Program-made: the position numbers and the translations under genes
Source of the DNA: Botryllus schlosseri
Lineage: Eukaryota
Assembly: GCA_051294905.1 (NCBI GenBank)
Contig: CM119381.1
Span: forward strand, 11,284,001 to 11,348,000
DNA length: 64,000 nt
Direction of reading: 5' to 3'
Part shown: piece after piece, positions 1-64,000 of the stretch
Layout of the letters: the number at the start of each line of letters is the position of its first letter
Numbering within the stretch: the stretch's first letter is position 1
The notes under the pieces: model-generated
Databases searched by the model: none
What the model saw: only the letters and a program-made list of their open reading frames with translations
Told to the model about the DNA's origin: nothing

Positions 1-149
1 AACAGTTGAATGGCATCAAATCGAGGAAAATTATGTCTAATTCAACTTGTTTGGGAATTCTCAAAACTGTGCAGCACCGCGTTATTGAAGTGCATCCTAA
101 GATTAGTTTCCTTGACAATATTATTTATGCAAATCAACTATTTCAGTAT

Positions 150-268
150 CAAAAACTGTTGAAGTAGAAGTAGTATGGAAAAAGAACTACTTGATTAAGT
201 GAAACAAATAGATAAAACCTGCTTGAGTACTACAGAAAAGTAGAAGTGCTTCACTACTGACGACCTCT
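150..268 (+). mobile_element. Terminal fragment of the same AGTAG-rich family as 27357-28622
   Basis: ...cttgagtactacagaaaagtagaagtgcttcactactgacgacctct resembles ...cttgagtacttcaaaaaagtagaggtactccgttactgaccacctct at 28575-28621. Confidence 0.6.
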
Positions 269-388
269 AGCTTTTAGGGGGTCGATGAGTAAGAAAAGTT
301 TGGGAGCCGCTGATCATAATGCCACAGAAAACATTCCCATAAACACCGAACACGATTGTACTTTTCGCAAATAGTAATAGTACTTTAC

Positions 389-785
389 CACTGGATGGAT
401 CTTCAATGATATTAACAGTCACAAGAAGTTCGGGATCATTCATAGCATCAGTGAGCGATCCAGTGACATTTTCAACACTTTCGTCGTCATCAATGGGAAC
501 CTTCACTATTGACTGAATTTCATCTTCGCCTGTAAGAATTATTAACTTGCTGATACTTTAATATAACCAGAATCTGCACAAGGCAAGAATTACCAGGTTC
601 AAATACCAATTCCTCCTCGATTGGTTCTGCCTTTTCATCTGGAGTATCGTTTAGTCGGTACGGTTTAATGATTGAATCGACAGGTGTCTTCTTTGTTGTG
701 TCGCCGTGACGACCAAGAGTGATGTTTAAGATGACAGTGTCGTTATCTTCAACGTACGACAAATCTTTGACATATACTTTGGTTC
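389..785 (-). CDS. Calx-beta-like 23, class N (594-785, 389-529); gene probably continues beyond the window start
   Basis: LGRHGDT..YRLNDTPD; ends in a phase-1 donor G|gtaaag like its paralogues. Confidence 0.83.
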
Positions 786-3700
786 CTAGTGAAAAAAGTT
801 TCTTTGAATTCACTACCCCCGATCAATATTTCAAAACACTATATTTACCGTCAGATTCATCCAAGATTGTTAATGTTGTTTCAATGATTTCACCCAGTTT
901 TGCCAAAGTATCTTCAGCTAGATTTTTTGGTTCCACCAGCTCAAGCGTGAATACCTCTGGATTCTCGTAGATTTCGTCGTTCATGATTGATACGGTTACA
1001 AATTGTTCCGTTTCACCTAGATTTTTAGACATCACAAATCACATGTAGGCCAGCTCATTGCCTCATATTTAAAAATATATCGGGCATATTTCAATAACAA
1101 GTTTTGGAGGATGTTTTTTTTAAATTGACACTATCGTATTTTACAAGTCGTTACCGGGTTCAAACACAACATTCGATTCAGGATTCTTCTTCCTCTCCAT
1201 GAAATCATTATCAGAGTCGGCAGTTCCAGGCTTCGTGACAACGTAAACAGTCGTTTGATTGGACAAATCTCCTCTTCTTAATACGGTGATATTTACTTCT
1301 TTTTCATCCTCCATAACTGTGTAGCTATCTTTCTCGAATTCCACCACAGTCACTGAAAGCATATACATTCGAAGCTTGAAACATAAAATATAAAAACATA
1401 GAGATAGAATAGCGGAATAGTGTGGGATGATATACAAAAAAAGTTAGAAATAGCATATGTTTTGAAAAGTGATGATCTCCATGGTCGCCTTAGTTCATAA
1501 TTGAAGTAGTGTATTAGCAAAAATATCCGTAAATCAGTGTTTCTTGAATATTTTTCTGGCACGGAGCTGTAAATTTCATTTGGGTGATTGTGCGAACAGC
1601 CTAACTTTGAAATGTGGCAAGATGATGACTGAAAAAAGTCATCACTTCTTCTCAGTACTAACAATGGCCTGATATTGTCATCACTTTTGCTTCTCAGTCT
1701 ATTGTGAGCGAGATAAAGCAAATAAGGACTGATGTTTTAAAGGACAGTATAGTACTTTCAACAATGGCGTTTAATGAACCTCTTACAACTAGTCTGTTAC
1801 CTCCCAAGGGTGCACCCCAGGTTAGGAAACCCTGGCACAGACCATTGTGAATCCACTAAATTTACTATTTTCTCCAGCAGAGTGTATATTTGTCAGTCTA
1901 TTAGAAGTATTTATGGTATGGTCTGGAATTTACAACTCATATTAGTACTCCAGTAATATAGAATTATTTCAACTGCAACAGTGGACAACCAGCTGAACCC
2001 CCTACGCAATAAAATGGTGAAGTTGCTTACCTGGTTGATCAGTTATGACGACAACAGACTCATTCTTCTCGCCAATGTTTATTGGAACATTCATATCATT
2101 GTTTTCAGCCTGTTCTAGATAAACAACAAAACGTTCTTCATCTTCTGGCAGATTGTCTTTCTTGATTGGGACGAGAACGGAAATTTCTTTTTCACCTAAT
2201 ATAAGATCAAAATTAAACAAGTAGCCTTGACTGAAGATGGCTAAATCATACAAACAACAAATTGAAAAGGTTTATCTATAAATTTCGTAATGTAGTTTGT
2301 AAAGGAAAGTACAAACATGAAAATTGAGTGGTAACGGAACTAGTTTGTAATGCATATATCAGATAGTGCAGTATGATTTATTGCTGCAATAATATCAATA
2401 CAACAAGGATTATATTTATAAAGATGAGATTTTACGCTGAAGGTGTTGGTAAAATTGCTCTAAAATTACGTGATTCAAAGTCGTTTCACTATTATAATGA
2501 TAAGAGGGACACAACATGTAACAGTAAATAGATCTTGCAGGTCAAACTAGAAGACGAAGTGTAAATCAGGGTAAATGAAGCATCCCTTGGTCAATGTAAT
2601 CCAACAAACTCTAAGGAGGAGATATAGTTTCCTTGATTCCCATTTCCAAAATATACCCATACTCACTCGGCTTGAATAAGATATCAGAATCTTCAGTGTT
2701 TGGTCTTGTCTCAAAATCACTTTCATCGGCAGTGTCCGGTTTGGTTAGTAAACGAACTGTGGATTCGGTAGTGACATCACCAGAACGCACTACTGTCACT
2801 GTGACGTTCTGGGATTCGCTTGTTTCATACTTTGGTTTCTTGATACTGACAACAGTACCTGTACAAATAGAGTGTAATGCTACTTCGGTATTTTTTTTCG
2901 ATTCAGTCATTGGATTTATCTTCTATACTCATAGGTCAAATGAACAGTAGATATCTATAGGGGGAAGGTAGTCAGTAATAAACTGCTTCATTTTTCAGAT
3001 TGCAACTCCATGTTTAATGTTTACTCTAGTGGTGATCATTGCAGGAAACTACCAGCATATGTATTTGATAATATTATCATCTCAAGAACATGGCTATGTT
3101 ATAGCAATGCAGAAAGATAAGGGAATTTGAGAAGGAATCAAAGAATAACCTTTCAAGCGTCACTTGGCATATAATAGTGACAAAAATTAAACCTAGGGCT
3201 ATTACACACACCTGCATACACACACATATCGAGTGAGAAAATACAGTAATAATCAAATATCTACTATATTCTGAGACAGCAGATGGCAATAAAGCATAAT
3301 GCATGTACTTGCACAATCTGATAACTATACAAGTATACATATACCAGACACAGAAACTGGTCAGTAAGTTGGAGGAAAATGAATCTGGGTTATGACACAA
3401 TCTCATGATCTGCACAAAAGTCATGTGTCATGACAGCATTGTATTTTAGTGTCTACCACAATACTGATACCTTCATCTGTGTCTGGATCTTCAACGATGT
3501 TAACAGTTGCAGTCAATTTGGGATCGTTCATTGCGTCGGTCAATGACAGCGTAGCGTTTTCGACACTTTCATCATCGTTAATTGGAAATTTGACAACGGA
3601 AATGATTTCATCTTCACCTGTAGGAATTATAACCTTGATAGTAACGACATACTACTCAGATACTGGCTAGTTATGGTCCGTTCAAATGGTATTTTGTGTT

Positions 3701-6700
3701 ACAATAGTAAGTCCCACATCGTGATTCAGCTGTGGTAGTTGGTATTACTACTTAATTTCATTGTGTCATTCATCACACCCTTGTATACATACACACATTG
3801 CAGAATTACTTAAAGTTTGAATGGTCCAAGATCAATTGGGATGCATGAACAAGTTGCTTTAATGGAATTGCCGAAACTATGAAGTCTGTAAAAATATTGA
3901 CATCATTGAGAACTACTGAAAATGAAACTATAACTGAAATTGTGTTGTATCTTACTGTCCAATCGCTAGACTTGAATACTTTTCATAGATGCAAAAAATA
4001 GTTAATAAAGAAATCAACATGAAAACAAGCACATATTTACCAGGAGAAAATTTCAATTCCTCTTCAATTGGCTCTGGCATTTTGTCTGGACTGTCGTTCA
4101 GTTTGTATGGTTGAGTAATTGAATCAACTATGGTCTCATCTGTAGTGTCACCGTGACGACCAAGAGTTACATTTACGATGACAGTATCATTTTCTTCCGT
4201 GTACGAAAAATCTTTGATATAGACTTTGGTCCCTGCTCATAAAGAGGTCGATATAAATTTTCACATTGCAACAGAATTTCAAAACAGCACAGTCACCATC
4301 AGATTCATCCAAGATTGTGATCCTGGTTTCATTGACGTCACCCAGCTTCGCCGTGGTATTTGGTGCCAAATTGGTTGGTTCCACTAGTTCCATGGTAAAT
4401 GTTTCGGGTTTTTCGTAGACTTCATCATTTGTTATCGATACAGTGACTTTTTGTTTTGTGCCGCCTTCATTGTGAGAGAGCATTATAACAATGTGATCAT
4501 TGAGAAAGTATAAAGGAGACTATGGAAAATAAGTAGCCTACAAGCTTGATTAGAACTTGCATGGTTGAAAACAGAAGTAGTTTTAAGAACATGAACGAAG
4601 TTATGCAATAATATGAAGATTATAATTTGCATCAACCAGTTTAAAGTAATATGATTGATGTGGTTTCAACACAATCATAGTTATGTTTATTTGATCTGAC
4701 AGACATAGGCAAGAAATTGTGGTAAGGAAGAAAACTCTATCAATAAGAATCGCCTGAGTGATGTGATAGAAACTGACTATCAAATTATAAATTCAATTCA
4801 ATTATAGAAAATCTGTGCCTTCAATTCACCTGACGATAAATCAGCGCTGAAAATCTTCCTATTTTTAGGGCAAACAAAAATACGGATTTGGAGCTATACC
4901 GAAACATTCGCGATGGTCTCCAGGGTAATAAAGGTCAAAGTTTTACTGTGTAGTCATATTATGATATAATAAATGTTTACACAACCTCCTTCGAAGAGCT
5001 TATTGAAATTTCATTCAAAAAAGTTTTAGCAAATACATATATGACTTAACTGTTGGTTAGATATTCCAACAATCAACACGAAACAGCACACATTTACTTG
5101 CTCTTAAACTTTTACCTGGTTGAAAGACTACAACGCTTTCCAGATTCTTTACTTTTTCGGTGAAATCATCTGGTGCCTCAGCGGTGCCCATTTTAGTGAC
5201 TACATGAACTGTGGCTTCATTCGTCAAATCCCCGCTGCGCAACACAGTAACATCAACCTTTCCTTCATCTTCAATTACGGTATAATTGTCTTTTTCAAAT
5301 TCGACAACAGTCACTGAAACAATGGGAATTACATTAAATCCTAAATCCTTGAAAATCTAATGCAAGCAAACAATAACATCATAGCCCAGATTACTTAAAG
5401 TCATTAACAAACAATTGAGCAACCTTGATTATTATGAGTCACTGTGACGTATGATCGGAAAGTTTAATTCCAGACTCAAAAAGTATAACAAACAAATATT
5501 TTGAGCATGGCCGTACATCAGTTACATGCCATAAACCCAAATTCATGACCACACATTTAGTATTTGACTAGGAGATTGCGAAAATTCAGAATGATATAGC
5601 CTCGCGTTATCATGCAAATTAGAAATCCCACAAGTATGCAGCTTTCTTCAAAATATAATTTGTTGAAATTCTTACTCGGTTGATCAGTGATCAGAACTAC
5701 GGTTTCATTCTTCTCCTCGCAGATACTTATAGGAATATCGGAATTATCATTTGTGGGGTCTTTTAGATAAATGATAAAACTTTCTTCATCCTCTGGGAGA
5801 TTGTCCTTGGTAATTGGGACTGTGATGAATATTTGTTGTTCACCTGCAATAATTGAATAACTTTGGTGAATACTTCAATTCAAGTTTATTTTGATTTTTA
5901 CATATGAACAATAAATATGTGACTATATTTTAACAGTCAATATGCACAAACGATGTAATTGAAATCTAATTATTATAACATACAGATAAAAAAAAGAATG
6001 TAGCAAAGTAGGTGGAATCAATTCAAAATTAGATATTATAAAGTTGATAGCCAATTTACCTGGTTTGAATACGATATCTGATTCTTGAGTGTCTGATCTT
6101 CGTTCAAAATCACTTTCATCGGCAGTATCGGGTTTAGTTAGCAATCGGACTGTTGATTCAGTTGTGACATCACCATAGCGAACTACCGTCATCGTCACAT
6201 TCTGGTATTCGCTCGTTTCATACTTTGGCTCCGGGATACACACAACAGTGACTAGACATACAACAAAATGAAATAAAATATATAATAAACGATAATAAAT
6301 GAGTAGCAATTTCGAAGGCAGGGTCGAATCAAGTATTACTATCAAATGAGTAGGTTGAAAATTATTCAAGTGGTGTTATGTATTTGACATCTACAACATG
6401 AAAATATCATTATGGATCTACATTCTGAAGCCAAAATGGTTCAATTTCAAAAAAAGGTTTAATTTCTACACAAGTTCCGCTCTAAAACACCTGTGACGAT
6501 TCCCTTAAGAAAATGATATTATCGAATGTAAACATGGAATGGCAATTGCAACTACGTTCCGCTTCGTTGAGGCTGTATACAGAATTGTTTTGCGGCAGCG
6601 ACGGTAGGATTTCTGGCAATCCCAAATATATCTTCCAGAGCGCAGAATTCACTGATTCGGGTCTTGATCGGAAGCTACTGTCGCACTGATTCCGAAAATA

Positions 6701-9700
6701 TATCTTTAAAAATATAATCAGGCACTGGAACCCCCCTGAATTCGCCCTTCAAGTCTGCAATATCGGCATTGTCGGAACAATGCAAGAGCCGTAACTGGTT
6801 ATTGTGTGGCGAGTTAGCGTAGTGGCGTAATCCACAGCTGCAACACCAATGGGTTGCGGGTTCGAGTCCGACCGAGGTCGACTACAGAATTCCTACGTAA
6901 GTGTTATGGTCGTTGTTTTTCAGTCATCCAATTTTTCTGAACAATGCACATTTTAGATATTGAGGGTGATTTTCATCGAAGTCCAGAGCCTGACAATATT
7001 TTAATTTATATTTTCGGAATCAGTGCGACTGTAGCTTTCGATCAAGACCATATTCTGTGGGTTCTGTGCTCTGGAAGATAACTTTTGGATTGCAAGAAAC
7101 ACTACTGTCGCTGCCGCCAAACAATTCTGAATACAGCCTGAGCAAAGCGGAACGAAGCTGCAAAATCGGTTATTGCCATTCCATGTTAACATTCGATAAT
7201 GATAATAATCTACCCAAAAACTGTTCAAGTTGCAGCAGGATCAGGTCAAAGTAGAGGAGGCCTACTGAAATACCAAAAAAAGTTCTAATATATTAATCAC
7301 CTTTAAAAATGAAATCAGAAGTCAAAAAATATTAGATTCAAACCGAAAAAAATTCACTCATGTACATTGTCGATCAGTACAATTCTGCTTCAATCATATG
7401 TCATTCGACATGTAGCAGTACCTTGATCTGAATTTGGATCTTCAACGATGTTCACAGTCACAATAATCTCCGGATTATTCTTCGGATCTGTTATTGATAT
7501 TGTGGCATTCTCCACGTTTTCATCGACCATAATTGGCATACGCAAGGTGGCCATAATTTCATCTTGACCTGAGGAAACAATGTGTATACTATAAATATTA
7601 TTCGAAATCTTAAAGTAGGTATTGTACCTGGTTCAAACACCATTTCTTCAACAGATTCTGGCGCATCATATGGACTGTCGTTAAGTCTGTTTGGTTTAAG
7701 GATTGCATTAACGGGAGTTTTTTCAGAAGTATCTCCTTTGCGACCAAGTGTAATATTAAGGATGACGGTGTCGTTATCTTCCACGTATACAAAGTCTTTA
7801 ACGAACAACTCTACTAAAAAGGAATAAAAAGGATAGGCATTGTGATGATTTGTAAAAAAAACACTTGTTTACCCTCAGCACCGTCTGTTATTGTAACTTC
7901 GGCCTTGTCCGGGCCTCCTAATTTTGCTGGTGTGTCGATGTCCGTATTTTTGGGCTCTTTCAGCTCGACAGTGAATTTTTCCGGTTCCTCTTTGATATTG
8001 TCTTTTGTTATGAGAACAATCGCATTTTGTTTGGTGCTTCCTAGATAACAAAATGAATACACAGTGAGGATAATTGTTGGGGCTCGAATTGAGAGATATT
8101 TCAAAAAAATACAGTCAATATCACTGTACTTTATCGATAATGTGATATTTAAGTTTCACTATTCTGTCATACTCGTTATTTCTGAATAGGGCTTCCTAGT
8201 TGGTTCACTGAAAAAGTGAAATGTAAGAACCAACTAAGCGTGGAATAATATTTTCCGGTAGGAAAATCCATTACTGGAGAATATCTTGACACATTCCAGG
8301 TGATGTAGGTGATAATGTCCACCCTCTTTTACGATGTCGAACGAAAGCGGGACCAAAAGACTTCGATGTGCACTGTTATAAATATGTACCGGTATTAGAA
8401 ACTAATCTTTCACATCCCGAATTGTCCATTTCAAGAGATAACATAATTGACTATCTGATTCTAGGAAGCCAGATATCTGTTTCGTTTATTTTGAACGTAT
8501 TCCCTGAAACAAAGAATGTCAGTACGTTTTTTTCACATTCACACACCAGGTTCAAAAACGACGAGAGATTCCATGATTTTTGTCTTCTCTGTGAAATCCC
8601 CAGGACTTTCTGCACTTCCGGGTTTCGTAACAATATACACCTTGGTCTCGCCGGATACATCGCCGCTTCGGATGACAGGAATTTCCACTTTTCTCTCAGT
8701 TTCAATAACTTCAAAGCTATCATCCGCAAACTCAACAATCGTTTCTGAATCAAAAGATGGTATGGTTTTGATGGATTTGTAATTTCCGTTTTTCCAATAC
8801 ACACGGATGTTGGACACATGATAAGATATCTAGTAGGTGAAAAAAGTGTCATGTTTTCTGATTTTTTTTTTGCCAAAAATAAAACAGATTTGCAACCAAA
8901 AAACTCCAGTCTAAATGAAAATGATCAGGCTTTCTTTTAAGTAAACTTTAAAATAATCAGAATAAATCTAAATCTTTGAATGCAGCAACGAGAGTCAATG
9001 TGCGGAAAATACATACAAGCACTGCTACCTGCAAGCTGTGCGCATGCGCAATTGCGCAGTGCTGACACGGTCCCTGCCCACAGAAAAGAAAGCTTTTTTT
9101 TAGTCGTTACACACTGTTGTCCAAGGGACCGCGGGCAGTGAGTTGGTTAGTGTGTGAATTAGTGGGAACATCGCATACAACAACCGGTATTTATATTTTT
9201 AGTTTAATATTAATGAAGTAAGATATAGGTTATAAATCAGTAAATAATTCAATTCAATTTATCAATTATAAATCAGTACCACGTACCATTGTCCATCTCA
9301 TCCTTGGTCATTACCACAACATGAATTGATGGATTATTAGGGTCCGATTCATCTGATTCAATCCCAAGTTTCTCGAAATCTTCCGCATCTTTGAGTGGAA
9401 CCTTCATCACGACTACTGAATCTGCGTCTCCTGGAATTTTGATTTGTTACATACTTCGGAATCAAAACTGAGATGATATATCACTTACAAACTATCATAT
9501 ACAGCACATAACAGTTTTAATACAGCATATTATTGGTGATTAACTACATTAACAATGATTTGCTGTTATGGGATTTGATCGAACATAGGAGCATGAACAG
9601 TGCACCTGCACACTAACTGGATAATTGATGACATAAAAATATGTTTAGAGATTTTTAATTCAGTACACTCTGATGGATTATTGTCATAAATGCATCTATT

Positions 9701-12700
9701 TGGCTGAAAATTAAACTTCAAAATGTCACTGAAGTTGTGCATGTCAAGGAAACTATTCAAATGTTTCTGCATGACAACGTCTGAAAACTTACAAACTTTA
9801 AATTTCTTTAAATTTCAGCAAATCGTTTTTACTGGAGACATATTTGTAAATGATAAATAAAGGGTCTTAGTCAATGTCACTTAGCAAAGAACAAATCTTG
9901 AATTTTATTTACCTAAGATTATGGATATACAAAACTATTCAAATGCGAACCTGGTTCGAATGAAGCCACGTCTTCCAAAGTTCTTTCAGGATCATAGTCT
10001 GTGTTTTCGATTCCATACTTTACGACATCAAGTTTCATGGGGACATCGGCTTTTTCTGAAGTAGGCTCTTTTCTGCCCACAGTTATTGTTAGCAAAGCAA
10101 CATCATCTTCGATGACACGATCAACATCTTTAATAAAGTATTCTGAACGAAAATAAAATGCATTATGTAAAAACCGAGAGTAAAGCAGACAGAAATTGTG
10201 AAGTGCACAATAACAGAGTAAAGAAGTATCTGCACTTATGATTATTCCATTTTTTATAAAAATTCACACTCTTTCAGGTGTTAAGGAGTTTTTGTTATCA
10301 ACTGATATGTCCTAACCTGTATGTATGTATACTTGATATTATTTTCTTGTAAACTCTAGCATCTGCCCTAAATGTAACATTTGAATATCTATATTCATTG
10401 ATGCTATTACAAGGGTCATTATTGTGACTTAAATTTCAGCAATATGAATATACTGTTTGATAAATTCCACAAAGTAGCAGACAAATTCTGAGAAAAAGTA
10501 GAAGCTCTCCATAACTGACAAGACCACATCTACAAAGTAGGTAATGGCGTTATTTAGAGTACTGGTTTTTCGGTTCACGTAAATTCATATCATAGAAGCT
10601 TGATATTTTCTTCAATAGTGACACAATTTTAGGGCCGGAAGGTCTACAAATTCTAATATCGCTATTGGCAATAACTGTCAATGCCAAAAATATATTTACG
10701 AATGTTACAGCCCAGATAGTTACTTGGTGGATCCATGATTACAATAACAGATTCGTTGTATCGACCGATCTTTATAGGAATGTTGAAGATGTCATTCTCA
10801 GCATTTTCAAGGAACACAATAAATTCCTCTGCATTCTCCGGATCTTTCTCTTCAATTATTGGTATAATTATAGATGTTTCATTTTGACCTGAAAAATAAA
10901 AACAAAAATGAAGTATACTCGATGACCTAATTTAAACAGGCATAACATAATTACCAGGCTTGAATGTGACCATCGAAACTTCTGTGTTGGGTCGCTTTTT
11001 AAAATCCGTATCGTCGGCCGTGTCTGGTTTCGTGATTACAAATACTTGTGAATCTGATGTGACATCTCCGGATCGTGTTACGGTCAGTTCAACTTCATCA
11101 CCTTCAGTTACTACATATTTGGGCTCTTTCATGTTCAGTACTGTTCCTATTGTAGTAAATAGTGAAAGTCATGTTATTATGGATGGTTAGGTAGGAACTG
11201 GGCTATTTCAATTCAGTACAGATCAATATCCTAATAATTTCATCTTTACAAAGCACCTCAATGTTGTCGAAACGATATGGAGTAGTCTTTCAATCAAACA
11301 CCCACCTGGGCCTAGAAAATGTGGTTAAGAGGCACGAACACTGAATTAAGAATAATAGAAGATAACATAAAAAAAATGATAAAAAATAAGTGACATGTGT
11401 CGGTTAGTGCAATAGATATGTGAGATCGTGGTTGGTTAATCTTGAGTGCATCACAGTATTCATTCAGCAGAATGTGTTGATATTTTACCTTGAGTGTGGT
11501 GACTGTCTGATTGTCGGTCAAGTACTGTTCAACAATCACTGACCGTGATACTAGTGGACACCCATTTTTAAAAAATCATCAATTCTTCAGATAATCTCAG
11601 AATATTTTGAAATAATCTAATCCCTAATACACATTCCGGTGCTTATTCTAACATTAGTGCCGATATGTGGTGTTAATCCTTAATCAAATGATTGCAGAAT
11701 TATGTAAAATGATCAAAGCTTCACACTCACCATTGAAATCTGGATCATCAATATCAGTAATGGTAACAACGGCCTGCTCTTTTTCACCCAATTTTATAAA
11801 CGAGTCATCTTTGTTGACAGGATTTTTCAGCAGGACGAGGAAAGTCTCATCGTCTTCACCCAAGTCGTCAGTAATGATGGTAATATCAACCATTTTCACT
11901 TCCTCGCCTGCATAGCATTGAATAGAATTCACTAATGTAACTTATAATTGCTGTCAGAGCTTGTGTTTACCAGCCAACATCTCGTATATTAATCGAATTT
12001 GCTTGTCAAAAATGAAACTGACATTACTGAGAACGAGGGGGTAAGAATGAGGTTATATTGACGGAGACATTGATATGAAATCTACTTTGTGCAGAGATAT
12101 TTACATAAAGAATAGGTAGACATGGTCATTTACCTGGCTGGAATACCACATTCGATACCGGCTTGTCAGGACGCTCAACAAAATCTACATCATCCTCTGC
12201 ATCGTTCTCTTCCGTGACAAGAGTCACTGAAGATGTTCTTGAAAGATCACCCGTTCTCACCACCGCAATGGAGACATTGCCTTCAGTCTCGGCAACGGTA
12301 TATTCATCTTCTTTTAACTCGACCATGGTCTCTGTAAGGGAGAAGCTGAAATTGAACTGTTCACTCCTCAAATACATTTTCACTAACCTGTGTCATTTTT
12401 GGTTGCTGAAAGGCGTGGTTTTGTAAGAACCACTATGACAGGGTTTTCCCCAGATGGATTTAATAGCTTGATTTGCATTGGTTCTGATGTGTTGAATTCA
12501 TCCAGTGGTACTAGCAGTATTACATCTTCCTCATTATCATCTGTAATTGAAATTTGTAACACATTGGGACATCAAAATCACAACAGAGACAAGATTAAAT
12601 TATTTTCTTTCCATAGAAAATGTAAAAGACTGCTATGCATTGATATAACGGTTCATGGTAACCAATAGCCAATACAAAATAAATGCTTGTTATGCAGCAA

Positions 12701-15700
12701 CTCTAGTAACAAAATGTAAGACCAAAGTTTCTGTGATATAATATCCTAAATATAGCATACGTTAACTGGTAAGCATTCCCACTGTTGAATTAGTTGTATT
12801 TTTTTATTGGAATTTACCAGATATAGCATGCAGGATCAGCAAATTTTAAACGCAATAAGATTTAAATCTTCCACGTCACAAAGCAGACAAACTAAAATGT
12901 ACTCATGAGCATTGGGAGGACATCAAAATTGAATTCCGGTAGTATCTAAATGCTTTTGTCAAATATATGTATCATGTGTGACAGACAAACCTTCTTTACC
13001 TCAGTGGTCTTGAATCAAGCTTAATGGATTCAGATTTGTTATTGGAATCGACAATTATGTCTATGATAGTACTGTGCTGTTCAGTAAAATATCTATTAAC
13101 TGTACAACACGACATAACATCATACCCTCAACGAATTGTACATTCTTGTCTGGATCTTCAATGTCCTCTTGAGTGGGTGTCTCTGTATCCGGATTTAATA
13201 TTACAGGTATATCTTCTTGTATGAGACCCTCCCCATCTCTAATGACTGTGAATTCTAATTTGACATCTTCATCCATAATTTCATACATGCCATCCTTCAC
13301 GTTGATCACTGCAAATAATCCAACACAGTTTCAGTTATGTAGCAGTACTAACTAGAAAATGACTATACCTCGGTCAGGTGCAGGATCTTCTTTCAGGAAA
13401 ACAGTCACTGTAATTTCCGGATTATTGTTTGGATCCTTGAGCGATATCGAGACATTTTCAACAGTTTCGTCCGCATTTATCGGAAGGTCGATTGTGGATG
13501 GAATCTCTCCTTGTCCTGTTCAAGCAGCATAAGAGAATGTGGCAAACAAGGATGATATGGCAAGACTGCTGGCAAGAACAGTGTATAAATGACTTTTTAT
13601 TCGTATACCAGATATTAGGTAATAAATAACATCTCTACTGATGTGTTGTAGATGAGAGACAGCGTCTCTTTCTGGGCACATTATTAAAAAGTAACCAATT
13701 TTTCAAGAAATCTCCTGGGCATAAAAAGCACTAGAGCCATGATGCAAAAAAATATTGAAATCATGACATAAATAGTATCCACACATATCTAGTTTTCTTG
13801 TCACTTGTCACAGTTGTGTTGAAGAATATTGTATTGATAGTCTGTAAATTTTGTATGTTACTCAGGCACCAAATCATATAGCACTGTCGCGCTGCACGAG
13901 TTATGAGTGAGAGATGTTAATTACAGAAAACTGAAAATCAAGAGCCAGACATGGAAAACCCATCATACACTTCCAAAATACTAAAGAGAATGTATGCATA
14001 ATAAGCACAAATAATACTGTATGCTGTAAAGTGTGTAGCTTTGATATTGACATACTATTTATAGGTACCTTCTTCAAATAACAATTCCTGCACAATAGGC
14101 TGTGGACCCTCATCTGGACTGTCGTTCAATTTATATGGCATGACAGTAAGTTTTACTGGTAAGTCTTCGCTGATATCTCCTTTGCGGCCAGTAGTAATAT
14201 TAACCGTTACAACATCATCATTGGTAGTATATGCCACATCTTTGATGAAGACCTCTGATGCTGTAATAGGAATTCAACCATAATTGAATTGATCTACTTT
14301 TAAAATATATTTCTTACCGTCTGGTTTGTCCAGGATTTTAACCGTTGTTTCATTGATTTGTCCAATTGCTAGAATGAAACTGTCTGTCATGTCTTCCGGC
14401 AGTACAAGTTCTACGGTGAAGCTTTCAGGTTCCTCATTGGTATCATCGTTTACAATGGGTATAGTTACTGCTTGCTTTGTCTCATCTAAAAAAAATCGTA
14501 ACTTCATAAAAAAAGAGGTCCAAAACTAAGTGTTTAATAGACTCTTGGTATCCAGAAAATGGTTTATAGAAGCACGCACGGTAATGTACTAGGTTACAGA
14601 TTCACTGTTTCCCCTCTTGTCAGAGACATCATGTCAAATGATACCACAACTTTAATGCATCCCACTATGACTATAAACAATGCACTTGCAAGCATGATTA
14701 TCAGGTATTATTTAATCCAACTTAATGTTTATCATCCATATGGATGTTAATATAATTGATCAATCACATAACAATTTTTAAAGATATGATTCGAAAATCG
14801 AAATAATGTCACAGCGTACTGAAGAATTCTGTCAAGATTTAGGACTATTCCCGCTGTCAATTGTTACAGACAGATATGTTCACGATGATTGTCGATGGTA
14901 GTCAAATGCAGGCCCAATAACATTTGCACCTTATAAACTTCTTTCATGATCTTGCAACATTAGAATAGTAATTTAATCTATTATTACCAGGTTTGAATTC
15001 AACCATAGCTGGTGGTGCCATCTCTCTCTCTGTAAAATCCTCAGGCGATGTAGCCGATCCTGGTTTGGTAAAAACATAAATCTTTGTTTCCTCTGATAAA
15101 TTGCCGCTACGAAGGACATTAATCTCGACTTCCTCATCTTCTTCCAAAACTGCGTAGAGTTCTTTCTCAAATTCCACAACCGTTCCTGATATTTGCAAAG
15201 TAAATTTATATATGAACAAACGACACAATCGTACCCACCAAGGTTGCCAGTGTATTCGGCACTTGGTGAATTCGGCCCTTGGAGAAGTTTGCATTAAAAT
15301 GTATTATTATCAAGTGATTTGTCAATATTGTACGGAGGTCAAGATATGCGTAGATCACTTGATCACAGATTGCATAAGCGCGGGAGATAATGCGACGCTC
15401 ACGCGTGGTCTGGTCTGCACGTTATTCGTAATTTGACGGCGTGAGTGACGGGCGTGAGTTTTGAGAAGATGCATCTTTGCGTTGTATGTGAGATAGAAGT
15501 TTTGGAAGATCAAGCGGCGCTTCTTCGCTCCATGACAACCAAGTGTTCCCCGTGATGTCGACAAATGTTTCCGATGAACACGTCAACATGTATAAAAGTC
15601 AAAATAAATTGTTTTTTGCCTTTGGAGAGACCGATACTAGGGTTGGGGGAGGGGGGATATTAGGGTTGGGGAGGAGATATATCAGGGTTGTAGGTGGGCT

Positions 15701-18700
15701 AGGCTCAAAGTTGGGGTTAGGGTATCCCACGATTAGGGTTAGGAAAGGGGGGCAGTAGGGTTGGGGGAGAAGGGATATTAGGGTAGAAGGTGGGTTTGGG
15801 TCAAAGTTAAGGTATCTCAAGGTTAGAATTGGGGGAGGGGGATATTAGGGTTGGATGTGGGGGATAATAGTGTTGGAGGTGGGTTAGGGTTAAAGTTTGG
15901 TAGGGTATCCCGATATTAGGGTTGTGGTGTCCCAAGATTACGAGATCTACCACGTCACGTAGAACGTTCCTATTTGAGAATATTCATTCATATTAAGTGC
16001 ATTATTTCTAATGCAAAATTGTTCAAGAGCCGATTCCTCCAGGGGCCGAGCTCACCAAGGGCCGAATTAACCAAGTCCCGAGTTCACTAGTAATCCCAAC
16101 GAAGATACTCTAAACTTTGTAATTTGGAGAAATTTACTCCCCTCACATTATTCATTATGTTCACATATCTAGGTTTTTTTAAAAACTAGTGTGGTGAACT
16201 AAAACGGTAATTATACACAAGTTCCTTTCCCCTTCGAAATCCAGGTTAAGTAAGTTTCATTGCTATTGAGCTGTTATCATGGTTGATAATGACCATTGCT
16301 GTTAAATATCATTCATATAGAAACTTGACAACCGTTTCAATTGGGTTGCTAACCAGTCACAAACTTATATCCTACCATTTGTTTCTGGACCATCTTCATC
16401 GGTAATGGTGACAATGGCCTGATCTTTTTCACCCAGTTTTATTGACGAAACATCTTCGTTGCTAGGATTTTTCAACATGACGATAAATGTTTCATCGTCC
16501 TCGTCAATGTCATCGTCAACGATGGAAACGTTCACAGTCTTCTCATTTTCTCCTTCATTGAAGAAAATACCCATTTTTATCAATTCCACTGCCAGATTAC
16601 GACCTCAACATGAGTTTACATGCAAAAGTAAGAAATGCTGCTTGGCCTTTTTTTCAAGCTCAAGAATGATACAGCTACACATGACAAAAACAAAGATAAA
16701 AGTTACATTACTATGGTAGAGGTATCATATCTATCTTACGAGAATATAATCACATGGATTTAGAAGGATATATATGAGTAGAATAAATCAATTACCTGGC
16801 TTGAATACCACACGAGATTCCAATCTGTCAGGTCGCTCAACAAAATCTTCACTATCCTTTGCATCATTTTCTTTGGTAACAAGTGTGACCGAGGAAGTTT
16901 GTGTTAGATCACCCGTTCTCACCACCGGAATGGAGACAATACCATCAGATTCTGCAACGGTATATTCGTCTTCTTGCAACTCGATAATGGTATCTGTAAA
17001 GGGAAAAATGAAATCAAACCGTTCATGGAGTAAAATTCTTAAGTATATGTTCGGTAACCTGTATCATTTTCGGTTGTCGGCAGGCTACGTCTTGTATAAA
17101 CTATTATGACGGGATTTTCGCCAGAAGGATTTAATAGTTTGATCTGCATTGGTTCCGATGTGTTGAATTCTTCTACAGGTACAAGCAGCATTACATCTTC
17201 CTCGTCGTCATCTGCAAACATACTTGTTAATGCATTGAATGCATAAAAACAGAAGGTGGAAATGCAGTTTTATATCTGTCTCCACCATCCAGATATTTGT
17301 GAGAGGTACAGACAAGTTCAATGAACCAGCACCAACATTTTCCTCTTAACGCCAACTCAAAGTGAAGAGAACATGGGGTGGGAAACCGTGGCCAGAAATT
17401 TTGCAATAGTATAGGAATCCCGAACCATACAACTAAAGTAAAGTATAACCTATATTGTTGGCCAGTATCACATCCGCGAAAATGTACATCGTACATTGAG
17501 TATGGAATCCATCTCACCGTAACCATCCTCTACTTCAAAATTCAATACTGTGTGCTGCAATAAAGTGTGGTCTCACAAAATATTCTGGAGGTAATCGCGG
17601 ATTAAAAATACCATAAACGAAACTGCAACTTGCCAAACGTAGATGTTTGAGACATAGCAGCAGCATTGATGAAATAATAATAAGTATCATACCAGGATAT
17701 TCAAAGATATATAAAAAGACCTAATAGCTCAATATACACACTTCATTAAAATAATATTGCAAAATATTGCAAGATATGCAGATGCAATTCGTTCAAAAGT
17801 ATAGTAACACTCTTAAAACCTCCATTCCACGACTTGACTGATTAACTGCAGTCAAGTTTGAGTAAAGCTTCAAGTATTGTCTCATGTTAGAAGTACCTTC
17901 AACAAATTGTACAGTGAGATCTGGGTCATCAATTTCCTCTTGAGTTGGTGTTTGTGCAGCTGGATTTAGTATCACAGGAATACCTTCATTTGGGAGATCT
18001 TCTCCTTCTCGTACAACAGTGAATTCTAATTTGATATCCTCGTCAATATTTTGATATGTTCCATCCTGTACTTTGATCACTGCAAAATTCCAGGATTCGA
18101 AAATCTGATTTGGGGATTTAGTAGATGATTTTACCTCGGTCAGGTACAGGATCTTCTTTCAGGTAAACGGTAACCGTTATTTCTGGATCGTTCTTCGGAT
18201 CCTTTAATGATATCGATACATTTTCAACAGTTTCCCCATCATTTATGGGAAGATTGACGGTGGATGGAATTTCTTCTTGTCCTGAACAAGATGAGAGACA
18301 TTATGAATGAGCAAGGAAAATAATGTATACTTGCCACAGAAATTTTTATGTTATTAATAATGAAAAAACGCTCACATTACTTGTAATCAACGATAACGCC
18401 GTTGGAATGTTACAAAACAGAGAAAGAGATTGAACTAGGTTTCAAACCAGTATCAATATCGAAGCGATTTCACAAAGAACTAACTGGCTTTCATTCCAAT
18501 GATGGTAAATATTTTTAAAAGTCATCTCAATATATACGGTACCCTTCATAGTTCTAATGATACAAAATTATTTTCAATGAATTCAAGCGATTTTGATGAT
18601 ATTGAAGACAAACATTGAGGACATATCAAAGACTGCTTGCGTAAAATTAAAATTGGTGATCATTAGGTAGTAATAACAGAGATGAAATCTCAGGAGATAT

Positions 18701-21700
18701 ACAGAATATTAGGCAGTAAAATCTCATTGAAATAGATAACTGTAATCAAGTATAGCGAAAAGTAAATTCATTCTTGATATCCTCGCACCTGATGGAATGT
18801 AAGTCAACTTCATCAGCTAACCTATATATCCAAAGGTAAAATGCAAAATGCTATTGGAGATACTCATTCACATGCAGATACTATTTTTACATGCCTTCTT
18901 CCAATAGCAGTTCCTGTACAATGGGCTCCGGAACCTCGTCAGGACTATCATTCAATCTGTATGGTATGACTGTAACTTTCACTGGCAAGTCTTCAGTAAT
19001 ATCTCCTTTGCGGCCAGCAGTAATATTGACAGTGACCACGTCATCGCCGATAGTATATGCTACATCTTCAATGAACACTTCTGATTCTGTAATAATAATA
19101 CGAATCGATTCACAAATTATTCATTTGTTTGCAATTGATTTATTTGTGCCTTCAGGTTGGTCCAAGATCTTCACTGTTGTTTCATTGAGTGTTCCAACTA
19201 TGGGTCTGGAAATGTCCTCTGGGTCTTCAGGCAACAAAAGTTGGACAGTGAAGCTTTCGGTTTCCTCAACATTGTCATCATTTACAATAGGTATTGTGAC
19301 TGATTGAGTGGTTTCACCTGTGATCCAGAAGCAATAAAAGTCTCTCTTACAATGTTTGCTTCCAAACTTAGTTTCTTGCAACTGATTAAAATTAGTATTA
19401 AAAAAAATATGACTCGACACCGATGTAAAATAATCAAAATAGTGTGATCAAAATAGTCGCTAATGATACTCGAATCGTAATAGGACTGGCGAATTATAAG
19501 GAGGGTAAAGCTACTGAAATAAGAAAACGATTGAAAACTTCACATTCCCATTGTTTTCACGTCCATTACGATTTCGATATATTAGCCATTAGATCTATTA
19601 CCTGGTTTGAACTCCACCATGGCTGGTGGCGTCTCTCTTTCTGTAAAATCCTCAGGCGAGGTAGCCGATACCGGTTTGGTAACGACATAAATCTTCGTTT
19701 CCTCCAATAAATTGCCGTTACGAAGCACATTAATAACGACTTCCTCATCTTCTTCCAAAACTGCATAGAGTTCTTTCTCAAATTCCACAACTGTTTCTAA
19801 AATTTGGTAATGAATTATATTGTAAGATATATATGGAGCAACAAGGATCATTCCACATGAACAAATGACGCAATAGTACCCACCTGGCTAGTCCTAATTT
19901 GGTAATTCAAACAATTTTCCTTCCTCACACCCTTCATAACATCTGTGACATTATTTTATCAAAATACTAGTGTAGCAAGGCAAAACGATAATATTATATA
20001 AATTCCTTTCCCTATAAAAATCAAGGCAAACTAACTTTTTTGCTGTTGAGCTTTTATCATGGTTGACCAATGACCATTGTTGTTGAATATCATTCGTATA
20101 GCAACTTGGCCACCCCTGTAATTGGGTAACCAACAAGCCAATAACTTTATTCCTACCATTTGTTTCTGGATCATCTTCATCGGTAATAGTGACAATGGCC
20201 TGATCTTTTTCACCCAGTTTTATTGACGAGTCATCTTCATTGCTGGGATTTTTCAACATGACGATTAACGTTTCATCATCCTCGTCCGTGTCATCATCAA
20301 TGATGGAAACGTCTACAGACTTCAAATTTTCACCTACATCACAGAAAATACACTCACTAAGCTATCAACTTAACTTTGCGTGCTATAATAAGAAATGCTT
20401 TTGGCCTTGCTTTTCAAGCTCAATTACGACACAGCTCCACACGACAAAAAAAGAGGAAATTTGTTTTGCTGTGATATGGATACTTACATTGAGAGAATAT
20501 AACTGCATGAATTTAGTCGGCGAGATGTGAGTAGAATAGGACATTTACCTGGTTTGAATACCACACGAGATACCAATTCCTCTGGTCGCTCAACAAAATC
20601 TTCTCCATCCTTTGCATCATTTTCTTTGGTAACAAGTGTGACCGAGGAGGTTTGTGATAGATCACCCGTTCTCAGCACCGGAATGGAGACAATACCATCG
20701 GATTCCGCAACGGTATATTTGTCATCTTGCAACTGGATAACAGTATCTGTAACGTGACGGATGAAATGAAACCGTTCATGGTATTTACAATTTTTACAAC
20801 AGTGTTTACAATTATTTTATTCTTACCTTCTGGTTCGTCCAAGATCTTCACTGTTGTTTCATTGATTTTTCCAACTATTGGTCTGGAAATGTCAGTTGAG
20901 TCTTCAGGTACCAAGAGTTGAACAGTGAAGCTTTCAGGTTCCTCGTCAATTTCATCATTTACAACAGGTATTGTTACTGTTTGTGTAGTCTCGCCTGTGG
21001 TACCGAAGCAATATAATCAAAATGTGCGCTCACAAAGTCTCTCTGGTAGTGTTCGATAAATTTTTCCCCATTGTTTCCTAATTTTGTTTCACAGAACTGA
21101 TTAAAATCAGTTATACAAAAAAATTGTAACGCTACACCAATGTAGAACAACTAAATTAAGATAAAATTAAAGGAATAGTATCAGTATATATATGTATATA
21201 TGTTTATTAGATATGAGTGGAAATAAGCTATACTAAACACATAGTTCAGCCAGTTTTAGAAATGTGTGATCAAAATATTGCTATTGATAGTTGTTTCAAT
21301 GGGACTAGCACATTATAATAATGGTAAAAGCTACTTGAATTAAAAAAACCAGTGAAGATTTCACACTCAAATTGTTTCTATGTCCATTACGATTTTGACA
21401 AATTGGCCGTTAGATCTGTTACCTGGTTTGAACTCCACCATAGCTGGTGGTGCCATCTCTCTTTCTGCAAAATCCTCAGGCGATGTAGCCGATCCTGGTT
21501 TGGTAACGACATAAATCCTTGTTTCTTTTGATAAATTACCGCTACGAAGCACATTGATAACGACTTCCTCGTTTTCTTCCAAAACTGCATAGAGGTCTTT
21601 CACAAATTCCACAACTGTATCTAATATTTGAAGAGAAATTATATTGTATATATATTGAGCTACAAGGATCTTTCTACCTGAACAAAGGACACAACAGTTC

Positions 21701-24700
21701 CCAACAGGCTACTCCTAATTATGTAATTCAGAATATTTTCCTTCCCTCACACCATTCATTATATCCATATGTCTGTGACATTATTTCATCAAAATACTAG
21801 TGTGGCAAGGTAAAACGATAGTTATACACCAATTCCATTCCCTATCAAAATCTAGGTTAACTAACTTTTTTGCTGTTGAGCTTTTATCATGATTGGCCAA
21901 TGACCATTGCTGTTGAATATCATTTCTTATAAAAACTTGGCAACCCCTTTAATTGGGTAACTAACAAGCCAACCCCTTTAATTGGGTAACTAACAAGCCA
22001 TCTTTATTCCTACCATTTGTTTCTGGACCATCTTCATCAGTAATGGTGACTATGGCCTGGTCTTTTTCACCCAGTTTTATTGACGAGTCATCTTCGTTGC
22101 TAGGATTTACCAGCATGACCATAAAGGTTTCATCATCCTCGTCAATGTCATTGTCAATGATGGAAATGTCCACAGTCTTCTCATTTTCACCTTCATCACA
22201 GAAAATATATATTATTATAAATTTTACTGCCACATAAAGATATCAACTTAAGCTTGCATGTAAGAGTAAGAAATGTTTTTGGCCATGCTTTTCAAATTCA
22301 TCAATGACACTGCTGCACATGACAAACAGAGAGTAAATTCAAGTTACTTTGATATGGATACCTACATAGTGAGAAAATAATTACATTGATTTAGACGGCG
22401 AGATGTGGGTAGAATAAGTCATTCACCTGGCTTGAATACCACGCGAGATACCATTTCGTCAGGTCGCTCCGCAAAATCTTCGCTATCCGTTGCATCATTT
22501 TCTTTCGTAACAAGTGTGACCGAGGAGGTTTGTGAAAGATCACCCGTTCTAACAACAGGAATTGAGACAACACCATCAGACTCCGCAACGGTATATTGAT
22601 CTTCTTGCAACTCGATAACGGTATCTGTAATATGATGGATGAAATGAATTCGTTCATGGCGTTTACAATTTTTAAAATATTGTTTACAATTACTTCATCC
22701 ATACCTTCTGGTTTGTCTAAAATCTTCACCGTTGTTTCATTGATTTTCCCAACTATTGGTCTGGAAATGTCAGCAGAGTCTTCTGGCACCAAGAGTTGAA
22801 CAGTGAAGCTTTCAGGTTCCTCTTCGCTCTCATCATTTACAATAGGTACTGTTACTGTTTGTGTAGTCTCGCCTGCAGTACCAAAGCAAAATAATCAAGA
22901 TGAGCGCACTCAAAGTCTCTCTTGAAGTGTTCAATAAATGTTTTCCTAGTCCGGTCAGTTCTACAACTATATGAGCAAAATAGTCACTTATGATACTCGA
23001 CTCGTAATAGTAATATCGATTTATAAGTAGTTTAAAGGCTACTTGAAAGAAAAAATATTGAAGAGGTCACACTCACGTTGTTTCCATGTCAATTACGATT
23101 TTGATACATTAGTCATTAGATCTATTACCTGGTTTGAACTCCACCATAGCTGGTGGTGCCATCTCTCTTTCTGTAAAATCCTCAGGCGATGTAGCCGATC
23201 CTGGTTTGGTAACAACATAAATCTTCGTTTCCTCTGACAAGTTGCCACTACGAAGTACGTTAATGACAACTTCCTCATCTTCTTCCAAAACTGTGTAGAC
23301 TTCTTTCTCAAATTCCACAACCGTTGCTGTTGTTATTAATTCAGAATAATTATGCTCATTGATTTAATTGGAGCTTGTAGTACATGGGTGGGCAGTCCTG
23401 ATGCATGCTCGAGCAGCATATCGCAAAAGTGGGATTTAAAAGAGCCACAGCGCAAAAAATCAAAGATATTTACTCAATGAACTGTATAATATTTGTTAAT
23501 GATTTTTGTTACGTGGTGATACTGCAAGTCTCTACCGGGGCTGCAACTTGTTTGAAATTAGGCCGATATGACCTCAAAGGAGTGCAGCGCAGTTCATTCA
23601 AGTGTTGGCTGGTCAAAACTGAACAATACTTTCACGTTACAGATTTCGTCGCGGAATAAAATGACTCACAACAGTATGCTATACTGAAAATATAATTCGT
23701 GCAATACATGTTTTATTCCACTATAATGCTTCTGGGACTTCCGTTACTCAACTGCGGTCAAAGAATAAACCCTGCGAGTGTTGCTTGCTATAGACTTCAA
23801 TACAAATGTAAGCTTCATATGCACCATTGTTTACCCGGAGTTCAACGTGACCTGTGCTATTGTGATTAGTGATCAAGCTCATTGTTGATATAGTGGCATA
23901 TTAATGAAGTAATAAAGTAAAATAATTTCCTGTGTATTTGATATAGCCTATGGTTTCAGTCATTCAAAAAGCAGGTTTTGTGATTTTAATTCCAAGCAAC
24001 CTTTCACGGGCCGCATCGAATAGCTTCGCGGGCTACATTTGACCCGTGGGCCGCACTTTGCCCAGGTCTGCTCAAGACAATTAGCAGGATATGCTGAGTT
24101 ATGCAGCAACGATGTAAGGATTCTGGGCCAAGGAATGCTTTTGATATAGTATTGAAAAAAAGAGTGAATTTCTGGACATAAATTCAGATATCTTATTTAA
24201 CATGTCTGAAGTATTATTACCTGGCTTGTCGTTTATCAATACGACGGATTGGTTTTTGTCGCCAACCTTTACCGGGATACTTGAGATACTATTCTTTGGA
24301 TCATCCAAGTAAAGAATAAATTGCTCCGTAACTTCATCCTCTTCGTCGTTGGTGATTGCAATAGGTACTGTCATTTCTGATACATCTTTTGGTAGAAATA
24401 CATATATATTAAAATTTATTTCAAGATTTATTTTCCAATATTAACCAACTTGGCTCAAAAGTCACGATAGATTCTTCTGTATCTGTTTTTTCTTCAAAAT
24501 CTTGCTCGATTGCAGTATCGGGTCGAGTCAAAAGTCGTACAGTTGAAGTGGGAGATTTATCTCCCAGACGGATAAGTTTTACTAAAACTTCAGTGCCCTG
24601 AGTAGTTGTATATTTCGGATCTTTGATTTCCAGAGTCGTTCCTACAAATAGAACATTTATTTTTTAATTCAAAATGGTCAGTAGCAGTAGCAAACAACAA

Positions 24701-27700
24701 AGACATATCCAACAAGGATCTATAGTCAGAGGCAAATACTGCCTTATGTTGAGTTTCATTATACCTTACTTGAAGGCAAAGAAATTGCTTGGTGAAAAAT
24801 TTTGGGTAATTTTAGGATTCTTTCAGCAGTATGTTGAGAGCAAATTGAAATCATATTTCATTTTGATCAAATATAAATTATTAAAATTGTGACTTTGAAA
24901 TCCTTCACTCGATTTTGCAATCAAAAACTAATATAGCACACAACTTTTGGTTCCGAACTTTGTCCATCGGGCATAGCTATAAAAAATAATTCATAAGTAC
25001 AGAAAATAGTCCATCAGTACAATTGTAGGAAATGAGATACCTTCTTCCGTACAACAGTATCGCACTTCATAGTCTAAGCAATCTTCATTGTCTTGAAGAT
25101 CATTCTCGCAAACAAATCCAGAAGCGATATCTACTTTGCCTATTTGTCCGATGTGTTGAAAGTACTCTTTGCTCACAGCAGACCGTACCTAAAGTAATTT
25201 GCGGTACAAAATCAGACTTGTTGCAGAGTAATTAAAATGAAATTGACAACACCTGCATCCCTTCCGGTTTGGCACAAAGTTTCTGTGGATGGATTTGCAA
25301 TACTGTTTCCAGCAACTCATTGTCCCCTCCCTCGTTAAATTTGTCGATATTGAACCATTCGGTCCATATCGAAGACTCTTGACATACTCCTATTACATCT
25401 TGAAATATACAAGTAAAATTGCAGGTATTCAAATTAACATGAGAGTCCATTGACAGTTTGTTACTTTTCAAGCAGCATAGTTGCATCTCGTAGTCTTCAC
25501 ACATACGATCGCTTTGCTTGTTGTTTTCACATTTGAGTCCTTCATCTAGTGTTAGAGATACTATTTCCTTTGTCAGTAAATATGGAGTCTTTTCTTCAGC
25601 AGTACGGGCACGGATGGCAGATGGACTCCTACATGATTTTCCTGTTATATTTGCAAAAGGATTTTTTTAAATCTTTTATGGAAACTTTAAACAGTATCAA
25701 CAACCTTTCATGGCGCTGACGTAATGAGAAACAAGTTCAAAATCGCCATCTCTTGACGGATTGCCTAGATTAAACCATTCAGTCCAATGCGATTCGCTGG
25801 AGCATTCACCGATAGTGTCGGCCGCTGGAATAGTATTAAGAAAAAATTAGACAAACTTCAATCTGTAAAGAATTTTTTTAAATACCCTGCACATATACCG
25901 GTACGTATTTTGAAGACTGTCTCTCATGGATGAAGATTAATTATAACCTACTTACACAATAAAGGCACAACAACTTGCCACAAATTTTATAAAATTTCTA
26001 ATTTACATGTGTTTATGAGGATCCATCTTCTAATATTTTTTCTTCTTTTATAATTTATTGAGTGGAATGAAGCATAACAAAAATAGAAATAATATGTAGA
26101 TATGGTCACATTCGGGGTGCTATAGTCATGTTATCTAAAGCACCAATATTTCCATTTGTAATTATGTATTAACTATGAAACTTTATATCTTTTTTAACGC
26201 AAGACAAAATGTATTTAGCATACATATGCATCCGAGCATTTCTTTGAAGGTCTTGCCATCTTCACAAAAGCATTCATATCCACCATCTGTGTTTTCACAA
26301 GTACTGTCCTCTGTGCAATTATGGTCGCCGAGACATTCGTTAATTTCTAAGTGACATTTTTCATTAAAGAAAGTGTACCGGTATTAATTATACGACCATT
26401 ACCAGTGCAAACAGTTCCATTTCCTGTGTAACCAACGGGACATACACATCGGTAGCTTGAATACGTATTTTCACATTTCGCTTTTTCATCACAATTATCC
26501 AGCTCTTCTTTGCATTCATTAATGTCTGAGAATGTACAATAAAGTGGTAATTCGCATTAAAATCAAAATATCAAAATTAGTAGTAGTAGTAGGCCGACTA
26601 GAGATGAACCCCAAATGAGACATTTCAATATCAAAATTAACAGTGGTTTTCAACCGCCGGTCCGCCAAATATATAAGAATTTAATGTCGCAATTACCAAA
26701 TGCAATAAGTTGGATGCTTGTCGATGAAATTTTAGATTAATTTAGAAGTTTGAAACATATATTTTTCTGCATGGTGTCGTAATAGAGAGTTCACTGTCTA
26801 CCTTGGGCGTACATCACAATGAAACGAAACTGTTAGCTATTCGTTTCCAGCAAGTTATATGTGAAAGTTGCGGCGACTTTTAAACGAACTTTCCGACAGT
26901 GCAAGTGAACCTTTGCAGTATAAGAGAGGCTTAGCAAAGAGCAAATCGCATTTCTTTTAAACAATACAAAATAATCACAATATAGTTAGTGCTGGTCTTG
27001 AACAGAACTAATAGCTTCACCCTGCAAAACGTCAATAGACCCCTATACAAATAGCCTATGTAAAAAAGACAGCATTAAATGAAACTTCCAATATTATATT
27101 GAGTTGCATTGTAATTAGATTTCGGGTTATTTTGATTTTTGAAGGTTCACCGTCCCGCAACATTTGTTTTGAAGTTTTACCGGTTAGCGAGGTCGAAAAG
27201 GTTGAGAACCACTGCTCTAGAATACTTACTTTTTTACTTACTAGGAAATCATCTATTGTACTTGGGTAGAAAGTTACGACTTGTACTTCGATTTGAGTGC
27301 CAAGGATGATTACTTCACCACCTACAGTTATTCTATCCCTATAGTTATGTCAATAGCAGAGGTGTTTAAAGTAGTCAAGAATGCTACTCATGTAGAAATA
27401 GAAGTAGCGACACAAAAAATCACTCAAGTACAAGTAGAAGTAGTCCTTTTAAAGCAGCCTAAAACTACTTGAAGTAGAAGCAGAATTAATCGACTTTAAA
27501 TCTACTCAAGTAAGTAAGTACTATTGAAAACGATCATAATTCGTTCGCATGGACTGTAAAAAGCTGCAAATAGAACTATGCGAAAGGTGCCATGCTTGAT
27601 TCATATTGATGCATGCCAGGAGGTATAAATTTTCGACGACATAAGCATTCGTCCACATCATGGGATGAGAATGATAACACTGATATGGGAATGCAATAAT

Positions 27701-30700
27701 AATTCTCTGTTTACTCGAACACCCCGATTTAGAAAATATCATGGTATGGTGCCCTCCCACATATTATAAGGCCTGTAGTTTTGGTCGAAGAGAAACACGG
27801 AGAAATGATGTCGGACACGGTGTTTACACTTTGCGCGATTAGTAAACGTTAATAAAAAATATGGCTGATCAAAAAAATGCCATATAGTCTAGCTATATTT
27901 TCAGAAAATAGAGGCATTACTACACTTGCTTTTATACTTCAACATGTTTGTTCTCCAGACAAAAGAATGGAAACTAATTAGAACTCAAAATATGATACTG
28001 GAATTGAAAGAGAAATAAAAGTGCCGAAATTGTATTTTATATTTTATGTCTTTTGTCCAGAACGTTGCAACAGTGGTTTGCTAAAACAGGTGCAAAGCTA
28101 AGAAAAAGTCAGAGTACATTTTTCCAGATTAGGACACGCCATGGACTGCTAGATTACGATACTATAGGTACGGTAAATGCTAGATTGTGTAATAGTAGTT
28201 TCAAACGCTATGATGGGCCATATTTACTGTGATGAAATATTTCATATGGGCGACAATATGGTGTGAACAGAACCACGCAACCCGCTACCTAAATTATATT
28301 CACCGATACGTTTGTGAAATCATATTAGTCTACAGTGCACGAAGCGCAACGGATATTCTGGGCTTTACTAAACTTTTATGAAAATTCAATGTTGATACTC
28401 CGTGAAAACAGCCCCAAAATTCCTCAGGCTATCTTTCTCATTGGAGGATTAAACTACTTCTACTTGACAAACTGATAATAGCAAAAAGTAAGTAAGTAGA
28501 TAACAAAATATTACAGAGTAGAAGTAGTGGGAAATGATATCTACTTGAGTAAATTCCCGAGTAGCGTAAAACTACTTGAGTACTTCAAAAAAGTAGAGGT
28601 ACTCCGTTACTGACCACCTCTGATCAATAGATGCTATGACTAACAGCAATGATACATACCGACACACTTGGTCTTTTCGTACAGTTCAAATCCCACCCAG
28701 CATCTGCATTCGAATCCTCCAACCAAATTTTTACATTCTGATTTGAGATCGCAAGGGTCATTCCCTTCCTCACATTCGTTGATATCATCGCACATGATCC
28801 CGTCGCCGAGGAAACCGCTCAAGCATTTACATTCGTAGCTCTCTTTGGTGTCGATGCATTTTGCGTTTTCATGGCAGTTATCATAATCCTCCTTACACTC
28901 GTCTACTTCCACAATAGGAAAACAGTCGTAGACACCGATATCGTTCTTCTTACAGTCGTCTGTTGCAGAGCATGTGGTTGCTGTCTTACAGTCAATGTCA
29001 TTCTTTCCACCGCATGTGCATTCATAGCTACAGTCTTTGTTTTTGTAGGTGAATCCTGCGTGAAAGATTGTCTGGTTAGAGGGGTGTGCACGGAAAATAT
29101 CCGAAAGTGAGTTATTATTAAAGATGTTGATTCAACATTTCACGATATTGCTCTTGTGATCTTTACATATATATATAAACATTGGCCAGTCATTTACAAC
29201 AACAAGATTACTTGTTCCAAAAGCTGTGATTCGGTCCTCAATTTCGTTGTCCTACCTACCTATGCAACCTTACATATACAATTCAAGTCAAATGACAGTA
29301 AGGTAAAATTGTCACACAGATTATTTAGGAAAGATACAAATCCAAAAATCAAAATCCATATTTTAACGATAGATTTGGCTGAATGTCATTCACGAATATT
29401 GTGCCTCACCAACACATCAGTTTTCAGATTGGAACAAATAGAGAAACTAAAATCCAAATCTTGAAAATAGGTTTGAGAGAATCCCCAACTCACCGGACCG
29501 CTCATTTTCCAATCGAATCAGAGACCAGCCAGTAATAGTGACTCTTTATTGACAAAAACAAATGTATATATTCACCTGATGGTACTAGCTGTCCTCCTGG
29601 CAAAATACATTTGTCCTTTGGCACTGCCATATTACAGATTCTATCGGACACTTCTCCAACAATCAAATCCAGATTCACATCTTCAGACTCCGAGAAAACG
29701 TTCATTTCACTGCCAGCGATGTACATCAATTGCGCCTCATCAAAGTCGTTGAGCGCGACAACCACAATCTAAACAGATCGAAAGTTCAACTATCACCACC
29801 CAGAAAAATAAACACAATTTTACCTCGTCTGTAACACTTTGTAAGGATTGCAATCCTTCACTAAGGTCGCCGCCTGATACTGAGGTGGTAACAAGTAATG
29901 TCACACCTGGTACACCAATGCGACGACCACTACTTTCAGAAATTATGGTGTTTCCAGCTTGTAACAAAGTGTTGCTTAAATCAGGAGGTCCCGGGATGAC
30001 AGAGATTGATGATAGTGATTCAGTAACCTCCGACAAGCTACTGTCAAATCTGGAAACTTGGTTTACTTGTCCTCCATATGAGAAAGAAGCAATCTATTGG
30101 TAGAAGAAGCAAAAAATATACGATTTCAACTTTGATATTTATCAGGCGTTACAAAATGAAATACGTACTGGAAGAGGGGGCATGGAAAAAAATCATCATC
30201 TCCCAGTCTACTCGACTACATCAAAAGAAATGAATTATCAGTTAATAGTACTTTTACAACAATAAGATATTTCTTGATCTTGAGTTTACTTTCTTTATTT
30301 TACACAAGTAAATAAATTGTACCCTTATCGTAATAAAATTGTCATGCCATTGCTGTTGCCATCAACATGTCATTTTCTGAATGTGGGTTATCAATAATAT
30401 TAGTTCTGAAGACAAAACAACACAGAGTCTTGGATATTCAATAGGATAGGCGACTGGCTCGTCCCACCATCAAACCAATAATTTAGACATTCTCAGAGCA
30501 AAAACAAGCTCAACTATCACATTAACTGAATATGTATTAGCTAATGTATTATCATTTTAGGTGTGTTAAATTCATATCACTTCATCAGTCTAAACCGTTT
30601 TTTTACTCAGACGTTTTCTAATTTTTTTTTTTTAATAAACTGAAAAAATAGGGGGTCCATTGATGTTTTAAATAAAATTTAAGGAGGCCACAGTGTAAAG

Positions 30701-33700
30701 AGGGCGGGAACCTGTTCTCTAAAAGCATTAGAACAACATAATGAGAAAATCAAAAAAAAATTGCAGTATTTTTAAAGTTTTCTAGCAATTTGTTAATACC
30801 TGCACTTGATCCTCGCCGATGTGGAAATTGGATATCAATAAAATTGATAATTTTTTAAGCATTTCGATCCATACTTCATCATCACTTTGTAGAATGAGCA
30901 CCACATCTAGCATCATGTCATCAGGACACATATCCCCAGATTCTACAAACATTGTTATGTGGCACACCAGGGATTGGAAAAACTTGATAAATCCACTTAC
31001 CAACACATTTCACTTTACCATCTCCAACTAGGTCGACGTCACAGACACATAGGTAACTGCCGAAGCTATTAATGCATGTTGCATTTTCAACACACGAATG
31101 CTGTCCCTCTGCACATTCGTTGATATCTGAAAAGATATCGTCAGATTTGCTGTTTTAAAAGATATCTATGACAGGCAAAAACTCACCTTTACAGAATACA
31201 CCGTCACCAATAAAGCCAGTATCACAAATACATGTGCCTGCTTCTTCAGCGCATACAGAGTTTTTATTACATTCGTCATCTGATGTGCACTTCTTGATAG
31301 CTGTAATCGAAAGATACCCATGTGCAATTTCTGTGGGGACACTATAAATCGCTACCATTGCAAAACATCGGCATTGTTTCACTAGTGCACTAGAGCAGTT
31401 TTATACAGGTAAATTACACACAAATAACCCTCAAGGCCCTGGCTACACAGCAAAGGTGACATATCACTGCATGCCTACTATATGTATTTGTAGCTAACGT
31501 TATGGATTGCATCCGGAATCGAGATCAAATTATGCAGTCTTGGTATTCATTTTGTATAACTCATAGCCTGGAAAGTAAATTAAATCACTACTTGTTATTT
31601 GATTCCAACCCCAATTCCTTTATCTTCTACTGTGCACTGTTGCAACATTTGTAGGATTAAGTTACTGTTTGATTATTATCTTTCATCAAGTCTATTCAGC
31701 AAACGAGGAAGAAGATTTATTTGCCATAATCACACAGCTAGTCAAATTTCAACAGTCCCATGTATATTACTCAATTCTTTGTAGCAAGCAGTGTTGGTAA
31801 CCCTATTGCCTGCGCATTGCACCAAGATAAACTAATATAACGCAGTTTGGGATAAAAAAATACTTCTCCCACTTCACACCTATATAGACAAGTATATCTC
31901 TCCTCTCAGTAGACACCCAAGCATACCTACTGCTATTGCAACTTCATCCGAACAATATTTCTGAAAGATGAACTATTGCATTTATCTTGATGAACTTTTC
32001 AGGCGTATGAAACACATTTAACATATGTTTATCAATACAGCAGTATCAAACTTTCATTTCTGACTATATTTTCATTAACTGTCTCGTACACAACGACAAC
32101 CAACCTTTTCCTCTCTTGACACATGAGAAAGAACCATCCTCCTTGTTGATTTCACAGGTAGTGCCTTCAATACAGCCTGCAACATCTTCACATTCACTGC
32201 TATTCATGCCGAAACAGGTACACTCGATTTTGCAGTCAGGACTCAGATATTTTTTACCTGCAATATTAGGGTAGGTGTTAAGTAGTAGGTACCAAATATC
32301 ACTCAGGCAGACTTGACTAGAGGGAGCTAACACTAAAAATTATTGTAGGAATAAGGTTTCAACTGGTTCGTCCACAATAATCTAGCATTGGAATGTCAGG
32401 ACATTGCATATGCAAAATTATGGTATTTACAAACTAGTGTTCATGGTAATTGGCATGTACTATAAATGTGAAGATGTTATTCAGAATTCAGAATGATAGC
32501 GGTTAAAGTATTAAGTTAGTACTCCGCCCATTACCATCAAATTGTATGTTATAAAACACATGAGGTGTCAATGACTTTACAATAAGACATCACATACTTT
32601 CATTGCTGTTGTTTTTTCATTGTTGTCTATGAGAGATATGGCTACTAATATAGTCTAGTCATATTTACTATGATTTTGCTAGCTGCATTCAACTTCACAT
32701 GACCTAACCACATCAATGGATTTAGCAGAGCATTTTTTCCATGTATTGGGAATAGATTGCGGCAATAAATCAACACATGCTCTCACCCTTTGCAATGGAC
32801 TGTCCGCTTGCTGTAGTGCAAAAATCTTCATGGTTGCCAGACTCGCAAATAAGTTTTGTGATATTGCCACCAAGATCTGCCACATCATCAGCTTTAGGAA
32901 CAAGAATGGTGTTCTTTTCCGACGGAACAGACGCCAGGTCTTTGATATTGTTTTCAAAAGCATCTCCAATCCCGACAACAACGAGTTTGGTCATCTTCTT
33001 AATCTCATTCATCATTTCCCTATCTATGTCCAAACTCTCATCCTTCTCTGGAGAGCCCGCGGTTAGGAAAACAGTGACAGCAGGAACGTCGCTACGTCCA
33101 GAGTCGCCAAATTCTCGGATTGTTTCATCGACTTTTTTCAAGAAGTTTTCCGTGATGAACTCGTCCGAGTTGTAGTAAGAGAGGTGGGAGAGGGCAAGCA
33201 TCATTGACCCCACCGAGTAATTCATTTCAGATGACTTCAAAATGGTGAATTTGCCAGAATATGTGATCACCACGATCTAAAATGGGGACATTTAGTTACA
33301 CAGTGGTCAATCCCACTTGGTACAGCATATTGTCCGGCTGCCAAGTGAGACATTCTCTTTTTGTCAGCAATTTTGAAAGCCGAATGGTAGAGATTGCTCC
33401 GTGAGATGAGTGATTACATTTTTGATATACTTAGGTATCGTAAATAATGCATAATAGCCGTCTCGAATGTGATCATTATGATCACGAATTTGCTAGATTT
33501 GCGCTGCACTTTTCATTAGACTAGGAATGATTAAGTTTGTTAGATCTGCTGAATAGTACAACTGGTACACATGTTTGTTTGAAAATAACAGTAGTATAGC
33601 AGGGGGAGATAGTGTAGTGGTTACGATAAGCGCCCACCATGCAGACGGACCGGGTTCGATTCCCGTCGGAGGTTTATCTGGGCTCCTCTTCCCCTGCCGT

Positions 33701-36700
33701 TGCCATTCTTACGGCGACAAAAAAGCCCAGTAAAAGACCCGACAAAAAGGAAGCACTCACAAGGAATGGAAAGAACTAGTAGAAAGGGCCGCGGCTTCAA
33801 ACAGAGATCAACATCGAAAAAGAACTGTGACATCGGGCACTCTAGGCCGAGGTGGATGTTAGAGTAAAGGATCGCTACTGATGCGTGTCGTTCGACATCC
33901 TCCTATCTGTTCATGACATCGCATTGTGTCTTATTGCATTGTACATTGTGTGTGACTTGTTCAGATAAAAATAATAACCCAACGATGTTATGTTACGATG
34001 TTATTTAGATACATTTTGTTGGGGCCAAAATTCCATCAAGTGGTGATAAAACTAGTGACTTGAAATGATTCATCTTACTGAAACTTTCAATTAATACACA
34101 TGGAAACATTTACTTGACTTCAATCATAACAAAAGAAAAGAAAGTTTTAAATTTAAACAAAGTATTTAATATTCGATAAAGTTGAGGTCAGAAATGTGAC
34201 CTTGTGGCCTTGTCCTGAATATATAAATCTTTGCGCACTAACATTTGCCATGTTTTCTCCGATCACAAAGCGTCCGATCATATCCTTCGAAAGTTGAACA
34301 AGAGCGTAGAAATTTTCCTTTGACATTGTCAAGCAAGAATCAATAACCACGATCAAGTTGATTTCCGTGCTTGGCTTGCACATATCTGTAAATATTACCA
34401 TGACACATATATGCTCAACATCGTCAAATTTCCAGACTAACAATTTTCTTCAGGGGAACAGAGATGGACATTGTTCGTTTCTTGAATTTTGCATGAATTC
34501 TTGTCAGCACAAGTCTTTGGAAAGCACACAAACTCGCGGTCCGCACTACAATGACACATCTCAGTACAGTCTTTACCCATGTATTTGAAACCTAAAACAG
34601 CAATTCCAATCACAAATATTCACAGAAATTGAAACCTACAATGACATACCTTGAGGTACGGAGGTATTGCTTGACAGATCACATCCACATTCATTGCCGT
34701 CGCATTCTCCGGATTCTGCAGAACTATTACATAACAAGGTAGCAACATCATTAATAAAGCTATCAAGCCCCTCCGCTTGTCTATCGTAAAAGTAATTAGG
34801 TCTGGTTTTGCTAGGTGTTGCGATTTCTTGTAAAACATTTTCAGTAGCACGTTTAATTCCAACTGCCACAATGTTAGCATAGCCCTGTAGCTGTTTAGCA
34901 TAATTTGTTACCACGTCCCGAGAAGCGCCATCGGCGAGTGCAAGAACTGCAACTGGTACACCAGGCCGGTGACCATTTCGCAATTTAAAGTTTTCTGTAA
35001 AAACATAATTTAACGCGTTTCCCAGCCTGGCTCCGGACGACTCAAGCGGTATTCGTTCCACTGCGCTAATCAAATCTGATTTCGATTTGTGCTCATTCAG
35101 GTGGTACAGAGTGCAAACGTCGTAATTGTAAATCGTGATTGCGACCTAAATTGATGAAACCAAATACCAGTTTTGCCCTTCGAATGAATAGAGACTTTGC
35201 CTTACCTTTACAGCATCAGGACGAATGTCAAAACGCGAGACCAGTCCAGATACGAACTTCTTGAACAAATCAAATTCTTCCTCTCGTATTGACGAGCTCG
35301 ATTCCAACACTATCATCAGATCAAGCAGCATGTTCTCCGGACAAAAATCTGTAACAAAATTACATTGCAGACACTCTGTCAAGTCAGGAAGTCCATTCTC
35401 ATACATGGTGCTGCTGTGGGTGTAACTGGTGTTGTTGTTGCAATAGGGTCTGGCTCGAAAGGATCCAACCCGTCGTCTTCGTTTTTCTCAGTTTCAGTTT
35501 CGTCTAGAATGAAGTCAGAACCATGATCAGGACGTAAAGTGAGTTCCTTCTCATACCTGGATTATTCTCTTTGCACTCGTATCCTTCGTCTGCATTTTCA
35601 GTGCAAGTTTCGTCTTCGGTGCAAAATGTACCTGCGCAGACGTATTGGTTCCCGCCGTTGCATTTACATTCCAATCCACACCCTTGCGTCATACGTACAA
35701 ATCCTTGAAAATAATATATTTACTAGCACAAATGCCTTCGAGATAACCAAGATGCAAGATGCGCGTCATGAGTATGACAGGCGGAAAAAGTTGTTTTAAG
35801 TCGACCTTGACCAATATCTTGGATACACCATATATTGAGGCGGCATCTGTCTCTGCAAAATTTAGAAATATTGGTATTGGCCAACTTCAGCACATCTTTA
35901 TCGACGTAACTAATCGCATCATCACCTATAGAGCTGCTCAAGATTAGAGGATCTTCATAGAGACTGTTTCATGGATTTATGTTTTCGTGAAAATAGCATA
36001 TCGTGGTGTGTCCTGAGCTAAACTATACACTTGTTAGACTGGAAGTACCATTTTCTTACTGAGCTGGAGTCTGATTGTAAATAAATGAAAACTATATGTC
36101 ATATATTTTCATTTCACCGCCACTAAAAAGTAACTCTATTTTTAAAATGTCACATTTTCATATCAACAGAAAATATCAGTAAATATCACCAGAAACATGA
36201 TTTAGGTATTGACCCTAAATTCTCATATTGGTGTTGCTCTATTTATCAGTATTATCGAAGGCTTTATATACATTGCATTAATCAGTATTTTTAGATGAAA
36301 AGATACGGTTAAGTTTATGCGCAATTGTACAGTTCCATAGATCAGCACATTAGTTTTTGCTTGTTCTTGTTAGCAACTAACAAGATACCAAGACTTCATT
36401 TGACTATTACTTACCCTTTTCCACATATACGTTGTTATGGAGAACGCAGCCACAATCTTCGATCGGAATACATCTTTCATCATCCAATACGTAGCCATTA
36501 TTGCAAACACATTTCGTTTCAGAAGGGACTTCACATCTGTTATATATATTCGCAATTACTATCAAACTGTGATTCACCTATGACTATATATACATTTCTG
36601 GAACTTGTGGCTGTGTGCAAGTAGGTTGGCATCCCGATGCATCCTGCATGGCCGTGCTGTGCTCTCCACATGACAAAGGAATGTCAACCTTTTCTCGCCA

Positions 36701-39700
36701 GTCTGGGATGTCCGTGTCACATGATTCAGCGTAGCTGACAATCGACTGTAGATTTTGGGAAAATCACACAGTTTACTTTATAGTTACTTGTATGGTATGT
36801 CATGCACAAATCTTTTAAAAATGATGAATGAAATGCAATGAAAATTTTGAATAATGGGAATATGAAATACCATATATCAATATAATATAATTCCTACCTC
36901 TTCCACCACTTCCATCACCATCTCCACTGGCGCAGCGAGATTTTGACAAGCATTCTGTACACATTGCTCTTGAGCACCTTTAGCGTCACTGGATGTGTGA
37001 CATTTCGAGAATGGTCCTTCGCTATCCCCAAGCGCATTGCAAATGCCAGCAGCACCACTGGAAAGTTTACATCATGTTGGTATCAGAATATATTGCAATA
37101 TGGTCAGGCTTGATCGAAGTAGCAATTGATGAGGATAGCTAATGCCCGTGAGGAGCAGCGAAAGTAACAACTCAACGAAATTTCTACTGCAATCATGATA
37201 CATTGCATTATTCTTTGTTTGGTATATTCCATCTTCAATAGTACTTGTTCAACTATAATGTTGAATAATCGTCCTTTTAAAATGTACGCAATCACAAATA
37301 TGATAACTTGAAAATAGTGTAATCGATTACAATTATAAATCACAAATAACTCACATCTGAAAATGGAATGTAGCGTAAAAAGATGAATTAACTGCATACT
37401 GGGAACGTCCAATAATTTACCCCTTACCTGTCACTTGGGCCAGACGGGCAATCGTTTCGAATAGGCGGTAAGGATTGCTGGTTACATTCTTCAACTTTAT
37501 TGTCATTGAGAAACACCTTCATATTATCTGTGACTTCTTCATTCTTTAGCAACATCTCATCTTGCTCAATATCATTATTGTTTCCACATAAACAGCCAAC
37601 CTGCAAGATAACATTGCTATAGTGTGAAATGGTCAAGAGAAATTTGTCACTACAGCGATTTCTTTCAAGTTGAGAAGGAATTCATTTCACTACAATTAAA
37701 ATGAAGTTTGGTCGGCACAGTTTTAATACAATGGCTTGATCCTACTAATTTAAAAAGATAGCAGAAATTGGAAATTTTTCAAATTACATTTCTATATAGT
37801 CCACATTTCCACGCATATGGCCAACTTGAGGGTAACAAGATTTCAAGTGTTGACCCTTGTCACGTTACCTTGTAAATTGAATGATTCAATTTTATTTCGT
37901 AAATTTGTGTCAAGATGATTACAAGATTTTCCATAAGAGGAAACCGAGTAAACAAATTCCAGCTGACGGCTGACAATAAGTTGATGAGCGATAATGAAAG
38001 GTAACTTGTATTTAACAAAACTTCCAGAAATATCACTATTCTGATAGTATGTGGTATGTAGTCAAGTCAAACACAGCTTGATATCTATCCATTATTAAAA
38101 ATCTGGGTATTCAAACGCGGGTAAGTATACGTACCATTCCAGAATAATAATCTGCCACGTCCACCTTCACTCTACCATTTGTAAATTTTATTTTGAGTCC
38201 GTGCACAGTTGAAAACGTTATGCCATCTTCGACGAAATTAATTTCTAACAGTTCGTTTTTCATATTTTCAGGCACATCCTTTCCATCAATCTGAAAAAAG
38301 ATTGCAGTAGAATATCAACAATCGGCTGTCATTGCTAACTCAGACAAATACCGATATAATAGAGTGTACAGTTCATTCCTTTATTTATAAGTATAAAATT
38401 GATGTAAACAAGTGATATATGGTGATCCAAACAATACCATTTTAAATTAAAAAACGTTATGAAAATGAATGCCGATTCGAGTATTTTGTAAAACCTTCTG
38501 TATCACCACTAATATATCAGAACAGCCTGTGGCCAGTAACAACATAGGCTACTATACTACACTACCAATAGCGCTTAAGCTAACCTTTGCCTGAGTAGCT
38601 TCCAAGTCGATGAATTTTTCCCCAGCTTGTAGAAGTACGCGAACTAGTTTTACATAAACTGTGTCATCAAGAGAATCGCGGAACGATTGGATCTGGATGC
38701 TAAACCATTTTGGGTTGTACTTATACAGTGCCAAAGATTCGGCGAGACAATAGGTGCACACGTCTGAAGGGTTGATGTCAGCGTCTGATATCGTGAATTT
38801 GACACCGTCGAAGGATGAATAAAATCCTGAAGCATCATTCTTCACAGCGGAGCAGGTACTATATTCTGAAATTCATTGGCAATGAATGGCTTTGCGAACA
38901 CTATCATAGAGATTATAAAATACTTCTCTTGACACATCCCAATTTTCCCTCTTTATCCGATTTACAAACAGATTCCTCACGGCAAGGAGCGTCCACACAG
39001 GAAACAACACCACTGTAACACTCACAATATTCCAAGCACAGTTTCGTGTAAAATTCTTCAGTGTGCTGATATGAAACGGCAATTTCAACAAGACATCAAC
39101 TTGAGCGGTTGAAAAAAAATATTACCAAATAATATTTCCCATCGACTTCACATCCACACTGGTCACTTTTGACACAGTCTCTGCCAGAACGTATGTATCC
39201 ATCCATACACACACATGCTGCGTAACAAGAACATTGTAATCCATGAGGTTAAAGCAATGCTATATATAAATGTACAAGACAAGAGTAACTAGGAGATGAA
39301 AGCAAATGACTTGATTATGAGGTGATTTAGAGAACAATTGTTTCATAAAAAGATAAGAAGAATCATATCAATATCTTTCCTATTCATCTTTGGAATTAAG
39401 CATTTCACCAATAATATTTTCCAACAATAATACAATACAGACCAGAATGGCAAACGTCGTTGGCACAAGCTTCTTCAGCATCCTGGTCTGAGCAGCTGTT
39501 TTCACATCCATTTGTACAAGGTTCAAATTTCTCATTTTCACCACAATCCGGTACTGTAAAATCAAACAGTACGTTATTCGGTCAGACATATCACTACAAC
39601 CAAAATACAAATTCCCCTACAAATATTGCAGGACGTTCTCCAATCCACCTCGATCCCGTACTCCGCACATTTCATCGCATAATTTTCGAAATTATCCTCA

Positions 39701-42700
39701 AGGAGATTTTGATTTCCCTCAGATAAACAGGCATCGAATTCGCAATCCTGCAGAGCATAAGATGCATCACAAATAACACAGATCAAAAAGATTTTTCTTA
39801 TCTTACAGTTATTTGAAAAATATTGCTAATTTGTATGAACTGAAAGCAAAAATTGAAGAATCGTATGAATCTAGCTATTTTTTCTCAATACGGTACTCAA
39901 AAGCAATTTAAACAAGTTAGTGTCTAGTAATTCAAAGATAGGAGACAGATTTCAGTTGTATGTTATATATGGTATGAACAAAAGACATAATGCACATTAG
40001 GCATGAATTAAGCATTCTTGCAGACAAAAAACATCGAACCAATTCATGAAGATTTAGCTGAACTTCAAATACACAATGAAAATCAAACTTACCCCAAAGT
40101 ACGGAGCAGGATCAACTGAAGAATGACATATTGAAAATACATCTTTATTATCCTTCAATGTCTCACAAGAGCACCGCCCTGATTTGTAGATTTTTTCTGT
40201 TTCACAATGTGGTAATGGTTCACCAGATACACATCTGTTCAAAAAAATCACTCTCATAACATCAATATCAACAAAATACGTACAAAGACCTTACCCAACA
40301 GCACTGCCTGCAACTTGCCAATGTTGGGCATGATCTACTGGCACAACTCCATAGAAGTCATCATCCGGATTTCCATTATAATTACCAGCTAAGCCTGTTT
40401 TATATAGTATGAAACATGTATTTGAAAGTATTGAAAAATGTTGAAATAGAAAATTACCTTCTGTGCATCCAATGTAGGAGCTTGGCATCTCAATGTCAAA
40501 TCTTGAATTCCCGTCGTATTCAATGGAGACACCATACTTGCTAGTTATGCGGACCTTGAGTCCAACTTTTCTGATTTTCATAATCTTTAGCGGATCCGTG
40601 TATGGAAGGTTGATTTCCTCTCCATCGACCTGAACAATAAAAAAATATATATACAATAGGTGAAATAGGTTCTACTAACTTTGCCAAGCATGATGTGTAG
40701 TAGATATAGACTAAAATCACTATTGTAAAAATCTAGCGGCAAATTCAAACTTACCGCAACAATTCCTGTTTGCTTCATTTCTAATGTGTAATCATGTATC
40801 TCAAACATTGCCTTCGCAAATATGAATGGGTGCCGATGTCCATGGGGATCGTTGATCATCTAAAAACATCGGATCAAGTTAATCAATATTAGGTACAGAA
40901 TGCACTTAGTTAAAAAGTGTGATCAGGTTTCAAGATATATATATCTTGTTATGGAGTAATAATATAATTTCCACAACTCAAAAAGAAAATATAAGGAGAG
41001 AGCATTACATCTTATTTCTAGGGGCTCTTTAATTTCTGAAGCAATTTTACCTCACCACAATTATTTTTAAAATGTGTTGCACACCGATATGTGCAAAACA
41101 TTCATATGTTGCACAGATTCTATCATGAGGTTCCCACCTAATTCACGTCAATTTAGCAATCTTTTCTACAAATGCTACGCTACATAGTATTTTATCAATA
41201 ATATGCAAATTAACAATTAAATACGAGTCATCAATTCGTACTGTACTGTAAACTATGTTTTATGCGATACTTACCACAGCCTTGACTCTTTCCAAATAAC
41301 TGCAGCTGACATCAACCATAACATAACTGCAAGTGCCTTTGAAGCTGAATTCTTTACCATCAAAACTTTGGTAATGCATATTTCCTCTAGTAACAAACAC
41401 AAGCTTGTCACTGATTTCTGTATGGCAAAAATATTGTTAACACTCCATATTCGGCTGTGTACCATCAAAGTTTCAAGTACCTCTTGCATCACAAATTGAA
41501 GATGACACATTCCCTATGATACTTTTCAAATCGTCAAAGCCATTGACGGTATGCACAAATTTCTCTGGTGGCTTCGAAGCCATGAGCTCCAATTCAGACC
41601 GACTAGTTTGGTCGCCGATTCCTATCACTATAATGGACGATTTCTCTTGCAAAAAATAAGCCGCCGAAGTCACATCATCGTTTGAGGTGCTATCTGTTAT
41701 TAGCAGAGTGACCATAGGCGTTTTCTTTCTTCTACCAGCCTCCTTTAATGTCATATTTGACGAAATGAATTTAAAAGCTTTTCCGGTATTGCTGCCACCC
41801 AGCACTTGTGCGATCGATTTCAAGTCTTCGATTAAAGATTCCTCCGATGTGTGCATGCCAAACTTCCAAAGTTCGTGGACATTTCTGGATTAAATGTCGA
41901 TTAAACATATATAATGCGGATTAACAGATATCAAATAATCATTATTGGAACTACTTTTTATACAACTGTTGAAGTATTAGTCTTTATGCACTTTGACATC
42001 AATGAGATACTTTGATTTTGATATCATGATATTATGACGAGCATAATTAGTTCTTTGGTGTGTGTAAAAATGTACATGTACATCAACGGATATCAACCGC
42101 AAGTACAATGAGCATAGAATTGAAATGTGGCAAGCATTCTGAGTCTTGATATACATTGCCCATACACCAAGTTTGAATTTTACATTCCTAACACAGCCTA
42201 TACACCAAACCCATCACCATACATACCATGTATCCCTCAAAATATGGTTTGAAGAATAAAATTTAGTTACAGTCAAGCTCCTTGGTAAAATAACTTGTAC
42301 GACTTACAAACATAACTTTTAACATAAATTTCAAGATTACCAAAAATTATATAAAGGCCGTGTAGTATACAGAAGTCTGCTAAAACTTCTAAAATGGAAT
42401 ACTAATGTGGATCCATCAAGATATCTGCAACCTGGTCTTGATAATGGTTCCGTATTTTCAGGTACAAAAATTTGAAATATTTGAGAACAGAAATCAAGTA
42501 TTGCAACACACCTGTTGTAAGTCACTGCTGCAACACACATGTCTTCCATACCAATTTCAAATCGAGACACAACGGCGACTAAAAATTGTTTCACTTTGTC
42601 AAAATCCTCCTCCGACATCGAAGAGCTTCCATCGACTACAAGCACAAGGTCCATTTTCATGTCTTCCTTGCATTTGACATCTGGACCAAGACATTTTCTG

Positions 42701-45700
42701 ACTCATTGCATATAATTTTTCGTCGAATTTCAAAACAAACCTATCAGATCTTCAATCTCAGGTGAAGCAGTTGCTAACAGTTCTTAATAGAGAGAGAAAA
42801 GTTATGTAATCATGCAATACACATGCCCCGGTAGTTGGGCTATTTAGAACTATGAATCAGTAAGACATTTTTCTTTCCTTCCAGTAAACTGTGTAGAATG
42901 TTAGTGGAATCTTCACCCGATACATATGACTGCAATATCCAAGACATTTTTGTCTATCACGAAAATTCTTCCTAGCTATGACTCTAATGCAGTGGTTCTT
43001 AACCGGGTTTCGAATTAACAGAAGCGATTTGCTGAGCCAGCCTCAGGTGTTCGCCGGAGTTCAGTACACACACCTAACTGATTTGCAGTACATATTCAAA
43101 AGAATCTTTTTGTTTTGTGTGAAAATCATGTTGCAATAGTTTATATTATTTTAGCATTGTTGTTGATGCAGAATTCATTTGTGTAATACGGTAGATTTTT
43201 GTTCTTGTTACTCGTTATTTGCTTATTTACATGTTGAACTATTTCGTCCGAAGTCCTAGGTGACACGACCATGACGACATTGTCATACCGACTCACCCAG
43301 TCGATTCTGTTCATCAAATGATATTATTTTTCATCAATTTATTATTGCAGTACAGCAATCAGACGGTCAATGAAACAAATTTCATTTCTCACATTATTCC
43401 TGGATTCCTACCAGGGTTGTAACCAAGTCACAAGGCTCTGATTCACAAGTCAATCTCACTTTTATAGTTTTGACTTGAGTCAAGTCGAGTCATTTTCAAT
43501 TCACCACCGAGTCATGTCTGAGTCCAAGTCATTATGTTGACTGCTCAGATTCCAGTCAAAGTCGTGTTAAACCCACTTTTTATAACTCTGTTTGGTGATG
43601 TCGAATGGTTCGCATTTATAATATACTATTTTCCTCACTTTTCACAGTTTCTGGTCGCGTTTTCAAGTTAGATTACCAATAGACGAATCCCAATTGACTA
43701 CTCTACTATTCTTCGAAATTACAATGAAATGTTGGTCTTGGCCATCTGAGTATCGAGTCATATGACTTGGTTCGAGTCATGCGCGATGACTCGAGTCCAA
43801 GTCGAGTCAATACACAGATTTACTCGAGTCGAGTCATTTCAGTATTTTGAGAAAATGAATCGAGTCAAGTCGAGTCATCAGAAAATTGTGACTTGAGTCG
43901 AATCATGACTCGAATCATTACAACCCTGATTCCTGCACTACACTAACTACAGAACTGCAAGGAACATAAATTTGACTTCTAATTTACTATGCAGCCTCAG
44001 CGGAACTGCACAAAATTCATAAATTTTCAAACTCAACAGCATTCATCTACTATTTCAACATGAACATGTAACATGTACCAATCCGTTAATATTAAAACTG
44101 TATTTTTAAAATAGCATTGGTTATAAATAGAAACTCACCATTCTCCTTGCAGACATATTTTCCATTATTGGTATCTTCCTCACAAACTGCAAATTCCCCA
44201 CATGGATCCTTGATACATTCATAGTTATTCATTCCTTTGCAGACGCATAACTGCGAACAGTCCATTGCCATATCAGAAAATCCCTTCTTAACATAAGCCC
44301 CGTTATCCAGCATGCAACCACAATCTTCTAGTTTTACGCATTGGTCTCCTTCCTTGACAAATCCAAAACTGCACACACACATAGATACTGGTACTTGGTC
44401 ACATCTGTAACACATCAAAGAAACTTTCATTGAGTGCTTCTCTTTACAACTTTTTGCATCAATATCTTCTATTATACCTACAGCTTCCAGATTTTAACGT
44501 ATCAGAAGCTCAATATTGATTGGGAATTTATGTGATTTCAAGTTCATTGAAGCAAAGCGACACGTTGGGAGTTCATTAAAATAATGAAAAGCAGTATCTG
44601 ACACATAATTAGATTTGATAAGGCAACCAGAATTCATTCATTTTGATAACAAACTTTGACCCCAACAATAACTGATAAAATTGAAAGGCTATCTTTACTT
44701 CCAATCATGCCTCATTTTATGTAGCTGGATTCTACAATCCAACATATCACAATGAAACATGTTTACAGTGACACAAGCAAAAAATATTGGGCAGTCTATT
44801 TGGTCTGATTTCATGAGTTCACTCATGCAAAGACCTAAAATTTGATAATCAATAGTATGGTATCATTTATGTCTAGATTTATTTGAACGTTTTCAATCAA
44901 TTTCATATTAATGTTGCTTCCTTCGCTAAGAAACGTACCGAGCACTTGAAAACAGGATTAATACATGGATGCTAAGCGGTCAACTTAAAAAGGCATTCGT
45001 AACAGTAACCAACATAATTTGCCAAGGTATAGGAATAGTTACAAGCAAATTCTTAAAATCGCATCAAACCTAGCTGCTGCATGAGGATCTTGGCATGTAT
45101 CTTGGCAAGCTGACGCGTGTTCGGCATAGTAAGCGTTTTCATCACAAGTCTGACTGAAGCCGACCTTCCCACTCCAATCACATGTTCTTTTCCCAGTTTT
45201 GAGACATTCCGTCGCATAGTTTTGAAAAGTCTATGAGCAGCAAACATTAAGAAGTTGCAAACTTCAGACATGTCAAAATCAATTCAGTCGTGGGCTGGAC
45301 TCACACTCATTTATAGCTTGTATTTCGAACCAGTCATCTCAAAATCTTTTTTTTTTATTGTGGTTCTTCATTAACGAGACTACACATAATATATATTACT
45401 TCAAATCATTAGTCGTCTATCATAAAATGCAGTTATTTATTAACAACTGAATTGGTGGAATTACAACGAATAACTAATGGAACACAGTTTGTGAAAATCG
45501 GTACAAAATTGCTTCTTAATCAGTGACGATATAAGTTATGCTTCTATGCTCCCTTTATTTATTTGGTGGTGTGGTGTTGGTGTGTTTTCCTTGAGAGAGA
45601 GATAGAGTTATTCATTCGTCAACCGGGATAACAGAATGAGTATGCGAAAAAAAAATATGCAAAACGAAAACACATAAAACAATATTATCAATGTGTAACT

Positions 45701-48700
45701 GACTCTATAACGGTATAGACCGGTTCCAGCGATATGATTCTTAAGATCTTCGTGTAAGCCGTAAACATGGAGATTATAAATAAGTAGCCTATATACGATA
45801 TACATACACTGGTGCTTACTAGTTACAGTGATTTGTAAGAAACGAAAAAAGAAAAACAACAACAAAGATCACAGGGAATGACTTGATGCAATCGTAGATA
45901 CATCCTATTAGTATTTACTGATAAGTCAAGGAACGCTGCCTTAAATGACGAAAAACTCATACTTTTCAGTCGCAAGGGCAACTTATCCCACACATCAATT
46001 CCAGAACATTTCAAGGGAGGTAAAGCATTGTCGGAATTCGACATAAATAAGTTAAAAGAGCTCTTAGATCGAGTACCATAGCTGTGTATATGCATATGAG
46101 CACTGTATATTGCATTCACCGGTTTAGTTTTGTTGTTTTTGCCTCTGTGAATAACTAGCTTTGAGCCCATTTTTCCTTGAAAACTTCATGTGAACTTTTT
46201 GCACATCTCAAAAGTTAGTGATGTCACAGACTTGCTACTACTGGTGAATAGAGTAATAAGACAACGTTGCTGCTAGACCATTATAATTTCGAATATGAAC
46301 ATGTTCAGCCTTAGGTGCTTTACGGAATTGTCTACTCCGAAGTATCTTTCAACTTTTGATAGGAATGTGCTGGAAAATACAGGCATTTCTTTATTTACAA
46401 AAGATTACATTGCGGGCTGGATGAATTCGTCCGGCGGTCCGGATGTCTGACATGCCGCGCATGCAATAAACGTATAATGAATGAGCCCAGATACTATTTT
46501 AGGGCACATTCTCTATCATAAATGAAGTGGCATTTTTACAACTTATTTCTGATCAATGTACAAATATTGTAGTGTAAAAGCTCATTGCAAATTTATATAA
46601 ATGTATTTACCATAGAAAACTAAGAGAGAAAAAGACAAATGGTACAAAATGGTAAATTCTAACTTGAGCTGCAGATGAAGGGCCAGCCAAGCATGAATCT
46701 GTGACACAATCCTGGTAAAAGTCAACTGGATCGACATTGTCTTTGCAGCAATCTTCTTCTGCAAGTGGATTGCAGATCAGCTTTCTAAAGACAAAAATAT
46801 CATATAGTAAGAACAGTTTAAGTAAAGAAAGACAAAATATAAGACTCAACTCACGATATATGTGATGCTATAGGTTTGCATTCTGCATCATTCATGGTCA
46901 TAAGGTTGTCGGGACAATTTCCGATAAGAAATTGATTGCCGTAAGTCTCAAAGTCGGAAATGTCCTTTTTGTCAACCGCTTCAAATTCGTTCTTGTCATT
47001 GCCGTCAAAGTTACCGCACATACATCCAACCTGTGATCGAATGTTAAAATAATTGAAGTAATGGAGTAATGGAAAAGAGAATGAACACAATGATTTATTT
47101 TTTAAAAATGATTCAAAATTTCCAACCTAACCTTGCTGAATCTTAACAGGGTTGTAATGACTCGAGTCATTTTCTCAAAATACCGAAAATGACGCGGCTC
47201 GACCTGAGTCAATCTATGTATTGAGTCGACTTTTAATCGGGTCATTGCGCATGACACGGACCAAGTCATTTGACTTGAGACTCGTATGGCCAAGACCAAC
47301 ATTTCATTATAATTTCAAAGAATATTTAAGTTACCTCGCTATTGCTATTTCGTCTATTAGTACTGGTACTTGAAAGGGCGACCATATAAACTGTTAAAAA
47401 TGAGGAAATTAGTATATTTTGAATGTGAAGCATTTGATATCATTACGCAGAGTTGTAAAGAGTGGGTGTAACATAACTTCAACTCCAAACAGAACAGTCA
47501 ACACAATGACTTGGACTGACACTCGAGTCTGAACACTATGACTCGGACTCGACCCTCTGCTCGCCGACTTGACTAGGTGGTGAATTGAAAAACTGGACTT
47601 GACTCGAGTCAAAACTATAAAAGTCAGATTGACTGGTAACTCAGAGCTTTGTGACTTGGTTACAACCCTACCCTGTAAATCTATACTTCTACTTCTACTT
47701 GAGAAGTACTCGCAGCATTAAGTATGTCCGTAAAAAGCTCAATAAATTTATACTCACTTTCTCTTGGTATTTCGACGGAAGTGTGACCCATATATCTCCA
47801 TTTTTTAGTTCTGTTCGTAGGCCCCCTGCAATTTCCAACACCGAGGACAAGCCTACTCTTCTAACGCTGATATTGTCGGTATCAAATAAAGAGACTTCCT
47901 GTCCGTTGACCTGCAAATAAATCAAGCAGAAAATTCTTCATACCGTACATAATCGCTGTACGAATCAAGTGTTTCATACTAAATATGATGTGATGGTCAA
48001 AGTTAGTGACATAGGCGATGAGCCTGTGAATGATAGGTGTTCATCGCCTACCTTGTGTTGCGGATATGCGGCATATCCGCAATTTCGTCATCAGCACATT
48101 CTTGCTGGCTAAGTGTGTGGTTCGAAAAAATGGATCACTATGTATTTCGCAAAAAGTACTGATGTCTATGAGCAAACCACAATATACAGATGTAGCCTAA
48201 GATGTTCAAATGTGCATCACTAATTACTAAGCGACGCGACAGGATAAACATGCAACCTTGGAGTCGTCGGTTTTCACACACACGCGGCGCGCTGAGAGAC
48301 ATCATCTTCTCTCTCTATTAGAAGGAGGAAATACACGCTTCTATGAATCATTTACATTCGTAAGCTCCGCAAGCCGCGTTCAAAATAATTCTTGACTGAT
48401 TTTGGCGATAGTCTTTTTAATCGGAGCGAGAAATTGGATGGTGCGTTATTGTGTAAGCCCGCGAATTGCAAATTATTCCTGCACGGAATCGTTTACTCCA
48501 ATACCGGCTGCTTAGCAAACGTTAATTTGGAAATGCAGCATTGCAGCTCCGCGCCGTTATAATCTGCAAACAATTGACGCTATACGAGCACAATTCGGTG
48601 TCAGAACCCCATCGTGTTGAAGGTTAATTACTGATTGGACGCGCGCTTTCTCGTAGTAATCATCTGATTCGTGTATAAATTCTGCTTGCTACACTCGTAT

Positions 48701-51700
48701 TCCCGAATTATAGCGCAATATCACTTGTCAGAGTTGATCGCCGCGGCACGGGCTAGTAACGCAGTTACACTCGAATGCTCGCACCATTTCAAGATTAAAG
48801 GCGGAGATCATAAAGGTAGCGGATCCAGGAGAATGCTAATTGCGTGATTAAAAACTGCTAATCGGGACGCATTTTAGGCGGAGATCAAAAAGTCAGATGA
48901 TCAGGAAGATTGCTAATCGCGTGATTAAAAACCTGCTAATCGCGACGCAGAAAGTTGAATAAATAGCACCCATGGCACATGAAACCAGGACCTCTCAGAC
49001 TTATATCGCGGTATAAATCGAAAACAACATTTTAATCCAAATTTCGCATGCACGTAGTAACGTATAGGAAGGTAGGCCTATGAACGCAGGGTTTATGACC
49101 GCGATATAGTTCTGAGTTAGGTTCCGTTTTCGTGTACCACCCTTTTCGGACCTTTGGGAGTGAACACACGTTGAGTGTGTAGTTTTGTTCAAGCCTTATC
49201 AGTTGTCATTGTTACATTACGAATTACACGATATGATATTTCAGATTGTTGCATGCTACGTTTCCAAATCTCTATTAATCTAATTCGTAAAACAAGTCAT
49301 TCATTCTACATGATTACTGATTAGTAGGGCTGGGCAAAATAGAGTACCTGAGTGATTCGATTCTGAATCATGTATTATGCTTCGAGTCGAGTCGAGTATT
49401 CGAATATCACTCATTATGACATCACACCAGATTCTACTACGTCAAAGTTCAAATATGTACCTTTTATGCCGCCACAAAGAATAAAATGCCTGTTATCCGT
49501 CACATCAAAGATAACTTGTTATTTTTTCAATTGTTGTTGTTGTTGACAATGTTGTGGGATGATCATGACGTCAGAAATGTGTTATTTCCAGTGACATTCG
49601 TAGCTTTTACTATGTCTCGCATGCTGGGACACGGCCAATCAAAGTTTCAAGGCTTCCTCAGTGGAAAATAGTATCAAAACTATAATTCTCGTTAGTAAAT
49701 TAACTTTCAGTTGCGAGTAGCGTATAATTTCAGTACTCGAAACAATCGTCTTTTACTACTCCACTCAAATCATTAAAATTAATACTCGAATCAGATCGAG
49801 TACTCGAATCATTGTGCCCAGCCCTAATGATTAGCAAGCATCATCACCTATAAACAATGAACGGACGCGCCAAAGGCGAAAATGTCAAGATGATATGGTG
49901 CACTAAATATTTGTTAACTGAAGTCAGACTTGAAATAGCCTTTCTGGTTTGTGGTGGGCAGGTCGCGGAGTTTAAGAAGTATAATTAAGTCGGCATTATA
50001 CCCAAAACACGTAGAGAGACTCTCGGCTTCCGCTGAGGGCAGCCGAATTTCGGAAACCAGCCAGAGAAGCTAGCAAAACAACAATTTTATCATATTTTAT
50101 CAAGCTGCACACTGACTAGGATGCAGCGACCAAGAGAAGCTTTGTAATATTTCAAACACATTTTGGTTTACTAATAGAAAAACGTGTCTCGCCGTTATTG
50201 TGATTTAAAAAGACTAGAAAATGTTTTGTGTTACCATTATTCGGAATAATGACGCTGAATAAATATTATTCAGTCTAATTTAATGCTCACTTTCACATTA
50301 CAGCAGCTTGTATTGACAATCTAATTCACTGTTTTCAATTGACAAATAAAATGAATACGCTGCAGAATATAGTTTAAACTTTTGGCTCGGCCCATCAGCA
50401 TATTTTTCGCTTCTCCGTAAAAATAATTGCCCACCCCTTCATAATAATCGGTGATACCAATTAGTGTTAAATCAGGTTTTGAATCTCCATATTATGGCTG
50501 ATGGTATACTTAGTACTTACATGTGTCAACTAGAAATAGAAAGTGAACGATTGACTATTTACTTACAATTAGTTTGCCGTCGTAACTCAACTCGACTTGA
50601 ATAACTTCACCTCCTCCAACTTCAATCCTAAGAGATCTGACAGCCTTAAAAAAATATTATTAAAACCTCAAGTAGAACACTCGAAATTTTTGTATTTACT
50701 TGACTGGGGTCTTTTTCAGATAACCCCATTATGACTTCGATGTTGAAATATTCAGAATCTGTGGGCTGGTACTCAATTGTTTTAGCCAGACAGAAGCTAC
50801 ATTTTCCTTTATAAATGAATTGCTTGAGCTTTTTCAAAATTCGGTCACTTGCTGCGTCGCTTTTGTATTCCACAATCCCGCCCATGTCGAATGTGCTGAA
50901 ATGGTTCAATCCCCAAACTCTACATGTTCCGTAACCTGTTATTGAAAAACACGTTTTTGTATACCATACAAGCTACTGCTGATAATTTCTATGAGGGAAT
51001 GAAATATTACATAAATATTACTATAATGGCCTTCAAAGTATAAGTAATAAATTCTATATAAATCATAGTCCCGCAAATGTTAAAGTATTGGATTCTACAT
51101 TCACCTTTGAAAAATTGTATTTAATATGTATCAATATAATATACAGACAGGCAGGCAGGCAAACAAACATACAATTAACTTATTGTTTAAAAATATACAA
51201 ATACACATATCATAATGTTATGCCACAGTCGTCCAAATACCAGATAAAGATACATCAGTCTTACGGGCAAATTTAGATTTTCAGTTTGCCCTTAACTACT
51301 TGGCTTTTCGGGCCAGGACTAGGCCTGGCGATGATGACTTTTATATTATTTCAATGGTATATTCCTCTTTATATTGCCCTACCACTTGATATCGTGAATT
51401 CTGTGACTGGCCATAGTATGAATATCTGTGAGTGCGGCGTTAATGGCACCTTATTGCGCTTGACAGTCTCGATTAGAGGACGCACGTGACTTGCCAATTG
51501 TAGATATCACTTAAATAACGACAGGGTCTTATAAATCAGTGCGTCTCAATCGGTTGGTCGCGAATCTATTTCAGGTGGGTCGCGAAGACGTTTTAAATGT
51601 TACATTTTCGTATTCAATTTTCCAAATATTCCAAACACTTTAACACTTTATATTCTCAAGATTAGAAGTGTAAATGCACATGCACATTCGCGTCCTCCAA

Positions 51701-54700
51701 ATTGAATTGTTATGCGCCCGTAAGCGCCACAACCCACGTTGCCGTGCTCACAATAATTCGTAATCCAGATTTTCGTCACAGTCATATTGATTGGAGCGTG
51801 AAATGATTTTGATCGGGAAATGTAGCAATCCGGCCCGATTTGTCGTTATAATTAGATAACAATTGCCACAACGCAAGCATAGCTCTTTTGTGTTGGACGT
51901 AATAGACGAATTGCTGATTGCTGATTGTTGCGTGTGGTATTCATGGAGTTTTTCTACTTCACTTACACCAGGCCCATGTTTTTTACTATGAATCCGCATC
52001 TGACGGCTTGAATCGCGGTCCACTTCCAGACTTTTATAAAACGCCGCTTAAGCAGATCAGATGGCGAGGAGCCAAGATAAGCGTTTCACGTCTGTAATCA
52101 TCTGTCACATGCTAGACCTTACCTCACGCACCCCAACCCCCAATTGGTGCATCGAGCTCAAAGAGGGCCAAAAGAGCCAAAATCATCTCATGATTCAACA
52201 TAAATTATGGAGTATTTGTTTCGAGAATTATTGAACTTCTGTCAAATTTTCTTCGCGCCGGGCGCGATTTGACTTCGTTAGTTGTCTTGGTTTTAATAAA
52301 ATAATACGCATAATTTATATAAATAGGCATTTCGGTGTCTGCCATTACCGCGCCACGACATACCAAGACACATGAAATTTCAGTCAACATGTGACTTGGC
52401 GAAATGTGCTGGTAAAAAGAACGTCAGTGAGAAAACCTCGGCAGAAAAGGATCGAAAACGTCGGTACATATATGCCGAATTATCCATTGACTATAAGCGC
52501 CTGAATGGCTGTCTCGAAATATTGCCGTCGCCGAAAATTCATAATAGTATATGCAATTGACAATATCATTGACCGAATGCCATCATGAATTCAGAAAAAA
52601 TATTCACACCAGGCACTACCAGATAACTGTAATGCGGTGACAACATAACAACTGGCGCCGATGAGCAGGGGTTTAAAAGTTAGTCGCGAAAGGGCGTCTG
52701 GTGGGTCGCGAGAAATTTGGATGAAAATGGGTCGCGAACTGAAAGAGGTTGGGAAGCACTGTTATAAATAACCAATTGCTTTTTCGTGAATTTTCTTTAG
52801 ATAGCGAATAATGAATTTCTAAGTTGTAGTACAAATATCAACGACCTGTCATTGTTGTTTTGGTTGCTATTAGATTCTCTGATGCGCATTGAGAATGGCT
52901 GGATTAATTCGTATGGCTAGATCAATTCTATGAGTATTTGTAAATATGCCAACAGTTGTATAGGAACTTTTTAACAAACAAATTAATCTTATATTATGAT
53001 ACAATAAAGTCACTTCAGGAATAGACATGATTCTATCTTGTTAGATTGTTAAAACGCCTTTCACTCAATTCACACTGCATTTTTCGTAATGACCTATATT
53101 CACGAAGCTGCTTCAGCTCGCATGGCATACAAGACAAGCCATTATGACTCATTACTTTTTTATTAATGGATATTTTTTAACCGATAACATTATTATTATT
53201 AACAGAAACAAAAAATTAAGCAAGTCTCACTTTTTGGAGTACACTCAAGCACTCCTTTGTCCGTTGCCACACATATCTCATCTTCTTTACAGGTGCCATC
53301 AACACAATTCAACTTTCCTCCAGAACAAGTGCAGTGTTGCTTACAATTTTCCTTATAAAACGAGTCTCCACTCTAGAAATATTCATCAGCAGTTGAGGTA
53401 GGTCTACTTAGTATTACAGTATTAGTTATCCAACTCCAATACGAAGCATGTACTTGTACACTGACACAAAGGTTGTATACGCAGAGGTGTGACATTACAT
53501 ATAACTGCTGCATATTCATGGAAAGTCCTGACGGGATGAACAAATTGCGATGGACCATTATTCTGAATTTGAGCAGGAATCTGGCAGAATCATTAGAAAT
53601 CGACGAATTGTGGCTGTCCTTTTAAATCAATATCTGGACAGTATTCTGAATGTTTGCTTCCAATTTGTGTCTTTTAGTCTGGATTTGAAGACTCAGTACC
53701 ACATTGATTGACTCGAATCATTAATACCACGTGGAAACTTAATTGGTGGATACCCAAATTGATCAAGTAAACATTCTTAGGACTCTTGAACAAAGGCACT
53801 AAAACAGGATGTGATTACGAGAACGATTACGATTCCATTCAATGTTGGACAGATTGGATTTGTGTTCTCACAAATAATAATCCATTGGACTCAACAAATA
53901 TCGAGAACCTCAATACACCAGATATTATCAATACTATTATCTACATAGCCAGCTGTACTCAAATACGCATATGCAATACTTCCAGTATAATATGAATTTT
54001 CCGTCTCGAACCTTATAATATTTTCCGCCTGACGTGCACCCACATTCACTCCTTTTGACGCAGTCATCGTCAGATCTATAGAATCCATCCATACACATGC
54101 ACCCTGTAACAAACAACAGAGATGACATATCGATGGCCAACATTTTTTACTTGGCATGGTTACCTTCGGCGCATGTTCCAACGTTTATACAGGTAGTGGG
54201 AGAATCAGGATTGGAACAATCACTTTCACATTCGCTGATACAAGGTGTGTAGAAGGAATTGGGCGGGCAAGCCGGAACTAAACAAATATATTTCATAATA
54301 GAAAGCATCAATTAAAATTAAATTATCATGTCAAATATCCTTACAAAGTTTGCATTTCGTCCTCCAGTCACACAGGTTTAAAACGCCTGAAGATTCACAA
54401 GCCTGGGCATAAGCCACAATATTTGATTCGAGAGCTGCTTGATTTCCTTCAAAGTGGCACAGGTCAAATTTGCAATTCTGAAATATCAAAATACATGCAA
54501 ATCATTAAATTATGTGTAATATAATGTTTTATTATTAGTAACTTGACTAAAACAATCTCATGTAAGGTTTATAATCCATGACTATTAAGTGAATCTCCGT
54601 ATCTCTGTTTCGCCACCAAATACATTCATATTACATGTATTGATAGCTGGTAGTTTGGTAAGTGGCGGTTCACAACCTATGGCTTGAAACCCAATGTTGG

Positions 54701-57700
54701 GTCGCCTGGTATCATGGGATGATGATGACTTGCATGATCAACACAGTATATTTTTGATGAAGTAGTTTATATTGAGCAAACCAGACATATCAGAGCAAAC
54801 TAATATGGTAGAGATTTGAGCTGTACTAATTGAAATGATTAGATCCATTTTCTGGCATCAATTGAGTCAACTATGCCTCTGCTGAATCAATACCATTAAC
54901 TTCAATTAAAATTACCGCAAGACAAAAGGTAGGCTATGGGGAGTACCTCTTGCTGAAACGCGTCTCTTCATTCTTGTCATTCAACCATCTTTATGCATTA
55001 TTTCAGTATATCTCGTTCAGTGCGCATCCCTTACTTTAACATGATCTTCCATTTTTTGCTATTTATGGGACTAGACAAGTGGATCGTAACCTATTTTTCT
55101 CCAGCGCCCCCTTTCAAAAATTGCCCGAGTCTGGCGCCCCCCTATTTCAAGGACTGTAGTAAAAACAATGGGTAAGTGAGTGGTTGAACTCCGCTTTTGG
55201 GTTGGGACTTCACTATTAGACCACTCGACTAATTAACGGTATAATTGTATGTGCTATCTTCGGGATCACATCCCGGTTATAGTTATAACAACCATCGAGT
55301 TAGGCCTACGGGCGGGGTCATAGCATTTGGTTCGAGATCGATGTACACATCCCGACTTCTCCTCAACGATTGGCAATGCGGGGAAGTTAATTGTATTGGG
55401 TTTTGTTTTATTGCTTTGTGTGACTACTAAATCAACTGAGAATTTCGGCCGAATAGCATCAAAACATCTTTAATGCGCAAAGGACATCACTCTCAAAAGT
55501 TGTACAGTAGCCAACAGTGCCTTTTCGATTTCGACACGCAGTGAGCTGCAGGATATAATATAGTTCATTACATTTTGTGGAAAATAACCCGAGCTGTCAG
55601 TATAAGTATCAGTTTATTATTGTTTTCATCATTTCAAAACAGCACAAAACTGCGATACAATGAAAGGATAGTAAGGTGCGGTCGAAACGACTTGGAGTAG
55701 CTAACGTGCAGGGAGTGTTATAACGGGGAATTGACAATCCAAAAGTAAACTAAATTCATTTTACATGAATTGAAATAAACCACTGTGTTCATGGAAACAT
55801 GGTGGGTAGATATTTCGCGATGAGCGCAACGAAAAATGTTGTGATTTGACAGATTTTGTTGAATATTAGTTTGCAATGAGAACTCAGGGATATATAGAAC
55901 TACTGATTTACTATATAATCAGATGTCCTTAGTACACCATCTACTGTTAGGCCATTTTTCTTCAGCGCCACCCATACGGCCCCCTGAGCCCAGCGCCCCC
56001 CATTTCGCCACCTGAGCGTTTCCCCCTTCAAAATTCAAATCGCCCCCTGCGGGGCGCTGGAGACAAGGTTAAGAACCACCGGACTAGACGGATGACACTG
56101 ATAGGAAGCAGTCAAAAAGATTTGGTGAAGTCAACAATCAAACACCATTTCTGCCCCATCAATAGCAAGAAGCGAAGAAACGTTGGGAAATGAGTCGGGA
56201 AGTGGCAGATGATTCTTTCGACAACATATCTTACGTGTCCCCTACCCCAAAGAGCAGGGGTGGCCAACCTGCGGCCGTAGAAGCATAAATGATCGGCCGT
56301 CTACAGGTAATTCAATTAGCGTGTGTTGGCGGCCTTCAACATGACAATTTATGAAACATTTTAATTCAACGTAAAATTCTTCTTCGCGTTTCTTGGGCTT
56401 CAGAACGACTTGGATTTTTGATTTTAATATAGAGCCTTTGTACGTTTGGGCGATTCCAATATATTTTTACTATACCTACAATCCTATTAGGAGGTCAAAA
56501 AATAACAGCATGAAACAAAGTTATAATAACAATGATGGGTTCAGCCGAAGATGCATCATTATTATTTAGTTGCCCTATGTATTCGATGACACCCCTTCCA
56601 TCAGCTCTACCGGTAAATCTGGTCACATGAGCGAAGAAAGGACAAATATTTGATAATAATACGTGAAACTATCAATATTATTGACGAAATTCATTCATGA
56701 ATATGACAAATTTTCGTAATATGCGCGACCAGACCACGATACACTGTACCTTTTCATAGCATTAATACTCGCGATTTCGGTGCGAACGGAAAGCCTGCTG
56801 GGGATTTCTTATTCTACAATTAAAAACGTTCGTACGCAAAGTATTTCTCGAGAAAACTTGGCGCATGTGTCTATGGCAATGAGGTGTATATTATATTCCT
56901 AACGTTTAATACCCTAGAGAACCCTGTCGGTTATATGTCGAACTTCGGGAAGTCTAAATTTCCCCGGAGTCACAATACAAGAATCTACCACATCGGCAGT
57001 GATTACGGATTAGGCAATGGTAGAAAATATGCTCACTAGCGTCATATTCAATCTATGATGTGTCGTGGTGCAGCAGTACATCGATCAAACTTACTGATCT
57101 CAACGAAAATAACTAATAATCAAAGTGATACATCATACCTCGTAGAACAAATCTGGATTGATTCGTTTATGACAAGCAGAAAAACAACCATTAGGTCTTT
57201 TAATGACTTCGCAATTACATTCGCCTGTGTCAAAATCTCTGTCTTCGCATTTCTTCGACTTAGCGTTGTCCTTGCATCTGCAATTGTAATGGCAATGCTG
57301 ATAGGTTCGCAAACTGTTATGGCCTATTAATAGTCACCGTTCATCAACGGTTACTAAATATTAGAATAAAAAGATCACGAGCACACTGGCTTCAACGATT
57401 CCGCCTTTGACGTGCCTAGATAAAAGTAGGCGGCGTTTTGACGCTACTAAATTGGCGTCAACATGAAACACTCTGCTTTCGTCAGAATCGAGAGCTAATA
57501 ACTTGGTATACAATTCGATCAAATGCATAAAACGATTCAATTTACCCAGGCTTCGCTCCTCCGACTTTGTAAATGTAACCGAATTCGTTGGCTGAGAGGC
57601 CTTTCATGTCGTCGTCTGCTATTCCATTATAATCACCGCAGATTCCTACACGAAACACATTTCGAGCTAGATACATACGGGATATATCTATAGTGGATAT

Positions 57701-60482
57701 CGAAGCGACGCACCTTCAACGCAGTTCATGTAGGTAGGCGGAAGATATACATCAAGATTAAAATTCCCATTGAACTTTAAATCCACGTGGAACTTGGTTG
57801 TCACATAGAAGAACCTGCCCCGTCGTTTGATGGTGAGACCGCTCGGCTCGTGCAGGTATGGAAGATTGACAAGCACTTTATCAACCTGAGTTGCGCAGGA
57901 TAATTACGTCAGAACATTATAAGTCCTTAATTTGAGAATTCGATCTTACCAGAAAATGTCCGCCTTTTCGAATTTCAATTTCTATGCCATGGACACGCAC
58001 AAGAGCTCTCTCAAGCCATGAAATTCCAGGTTTTCCTCGTTCGTTGTTCTCGACCTAATATTCATGGAAATTATCAGCTTCGGCATCAATAAGTCGTTAT
58101 TAATAAACTCCGCCGTGAGTCTACAATCGTAAGCTGGTAGAGGCCTCCGACAGCGGCAAAATAGTCAGGTAGAGCCAAGCTTAGACCCCTGTATCATTGT
58201 AGCGTGGCGATCATAATTAGATCGTCCGAAGAACCAAATCTAACAATCGTCAGATGGCGGGTATAGTGAAAAAGCCCAGTACTGTGACGCATATTAGCCT
58301 CGCGATACGTATTGAACAATTACTCGATATCATTTGTATACCGTAGCACAGCCTCGCTTCGCACTGACACTACAATCTAATACGTGGCTACTCATTTGGG
58401 AAGTTTAGCTCTCTTCTATTTTTGTATATGTTATATATATAATGTACCATTTTATATGCATTGGGCATAGGCATGCGATCTCTAATCGCCAGGCTTGTTT
58501 GCGCACTTAGAGAATCCTGAATCGCGTGTCATTAGGCAATTAGGCATACGATTTGCGCTGTAATAGTTGTGTTTTACTTTACCGGCATTTAAAACTCACC
58601 AGTACTTCGATGGAAGTCAGATTTGGACAAATCACGTTGACCAGTTGGTACATGCAAGTCCCCATGAAATCGATTGCCTTGTTGTCAAACGTCAGGTAAT
58701 GTGGATCGCCACGGGCCACGCATTTTGCTTTTACTCTCTTATCTGCAACATAGTACATTCAAGATATATAAACGCATTCGATATGTTTCAAACGAGTCAG
58801 ACGAGATGATATACTTACGACATCTTCTCCCAGAGAATCCAGGCGGACAAGCACAGCTCGTATCACCGTTCGCCAATTCCATACAGGTTCCCCCGTTTTT
58901 ACATTTATTCCTAAGGAAGCATTTAGTAGCTTCGCGGAAAACAACAGAAGTGTTAATATTTGTTATTAGTTTCTCCATAATGAATACGAAATAACTGTAC
59001 CTTGCTCGCACAGGGTCCCCTTGGTACCTTCCTTACAAATACATTCGAAATTCTTTTTTCCTATTGCGATACATGTTCCGTCGTTTTTGCAAGGGTCTTC
59101 GTAGCACGCGTTGAAGTCTAGAAACCAGGCCAAATAAGTGTAGCGGTTTCACGAATTTTATGGACATAATGCTCCTATTTTCAGTCGAGAGATAACATAA
59201 CATGGTCTTTAACGGTCAATAGGACTGGGAACAATGATTCGAGAACTCGAATGCGAATACAATATTAATTCTGTTGTTTGGAGTTGATTTTACAGTACTG
59301 ATATTAAACCCTCCTTTCCACTGACTAAGATCACTTCCCACCGTTGCAACCTTAAAACCTCGATAGGTCGGATGAAAACACTCAAAACATATATAGGCCC
59401 AGTAGTAGCGTTACCACATTTTGAGATCTGAAATTGAGGATACTTTTCAAATACTCTGAAAGCTCCAGCACCGAACAAGAAAACTGGTCATTTTGAAAAC
59501 GATAATAAAAAATAGGTCATCACTTCGATTCGACTCCCGAATTACTCGCTTTTTTACAATTATGTGTAGTGTTGTCTTAAAAAAGATCATCAAATTGGCT
59601 CGGCTACCGTTTTAGCCGATTTTTCACGAATGTCTGACGTTCGCGACGTCGGGGTTCAGTTTTGGATCGAATTTTAGTAGTTTTTCTAGAAAAAGAGGAC
59701 AAAGTCCCAAAAAATAGGGTAATTAGGCGTCCTCCAAGAACATTTTCAATTTTTTTTTTAAAGAGAACTTAAAACTCATAACAGCGGACGTAAGGTAACC
59801 CTAAGCCTACAAAGCTTCGCACATTGGTAGAAATGAAATTTCTGCAAAGTCGTGTCCAACCCACATAGCGTTGCTGTACGTGTGATGAAATGGCCAATTA
59901 TCGATTATGTGGTGTAGAATGGGCATTGTATTCTTTGTGATCGCATAAAAGGTATAGATTTGAAATTTCCACTTCATCCGCTCTTTACGATATCATATTG
60001 AGTAATAATCGTATGCTCGTATCGAATCGAAGCCCACTATTCGATTCGGAATCAGACACGAATGGACGTTCATCTGAACGCTACACCAATCGCATTGATG
60101 TAACAAAATTGACCTCAGACACTAACTTACTTATTTGGCATGCGAACGGAGCTTTTCGTCTGCAATTTTTCGTCCTCATAGATCCGGTCATCGCCATAGC
60201 TCCACATTCCCTAGACCTCATCGGCTGGCGTCTTTTCCAGTTCACGAAGCTGAGGTTCGACAGCTTTCCGTCCGACCAGTAATAATCATCTTTGTCTATT
60301 TTGTCAATTCCTGTGTTTATAGACGGATATTTCATTATGGATTGTGTATTCATGATAGCGTGAGTAGTCCATCACAAACCTATTTGCAGTTGACCTTCCA
60401 GTTGGTCCCTGCGACTAGGATCGGCTCTTACAACAGCGTCCATCAAATTCACCATGAATTGGACAGCTTTCTTGCTCTTTAT
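389..60482 (-). CDS. Giant multi-exon secreted/extracellular mosaic protein (CTLD-EGF-VWD/C8/TIL-VWA-cbEGF-WxxW-Calx-beta x>=23); FCGBP/zonadhesin/mucin-like head plus Calx-beta stalk; partial at both ends
   Basis: 103 exons traced by hand with AG acceptors and GT donors (two GC donors). Cumulative phases stay in frame throughout (17,674 nt, ~5,890 aa). Domain calls come from recognisable motifs, not a database search. Confidence 0.9.
849..1352 (-). CDS. Calx-beta 22, class E (1155-1352, 849-1016)
   Basis: VEFEKDSYTVME; IMNDEIYENPEVFTLEL. Confidence 0.9.
2031..2858 (-). CDS. Calx-beta 21, class S (2667-2858, 2031-2195)
   Basis: KPKYETSE..RLLTKPDTADESDF; KDNLPEDEERFVVYL. Confidence 0.88.
3471..4232 (-). 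CDS. Calx-beta-like 20, class N (4041-4232, 3471-3617)
   Basis: LGRHGDT..YKLNDSPD. Confidence 0.83.
4297..5313 (-). CDS. Calx-beta 19, class E (5116-5313, 4297-4464)
   Basis: VEFEKDNYTVIE; ITNDEVYEKPETFTMEL. Confidence 0.9.
5676..6251 (-). CDS. Calx-beta 18, class S (6060-6251, 5676-5843)
   Basis: PEPKYETSE..RLLTKPDTADESDF; KDNLPEDEESFIIYL. Confidence 0.88.
6808..7260 (+). mobile_element. tRNA-derived SINE-like element, different body; 3' limit approximate
   Basis: A box TAGCGTAGTGG (6815-6825), B box GGTTCGAGTCC (6859-6869). Confidence 0.6.
7422..7813 (-). CDS. Calx-beta-like 17, class N (7628-7813, 7422-7568)
   Basis: LGRKGDT..RLNDSP. Confidence 0.83.
7873..8744 (-). CDS. Calx-beta 16, class E (8547-8744, 7873-8040)
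   Basis: VEFADDSFEVIE..GSAESPGDF; DNIKEEPEKFTVEL. Confidence 0.88.
9287..10142 (-). CDS. Calx-beta-like 15, divergent class N (9951-10142, 9287-9430)
   Basis: YFIKDV..TITVGRK..ASFEPG; 192/144-bp phase-1 exons. Confidence 0.72.
10724..11146 (-). CDS. Calx-beta 14, class S (10955-11146, 10724-10888)
   Basis: KEPKY..TKPDTADDTDF; ENAEEFIVFL. Confidence 0.87.
11731..12331 (-). CDS. Calx-beta 13, class D (12134-12331, 11731-11907)
   Basis: YTVAETEG..RTGDLS; IITDDLGEDDETFLVLL. Confidence 0.9.
12388..13308 (-). CDS. Calx-beta-like 12, class Q (13126-13308, 12388-12540)
   Basis: VKLEFTVIRDG..VQFVEG. Confidence 0.8.
13369..14260 (-). CDS. Calx-beta-like 11, class N (14069-14260, 13369-13515)
   Basis: GRKGDI..YKLNDSPD. 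Confidence 0.83.
14318..15185 (-). CDS. Calx-beta 10, class E (14988-15185, 14318-14485)
   Basis: IVNDDTNEEPESFTVEL. Confidence 0.9.
15257..16080. mobile_element. TIR-bounded element with a telomere-like G-rich core (unclassified)
   Basis: Inverted ends cggcacttggtgaattcggccc / gggccgaattaaccaagtcccg; internal imperfect repeats rich in TAGGGTT/GGGGGAG (about 15635-15930). Confidence 0.7.
16376..16993 (-). CDS. Calx-beta 9, class D (16796-16993, 16376-16552)
   Basis: IVDDDIDEDDETFIVML. Confidence 0.9.
17059..18079 (-). CDS. Calx-beta-like 8, class Q (17897-18079, 17059-17211)
   Basis: IKLEFTVVREG..VQFVEG; paralogous to 13126-13308/12388-12540. Confidence 0.8.
18135..19086 (-). CDS. Calx-beta-like 7, class N (18895-19086 with GC donor, 18135-18281)
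   Basis: GRKGDI..YRLNDSPD; paralogous to 14069-14260/13369-13515. Confidence 0.83.
19150..19796 (-). CDS. Calx-beta 6, class E (19602-19796, 19150-19317; GC donor)
   Basis: Class E motifs; first exon is 3 nt shorter than its paralogues. Confidence 0.87.
20157..20746 (-). CDS. Calx-beta 5, class D (20549-20746, 20157-20333)
   Basis: Near-identical to Calx-beta 3. Confidence 0.9.
20827..21620 (-). CDS. Calx-beta 4, class E (21423-21620, 20827-20994)
   Basis: Near-identical to Calx-beta 2. Confidence 0.9.
21941..21998. repeat. Perfect 29-bp tandem duplication
   Basis: caacccctttaattgggtaactaacaagc x2; single copy in the paralogous intron near 20111. Confidence 0.9.
22014..22624 (-). CDS. Calx-beta 3, class D (22427-22624, 22014-22190)
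   Basis: YTVAESDG..RTGDLS; IIDNDIDEDDETFMVML. Confidence 0.9.
22705..23326 (-). CDS. Calx-beta 2, class E (23129-23326, 22705-22872)
   Basis: VEFEKEVYTVLE..GSATSPEDF; IVNDESEEEPESFTVQL. Confidence 0.9.
24221..24641 (-). CDS. Calx-beta 1, class S (24450-24641, 24221-24385)
   Basis: KDPKY..RLLTRPDTA..DF; ITNDEEDEVTEQFILYL. Confidence 0.88.
25041..25824 (-). CDS. Two mucin-type WxxW domains (25705-25824, 25465-25641, 25253-25398, 25041-25188)
   Basis: HWTEWFN...GDFE...C.DYEMQLCC and IWTEWFNIDK..GGDNE...GFVCEN...CLDYEVRYCC. Confidence 0.9.
26224..29055 (-). CDS. TILa-like module plus four calcium-binding EGF domains (28660-29055, 26403-26525, 26224-26346)
   Basis: EVDEC..CIDTKESYEC; DINEC..CKNLVGGFEC; DINEC..CENTYSSYRC; EINEC..CENTDGGYEC. 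Confidence 0.9.
26641..27214. mobile_element. hAT/Charlie-like MITE
   Basis: TIRs CAGTGGTTTTCAACC / GGTTGAGAACCACTG; no TSD match; related sequence near 61440-61520. Confidence 0.65.
27357..28622. mobile_element. Non-autonomous hAT-type element with AGTAG/ACTACT-rich subtermini, 1,266 bp
   Basis: TIRs CAGAGGTG / CACCTCTG; TSD gtcaatag / atcaatag (7/8). Confidence 0.75.
29576..30942 (-). CDS. VWA domain 4, degenerate (30800-30942, 29824-30093, 29576-29768)
   Basis: LDVVLILQSDD...FHIGEDQVQIASFSY...RRIGVPGVTLLVT...IVVVAL. Confidence 0.82.
31001..31300 (-). CDS. EGF plus calcium-binding EGF (31187-31300, 31001-31126)
   Basis: [41 protein letters not shown]. Confidence 0.9.
32105..34385 (-). 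CDS. VWA domain 3 plus Cys-rich TILa-like module (34243-34385, 32787-33276, 32105-32257)
   Basis: NLIVVIDSCLTM...RSDVPAVTVFLTAG...LVVVGIG; PDCKIECTC. Confidence 0.85.
33602..33975 (+). mobile_element. tRNA-derived SINE
   Basis: A box TAGTGTAGTGG (33610-33620), B box GGTTCGATTCC (33653-33663), ~300-bp body, AATAAT-type tail; no tRNA cloverleaf. Confidence 0.7.
34442..35348 (-). CDS. VWA domain 2 plus Cys-rich TILa-like module (35206-35348, 34650-35145, 34442-34591)
   Basis: DLMIVLESSSSI...RLGNAL...RPGVPVAVLALADG...IVAVGI; KDCTEMCHC. Confidence 0.88.
35405..35503 (-). CDS. Acidic plus Thr/Pro-rich linker exon
   Basis: DETETEKNEDDGLDPFEPDPIATTTPVTPTAAP; 99 bp, phase 1-1, canonical sites. Confidence 0.75.
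35557..38865 (-). CDS. VWD4-C8-TIL-TILa-like (38585-38865, 38135-38290, 37428-37600, 36898-37057, 36594-36745, 36415-36536, 35557-35703)
   Basis: TCSAV..YSSFDG; VGCLCGNNND; GPFSKCH; YAESC..IPDWRE; CVCNNGYVLDDERCIPIEDCGC. Confidence 0.88.
38924..41417 (-). CDS. VWD3-C8-TIL-TILa-like (41275-41417, 40755-40859, 40458-40629, 40295-40394, 40093-40234, 39621-39747, 39443-39553, 39126-39217, 38924-39065)
   Basis: RGNMHYQSFDGKEFSFKGTCSY; GLAGNYNGNPDDD; FSICHSSVDPAPYFGDCEFDAC; exon sizes mirror the VWD1 module. Confidence 0.9.
41481..42680 (-). CDS. VWA domain 1, MIDAS intact (42512-42680, 41481-41884)
   Basis: DLVLVVDGSSSM...GGSNTGKA...LLITD...IIVIGIG. Confidence 0.9.
43412..43928. mobile_element. 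hAT-type MITE rich in GACTCGAGTC motifs
   Basis: TIRs CAGGGTTGTAA / TTACAACCCTG; TSD attcctac / attcctgc (7/8). Confidence 0.8.
44139..50935 (-). CDS. VWD2-C8-TIL-TILa-like (50700-50935, 50567-50644, 47758-47910, 46855-47030, 46664-46784, 45070-45230, 44139-44404)
   Basis: TCRVWGLNHFSTFD; VGCMCGNFDG; CCKDNVDPVDFYQDCVTDSC; YATEC..TCDW; CVCSFGFVKEGDQCVKLEDCGC. Confidence 0.88.
45900..46170 (-). mobile_element. 5'-truncated LINE (CR1/L2-like) ORF2 C-terminal remnant
   Basis: IHSYGTRSK...GIDVWDKLPLRLKSMSFSSFKAAFL fits the H.Y.TR...G..LWN.LP..LK...S...FK pattern of non-LTR ORF2 C-termini. Confidence 0.6.
47147..47670. mobile_element. Second copy of the GACTCGAGTC MITE, opposite orientation to 43412-43928
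   Basis: Termini cagggttgtaatgactcgagtc ... gtgacttggttacaacccta; no clean TSD. Confidence 0.75.
49325..49826. mobile_element. hAT-type MITE, ~500 bp
   Basis: TIRs TAGGGCTGGGCA / TGCCCAGCCCTA; TSD ctgattag / atgattag (7/8); a related terminus (taggactgggaacaatgattcgag) lies at 59221. Confidence 0.8.
51537..52761. mobile_element. Non-autonomous hAT-type DNA transposon, 1,225 bp
   Basis: TIRs CAGTGCGTCTCAA / TTGGGAAGCACTG; perfect 8-bp TSD TTATAAAT (51529-51536 and 52762-52769). Confidence 0.85.
53231..58742 (-). CDS. VWD1-C8-TIL-TILa-like (58600-58742, 57950-58054, 57714-57885, 57546-57645, 57139-57277, 54345-54477, 54164-54277, 54012-54103, 53231-53372)
   Basis: KCVARGDPHYLTFD...FMGTCMYQL; GICGDYNG; FSACHKRINPDLFYENCKFDLC; CPPNSFYTPCISECESDC. 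Confidence 0.9.
55077..56081. mobile_element. Non-autonomous hAT-type element, ~1 kb
   Basis: Imperfect TIRs (aagtggatcgtaacct..ctccagcgcccc / ggggcgctggag..aggttaagaaccaccg) flanked by the 8-bp direct repeat GACTAGAC. Confidence 0.75.
58819..59117 (-). CDS. Two EGF-like domains (59001-59117, 58819-58929)
   Basis: CYEDPCKNDGTC...FECICKEGTKGTLC and CFLRNKCKNGGTC...CACPPGFSGRRC; phase-1 exons. Confidence 0.9.
60131..60482 (-). CDS. C-type lectin-like domain, C-terminal two exons (60380-60482, 60131-60310)
   Basis: IKSKKAVQFMVNLM...LQIGIDKIDKDDYYWSDGKLSNLSFVNWKRRQPMRSRECGAM...KNCRRKAPFACQ fits the CTLD WIG/W-DG/NW/C..C pattern. Confidence 0.8.
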
Positions 60483-62019
60483 CTGTAAACAGAACAGATA
60501 CATGATATGATTACTCCTGTACGACCCAGATGATCAATTTATTTAAATAGCTCTTCTTTACATGAGAGTAGCAATATTTATACCATGTCAAACAGACGGC
60601 CCGCGAGCTGCACCCGGCTCGCGTAGCTATACTGATTGAAAAATGCTTGTATTGTTGAGATTTTTAGTAAGCAACACTTCTATTAAATATTTCCTCAAAT
60701 CAGCATCTGATTTCGAACATTGTTCATAGGCCACATTATGCCCATCAGACGGCCTTGTTGCTGTTCCACTCTAGTCGCCATTAGGAACAAATCGCTGATA
60801 TTGAAACCAAATTCCGAGTATGCAAATACGTGCACACTGAGTTTGAAGTTTTATGGAAAATTGGAACAAAAGTAGTTATTCACAGAAGCGAAAACGCCGA
60901 TGCGAAACCATTATTACAAGTTTCATACACAATATCACAGTTCGCGAAGAATCCGTGGTCGCGCTGCTGTTTAACTTCTGACGCAGAAGATCTGCTGCCT
61001 CCAGTGATCCCCGAATTGTGATTCAATTATAATGACGCAAATCCCAACGTCCGGGTTTACAGTTCAATCTTTTGTATTCTTCACAATTAATGCATAGGGC
61101 TAACGCCAAATTACGAATAAAACAAAGGGAGTATGGAAATATGCCAACTGATATCGTCGTTAGAGCCACTATTTGAGCCGTTAAGAACTGTATTCAATCG
61201 ACAACCATGAATTCCGTTGCTTGCGAGTATAGGTGTTGCTTCAGTAAGCTCTATGATTCGTAATATACGATTATGTATAGACTTGACAATATAGTATTCA
61301 ATAAAAATCAAGGGTATGGATTTTAGAGGCAACAGTTTGGAATCATTTAAATAGTCCGGCCCGCAAGCGATCCGACCTGCGGCAAAAGTTGAGTTTGACA
61401 TCCCTGTTTTAGACCATGGCGTCCGCTAGACTAGAGGTCCTAAATTGCCGGTCCGTGATAACTTTCCGGCCGGTCCGCTAAATATATTTCAATTTTATTC
61501 CCAATTGCCAAATGTGAGAGGTCGAAGGCTTGTCTTATGCTTAACAACCTTACAGTGATTTAGAAATTTGAAACGTAGTTCTAAACGCTAAAAATTACAT
61601 ATATTATATAAATCAGAACATTTGTCTTCGCGCCACCGTAAGTATATATACCAATAATACCATCCACATGACGTTACAGCCTCCAGAGTCAAATTCCTAA
61701 TTAAATGACGGCATGACAGCAAGGATTGTCAGAGAGCATGTATACGTGAATTAGATTAGAAGGCGACGAGTCGTTCAATTGCAGACTCTGGCTTAGTACC
61801 ATGCAGTTCCACTATCAGCACGACAGAGCCGAGAAACGCTTCACAACAATTGAGGGGAGCGAGTCACAAATAAAAACAGTCAGGTGCTTTTTCACTTGGA
61901 TTTGTGTTGTCTTTTACATCCACCAGGTCTCGATGGATATATCACGACATGAGTTTGTTGAAATCTTTTGACCCCTTCCTATCTATCAACTGCATCTCCC
62001 ACTTTTTAATTGTGTGTAG

Positions 62020-62368
62020 CATGTGACTCGAGATATTCTACATGACTTCTTTGAGTCTCGTAGGTCTATATCGAGAGTAATAATTGAAAATAGGCCCAGA
62101 AACTGTTATTTATCTACTTGAATAAACATGTTTAGAGTTCGCAGAAGTGAGTTGAACCTGCCTTGAACTCGCTACTGAACAGTAAACACAATGAGTCGGA
62201 CTCGGACTCGCGTCTTAACAGTAAGACTAGAACTGGGCCCGTGCCTCCTTAACATGGACTCGGACTTGACTCGGTAGTGAATTGAAAATGACTCGACTTG
62301 ACTCGGAACAGAACTATAAAAGTCAAATAGACTTCTGACTCGGAACCTAGCGACTTGGTTACAACCCT
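62020..62368. mobile_element. Third, partial and diverged copy of the GACTCGAGTC MITE
   Basis: gtgaattgaaaatgactcgacttgactcgg..aactataaaagtca..gacttggttacaaccct matches 47575-47670; left boundary approximate. Confidence 0.65.
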
Positions 62369-64000
62369 TATGGCCAACGCTTATGCACCCAGTAATCACA
62401 CGTCAACATGTCAAATAAACGTGTGTGGTCTGATCTACTTTCTGTGTAATGGCGTAATCATTACAACTATCTACCCTCTAATTTAAACTGCACAATTGGT
62501 GGTGTGGTACTGCACAATACGTGTTCGAAGTTCATCTAGGCTCCTCCTCGCCATCTCATCCGCGTAAGCGGTGTCTTATAAAAGCCTAGAAGTGGGCCGT
62601 GCTGCAAGTCGGCAGCTAAAAAGAACTAAAATGAAGGAAATTGGCCTGGTGTAAAATGACCATAGTAGTCGACAAAACACCACGAATTTCACAAACAAAC
62701 AAACACAATTGGTGCATCTGCCGTTGCCAATCACGCAGTTTGCAATCGGACAACGGACAAGCAAATGATCCTCATGGAATATGAGTAAATGGTGTATGCA
62801 ATAGTACTTTGTATTCTTGGAACATATATTTTGAGTGGTTGTTGAATGTATATGTGTATGCATAGGCGCCGAGATACGTAGTGACGGGACGGCGCAGCCA
62901 CCCCATAACACATTTATGGGGTGGCAGCCACCCCATACAATCAGATTAAACGTCCGCGGTCTGCGATTTCAAATCATCAGCGCTGTCAATTAGCGAGTCC
63001 GTGATAGCGTACAAATGCCAACTATTTACCATTAACGGGTACGCGCGCGAATCATTGAAAACGCAGCTTCGTCGGCGACGACGAACTAGTGCTCAAAACG
63101 CCCCAATAAATTGTAATCTGTGATTAGTAATAAGACAATCGAAGCAACCTCGTTTACGACGTCAATTTCGACACGCTGGCGCCGAGAAACATCATCTTCT
63201 CTCTCGACCAGACGAGCGAATTCACGTTCTCCTTCTCTTAATTAAATTGTATTTGCGCCCATATTCGTTTACAACAGAGGTCTCAAACACGCGGCCCGCG
63301 AGACCATTTTATGCGGCCCGTGACGGCATTTTGGATTTCGAAGTATTCGACAATATTTAACTCCAATTTTTTTTAATTTGAGAACTTAAAACTCGCTCTA
63401 AAACTACTCCAGAAGCCTGAAACTACTCATCAAACTTCACTAATACATCACTTTCAAATGTTACCACGCAGTGGGAGATCAACTATAACGTGACATTGCT
63501 TGTTTATGATCGTAAAACATGACCCGTTGATGATTCGTGACTGAAATTTGTGATTTGAACTAGGGCGCGACCTTCTGTAGAATTACTCGTACTTGTACTC
63601 GTCGCGTCAAACGTTACAATCAGAGAAGGACTTTTGTGACTTGGTACAACTACGCACGCAGCAAACCATGGTGTCCTATATGGTGTGGACACAAGCAAAT
63701 CTCACGGTTCAGTGAAATTGGTGTACGTCACACTTTCCATTTGGTCAAAGGCAATTTGACGATAATTTTTTACCGGCTTGCCGAGCATGAAATTTGATAA
63801 AACGGGTATCAATCGAGAGCTACCACAGTATACTGATTACGAAAATATAAAATACTTCTGCTCGTGGTCCTGGAACTCCCCAGAATAAGCTTCGAATGTT
63901 GCATTGTAAGTGAGTTTGGTATTGTGACGCAGCAATGACGTCTGGGAGCAGGTGAGGAGCACTGCAAGGTGCAAGCGTATTGGTCATTGTTGCGCAAGCG

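What the first reader, a model, noticed from the sequence alone, without database searches (positions are those of the whole stretch)
389..60482. Giant FCGBP/mucin-like head fused to a >=23-domain Calx-beta stalk: candidate undescribed adhesive or matrix protein
Seen: one continuous frame of ~5,890 aa joins CTLD, EGFs, four VWD-C8-TIL units, four VWA, cbEGFs, two WxxW and at least 23 Calx-beta domains. Established: VWD-C8-TIL and WxxW are polymerisation modules of VWF, gel-forming mucins and FCGBP; long Calx-beta arrays occur in ADGRV1/VLGR1 and FREM proteins. I do not recall this full combination. Inference: a secreted polymer-forming protein in which a Ca2+-stiffened, strongly acidic Calx-beta rod replaces the O-glycosylated PTS region of mucins (mucus net, tunic, egg coat or bioadhesive).
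Basis: partly seen in the sequence, partly recalled or inferred. Interest (0 to 1): 0.88.

Follow-up and report, generated by a model that had tools for sequence, protein, structure and literature searches.

The report
Giant mucin-headed Calx-beta matrix gene
This stretch holds the front part of one enormous animal gene, probably from a sea squirt, that joins a mucus-protein-like cross-linking head to a long acidic chain of 23 calcium-binding beads; I found no description of this combination, and what it does is still unknown.

Summary
On the minus strand, 103 exons (60482 to 389) join into one open frame of 5,871 aa with no stop. Of the 103 exon donors, 101 are GT and 2 are GC. The frame is open at both window ends.

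Head, about 3,150 aa:
- a partial C-type lectin domain and EGFs
- four FCGBP-like VWD-C8-TIL-TILa assemblies, the first with a GDPH motif
- four VWA domains and five calcium-binding EGFs
- two mucin CysD (WxxW) domains

Stalk, 2,723 aa: 23 Calx-beta units, each encoded by two phase-1 exons. It has pI 4.05 and only 2 cysteines.

Evidence that head and stalk are one gene:
- A 10-kb contig from another sample (L001) is collinear across the head-stalk junction, with conserved acceptors and phases. Its pN/pS against the window is 0.25.
- Neither species has a stalk start codon with a signal peptide.

RNA confirmation failed: the runs I laid had essentially no reads. The N-terminus, and so secretion, was not found.

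Literature searches found no description of this combination. The nearest analogues are sponge aggregation factors, scallop byssal EGF/Calx-beta proteins and FCGBP. I rate it a new variant of a known kind: a real, constrained gene whose function is only inferred. Earlier scan notes report that the same gene continues downstream.

The parts
60131..60482 (-). Partial C-type lectin domain in two exons (60380-60482 and 60131-60310). The N-terminal half and the signal peptide are missing from the window.
   Evidence: Pfam Lectin_C, E 2.2e-5, profile positions 44-106. The splice sites were read. No upstream lectin or signal-peptide exon was found in 60483-64000.
58819..59117 (-). Two EGF exons (59001-59117 and 58819-58929), both phase 1-1.
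   Evidence: Pfam EGF, E 4.6e-8 and 3e-9.
53231..58742 (-). D1 assembly, VWD-C8-TIL-TILa, in 9 exons. It carries a GDPH motif at the start of the VWD domain.
   Evidence: Pfam VWD, C8 and TIL. The first exon matches FCGBP VWD domains, including GDPHY, at E 1.2e-50. D1 is 35% identical to D3 over 373 aa.
44139..50935 (-). D2 assembly, VWD-C8-TIL-TILa, divergent, in 7 exons.
   Evidence: Pfam gives VWD weakly (0.037), C8 0.003, TIL 0.012 and TILa 3.6e-5. The TIL-TILa exon matches FCGBP 8rde at E 2.3e-18. D2 aligns with D4 at E 1e-38.
41481..42680 (-). VWA1 in two exons. All MIDAS residues are present (DGSSS, then T, then D).
   Evidence: Pfam VWA, E 4.9e-12 and 9.7e-19. The motif was read from the translations.
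38924..41417 (-). D3 assembly, VWD-C8-TIL-TILa, in 9 exons.
   Evidence: Pfam VWD 6.3e-7 and 5.3e-10, C8 6.7e-7, TIL 6.2e-5, TILa 6.6e-8.
35557..38865 (-). D4 assembly, VWD-C8-TIL-TILa, divergent, in 7 exons.
   Evidence: Pfam gives VWD weakly (0.038), C8 2e-5 and TIL 1.2e-4. D4 aligns with D2 at E 1e-38.
35405..35503 (-). A 33-aa acidic, Pro/Thr-rich linker exon. This is the only PTS-like stretch in the window.
   Evidence: Translation.
32105..35348 (-). VWA2, TILa, VWA3, TILa.
   Evidence: Pfam TILa 7.1e-4 and 9.8e-5. The VWA2 exon finds multi-VWA proteins and a 92%-identical ORF from another sample, P0005.
26224..31300 (-). EGF, calcium-binding EGF, VWA4 (3 exons), TILa plus two calcium-binding EGFs, then two more calcium-binding EGFs.
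   Evidence: Pfam EGF_CA, EGF_3, TILa and VWA. Every exon matches L001 end to end.
25041..25824 (-). Two mucin-type CysD (WxxW) domains, two exons each: 25705-25824 with 25465-25641, and 25253-25398 with 25041-25188.
   Evidence: Pfam Mucin2_WxxW, E 2.8e-18 and 1.3e-7. Solved-structure matches to MUC5AC and MUC5B CysD. The internal 66-nt intron was shown by L001.
24642..25040 (-). Head-stalk junction intron, 399 nt, GT-AG, phase 1.
   Evidence: The phase is conserved in L001. The two polyA-like hexamers at 24661 and 24668 are no more than the intron average of 1.6 per kb, and L001's junction intron has none.
389..24641 (-). Array of 23 Calx-beta units (46 exons, each unit a first-half plus a second-half exon, all phase 1-1), 2,723 aa. 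The array continues beyond window position 1.
   Evidence: Alignments A1 and A2. Pfam counts. Solved-structure profile matches to NCX1/CALX calcium-binding domains in register. Paralogue pN/pS 0.33. Unit types.
18895..19317 (-). Two consecutive exons whose donors are GC instead of GT (exon ends at 19150 and 18895).

Best explanation
The window holds the N-terminal ~5,900 residues of one very large extracellular matrix, mucus or adhesive glycoprotein gene of an animal. Earlier scan notes call the genome a sea squirt; I did not check that.

Shown:
- A cysteine-rich head of four FCGBP-type VWD-C8-TIL-TILa assemblies. D1 carries the GDPH self-cleavage motif.
- Four VWA domains; VWA1 has all MIDAS residues.
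- Five calcium-binding EGFs and two mucin CysD domains.
- The head is spliced in phase to a nearly cysteine-free, highly acidic array of 23 Calx-beta domains.
- The gene is under purifying selection, and its head-stalk order is kept in a second, deeply diverged copy.

Inferred from what these modules do in VWF, gel-forming mucins, FCGBP, Na/Ca exchangers and sponge aggregation factor:
- The D assemblies and CysD domains link molecules covalently and non-covalently into multimers or networks.
- The VWA, lectin and EGF modules bind matrix or glycan partners.
- The Calx-beta array acts as a long, negatively charged, Ca2+-dependent spacer or rod. In seawater calcium it would be extended and able to bridge to other molecules.

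Because every stalk exon is symmetric (phase 1-1), unit number can change by duplication, and possibly by exon skipping. The unit order does differ between the two copies compared.
For: One open frame:
- 103 exons and 5,871 aa with no stop; 101 GT and 2 GC donors, every acceptor AG.

Domain identities:
- Pfam on exon pieces.
- Solved-structure matches: FCGBP 2.3e-18 and 1.2e-50, MUC5AC/MUC5B CysD, NCX/CALX Calx-beta in register.
- In one search the profile's acidic cluster aligns with the DDDIFEEDENF segment of NCX1 CBD1. That this segment holds Ca2+ ligands is my recollection, not a tool result.
- The four D assemblies are paralogous.

Composition:
- Stalk pI 4.05, 23.5% Asp+Glu, 2 cysteines, 48 N-glycosylation sequons.
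- Head has 224 cysteines.

Constraint:
- Paralogous stalk exons have pN/pS 0.33. Exons are 88-92% identical against 64-85% for their introns.
- L001 against the window has pS 0.85 and pN 0.21.

Head and stalk as one unit:
- L001 is collinear from the EGF exon through VWA4, the calcium-binding EGFs and two CysD domains into Calx-beta units.
- Every exon matches end to end and all acceptor AGs are kept.
- The last head exon runs phase 0 to 1 and the first Calx exon starts in phase 1, in both copies.
- The first stalk exon has no Met, and no in-frame start with a signal peptide lies upstream.
Against: - There is no RNA support. Three bulk RNA-seq runs, sampled at 6-13% of their reads, gave essentially no reads on 21900-27800. 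The only contigs from a probable RNA run (X1) are unspliced and about 3% divergent.
- No spliced protein fragments of this gene exist in the protein collections searched.
- The N-terminus and signal peptide were not found, so secretion is assumed from the domain types.
- The C-terminus is outside the window, so a membrane anchor or a cystine knot cannot be excluded.
- Only D1 has GDPH. The VWF-type CGLC motif is absent: D2 and D4 have CMCG and CLCG instead.
- About nine Calx-beta units are divergent and lack part of the acidic cluster.
- L001 could be a paralogue rather than an orthologue. Its organism is unknown.
Confidence: 0.6

Rival explanations
1. Head and stalk are separate products. One possibility is two adjacent genes arranged as a tunicate-style operon. 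The other is a head-only isoform made by reading through the donor at 25041 and polyadenylating just before 24641.
For: - Read-through of the 25041 donor adds 16 residues and then a stop.
- ATTAAA and AATAAA lie at 24668 and 24661, 20-27 nt upstream of the acceptor at 24642.
- Tunicate operons place the polyA signal right next to the trans-splice acceptor of the downstream gene. This is my own recollection and was not checked here.
- No RNA data contradict this reading.
Against: - The first stalk exon has no Met. The first in-frame Met, at the start of exon 24221-24376, lies in the middle of a Calx-beta domain and has no signal peptide.
- PolyA-like hexamers occur in 39 of 101 introns, at 1.6 per kb.
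- L001's junction intron has none, yet it keeps the same phases and order.
Confidence: 0.12
2. The protein is a cell-surface recognition or aggregation molecule, a functional counterpart of the sponge aggregation factor. A VWD-type self-associating part would be combined with Calx-beta arms, possibly anchored or bound to cells, and used for Ca2+-dependent cell-cell or self/non-self adhesion.
For: - The sponge MAFp3/p4 precursor has 29 Calx-beta domains and a wreath domain. The core of the wreath domain is predicted to be VWD-like, and the components have low pI (PMC11670116).
- Sponge aggregation factors also combine Calx-beta with VWA or VWD domains and are built from phase-1 exon modules (PMC5400394).
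- Unit order differs between the two copies compared, as would be expected of fast-evolving recognition arrays.
Against: - No wreath domain can be tested, because the C-terminus is outside the window.
- The domain order is reversed: here the head is N-terminal.
- The stalk shows purifying, not diversifying, selection.
- There are no polymorphism or expression data.
- Aggregation factors are reported only from demosponges.
Confidence: 0.15
3. The locus is a decaying or mis-assembled chimaera that does not encode a working protein.
For: - There is no RNA support.
- Two donors are GC rather than GT.
- The 5' end was not found.
Against: - 17.6 kb of spliced frame contains no stop.
- pN/pS is 0.25-0.33.
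- The same exon order and boundaries occur in an independent contig from another sample, L001, and a 92%-identical ORF occurs in a third sample, P0005.
Confidence: 0.03

Closest known systems
IgGFc-binding protein (FCGBP) and the D assemblies of gel-forming mucins and VWF
   Same: - Tandem VWD-C8-TIL-TILa(E) assemblies. FCGBP is the best solved-structure match for the exons tested.
- A GDPH motif in D1.
- Two CysD (WxxW) domains like those of MUC5AC, MUC5B and MUC2.
   Different: - Only four D assemblies, interleaved with four VWA domains.
- An N-terminal lectin domain and EGFs.
- No PTS domain in the window.
- No CGLC motif.
- A 2,723-aa Calx-beta array follows the CysD domains.
- The canonical sea-squirt mucin Ci-GFM1 (D1-D2-D'D3-D4-VWC-CK, 2,880 aa; PMC6109156) has a different architecture.
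Sponge aggregation factors (MAFp3/p4, AqAFs)
   Same: - Long extracellular Calx-beta arrays (13-29 domains) combined with VWA, VWD or VWD-like wreath domains.
- Acidic proteins with Ca2+-dependent assembly.
- Domains built from phase-1 exon modules (PMC5400394, PMC11670116).
   Different: - In aggregation factors the Calx-beta array comes first and the wreath domain is C-terminal. Here the VWD-rich head comes first.
- Aggregation-factor Calx-beta domains span three exons; here they span two.
- Aggregation factors lack C8-TIL, CysD and lectin domains.
- They are reported only from demosponges.
Scallop byssal 'EC proteins' (e.g. Sbp9)
   Same: Secreted fibre or adhesive proteins that mix Calx-beta domains with tandem EGF-like domains, proposed to use Ca2+ for self-assembly (PMC9168380). 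In the window, calcium-binding EGFs precede the array. Earlier scan notes, unchecked, say many more follow it.
   Different: EC proteins have only 1-5 Calx-beta domains set among EGFs, and they have no VWD, C8, TIL, CysD or VWA head. That paper regarded them as unique to scallops.
ADGRV1/VLGR1 and FRAS1/FREM proteins
   Same: Long extracellular Calx-beta arrays. FREM1 also has a C-type lectin domain. This comparison rests on my own knowledge and on the list of extracellular Calx-beta proteins in PMC11670116.
   Different: The window contains no GAIN/7TM region, EPTP repeats, CSPG repeats or furin repeats. Those proteins have no VWD assemblies.

Membership tests
FCGBP / VWF-mucin D-assembly proteins | Tandem VWD-C8-TIL(-E/TILa) assemblies | tested here: met
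   Pfam finds all parts. FCGBP is the best solved-structure match. The four assemblies are mutually alignable.
FCGBP / VWF-mucin D-assembly proteins | GDPH autocatalytic cleavage motif in the VWD domains | tested here: inconclusive
   The motif is present in D1 only (GDPHY, aligned to FCGBP's GDPHY). D2, D3 and D4 have GLNH, GNMH or nothing. Cleavage itself was not tested.
Gel-forming mucins | Long central Pro/Thr/Ser-rich O-glycosylated domain | tested here: not met
   Ser+Thr is 12.8% in the head and 15.6% in the stalk. The only PT-rich stretch is a 33-aa linker at 35405-35503. The part of the gene outside the window was not seen.
Gel-forming mucins / VWF | [quoted passage not shown] | tested here: inconclusive
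   CGLC is absent: the equivalent positions read ICGD, CMCG, LAGN and CLCG. The cystine knot cannot be tested because the C-terminus is outside the window.
Calx-beta domain family (PF03160) | About 110-125-aa unit matching the Calx-beta profile across both halves | tested here: met
   13 of 23 first halves and 14 of 23 second halves hit Pfam on their own. Profiles of both halves match NCX1/CALX calcium-binding domains in register, E 2.7e-11 and 5.5e-5. About nine units are divergent.
Calx-beta domain family (PF03160) | Acidic Ca2+-coordinating cluster (the DDD..E..E loop and the C-terminal acidic motif) | tested here: inconclusive
   The profile consensus aligns with DDDIFEEDENF of NCX1 CBD1. 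A simple pattern scan finds an acidic motif in 13 of 23 units. In units 3, 5, 8 and 9 the match lies outside that loop, although the unit alignment shows a DDD-type loop in units 3, 5 and 9. The C- and E-type units have a shortened loop. Binding was not measured.
Sponge aggregation factors | C-terminal Wreath domain | not testable with these tools
   The C-terminus lies outside the window and no Wreath model is available. The domain is reported only in demosponges.
Sponge aggregation factors | Calx-beta array with VWA or VWD domains, built from phase-1 modules | tested here: met
   All 46 stalk exons are phase 1-1, and VWA and VWD domains are present. However, each domain uses two exons, not three, and the domain order is reversed.
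ADGRV1 / FREM | GAIN-7TM (ADGRV1) or CSPG repeats (FREM) beside the Calx-beta array | tested here: not met
   No such Pfam hit was found on any exon piece scanned in the window. The downstream part of the gene was not seen.

The most novel reading that the evidence does not exclude
A chordate has independently built, or has retained, an aggregation-factor-like supramolecular material. In it, VWD and CysD cross-linking nodes carry long, acidic, Ca2+-loaded Calx-beta rods in the place where mucins carry glycosylated PTS bottle-brushes. This would be a protein-only, calcium-switchable alternative to mucin gels, used for the filter net, tunic, glue or cell and colony adhesion. Its rod length would be tunable through symmetric exons.
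Probability: 0.2. Interest if true: 0.8.

Novelty: new variant of a known kind. Interest (0 to 1): 0.58.

Why it matters
If the protein is made as predicted, it would be a third way of building large extracellular gels or fibres from old modules, alongside glycan-based mucins and the sponge aggregation factor. It also occurs in the invertebrate group closest to vertebrates. It would connect three separate literatures:
- mucin and FCGBP assembly
- the sponge aggregation factor, whose wreath domain was recently proposed to be VWD-like
- scallop byssal EGF/Calx-beta proteins

It would also give a natural calcium-dependent rod of tunable length for biomaterials work. If it turns out to be just one more giant mosaic matrix gene, it is still useful as an annotated example. 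The scan's own notes list several such genes in this genome.

Tried and rejected
1. RNA test of continuity. The single read-laying run, on 21900-27800 with runs X5, X7, X9 and X1, gave 7, 7 and 1 partial reads. It also gave unspliced X1 contigs about 3% divergent from the window. This is uninformative. A second run search on 32780-35350 found only small word shares in probable RNA runs, and no further read-laying was allowed.
2. Whole-library HMMER with the VWA2 exon. It found only generic multi-VWA proteins at about 28% identity and one 92%-identical genomic ORF, P0005. None of the 150 hits resembles the stalk. No annotated full-length protein could be recovered, so no architecture search over proteomes was possible. 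Spliced sequences cannot be handed to the tools.
3. Search for the 5' end. Pfam on upstream pieces, pattern scans of 60483-64000 and a homologue search with the lectin exon all found nothing.
4. P0005's contig could not be fetched because the sample file is too large.
5. Rfam, tRNA and tandem-repeat scans of the window showed nothing relevant.
6. My first gene models contained artefacts: filler micro-exons, a false exon at 27238-27338, and exons skipped because of the GC donors. I corrected these by hand. The early figures of 5,740 and 5,893 aa are superseded by 5,871 aa.
7. The operon or polyA reading of the junction was considered and judged unlikely; see the rival explanations.

Full report
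**Context**

The window is AT-rich (GC about 37%) and has no assembly gaps. All long stop-free pieces with recognisable protein motifs lie on the minus strand. Earlier notes of this scan call the genome an invertebrate chordate, and one follow-up calls it a sea squirt. I did not verify this. I use it only as context.

**Gene model**

- I built a small exon-chaining program trained on the window itself.
- I corrected its output by hand where it had used filler exons or had missed GC donors.
- The final model has 103 exons from 60482 down to 389 and encodes 5,871 aa with no in-frame stop.
- Of the 103 exon donors, 101 are GT and two are GC, on consecutive exons ending at 19150 and 18895. Every acceptor is AG.
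- The median intron is 243 nt. Exon GC is 42% and intron GC 35%.
- One apparent 389-nt exon is really two exons separated by a 66-nt stop-free intron (25399-25464). The related contig has a 56-nt intron with a stop at exactly that place, with the GT and AG conserved.

**Head, residues about 1-3,148 of the model**

Pfam scans of exon pieces and comparisons of the head's parts with one another give this order:
1. The C-terminal half of a C-type lectin domain.
2. Two EGF domains.
3. D1 and D2.
4. VWA1.
5. D3 and D4.
6. A 33-aa acidic Pro/Thr linker.
7. VWA2, then TILa.
8. VWA3, then TILa.
9. EGF, then a calcium-binding EGF.
10. VWA4.
11. TILa with two calcium-binding EGFs, then two more calcium-binding EGFs.
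12. Two CysD (WxxW) domains.

Details of the head:
- Each D unit is a VWD-C8-TIL-TILa assembly of 360-400 aa.
- D1 resembles D3 (35% identity, E 5e-86) and D2 resembles D4 (E 1e-38), so a D-D pair was duplicated.
- Among solved structures, the TIL-TILa exon of D2 matches only FCGBP (E 2.3e-18).
- The first exon of D1 matches six FCGBP VWD domains, including the GDPHY self-cleavage motif (E 1.2e-50).
- The CysD exon matches MUC5AC and MUC5B CysD domains.
- VWA1 has all MIDAS residues. The other VWA domains are partly or wholly degenerate at that site (translations).
- The head has 224 cysteines.

**Stalk**

- From 24641 to 389 there are 46 exons, all phase 1-1 and all multiples of three in length.
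- They alternate between a first-half exon (183-198 nt) and a second-half exon (141-177 nt), giving 23 units of 110-125 aa.
- On their own, 13 first halves and 14 second halves hit Pfam Calx-beta.
- A profile of all first halves matches residues 12-62 of the CALX and NCX1 calcium-binding domains (E 2.7e-11).
- A profile of all second halves matches the following residues, 65-130 (E 5.5e-5). It includes the segment DDDIFEEDENF of NCX1 CBD1.
- The units are therefore Calx-beta domains, about nine of them divergent.
- They fall into six recurring sequence types plus one odd unit (unit 15). The order is D' A B A B | A C E B | A C E B | D, the odd unit, | A C D | A C D | A C. This confirms the higher-order pattern that another note of the scan reported.
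- The stalk is 2,723 aa with pI 4.05, 23.5% Asp+Glu, two cysteines and 48 N-glycosylation sequons.

**Is it a working gene?**

- Paralogous stalk exons differ mostly at synonymous sites (pooled pS 0.51, pN 0.17, ratio 0.33).
- Young duplicate exons are 88-92% identical, while their introns are 64-85% identical.

**Are head and stalk one gene?**

It gave essentially no reads, only unspliced contigs about 3% divergent from the window. RNA evidence is therefore still missing.

Indirect evidence is good:
- A search with the CysD exon found one protein fragment, P0151, at 80% identity.
- Its 10.3-kb contig, L001, comes from another public sample.
- L001 is collinear with window 31300 to about 17900: EGF, calcium-binding EGF, three VWA4 exons, TILa with two calcium-binding EGFs, two more calcium-binding EGFs, four CysD exons, then Calx-beta units.
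- Every window exon up to the last CysD exon aligns from first to last, or nearly last, residue. An AG precedes each orthologous exon checked except the first.
- The last head exon is 148 nt in the window and 145 nt in L001, running phase 0 to 1 in both.
- The first Calx-beta exon starts in phase 1 after a good acceptor in both.
- Synonymous sites between the two copies are near saturation (pS 0.85) while pN is 0.21. The arrangement has therefore been kept over a long time.

Against a separate stalk gene:
- The first stalk exon has no Met.
- The frame just upstream is closed by a stop.
- The first Met lies in the middle of a Calx-beta domain.

The junction intron does carry ATTAAA and AATAAA 20-27 nt before the acceptor. 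Such hexamers occur in 39 of 101 introns, and L001's junction intron has none. A minor head-only isoform remains possible.

**Limits of the window**

- The lectin domain lacks its N-terminal half, and I found no signal peptide in 60483-64000.
- The stalk runs off position 1.
- Earlier notes of this scan, which I did not check, say the adjoining sequence continues the same chain with many more Calx-beta domains, about 69 calcium-binding EGFs and another VWD. They also report an RGD micro-exon 3.8 kb downstream and a 17-copy exon-plus-intron tandem array.
The scan has then seen the same gene before, in the neighbouring window.

**Array turnover**

In L001 the array starts A, C, E. This matches the window's A-C-E-B module (units 6-9 and 10-13), not its first five units. 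Unit number and order have therefore changed between the two copies.

**Comparison with what is known**

Full-text searches gave these results:
- Only the sponge aggregation-factor paper mentions Calx-beta, VWD and VWA together.
- No paper mentions Calx-beta with FCGBP, or Calx-beta with TIL and mucin.

The nearest analogues:
- Sponge aggregation factors combine 2-29 Calx-beta domains with VWA, VWD and a C-terminal wreath domain, and use phase-1 exon modules. The wreath core is now predicted to be VWD-like.
- Scallop byssal 'EC proteins' insert 1-5 Calx-beta domains among EGF repeats. That paper considered them unique to scallops.
- The canonical sea-squirt gel-forming mucin Ci-GFM1 has the usual D1-D2-D'D3-D4-VWC-CK plan and is different.

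The present protein shares modules and probably physical principles with all of these. It fits none as a member: there is no PTS domain, no CGLC motif and no testable wreath domain or cystine knot, and the domain order is reversed relative to aggregation factors.

**Verdict**

- The architecture is real, selectively maintained and, as far as I could search, undescribed.
- The functional reading, a secreted, multimerising, Ca2+-dependent matrix, mucus or adhesive protein, is reasonable but rests on inference from domain families.
- I class it as a new variant of a known kind. Interest is moderate to high, limited by the missing transcript, missing protein ends and missing expression site.

Noticed in passing
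window 18895-19317 (minus strand): Two consecutive stalk exons use GC instead of GT donors (AAG|GCACAA at 19150 and GAAG|GCATGT at 18895). Their paralogues all use GT. These could be weak sites that favour exon skipping, or recent mutations.
   Followed up: partly
window 25399-25464: A 66-nt intron that is stop-free and a multiple of three, so it reads as coding. It was recognised only because the related contig L001 has a 56-nt intron with a stop at the same place.
   Followed up: yes
window 27022-27800 (inside the 2.1-kb intron 26526-28659): The contigs of run X1 pile up here at very high word depth, up to about 6,000, with many loose ends. This is probably an abundant or expressed repeat or transposon inside the intron.
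   Followed up: no
L001:7302-9950 versus window 24641-11731: The Calx-beta array of the related copy begins with units of types A, C and E. The window begins D' A B A B before its A C E B modules. Unit number and order are therefore evolutionarily labile.
   Followed up: partly
window 24661-24668: ATTAAA and AATAAA lie 20-27 nt upstream of the acceptor of the first Calx-beta exon. Read-through of the preceding donor (25041) would give a stop after 16 codons. A head-only isoform is conceivable, but the hexamers are not conserved in L001.
   Followed up: partly
window 25105-25462: Contigs from the 2015 run X1, labelled as probable RNA, cover two short introns without splicing and differ from the window by about 3%. 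They look like genomic DNA or pre-mRNA of another haplotype.
   Followed up: no
window 61114-61425 and 23963-24196 (minus-strand frames): There are similar-looking open stretches with motifs such as 'GRIACGP' and 'AAHGSNVAREAIRCGP'. They are likely copies of a dispersed repeat, not exons.
   Followed up: no
window 48799-48949: A 77-bp unit is repeated 1.9 times at 85% match inside an intron of the D2 assembly.
   Followed up: no

What the first reader, a model, noticed from the sequence alone, without database searches (positions are those of the whole stretch)
389..24641. Calx-beta array has a higher-order code: S-E-D-E-D-E-N-Q-D-E-N-Q-D-S-N*-E-N-S-E-N-S-E-N
The 23 domains fall into five classes with characteristic exon sizes (S 192/165-168, E 198/168, D 198/177, N 186-192/141-147, Q 183/153). 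They form nested blocks: (E-D)x2 with period ~1.7-1.8 kb, (E-N-Q-D)x2 with period ~4.6-4.8 kb, and roughly (S-E-N)x3 with period ~3.4-4 kb. This resembles titin or nebulin super-repeats and implies successive block duplications of different unit lengths; it may set a periodic binding or flexibility pattern along the rod.
Basis: seen in the sequence. Interest (0 to 1): 0.7.

Follow-up and report, generated by a model that had tools for sequence, protein, structure and literature searches.

The report
Block-duplicated Calx-beta domain array
A giant secreted matrix-protein gene carries a string of 26 calcium-binding-type beads of six sequence kinds whose repeating order is real and was built by copying blocks of two to four beads at a time, a known way for such proteins to grow rather than a new kind of code.

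Summary
On the minus strand, 46 exons (389-24641) form one open 8,181-nt frame. It encodes 23 Calx-beta-type domains, each split into two phase-1 exons of the stated sizes and in the stated class order. Transcript contigs confirm seven junctions between 18 and 24 kb.

A domain tree recovers every class. N* is a sixth class with its own counterpart in another species. The array runs three domains past the window start (S-E-D), giving 26 domains.

The blocks are true en-bloc duplications:
- The E-D units align at 82% over 1.7 kb, introns included.
- dS is coherent within blocks: 0.2-0.6 for E-D, 0.72-0.86 for E-N-Q-D, and above 1 for S-E-N.
- dN/dS is 0.11-0.34 where dS could be estimated.
- The 80-nt E-to-D intron is a chimera of the E-to-N and Q-to-D introns, so E-D arose from E-N-Q-D by loss of N-Q.

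A distant relative (about 50% identity) keeps E-N-Q and S-N*-E-N with the same exon sizes. It lacks S-E-D-E-D at the front and S18-D26 plus the EGFs after N17. Sub-blocks are therefore old, and block number is lineage-specific.

Classes differ at calcium-ligand positions. A titin-like periodic function is untested. This is a new member of a known kind. The scan had already noted this stretch, and a 17-copy array in the same gene.

The parts
24221..24641 (-). d1, class S (exon A 24450-24641, exon B 24221-24385)
   Evidence: most divergent S (42-46% to other S)
22705..23326 (-). d2, class E (A 23129-23326, B 22705-22872)
   Evidence: 88% aa identity to d4
22014..22624 (-). d3, class D (A 22427-22624, B 22014-22190)
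   Evidence: 85% to d5 and 87% to d9
20827..21620 (-). d4, class E (A 21423-21620, B 20827-20994)
   Evidence: 4B-5A junction seen in X8 contig
20157..20746 (-). d5, class D (A 20549-20746, B 20157-20333)
   Evidence: junctions 5A-5B and 5B-6A seen in X8
19150..19796 (-). d6, class E (A 19602-19796, 195 nt; B 19150-19317, GC donor)
18135..19086 (-). d7, class N (A 18895-19086, GC donor; B 18135-18281)
   Evidence: 81% to d11
17059..18079 (-). d8, class Q (A 17897-18079, B 17059-17211)
   Evidence: 71% to d12; Q clade 100/99
16376..16993 (-). d9, class D (A 16796-16993, B 16376-16552)
14318..15185 (-). d10, class E (A 14988-15185, B 14318-14485)
13369..14260 (-). d11, class N (A 14069-14260, B 13369-13515)
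12388..13308 (-). d12, class Q (A 13126-13308, B 12388-12540)
11731..12331 (-). d13, class D (A 12134-12331, B 11731-11907)
   Evidence: 67-69% to d3/d5/d9
10724..11146 (-). d14, class S (A 10955-11146, B 10724-10888)
9287..10142 (-). d15, class N* (A 9951-10142, B 9287-9430), a class of its own
   Evidence: pairs with the relative's N* at 99/96 support
7873..8744 (-). d16, class E (A 8547-8744, B 7873-8040)
7422..7813 (-). d17, class N (A 7628-7813, 186 nt; B 7422-7568)
   Evidence: 81% identical fragment P0002 in a closer relative
5676..6251 (-). d18, class S (A 6060-6251, B 5676-5843)
4297..5313 (-). d19, class E (A 5116-5313, B 4297-4464)
3471..4232 (-). d20, class N (A 4041-4232, B 3471-3617)
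2031..2858 (-). d21, class S (A 2667-2858, B 2031-2195)
849..1352 (-). d22, class E (A 1155-1352, B 849-1016)
389..785 (-). d23, class N (A 594-785, B 389-529). The array continues below the window with S24-E25-D26 (locus L004, exons 9566-9757, 9248-9412, 8224-8421, 7395-7562, 7086-7283, 6857-7021)
19437..22946 (-). Youngest duplication: 19437-21067 aligns with 21260-22946 at 82% over 1,694 columns, introns included
   Evidence: dS 0.38 for both E2/E4 and D3/D5
11731..19796 (-). Two E-N-Q-D blocks (d6-d9 and d10-d13), offset 4662-4826
   Evidence: dS 0.72, 0.86, 0.85, 0.72 for the four pairs
389..6251 (-). Two S-E-N blocks inside the window (d18-d20, d21-d23)
   Evidence: 67-73% aa identity position by position; dS 1.06 or more
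7422..11146 (-). S-N*-E-N block (d14-d17), kept in the same order in a distant relative (L007)
22625..22704 (-). 80-nt E-to-D intron (second copy at 20747-20826). It is chimeric: the 5' part resembles the E6B-to-N7A intron, the 3' part resembles the Q8B-to-D9A intron

Best explanation
The array is the first Calx-beta region of one giant secreted matrix or adhesion gene on the minus strand. Upstream in the window lie VWD, VWA, EGF and WxxW modules. Downstream lie a long EGF region and a second Calx-beta array.

The array has six sequence classes. Their order records history: a heterogeneous core whose sub-blocks E-N-Q and S-N*-E-N predate a deep species split was lengthened in this lineage by en-bloc tandem duplications and one internal deletion.

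Every domain is two exons and every intron is phase 1. Unequal recombination between any two introns therefore keeps the reading frame.

Inferred order of events:
1. S-E-N-type triplets multiplied (dS saturated).
2. E-N-Q-D duplicated (dS about 0.8).
3. One further E-N-Q-D copy lost N-Q through an intron-to-intron deletion, giving E-D.
4. E-D duplicated again (dS about 0.2-0.6).

All copies where dS could be estimated remain under purifying selection. Copying blocks rather than single domains keeps neighbouring domains dissimilar.

Function is inferred, not shown. The likeliest role is a calcium-stiffened extracellular rod in which:
- D domains carry a near-full set of calcium ligands,
- S and E carry a partial set,
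- N, N* and Q carry a degenerate set.
For: - Gene model and open frame.
- Transcript junctions.
- Tree of 26 own and 7 relative domains: every class forms one side of a branch. Support is E 93/94, N 81/85, N* 99/96, Q 100/99, D 83/76, S 54/0. Five label changes are needed, which is the minimum; shuffled labels need 20.1 on average.
- Introns align between E-D units (82% over 1,694 columns). Short introns align between the E-N-Q-D blocks.
- dS is coherent within blocks and tiered between them. dN/dS is 0.11-0.34 for the pairs where dS could be estimated.
- The E-to-D intron is chimeric.
- Relative locus L006 is collinear with window 31295-25048 at 50-79% identity, then goes directly to E-N-Q.
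- Relative locus L007 has S-N*-E-N with the same exon sizes and phases.
- The relative's N next to Q is sister to d7+d11 at 98/97, so that block duplication postdates the split.
- N-type domains occur only in this gene in the whole genome.
- S/E/D halves match NCX1 CBD1 in the PDB. The table of ligand-equivalent positions differs by class.
- Neighbouring domains are 23-43% identical and no two neighbours share a class (p = 0.005).
- An independent DNA run, X5, covers both E-D units.
Against: - The relative is known only from two contigs with an unknown gap between them. Its full array, and the direction of gains versus losses, are therefore not established.
- S is recovered with weak support only (54/0).
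- dS rests on about 120 codons per pair and is saturated for the older blocks.
- A stretch of about 85 nt (23129-23213 versus 21423-21507) is identical but for one base between exons 2A and 4A. This points to gene conversion, which can blur ages.
- The N and Q ligand assignments depend on a weak alignment. The Q to S/E/D profile match has only 76.6% probability.
- No structure prediction, binding or calcium data were obtained.
Confidence: 0.75

Rival explanations
1. A functional super-repeat in the titin or nebulin sense. On this reading the period of the blocks is selected to match a periodic partner, or to place flexible joints at fixed intervals along the rod.
For: Equivalent positions in different blocks are more alike than neighbours. 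E-N-Q and S-N*-E-N are kept in order, with the same exon sizes, in a relative at about 50% identity. Classes differ at calcium-ligand positions. All pairs with estimable dS show dN/dS 0.11-0.34.
Against: Unit lengths are irregular (2, 4 and 3-4 domains) and copy numbers are low. The orthologous locus in the relative lacks S1-E2-D3-E4-D5 at the 5' end. It also passes from N17 directly to a second-array-type domain. Conserved order is expected from plain inheritance, without any selection on period.
Confidence: 0.12
2. Concerted evolution. On this reading the classes are kept alike by gene conversion between non-adjacent domains, so the apparent blocks and ages do not record duplication events.
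For: Exons 2A and 4A are identical but for one base over their last 85 nt or so. One 68-nt run of identity crosses the spliced exon junction. D9 is closer to D3 and D5 than to its block partner D13.
Against: Homology extends through introns and across domain borders for 1.7 kb. The E-to-D intron is a chimera of two other introns, which is a footprint of rearrangement, not of conversion. dS is even across the four members of the E-N-Q-D blocks. Relative domains nest as expected for duplication after the split.
Confidence: 0.08
3. Assembly artefact: the repeated blocks are collapsed or expanded repeats of a misassembled region.
For: Run X8 shows no contigs on exons 2B, 3A, 3B and the 5' part of 4A.
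Against: The copies are 67-89% alike, not identical, and there are no N runs. An independent DNA run, X5, covers all 30 bins of 18001-24000 with contigs inside both E-D units. Four runs of another sample hold 95-96% of the sampled words. Transcript junctions fit the model.
Confidence: 0.02

Closest known systems
Multi-domain block duplication in repeat proteins (nebulin 7-module and titin A-band super-repeats; survey by Bjorklund, Ekman and Elofsson 2006, PMC1553488)
   Same: Repeats grow by copying several domains at a time, often in the middle of the array. Domains at the same position of different units are the most alike. Symmetric-phase exons make this possible (for the paper's abstract; for this array).
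   Different: This array has three different unit types with only 2-4 copies each, rather than one regular unit repeated many times. Block number differs between species. No periodic partner is known. The domain family is Calx-beta, not Ig/FN3 or nebulin modules.
Sponge aggregation factors (Grice et al. 2017, PMC5400394)
   Same: Both are secreted proteins that combine Calx-beta arrays with VWA or VWD. In both, nearly all introns are phase 1, domains are built from regular exon modules, and there are internal repeats covering exons and introns at about 85% identity. Domain content changes quickly between species.
   Different: In the Amphimedon factors each Calx-beta domain spans three exons and the domains share only about 23% identity. 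Here each domain is two exons, with classes 67-88% alike. The Wreath domain that defines the family was not looked for. The organism is not known to be a sponge.
Calcium-binding domains CBD1 and CBD2 of the Na/Ca exchanger NCX1 (PDB 2DPK, 2FWS, 3US9, 8SGI)
   Same: S/E/D half-domain profiles match CBD1 at E 1e-5 to 1e-7. The acidic motif of the B exon and the D-F pair of the A exon lie on the exchanger's calcium-ligand positions.
   Different: The exchanger domains are an intracellular regulatory pair, not an extracellular array of 26. The N, N* and Q classes have lost most ligand-equivalent acidic residues.

Membership tests
Calx-beta domain (Pfam PF03160) | Match to the family profile above its curated cut-off of 27 bits | tested here: met
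   Applies to S/E/D. A-exon halves alone score 34-46 bits (d22, d19, d16, d9, d3). B halves score 26-30 bits.
Calx-beta domain (Pfam PF03160) | The same profile match for classes N, N* and Q | tested here: not met
   No Pfam hit at E up to 1 for ten N, N* and Q half-domains. Whole spliced domains could not be submitted. Profile-profile comparison links N to S/E/D (96.6%, E 5e-10), N* to N (97.8%) and Q to S/E/D only weakly (76.6%, E 2e-5), all collinear.
Calx-beta domain (Pfam PF03160) | Acidic calcium ligands at the positions known from NCX1 CBD1. The ligand list (E385, D421, D446, D447, E451, E454, D498-D500) is taken from my knowledge of the CBD1 structure papers. | tested here: inconclusive
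   Acidic residues at 7-9 of 9 positions in D, 5-7 in S and E, 3-5 in N and N*, and 4 in Q. This comes from alignment only; no binding was measured.
Titin/nebulin-type super-repeat | Domains at equivalent positions of different units are more alike than neighbours | tested here: met
   67-88% identity between equivalent positions against 23-43% between neighbours.
Titin/nebulin-type super-repeat | One regular unit of fixed length repeated many times | tested here: not met
   Units of 2, 4 and 3-4 domains, each present 2-4 times.
Titin/nebulin-type super-repeat | Super-repeat organisation conserved between species | tested here: inconclusive
   Sub-blocks E-N-Q and S-N*-E-N are conserved. Whole blocks are missing at both ends in the relative's contigs, and the middle of its array was not recovered.
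Titin/nebulin-type super-repeat | A periodic binding partner | not testable with these tools
   No partner is known.
Sponge aggregation factor | Calx-beta modules bounded by phase-1 introns, together with VWA/VWD | tested here: met
   All 45 introns between the 46 exons are phase 1. VWD- and VWA-like open frames lie upstream on the same strand; they were identified by eye from motifs, not scanned.
Sponge aggregation factor | Wreath domain | not tested

The most novel reading that the evidence does not exclude
The class order may be a positional code of calcium-site grades, with D carrying a full site, S and E a partial one, and N, N* and Q a degenerate one. Such a code would set which inter-domain joints are stiffened by calcium. 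The conserved sub-blocks E-N-Q and S-N*-E-N would then be functional units, for example hinges or docking sites. Three of the classes would be Calx-beta derivatives so far seen only in this gene lineage.
Probability: 0.15. Interest if true: 0.6.

Novelty: new member of a known kind. Interest (0 to 1): 0.4.

Why it matters
This is a clean, datable example of how a giant extracellular protein grows. Two-exon, phase-1 domain modules allow any intron-to-intron recombination to add or remove whole blocks in frame. The footprints are still readable here: alignable introns, a chimeric intron and tiered dS.

It also defines three divergent Calx-beta-like classes (N, N*, Q) that Pfam does not recognise as half-domains. 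In the library search they were found only in this gene and its relatives.

Finally, it gives a concrete hypothesis about graded calcium sites along the rod that can be tested with a few recombinant domain pairs.

Tried and rejected
- **Protein-atlas look-ups.** Queries with N and Q half-domains gave only sub-threshold, unrelated hits or none.
- **PDB search with the N profile.** Nothing below E 0.3.
- **Exhaustive library search with the N profile.** It returned five exon-sized fragments from relatives, plus two bacterial-looking repeat proteins (P0005, P0006). I set those two aside after a Pfam scan.
- **Word-based homologue searches.**
  - The D A-exon profile found only two D26-like fragments, 92% and 83% identical.
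  - The Q B-exon profile found nothing.
  - The S A-exon profile found only the relative's own frame on L007.
  - The middle of the relative's array was therefore not recovered.
- **Contigs of the closer relative.** Four contigs from SRR25569784 (P0002, P0007, P0008, P0009) and one from SRR25569776 (P0001) could not be fetched as DNA.
- **Raw RNA reads.** Runs X13 and X17 laid no read on 18001-24000, which is no test of expression.
- **The 2A-to-4B joint in X8.** It is not proof of exon skipping, because the A-exon ends are nearly identical.
- **Assembly artefact.** Rejected; see the rival explanations.
Full report
**Observation**

Six-frame open frames that resemble each other lie almost only on the minus strand between 270 and 24663. 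Pfam scores them as halves of Calx-beta domains: profile positions 5-70 in one frame and 67-119 in the next.

I ran a chain search over AG/GT(GC) sites with frame bookkeeping. I then corrected five boundaries by homology among paralogues. The result is 46 exons, all introns in phase 1, and 8,181 nt with no stop.

Spliced contigs of run X8 reproduce seven of the predicted junctions between 18135 and 23329. Two of them belong to introns with GC donors, after exons 6B and 7A.

The order is not a chance arrangement. None of 100,000 permutations of the labels reaches the observed successor entropy or the observed number of repeated 3-mers and 4-mers. No two neighbours share a class (p = 0.005).

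**Extent and setting**

The window is G000:C11:11284001-11348000. Below its start the array continues with S24, E25 and a D-like D26 (198/165 nt). Calcium-binding EGF exons then begin. The array therefore has 26 domains and both starts and ends with S-E-D.

Upstream in the window the same strand carries WxxW, EGF, VWA, VWD-like and lectin-like frames. These were read by eye from motifs. The WxxW and EGF calls also appear on the orthologous contig.

About 30 kb further down lies a second Calx-beta region with 17 copies of a 1,092-nt unit.

**Classes**

In a maximum-likelihood tree of the 26 domains, every class forms one side of a branch. Support values:

| Class | Support |
|---|---|
| E | 95/97 |
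| Q | 100/99 |
| N | 88/86 |
| N plus N* | 90/80 |
| D core (d3, d5, d9, d13) | 85/95 |
| D with d26 | 46/4 |
| S | 49/5 |
| S core (d18, d21, d24) | 90/89 |

S is thus the only class that is recovered but poorly supported.

Half-domains of N, N* and Q get no Pfam hit at all. Profile-profile comparison still places N with S/E/D (96.6%, E 5e-10) and N* with N (97.8%). It places Q with S/E/D only tentatively (76.6%). All three alignments are collinear over more than 90 columns, and these classes share the two-exon phase-1 layout.

In the whole genome the N profile matches only the six copies in this gene. In 1.84 billion representative proteins it finds only exon-sized fragments from relatives.

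**Block duplications**

DNA self-comparison shows 19437-21067 aligned to 21260-22946 at 82% over 1,694 columns. This alignment is continuous through exons 6A, 5B, 5A and 4B against 4A, 3B, 3A and 2B, with their introns.

The two E-N-Q-D blocks align at offsets 4662-4826. That alignment runs through the exon pairs joined by short introns. E22-N23 aligns with E19-N20 at offset 3447.

Pairwise dS falls into tiers that are even within a block:
- 0.22-0.58 among E2, E4, E6 and among D3, D5, D9.
- 0.72, 0.86, 0.85 and 0.72 for the four pairs of the E-N-Q-D blocks.
- 1.06 or more for S18-E19-N20 against S21-E22-N23.
- Saturated for all the rest.

dN/dS is 0.11-0.34 in the blocks where dS is measurable, so these copies have been kept as coding sequence.

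The 80-nt intron between E and D in both E-D units is a chimera. Its first 25-40 nt match the donor side of the E6B-to-N7A intron. Its last 50 nt or so match the acceptor side of the Q8B-to-D9A intron. The E-D unit therefore descends from an E-N-Q-D copy that lost N and Q by an intron-to-intron deletion, and it was then duplicated. This also explains why D3 and D5 are closest to D9, and E2 and E4 closest to E6.

**Other species**

Contig L006 (Logan, SRR23343704) is collinear with window 31295-25048 at 50-79% protein identity through the EGF and WxxW exons. About 600 nt after the last WxxW exon it continues with E, N and the first exon of Q. There is no counterpart of S1-E2-D3-E4-D5.

Contig L007 from the same sample carries S, N*, E and N. 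Their exon sizes are 192/165, 198/150, 198/168 and 192/147, all with phase-1 AG/GT boundaries.

In the joint tree the relative's domains fall inside the expected classes:
- N* pairs with d15 at 99/96.
- Q groups with d8 and d12 at 100/99.
- The N next to Q is sister to d7 plus d11 at 98/97.

So the six classes and the local orders E-N-Q and S-N*-E-N are older than this split. The E-N-Q-D duplication is younger than the split.

After N, L007 goes on to a domain that is 56-60% identical to the unit of the second array. It is not an S domain. This locus therefore lacks S18 through D26 and the EGF region at that point. Because the middle of the relative's array was not recovered, I cannot say how long it is or which lineage gained or lost.

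Fragments from a closer relative match d11 (83%), d17 (81%) and d26 (92% and 83%).

**Function (inferred)**

Profiles of the S/E/D halves match the calcium-binding domain CBD1 of the Na/Ca exchanger. The invariant D-F of the A exon, and the invariant D, E, E, F and the final I-x-D of the B exon, fall on ligand positions. The ligand list is recalled from the CBD1 structure literature.

Counting acidic residues at the nine ligand-equivalent columns gives the following:

| Class | Acidic residues of 9 |
|---|---|
| D | 7-9 |
| S and E | 5-7 |
| N and N* | 3-5 |
| Q | 4 |

The relative's domains follow the same class pattern.

The likeliest role is a calcium-stiffened extracellular rod or spacer whose joints differ by class. 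Copying blocks instead of single domains also keeps neighbours at 23-43% identity. Low neighbour identity has been argued to protect tandem domains from misfolding together (Wright et al. 2005, from memory). None of this was tested.

**Comparison with known systems**

Growth of domain repeats by copying several domains at once, often in the middle of the array, is the common mode described by Bjorklund et al. (PMC1553488). Nebulin and titin are the regular extremes.

Sponge aggregation factors show the same toolkit: Calx-beta with VWA/VWD, 154 of 155 introns in phase 1, internal exon-plus-intron repeats at about 85% identity, and fast change between species (PMC5400394).

This array is therefore a new and unusually legible member of a known kind, not a new kind of organisation.

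**Verdict**

The duplication reading is supported. The functional periodicity reading is unsupported so far.

Noticed in passing
window 19087-19149 and 18282-18894: Two neighbouring introns (after exon 6B and after exon 7A) have GC instead of GT donors. The paralogous introns after 10B and 11A have GT. Spliced contigs of run X8 use both GC donors.
   Followed up: yes
window 20827-23329: Run X8 is transcript-like and its contigs differ from the window by 3-6%. It has a contig joining a 2A/4A-type exon end to 4B. It has no contig on 2B, 3A, 3B or the 5' part of 4A, and its long upstream contig stops at 23196, close to where 2A and 4A become nearly identical. The cause may be an allele with one E-D unit fewer, exon skipping, or divergence above the 95% filter.
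   Followed up: partly
window 23129-23213 versus 21423-21507: The last 85 nt or so of exons 2A and 4A are identical but for one base, while the rest of these exons differs by about 20%. This looks like a gene-conversion tract or a recombination hot spot.
   Followed up: partly
window 4-312: The first 300 nt or so of the window lie in the intron below exon 23B. They match dozens of places on many contigs of the genome at 71-84% identity, so this is a dispersed repeat.
   Followed up: no
window 15633-15883: A G-rich degenerate 22-nt minisatellite lies in the 1,190-nt intron between d9 and d10. It accounts for the GC-skew peak in 14001-16000.
   Followed up: no
window 25000-60400, minus strand: Upstream exons of the same gene include two WxxW-type frames, several calcium-binding EGFs, at least four VWA-like and several VWD/C8/TIL-like frames, and a C-type-lectin-like frame near 60084-60371.
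   Followed up: partly
G000:C11:11233039-11251500 (loci L009-L011): The second Calx-beta array of the gene has hits every 1,092 nt for 17 copies, two domains per unit, only 30-46% like classes E and D. In the relative's contig L007 a domain of this type directly follows S-N*-E-N.
   Followed up: partly
Logan contigs of SRR25569784 (no DNA served): In a closer relative, an N*-like frame (48% to d15) is followed by one Calx-beta domain and then EGF frames. Two different D26-like frames (92% and 83%) occur in the same sample. This suggests a paralogue, a second haplotype or a mixed sample.
   Followed up: partly
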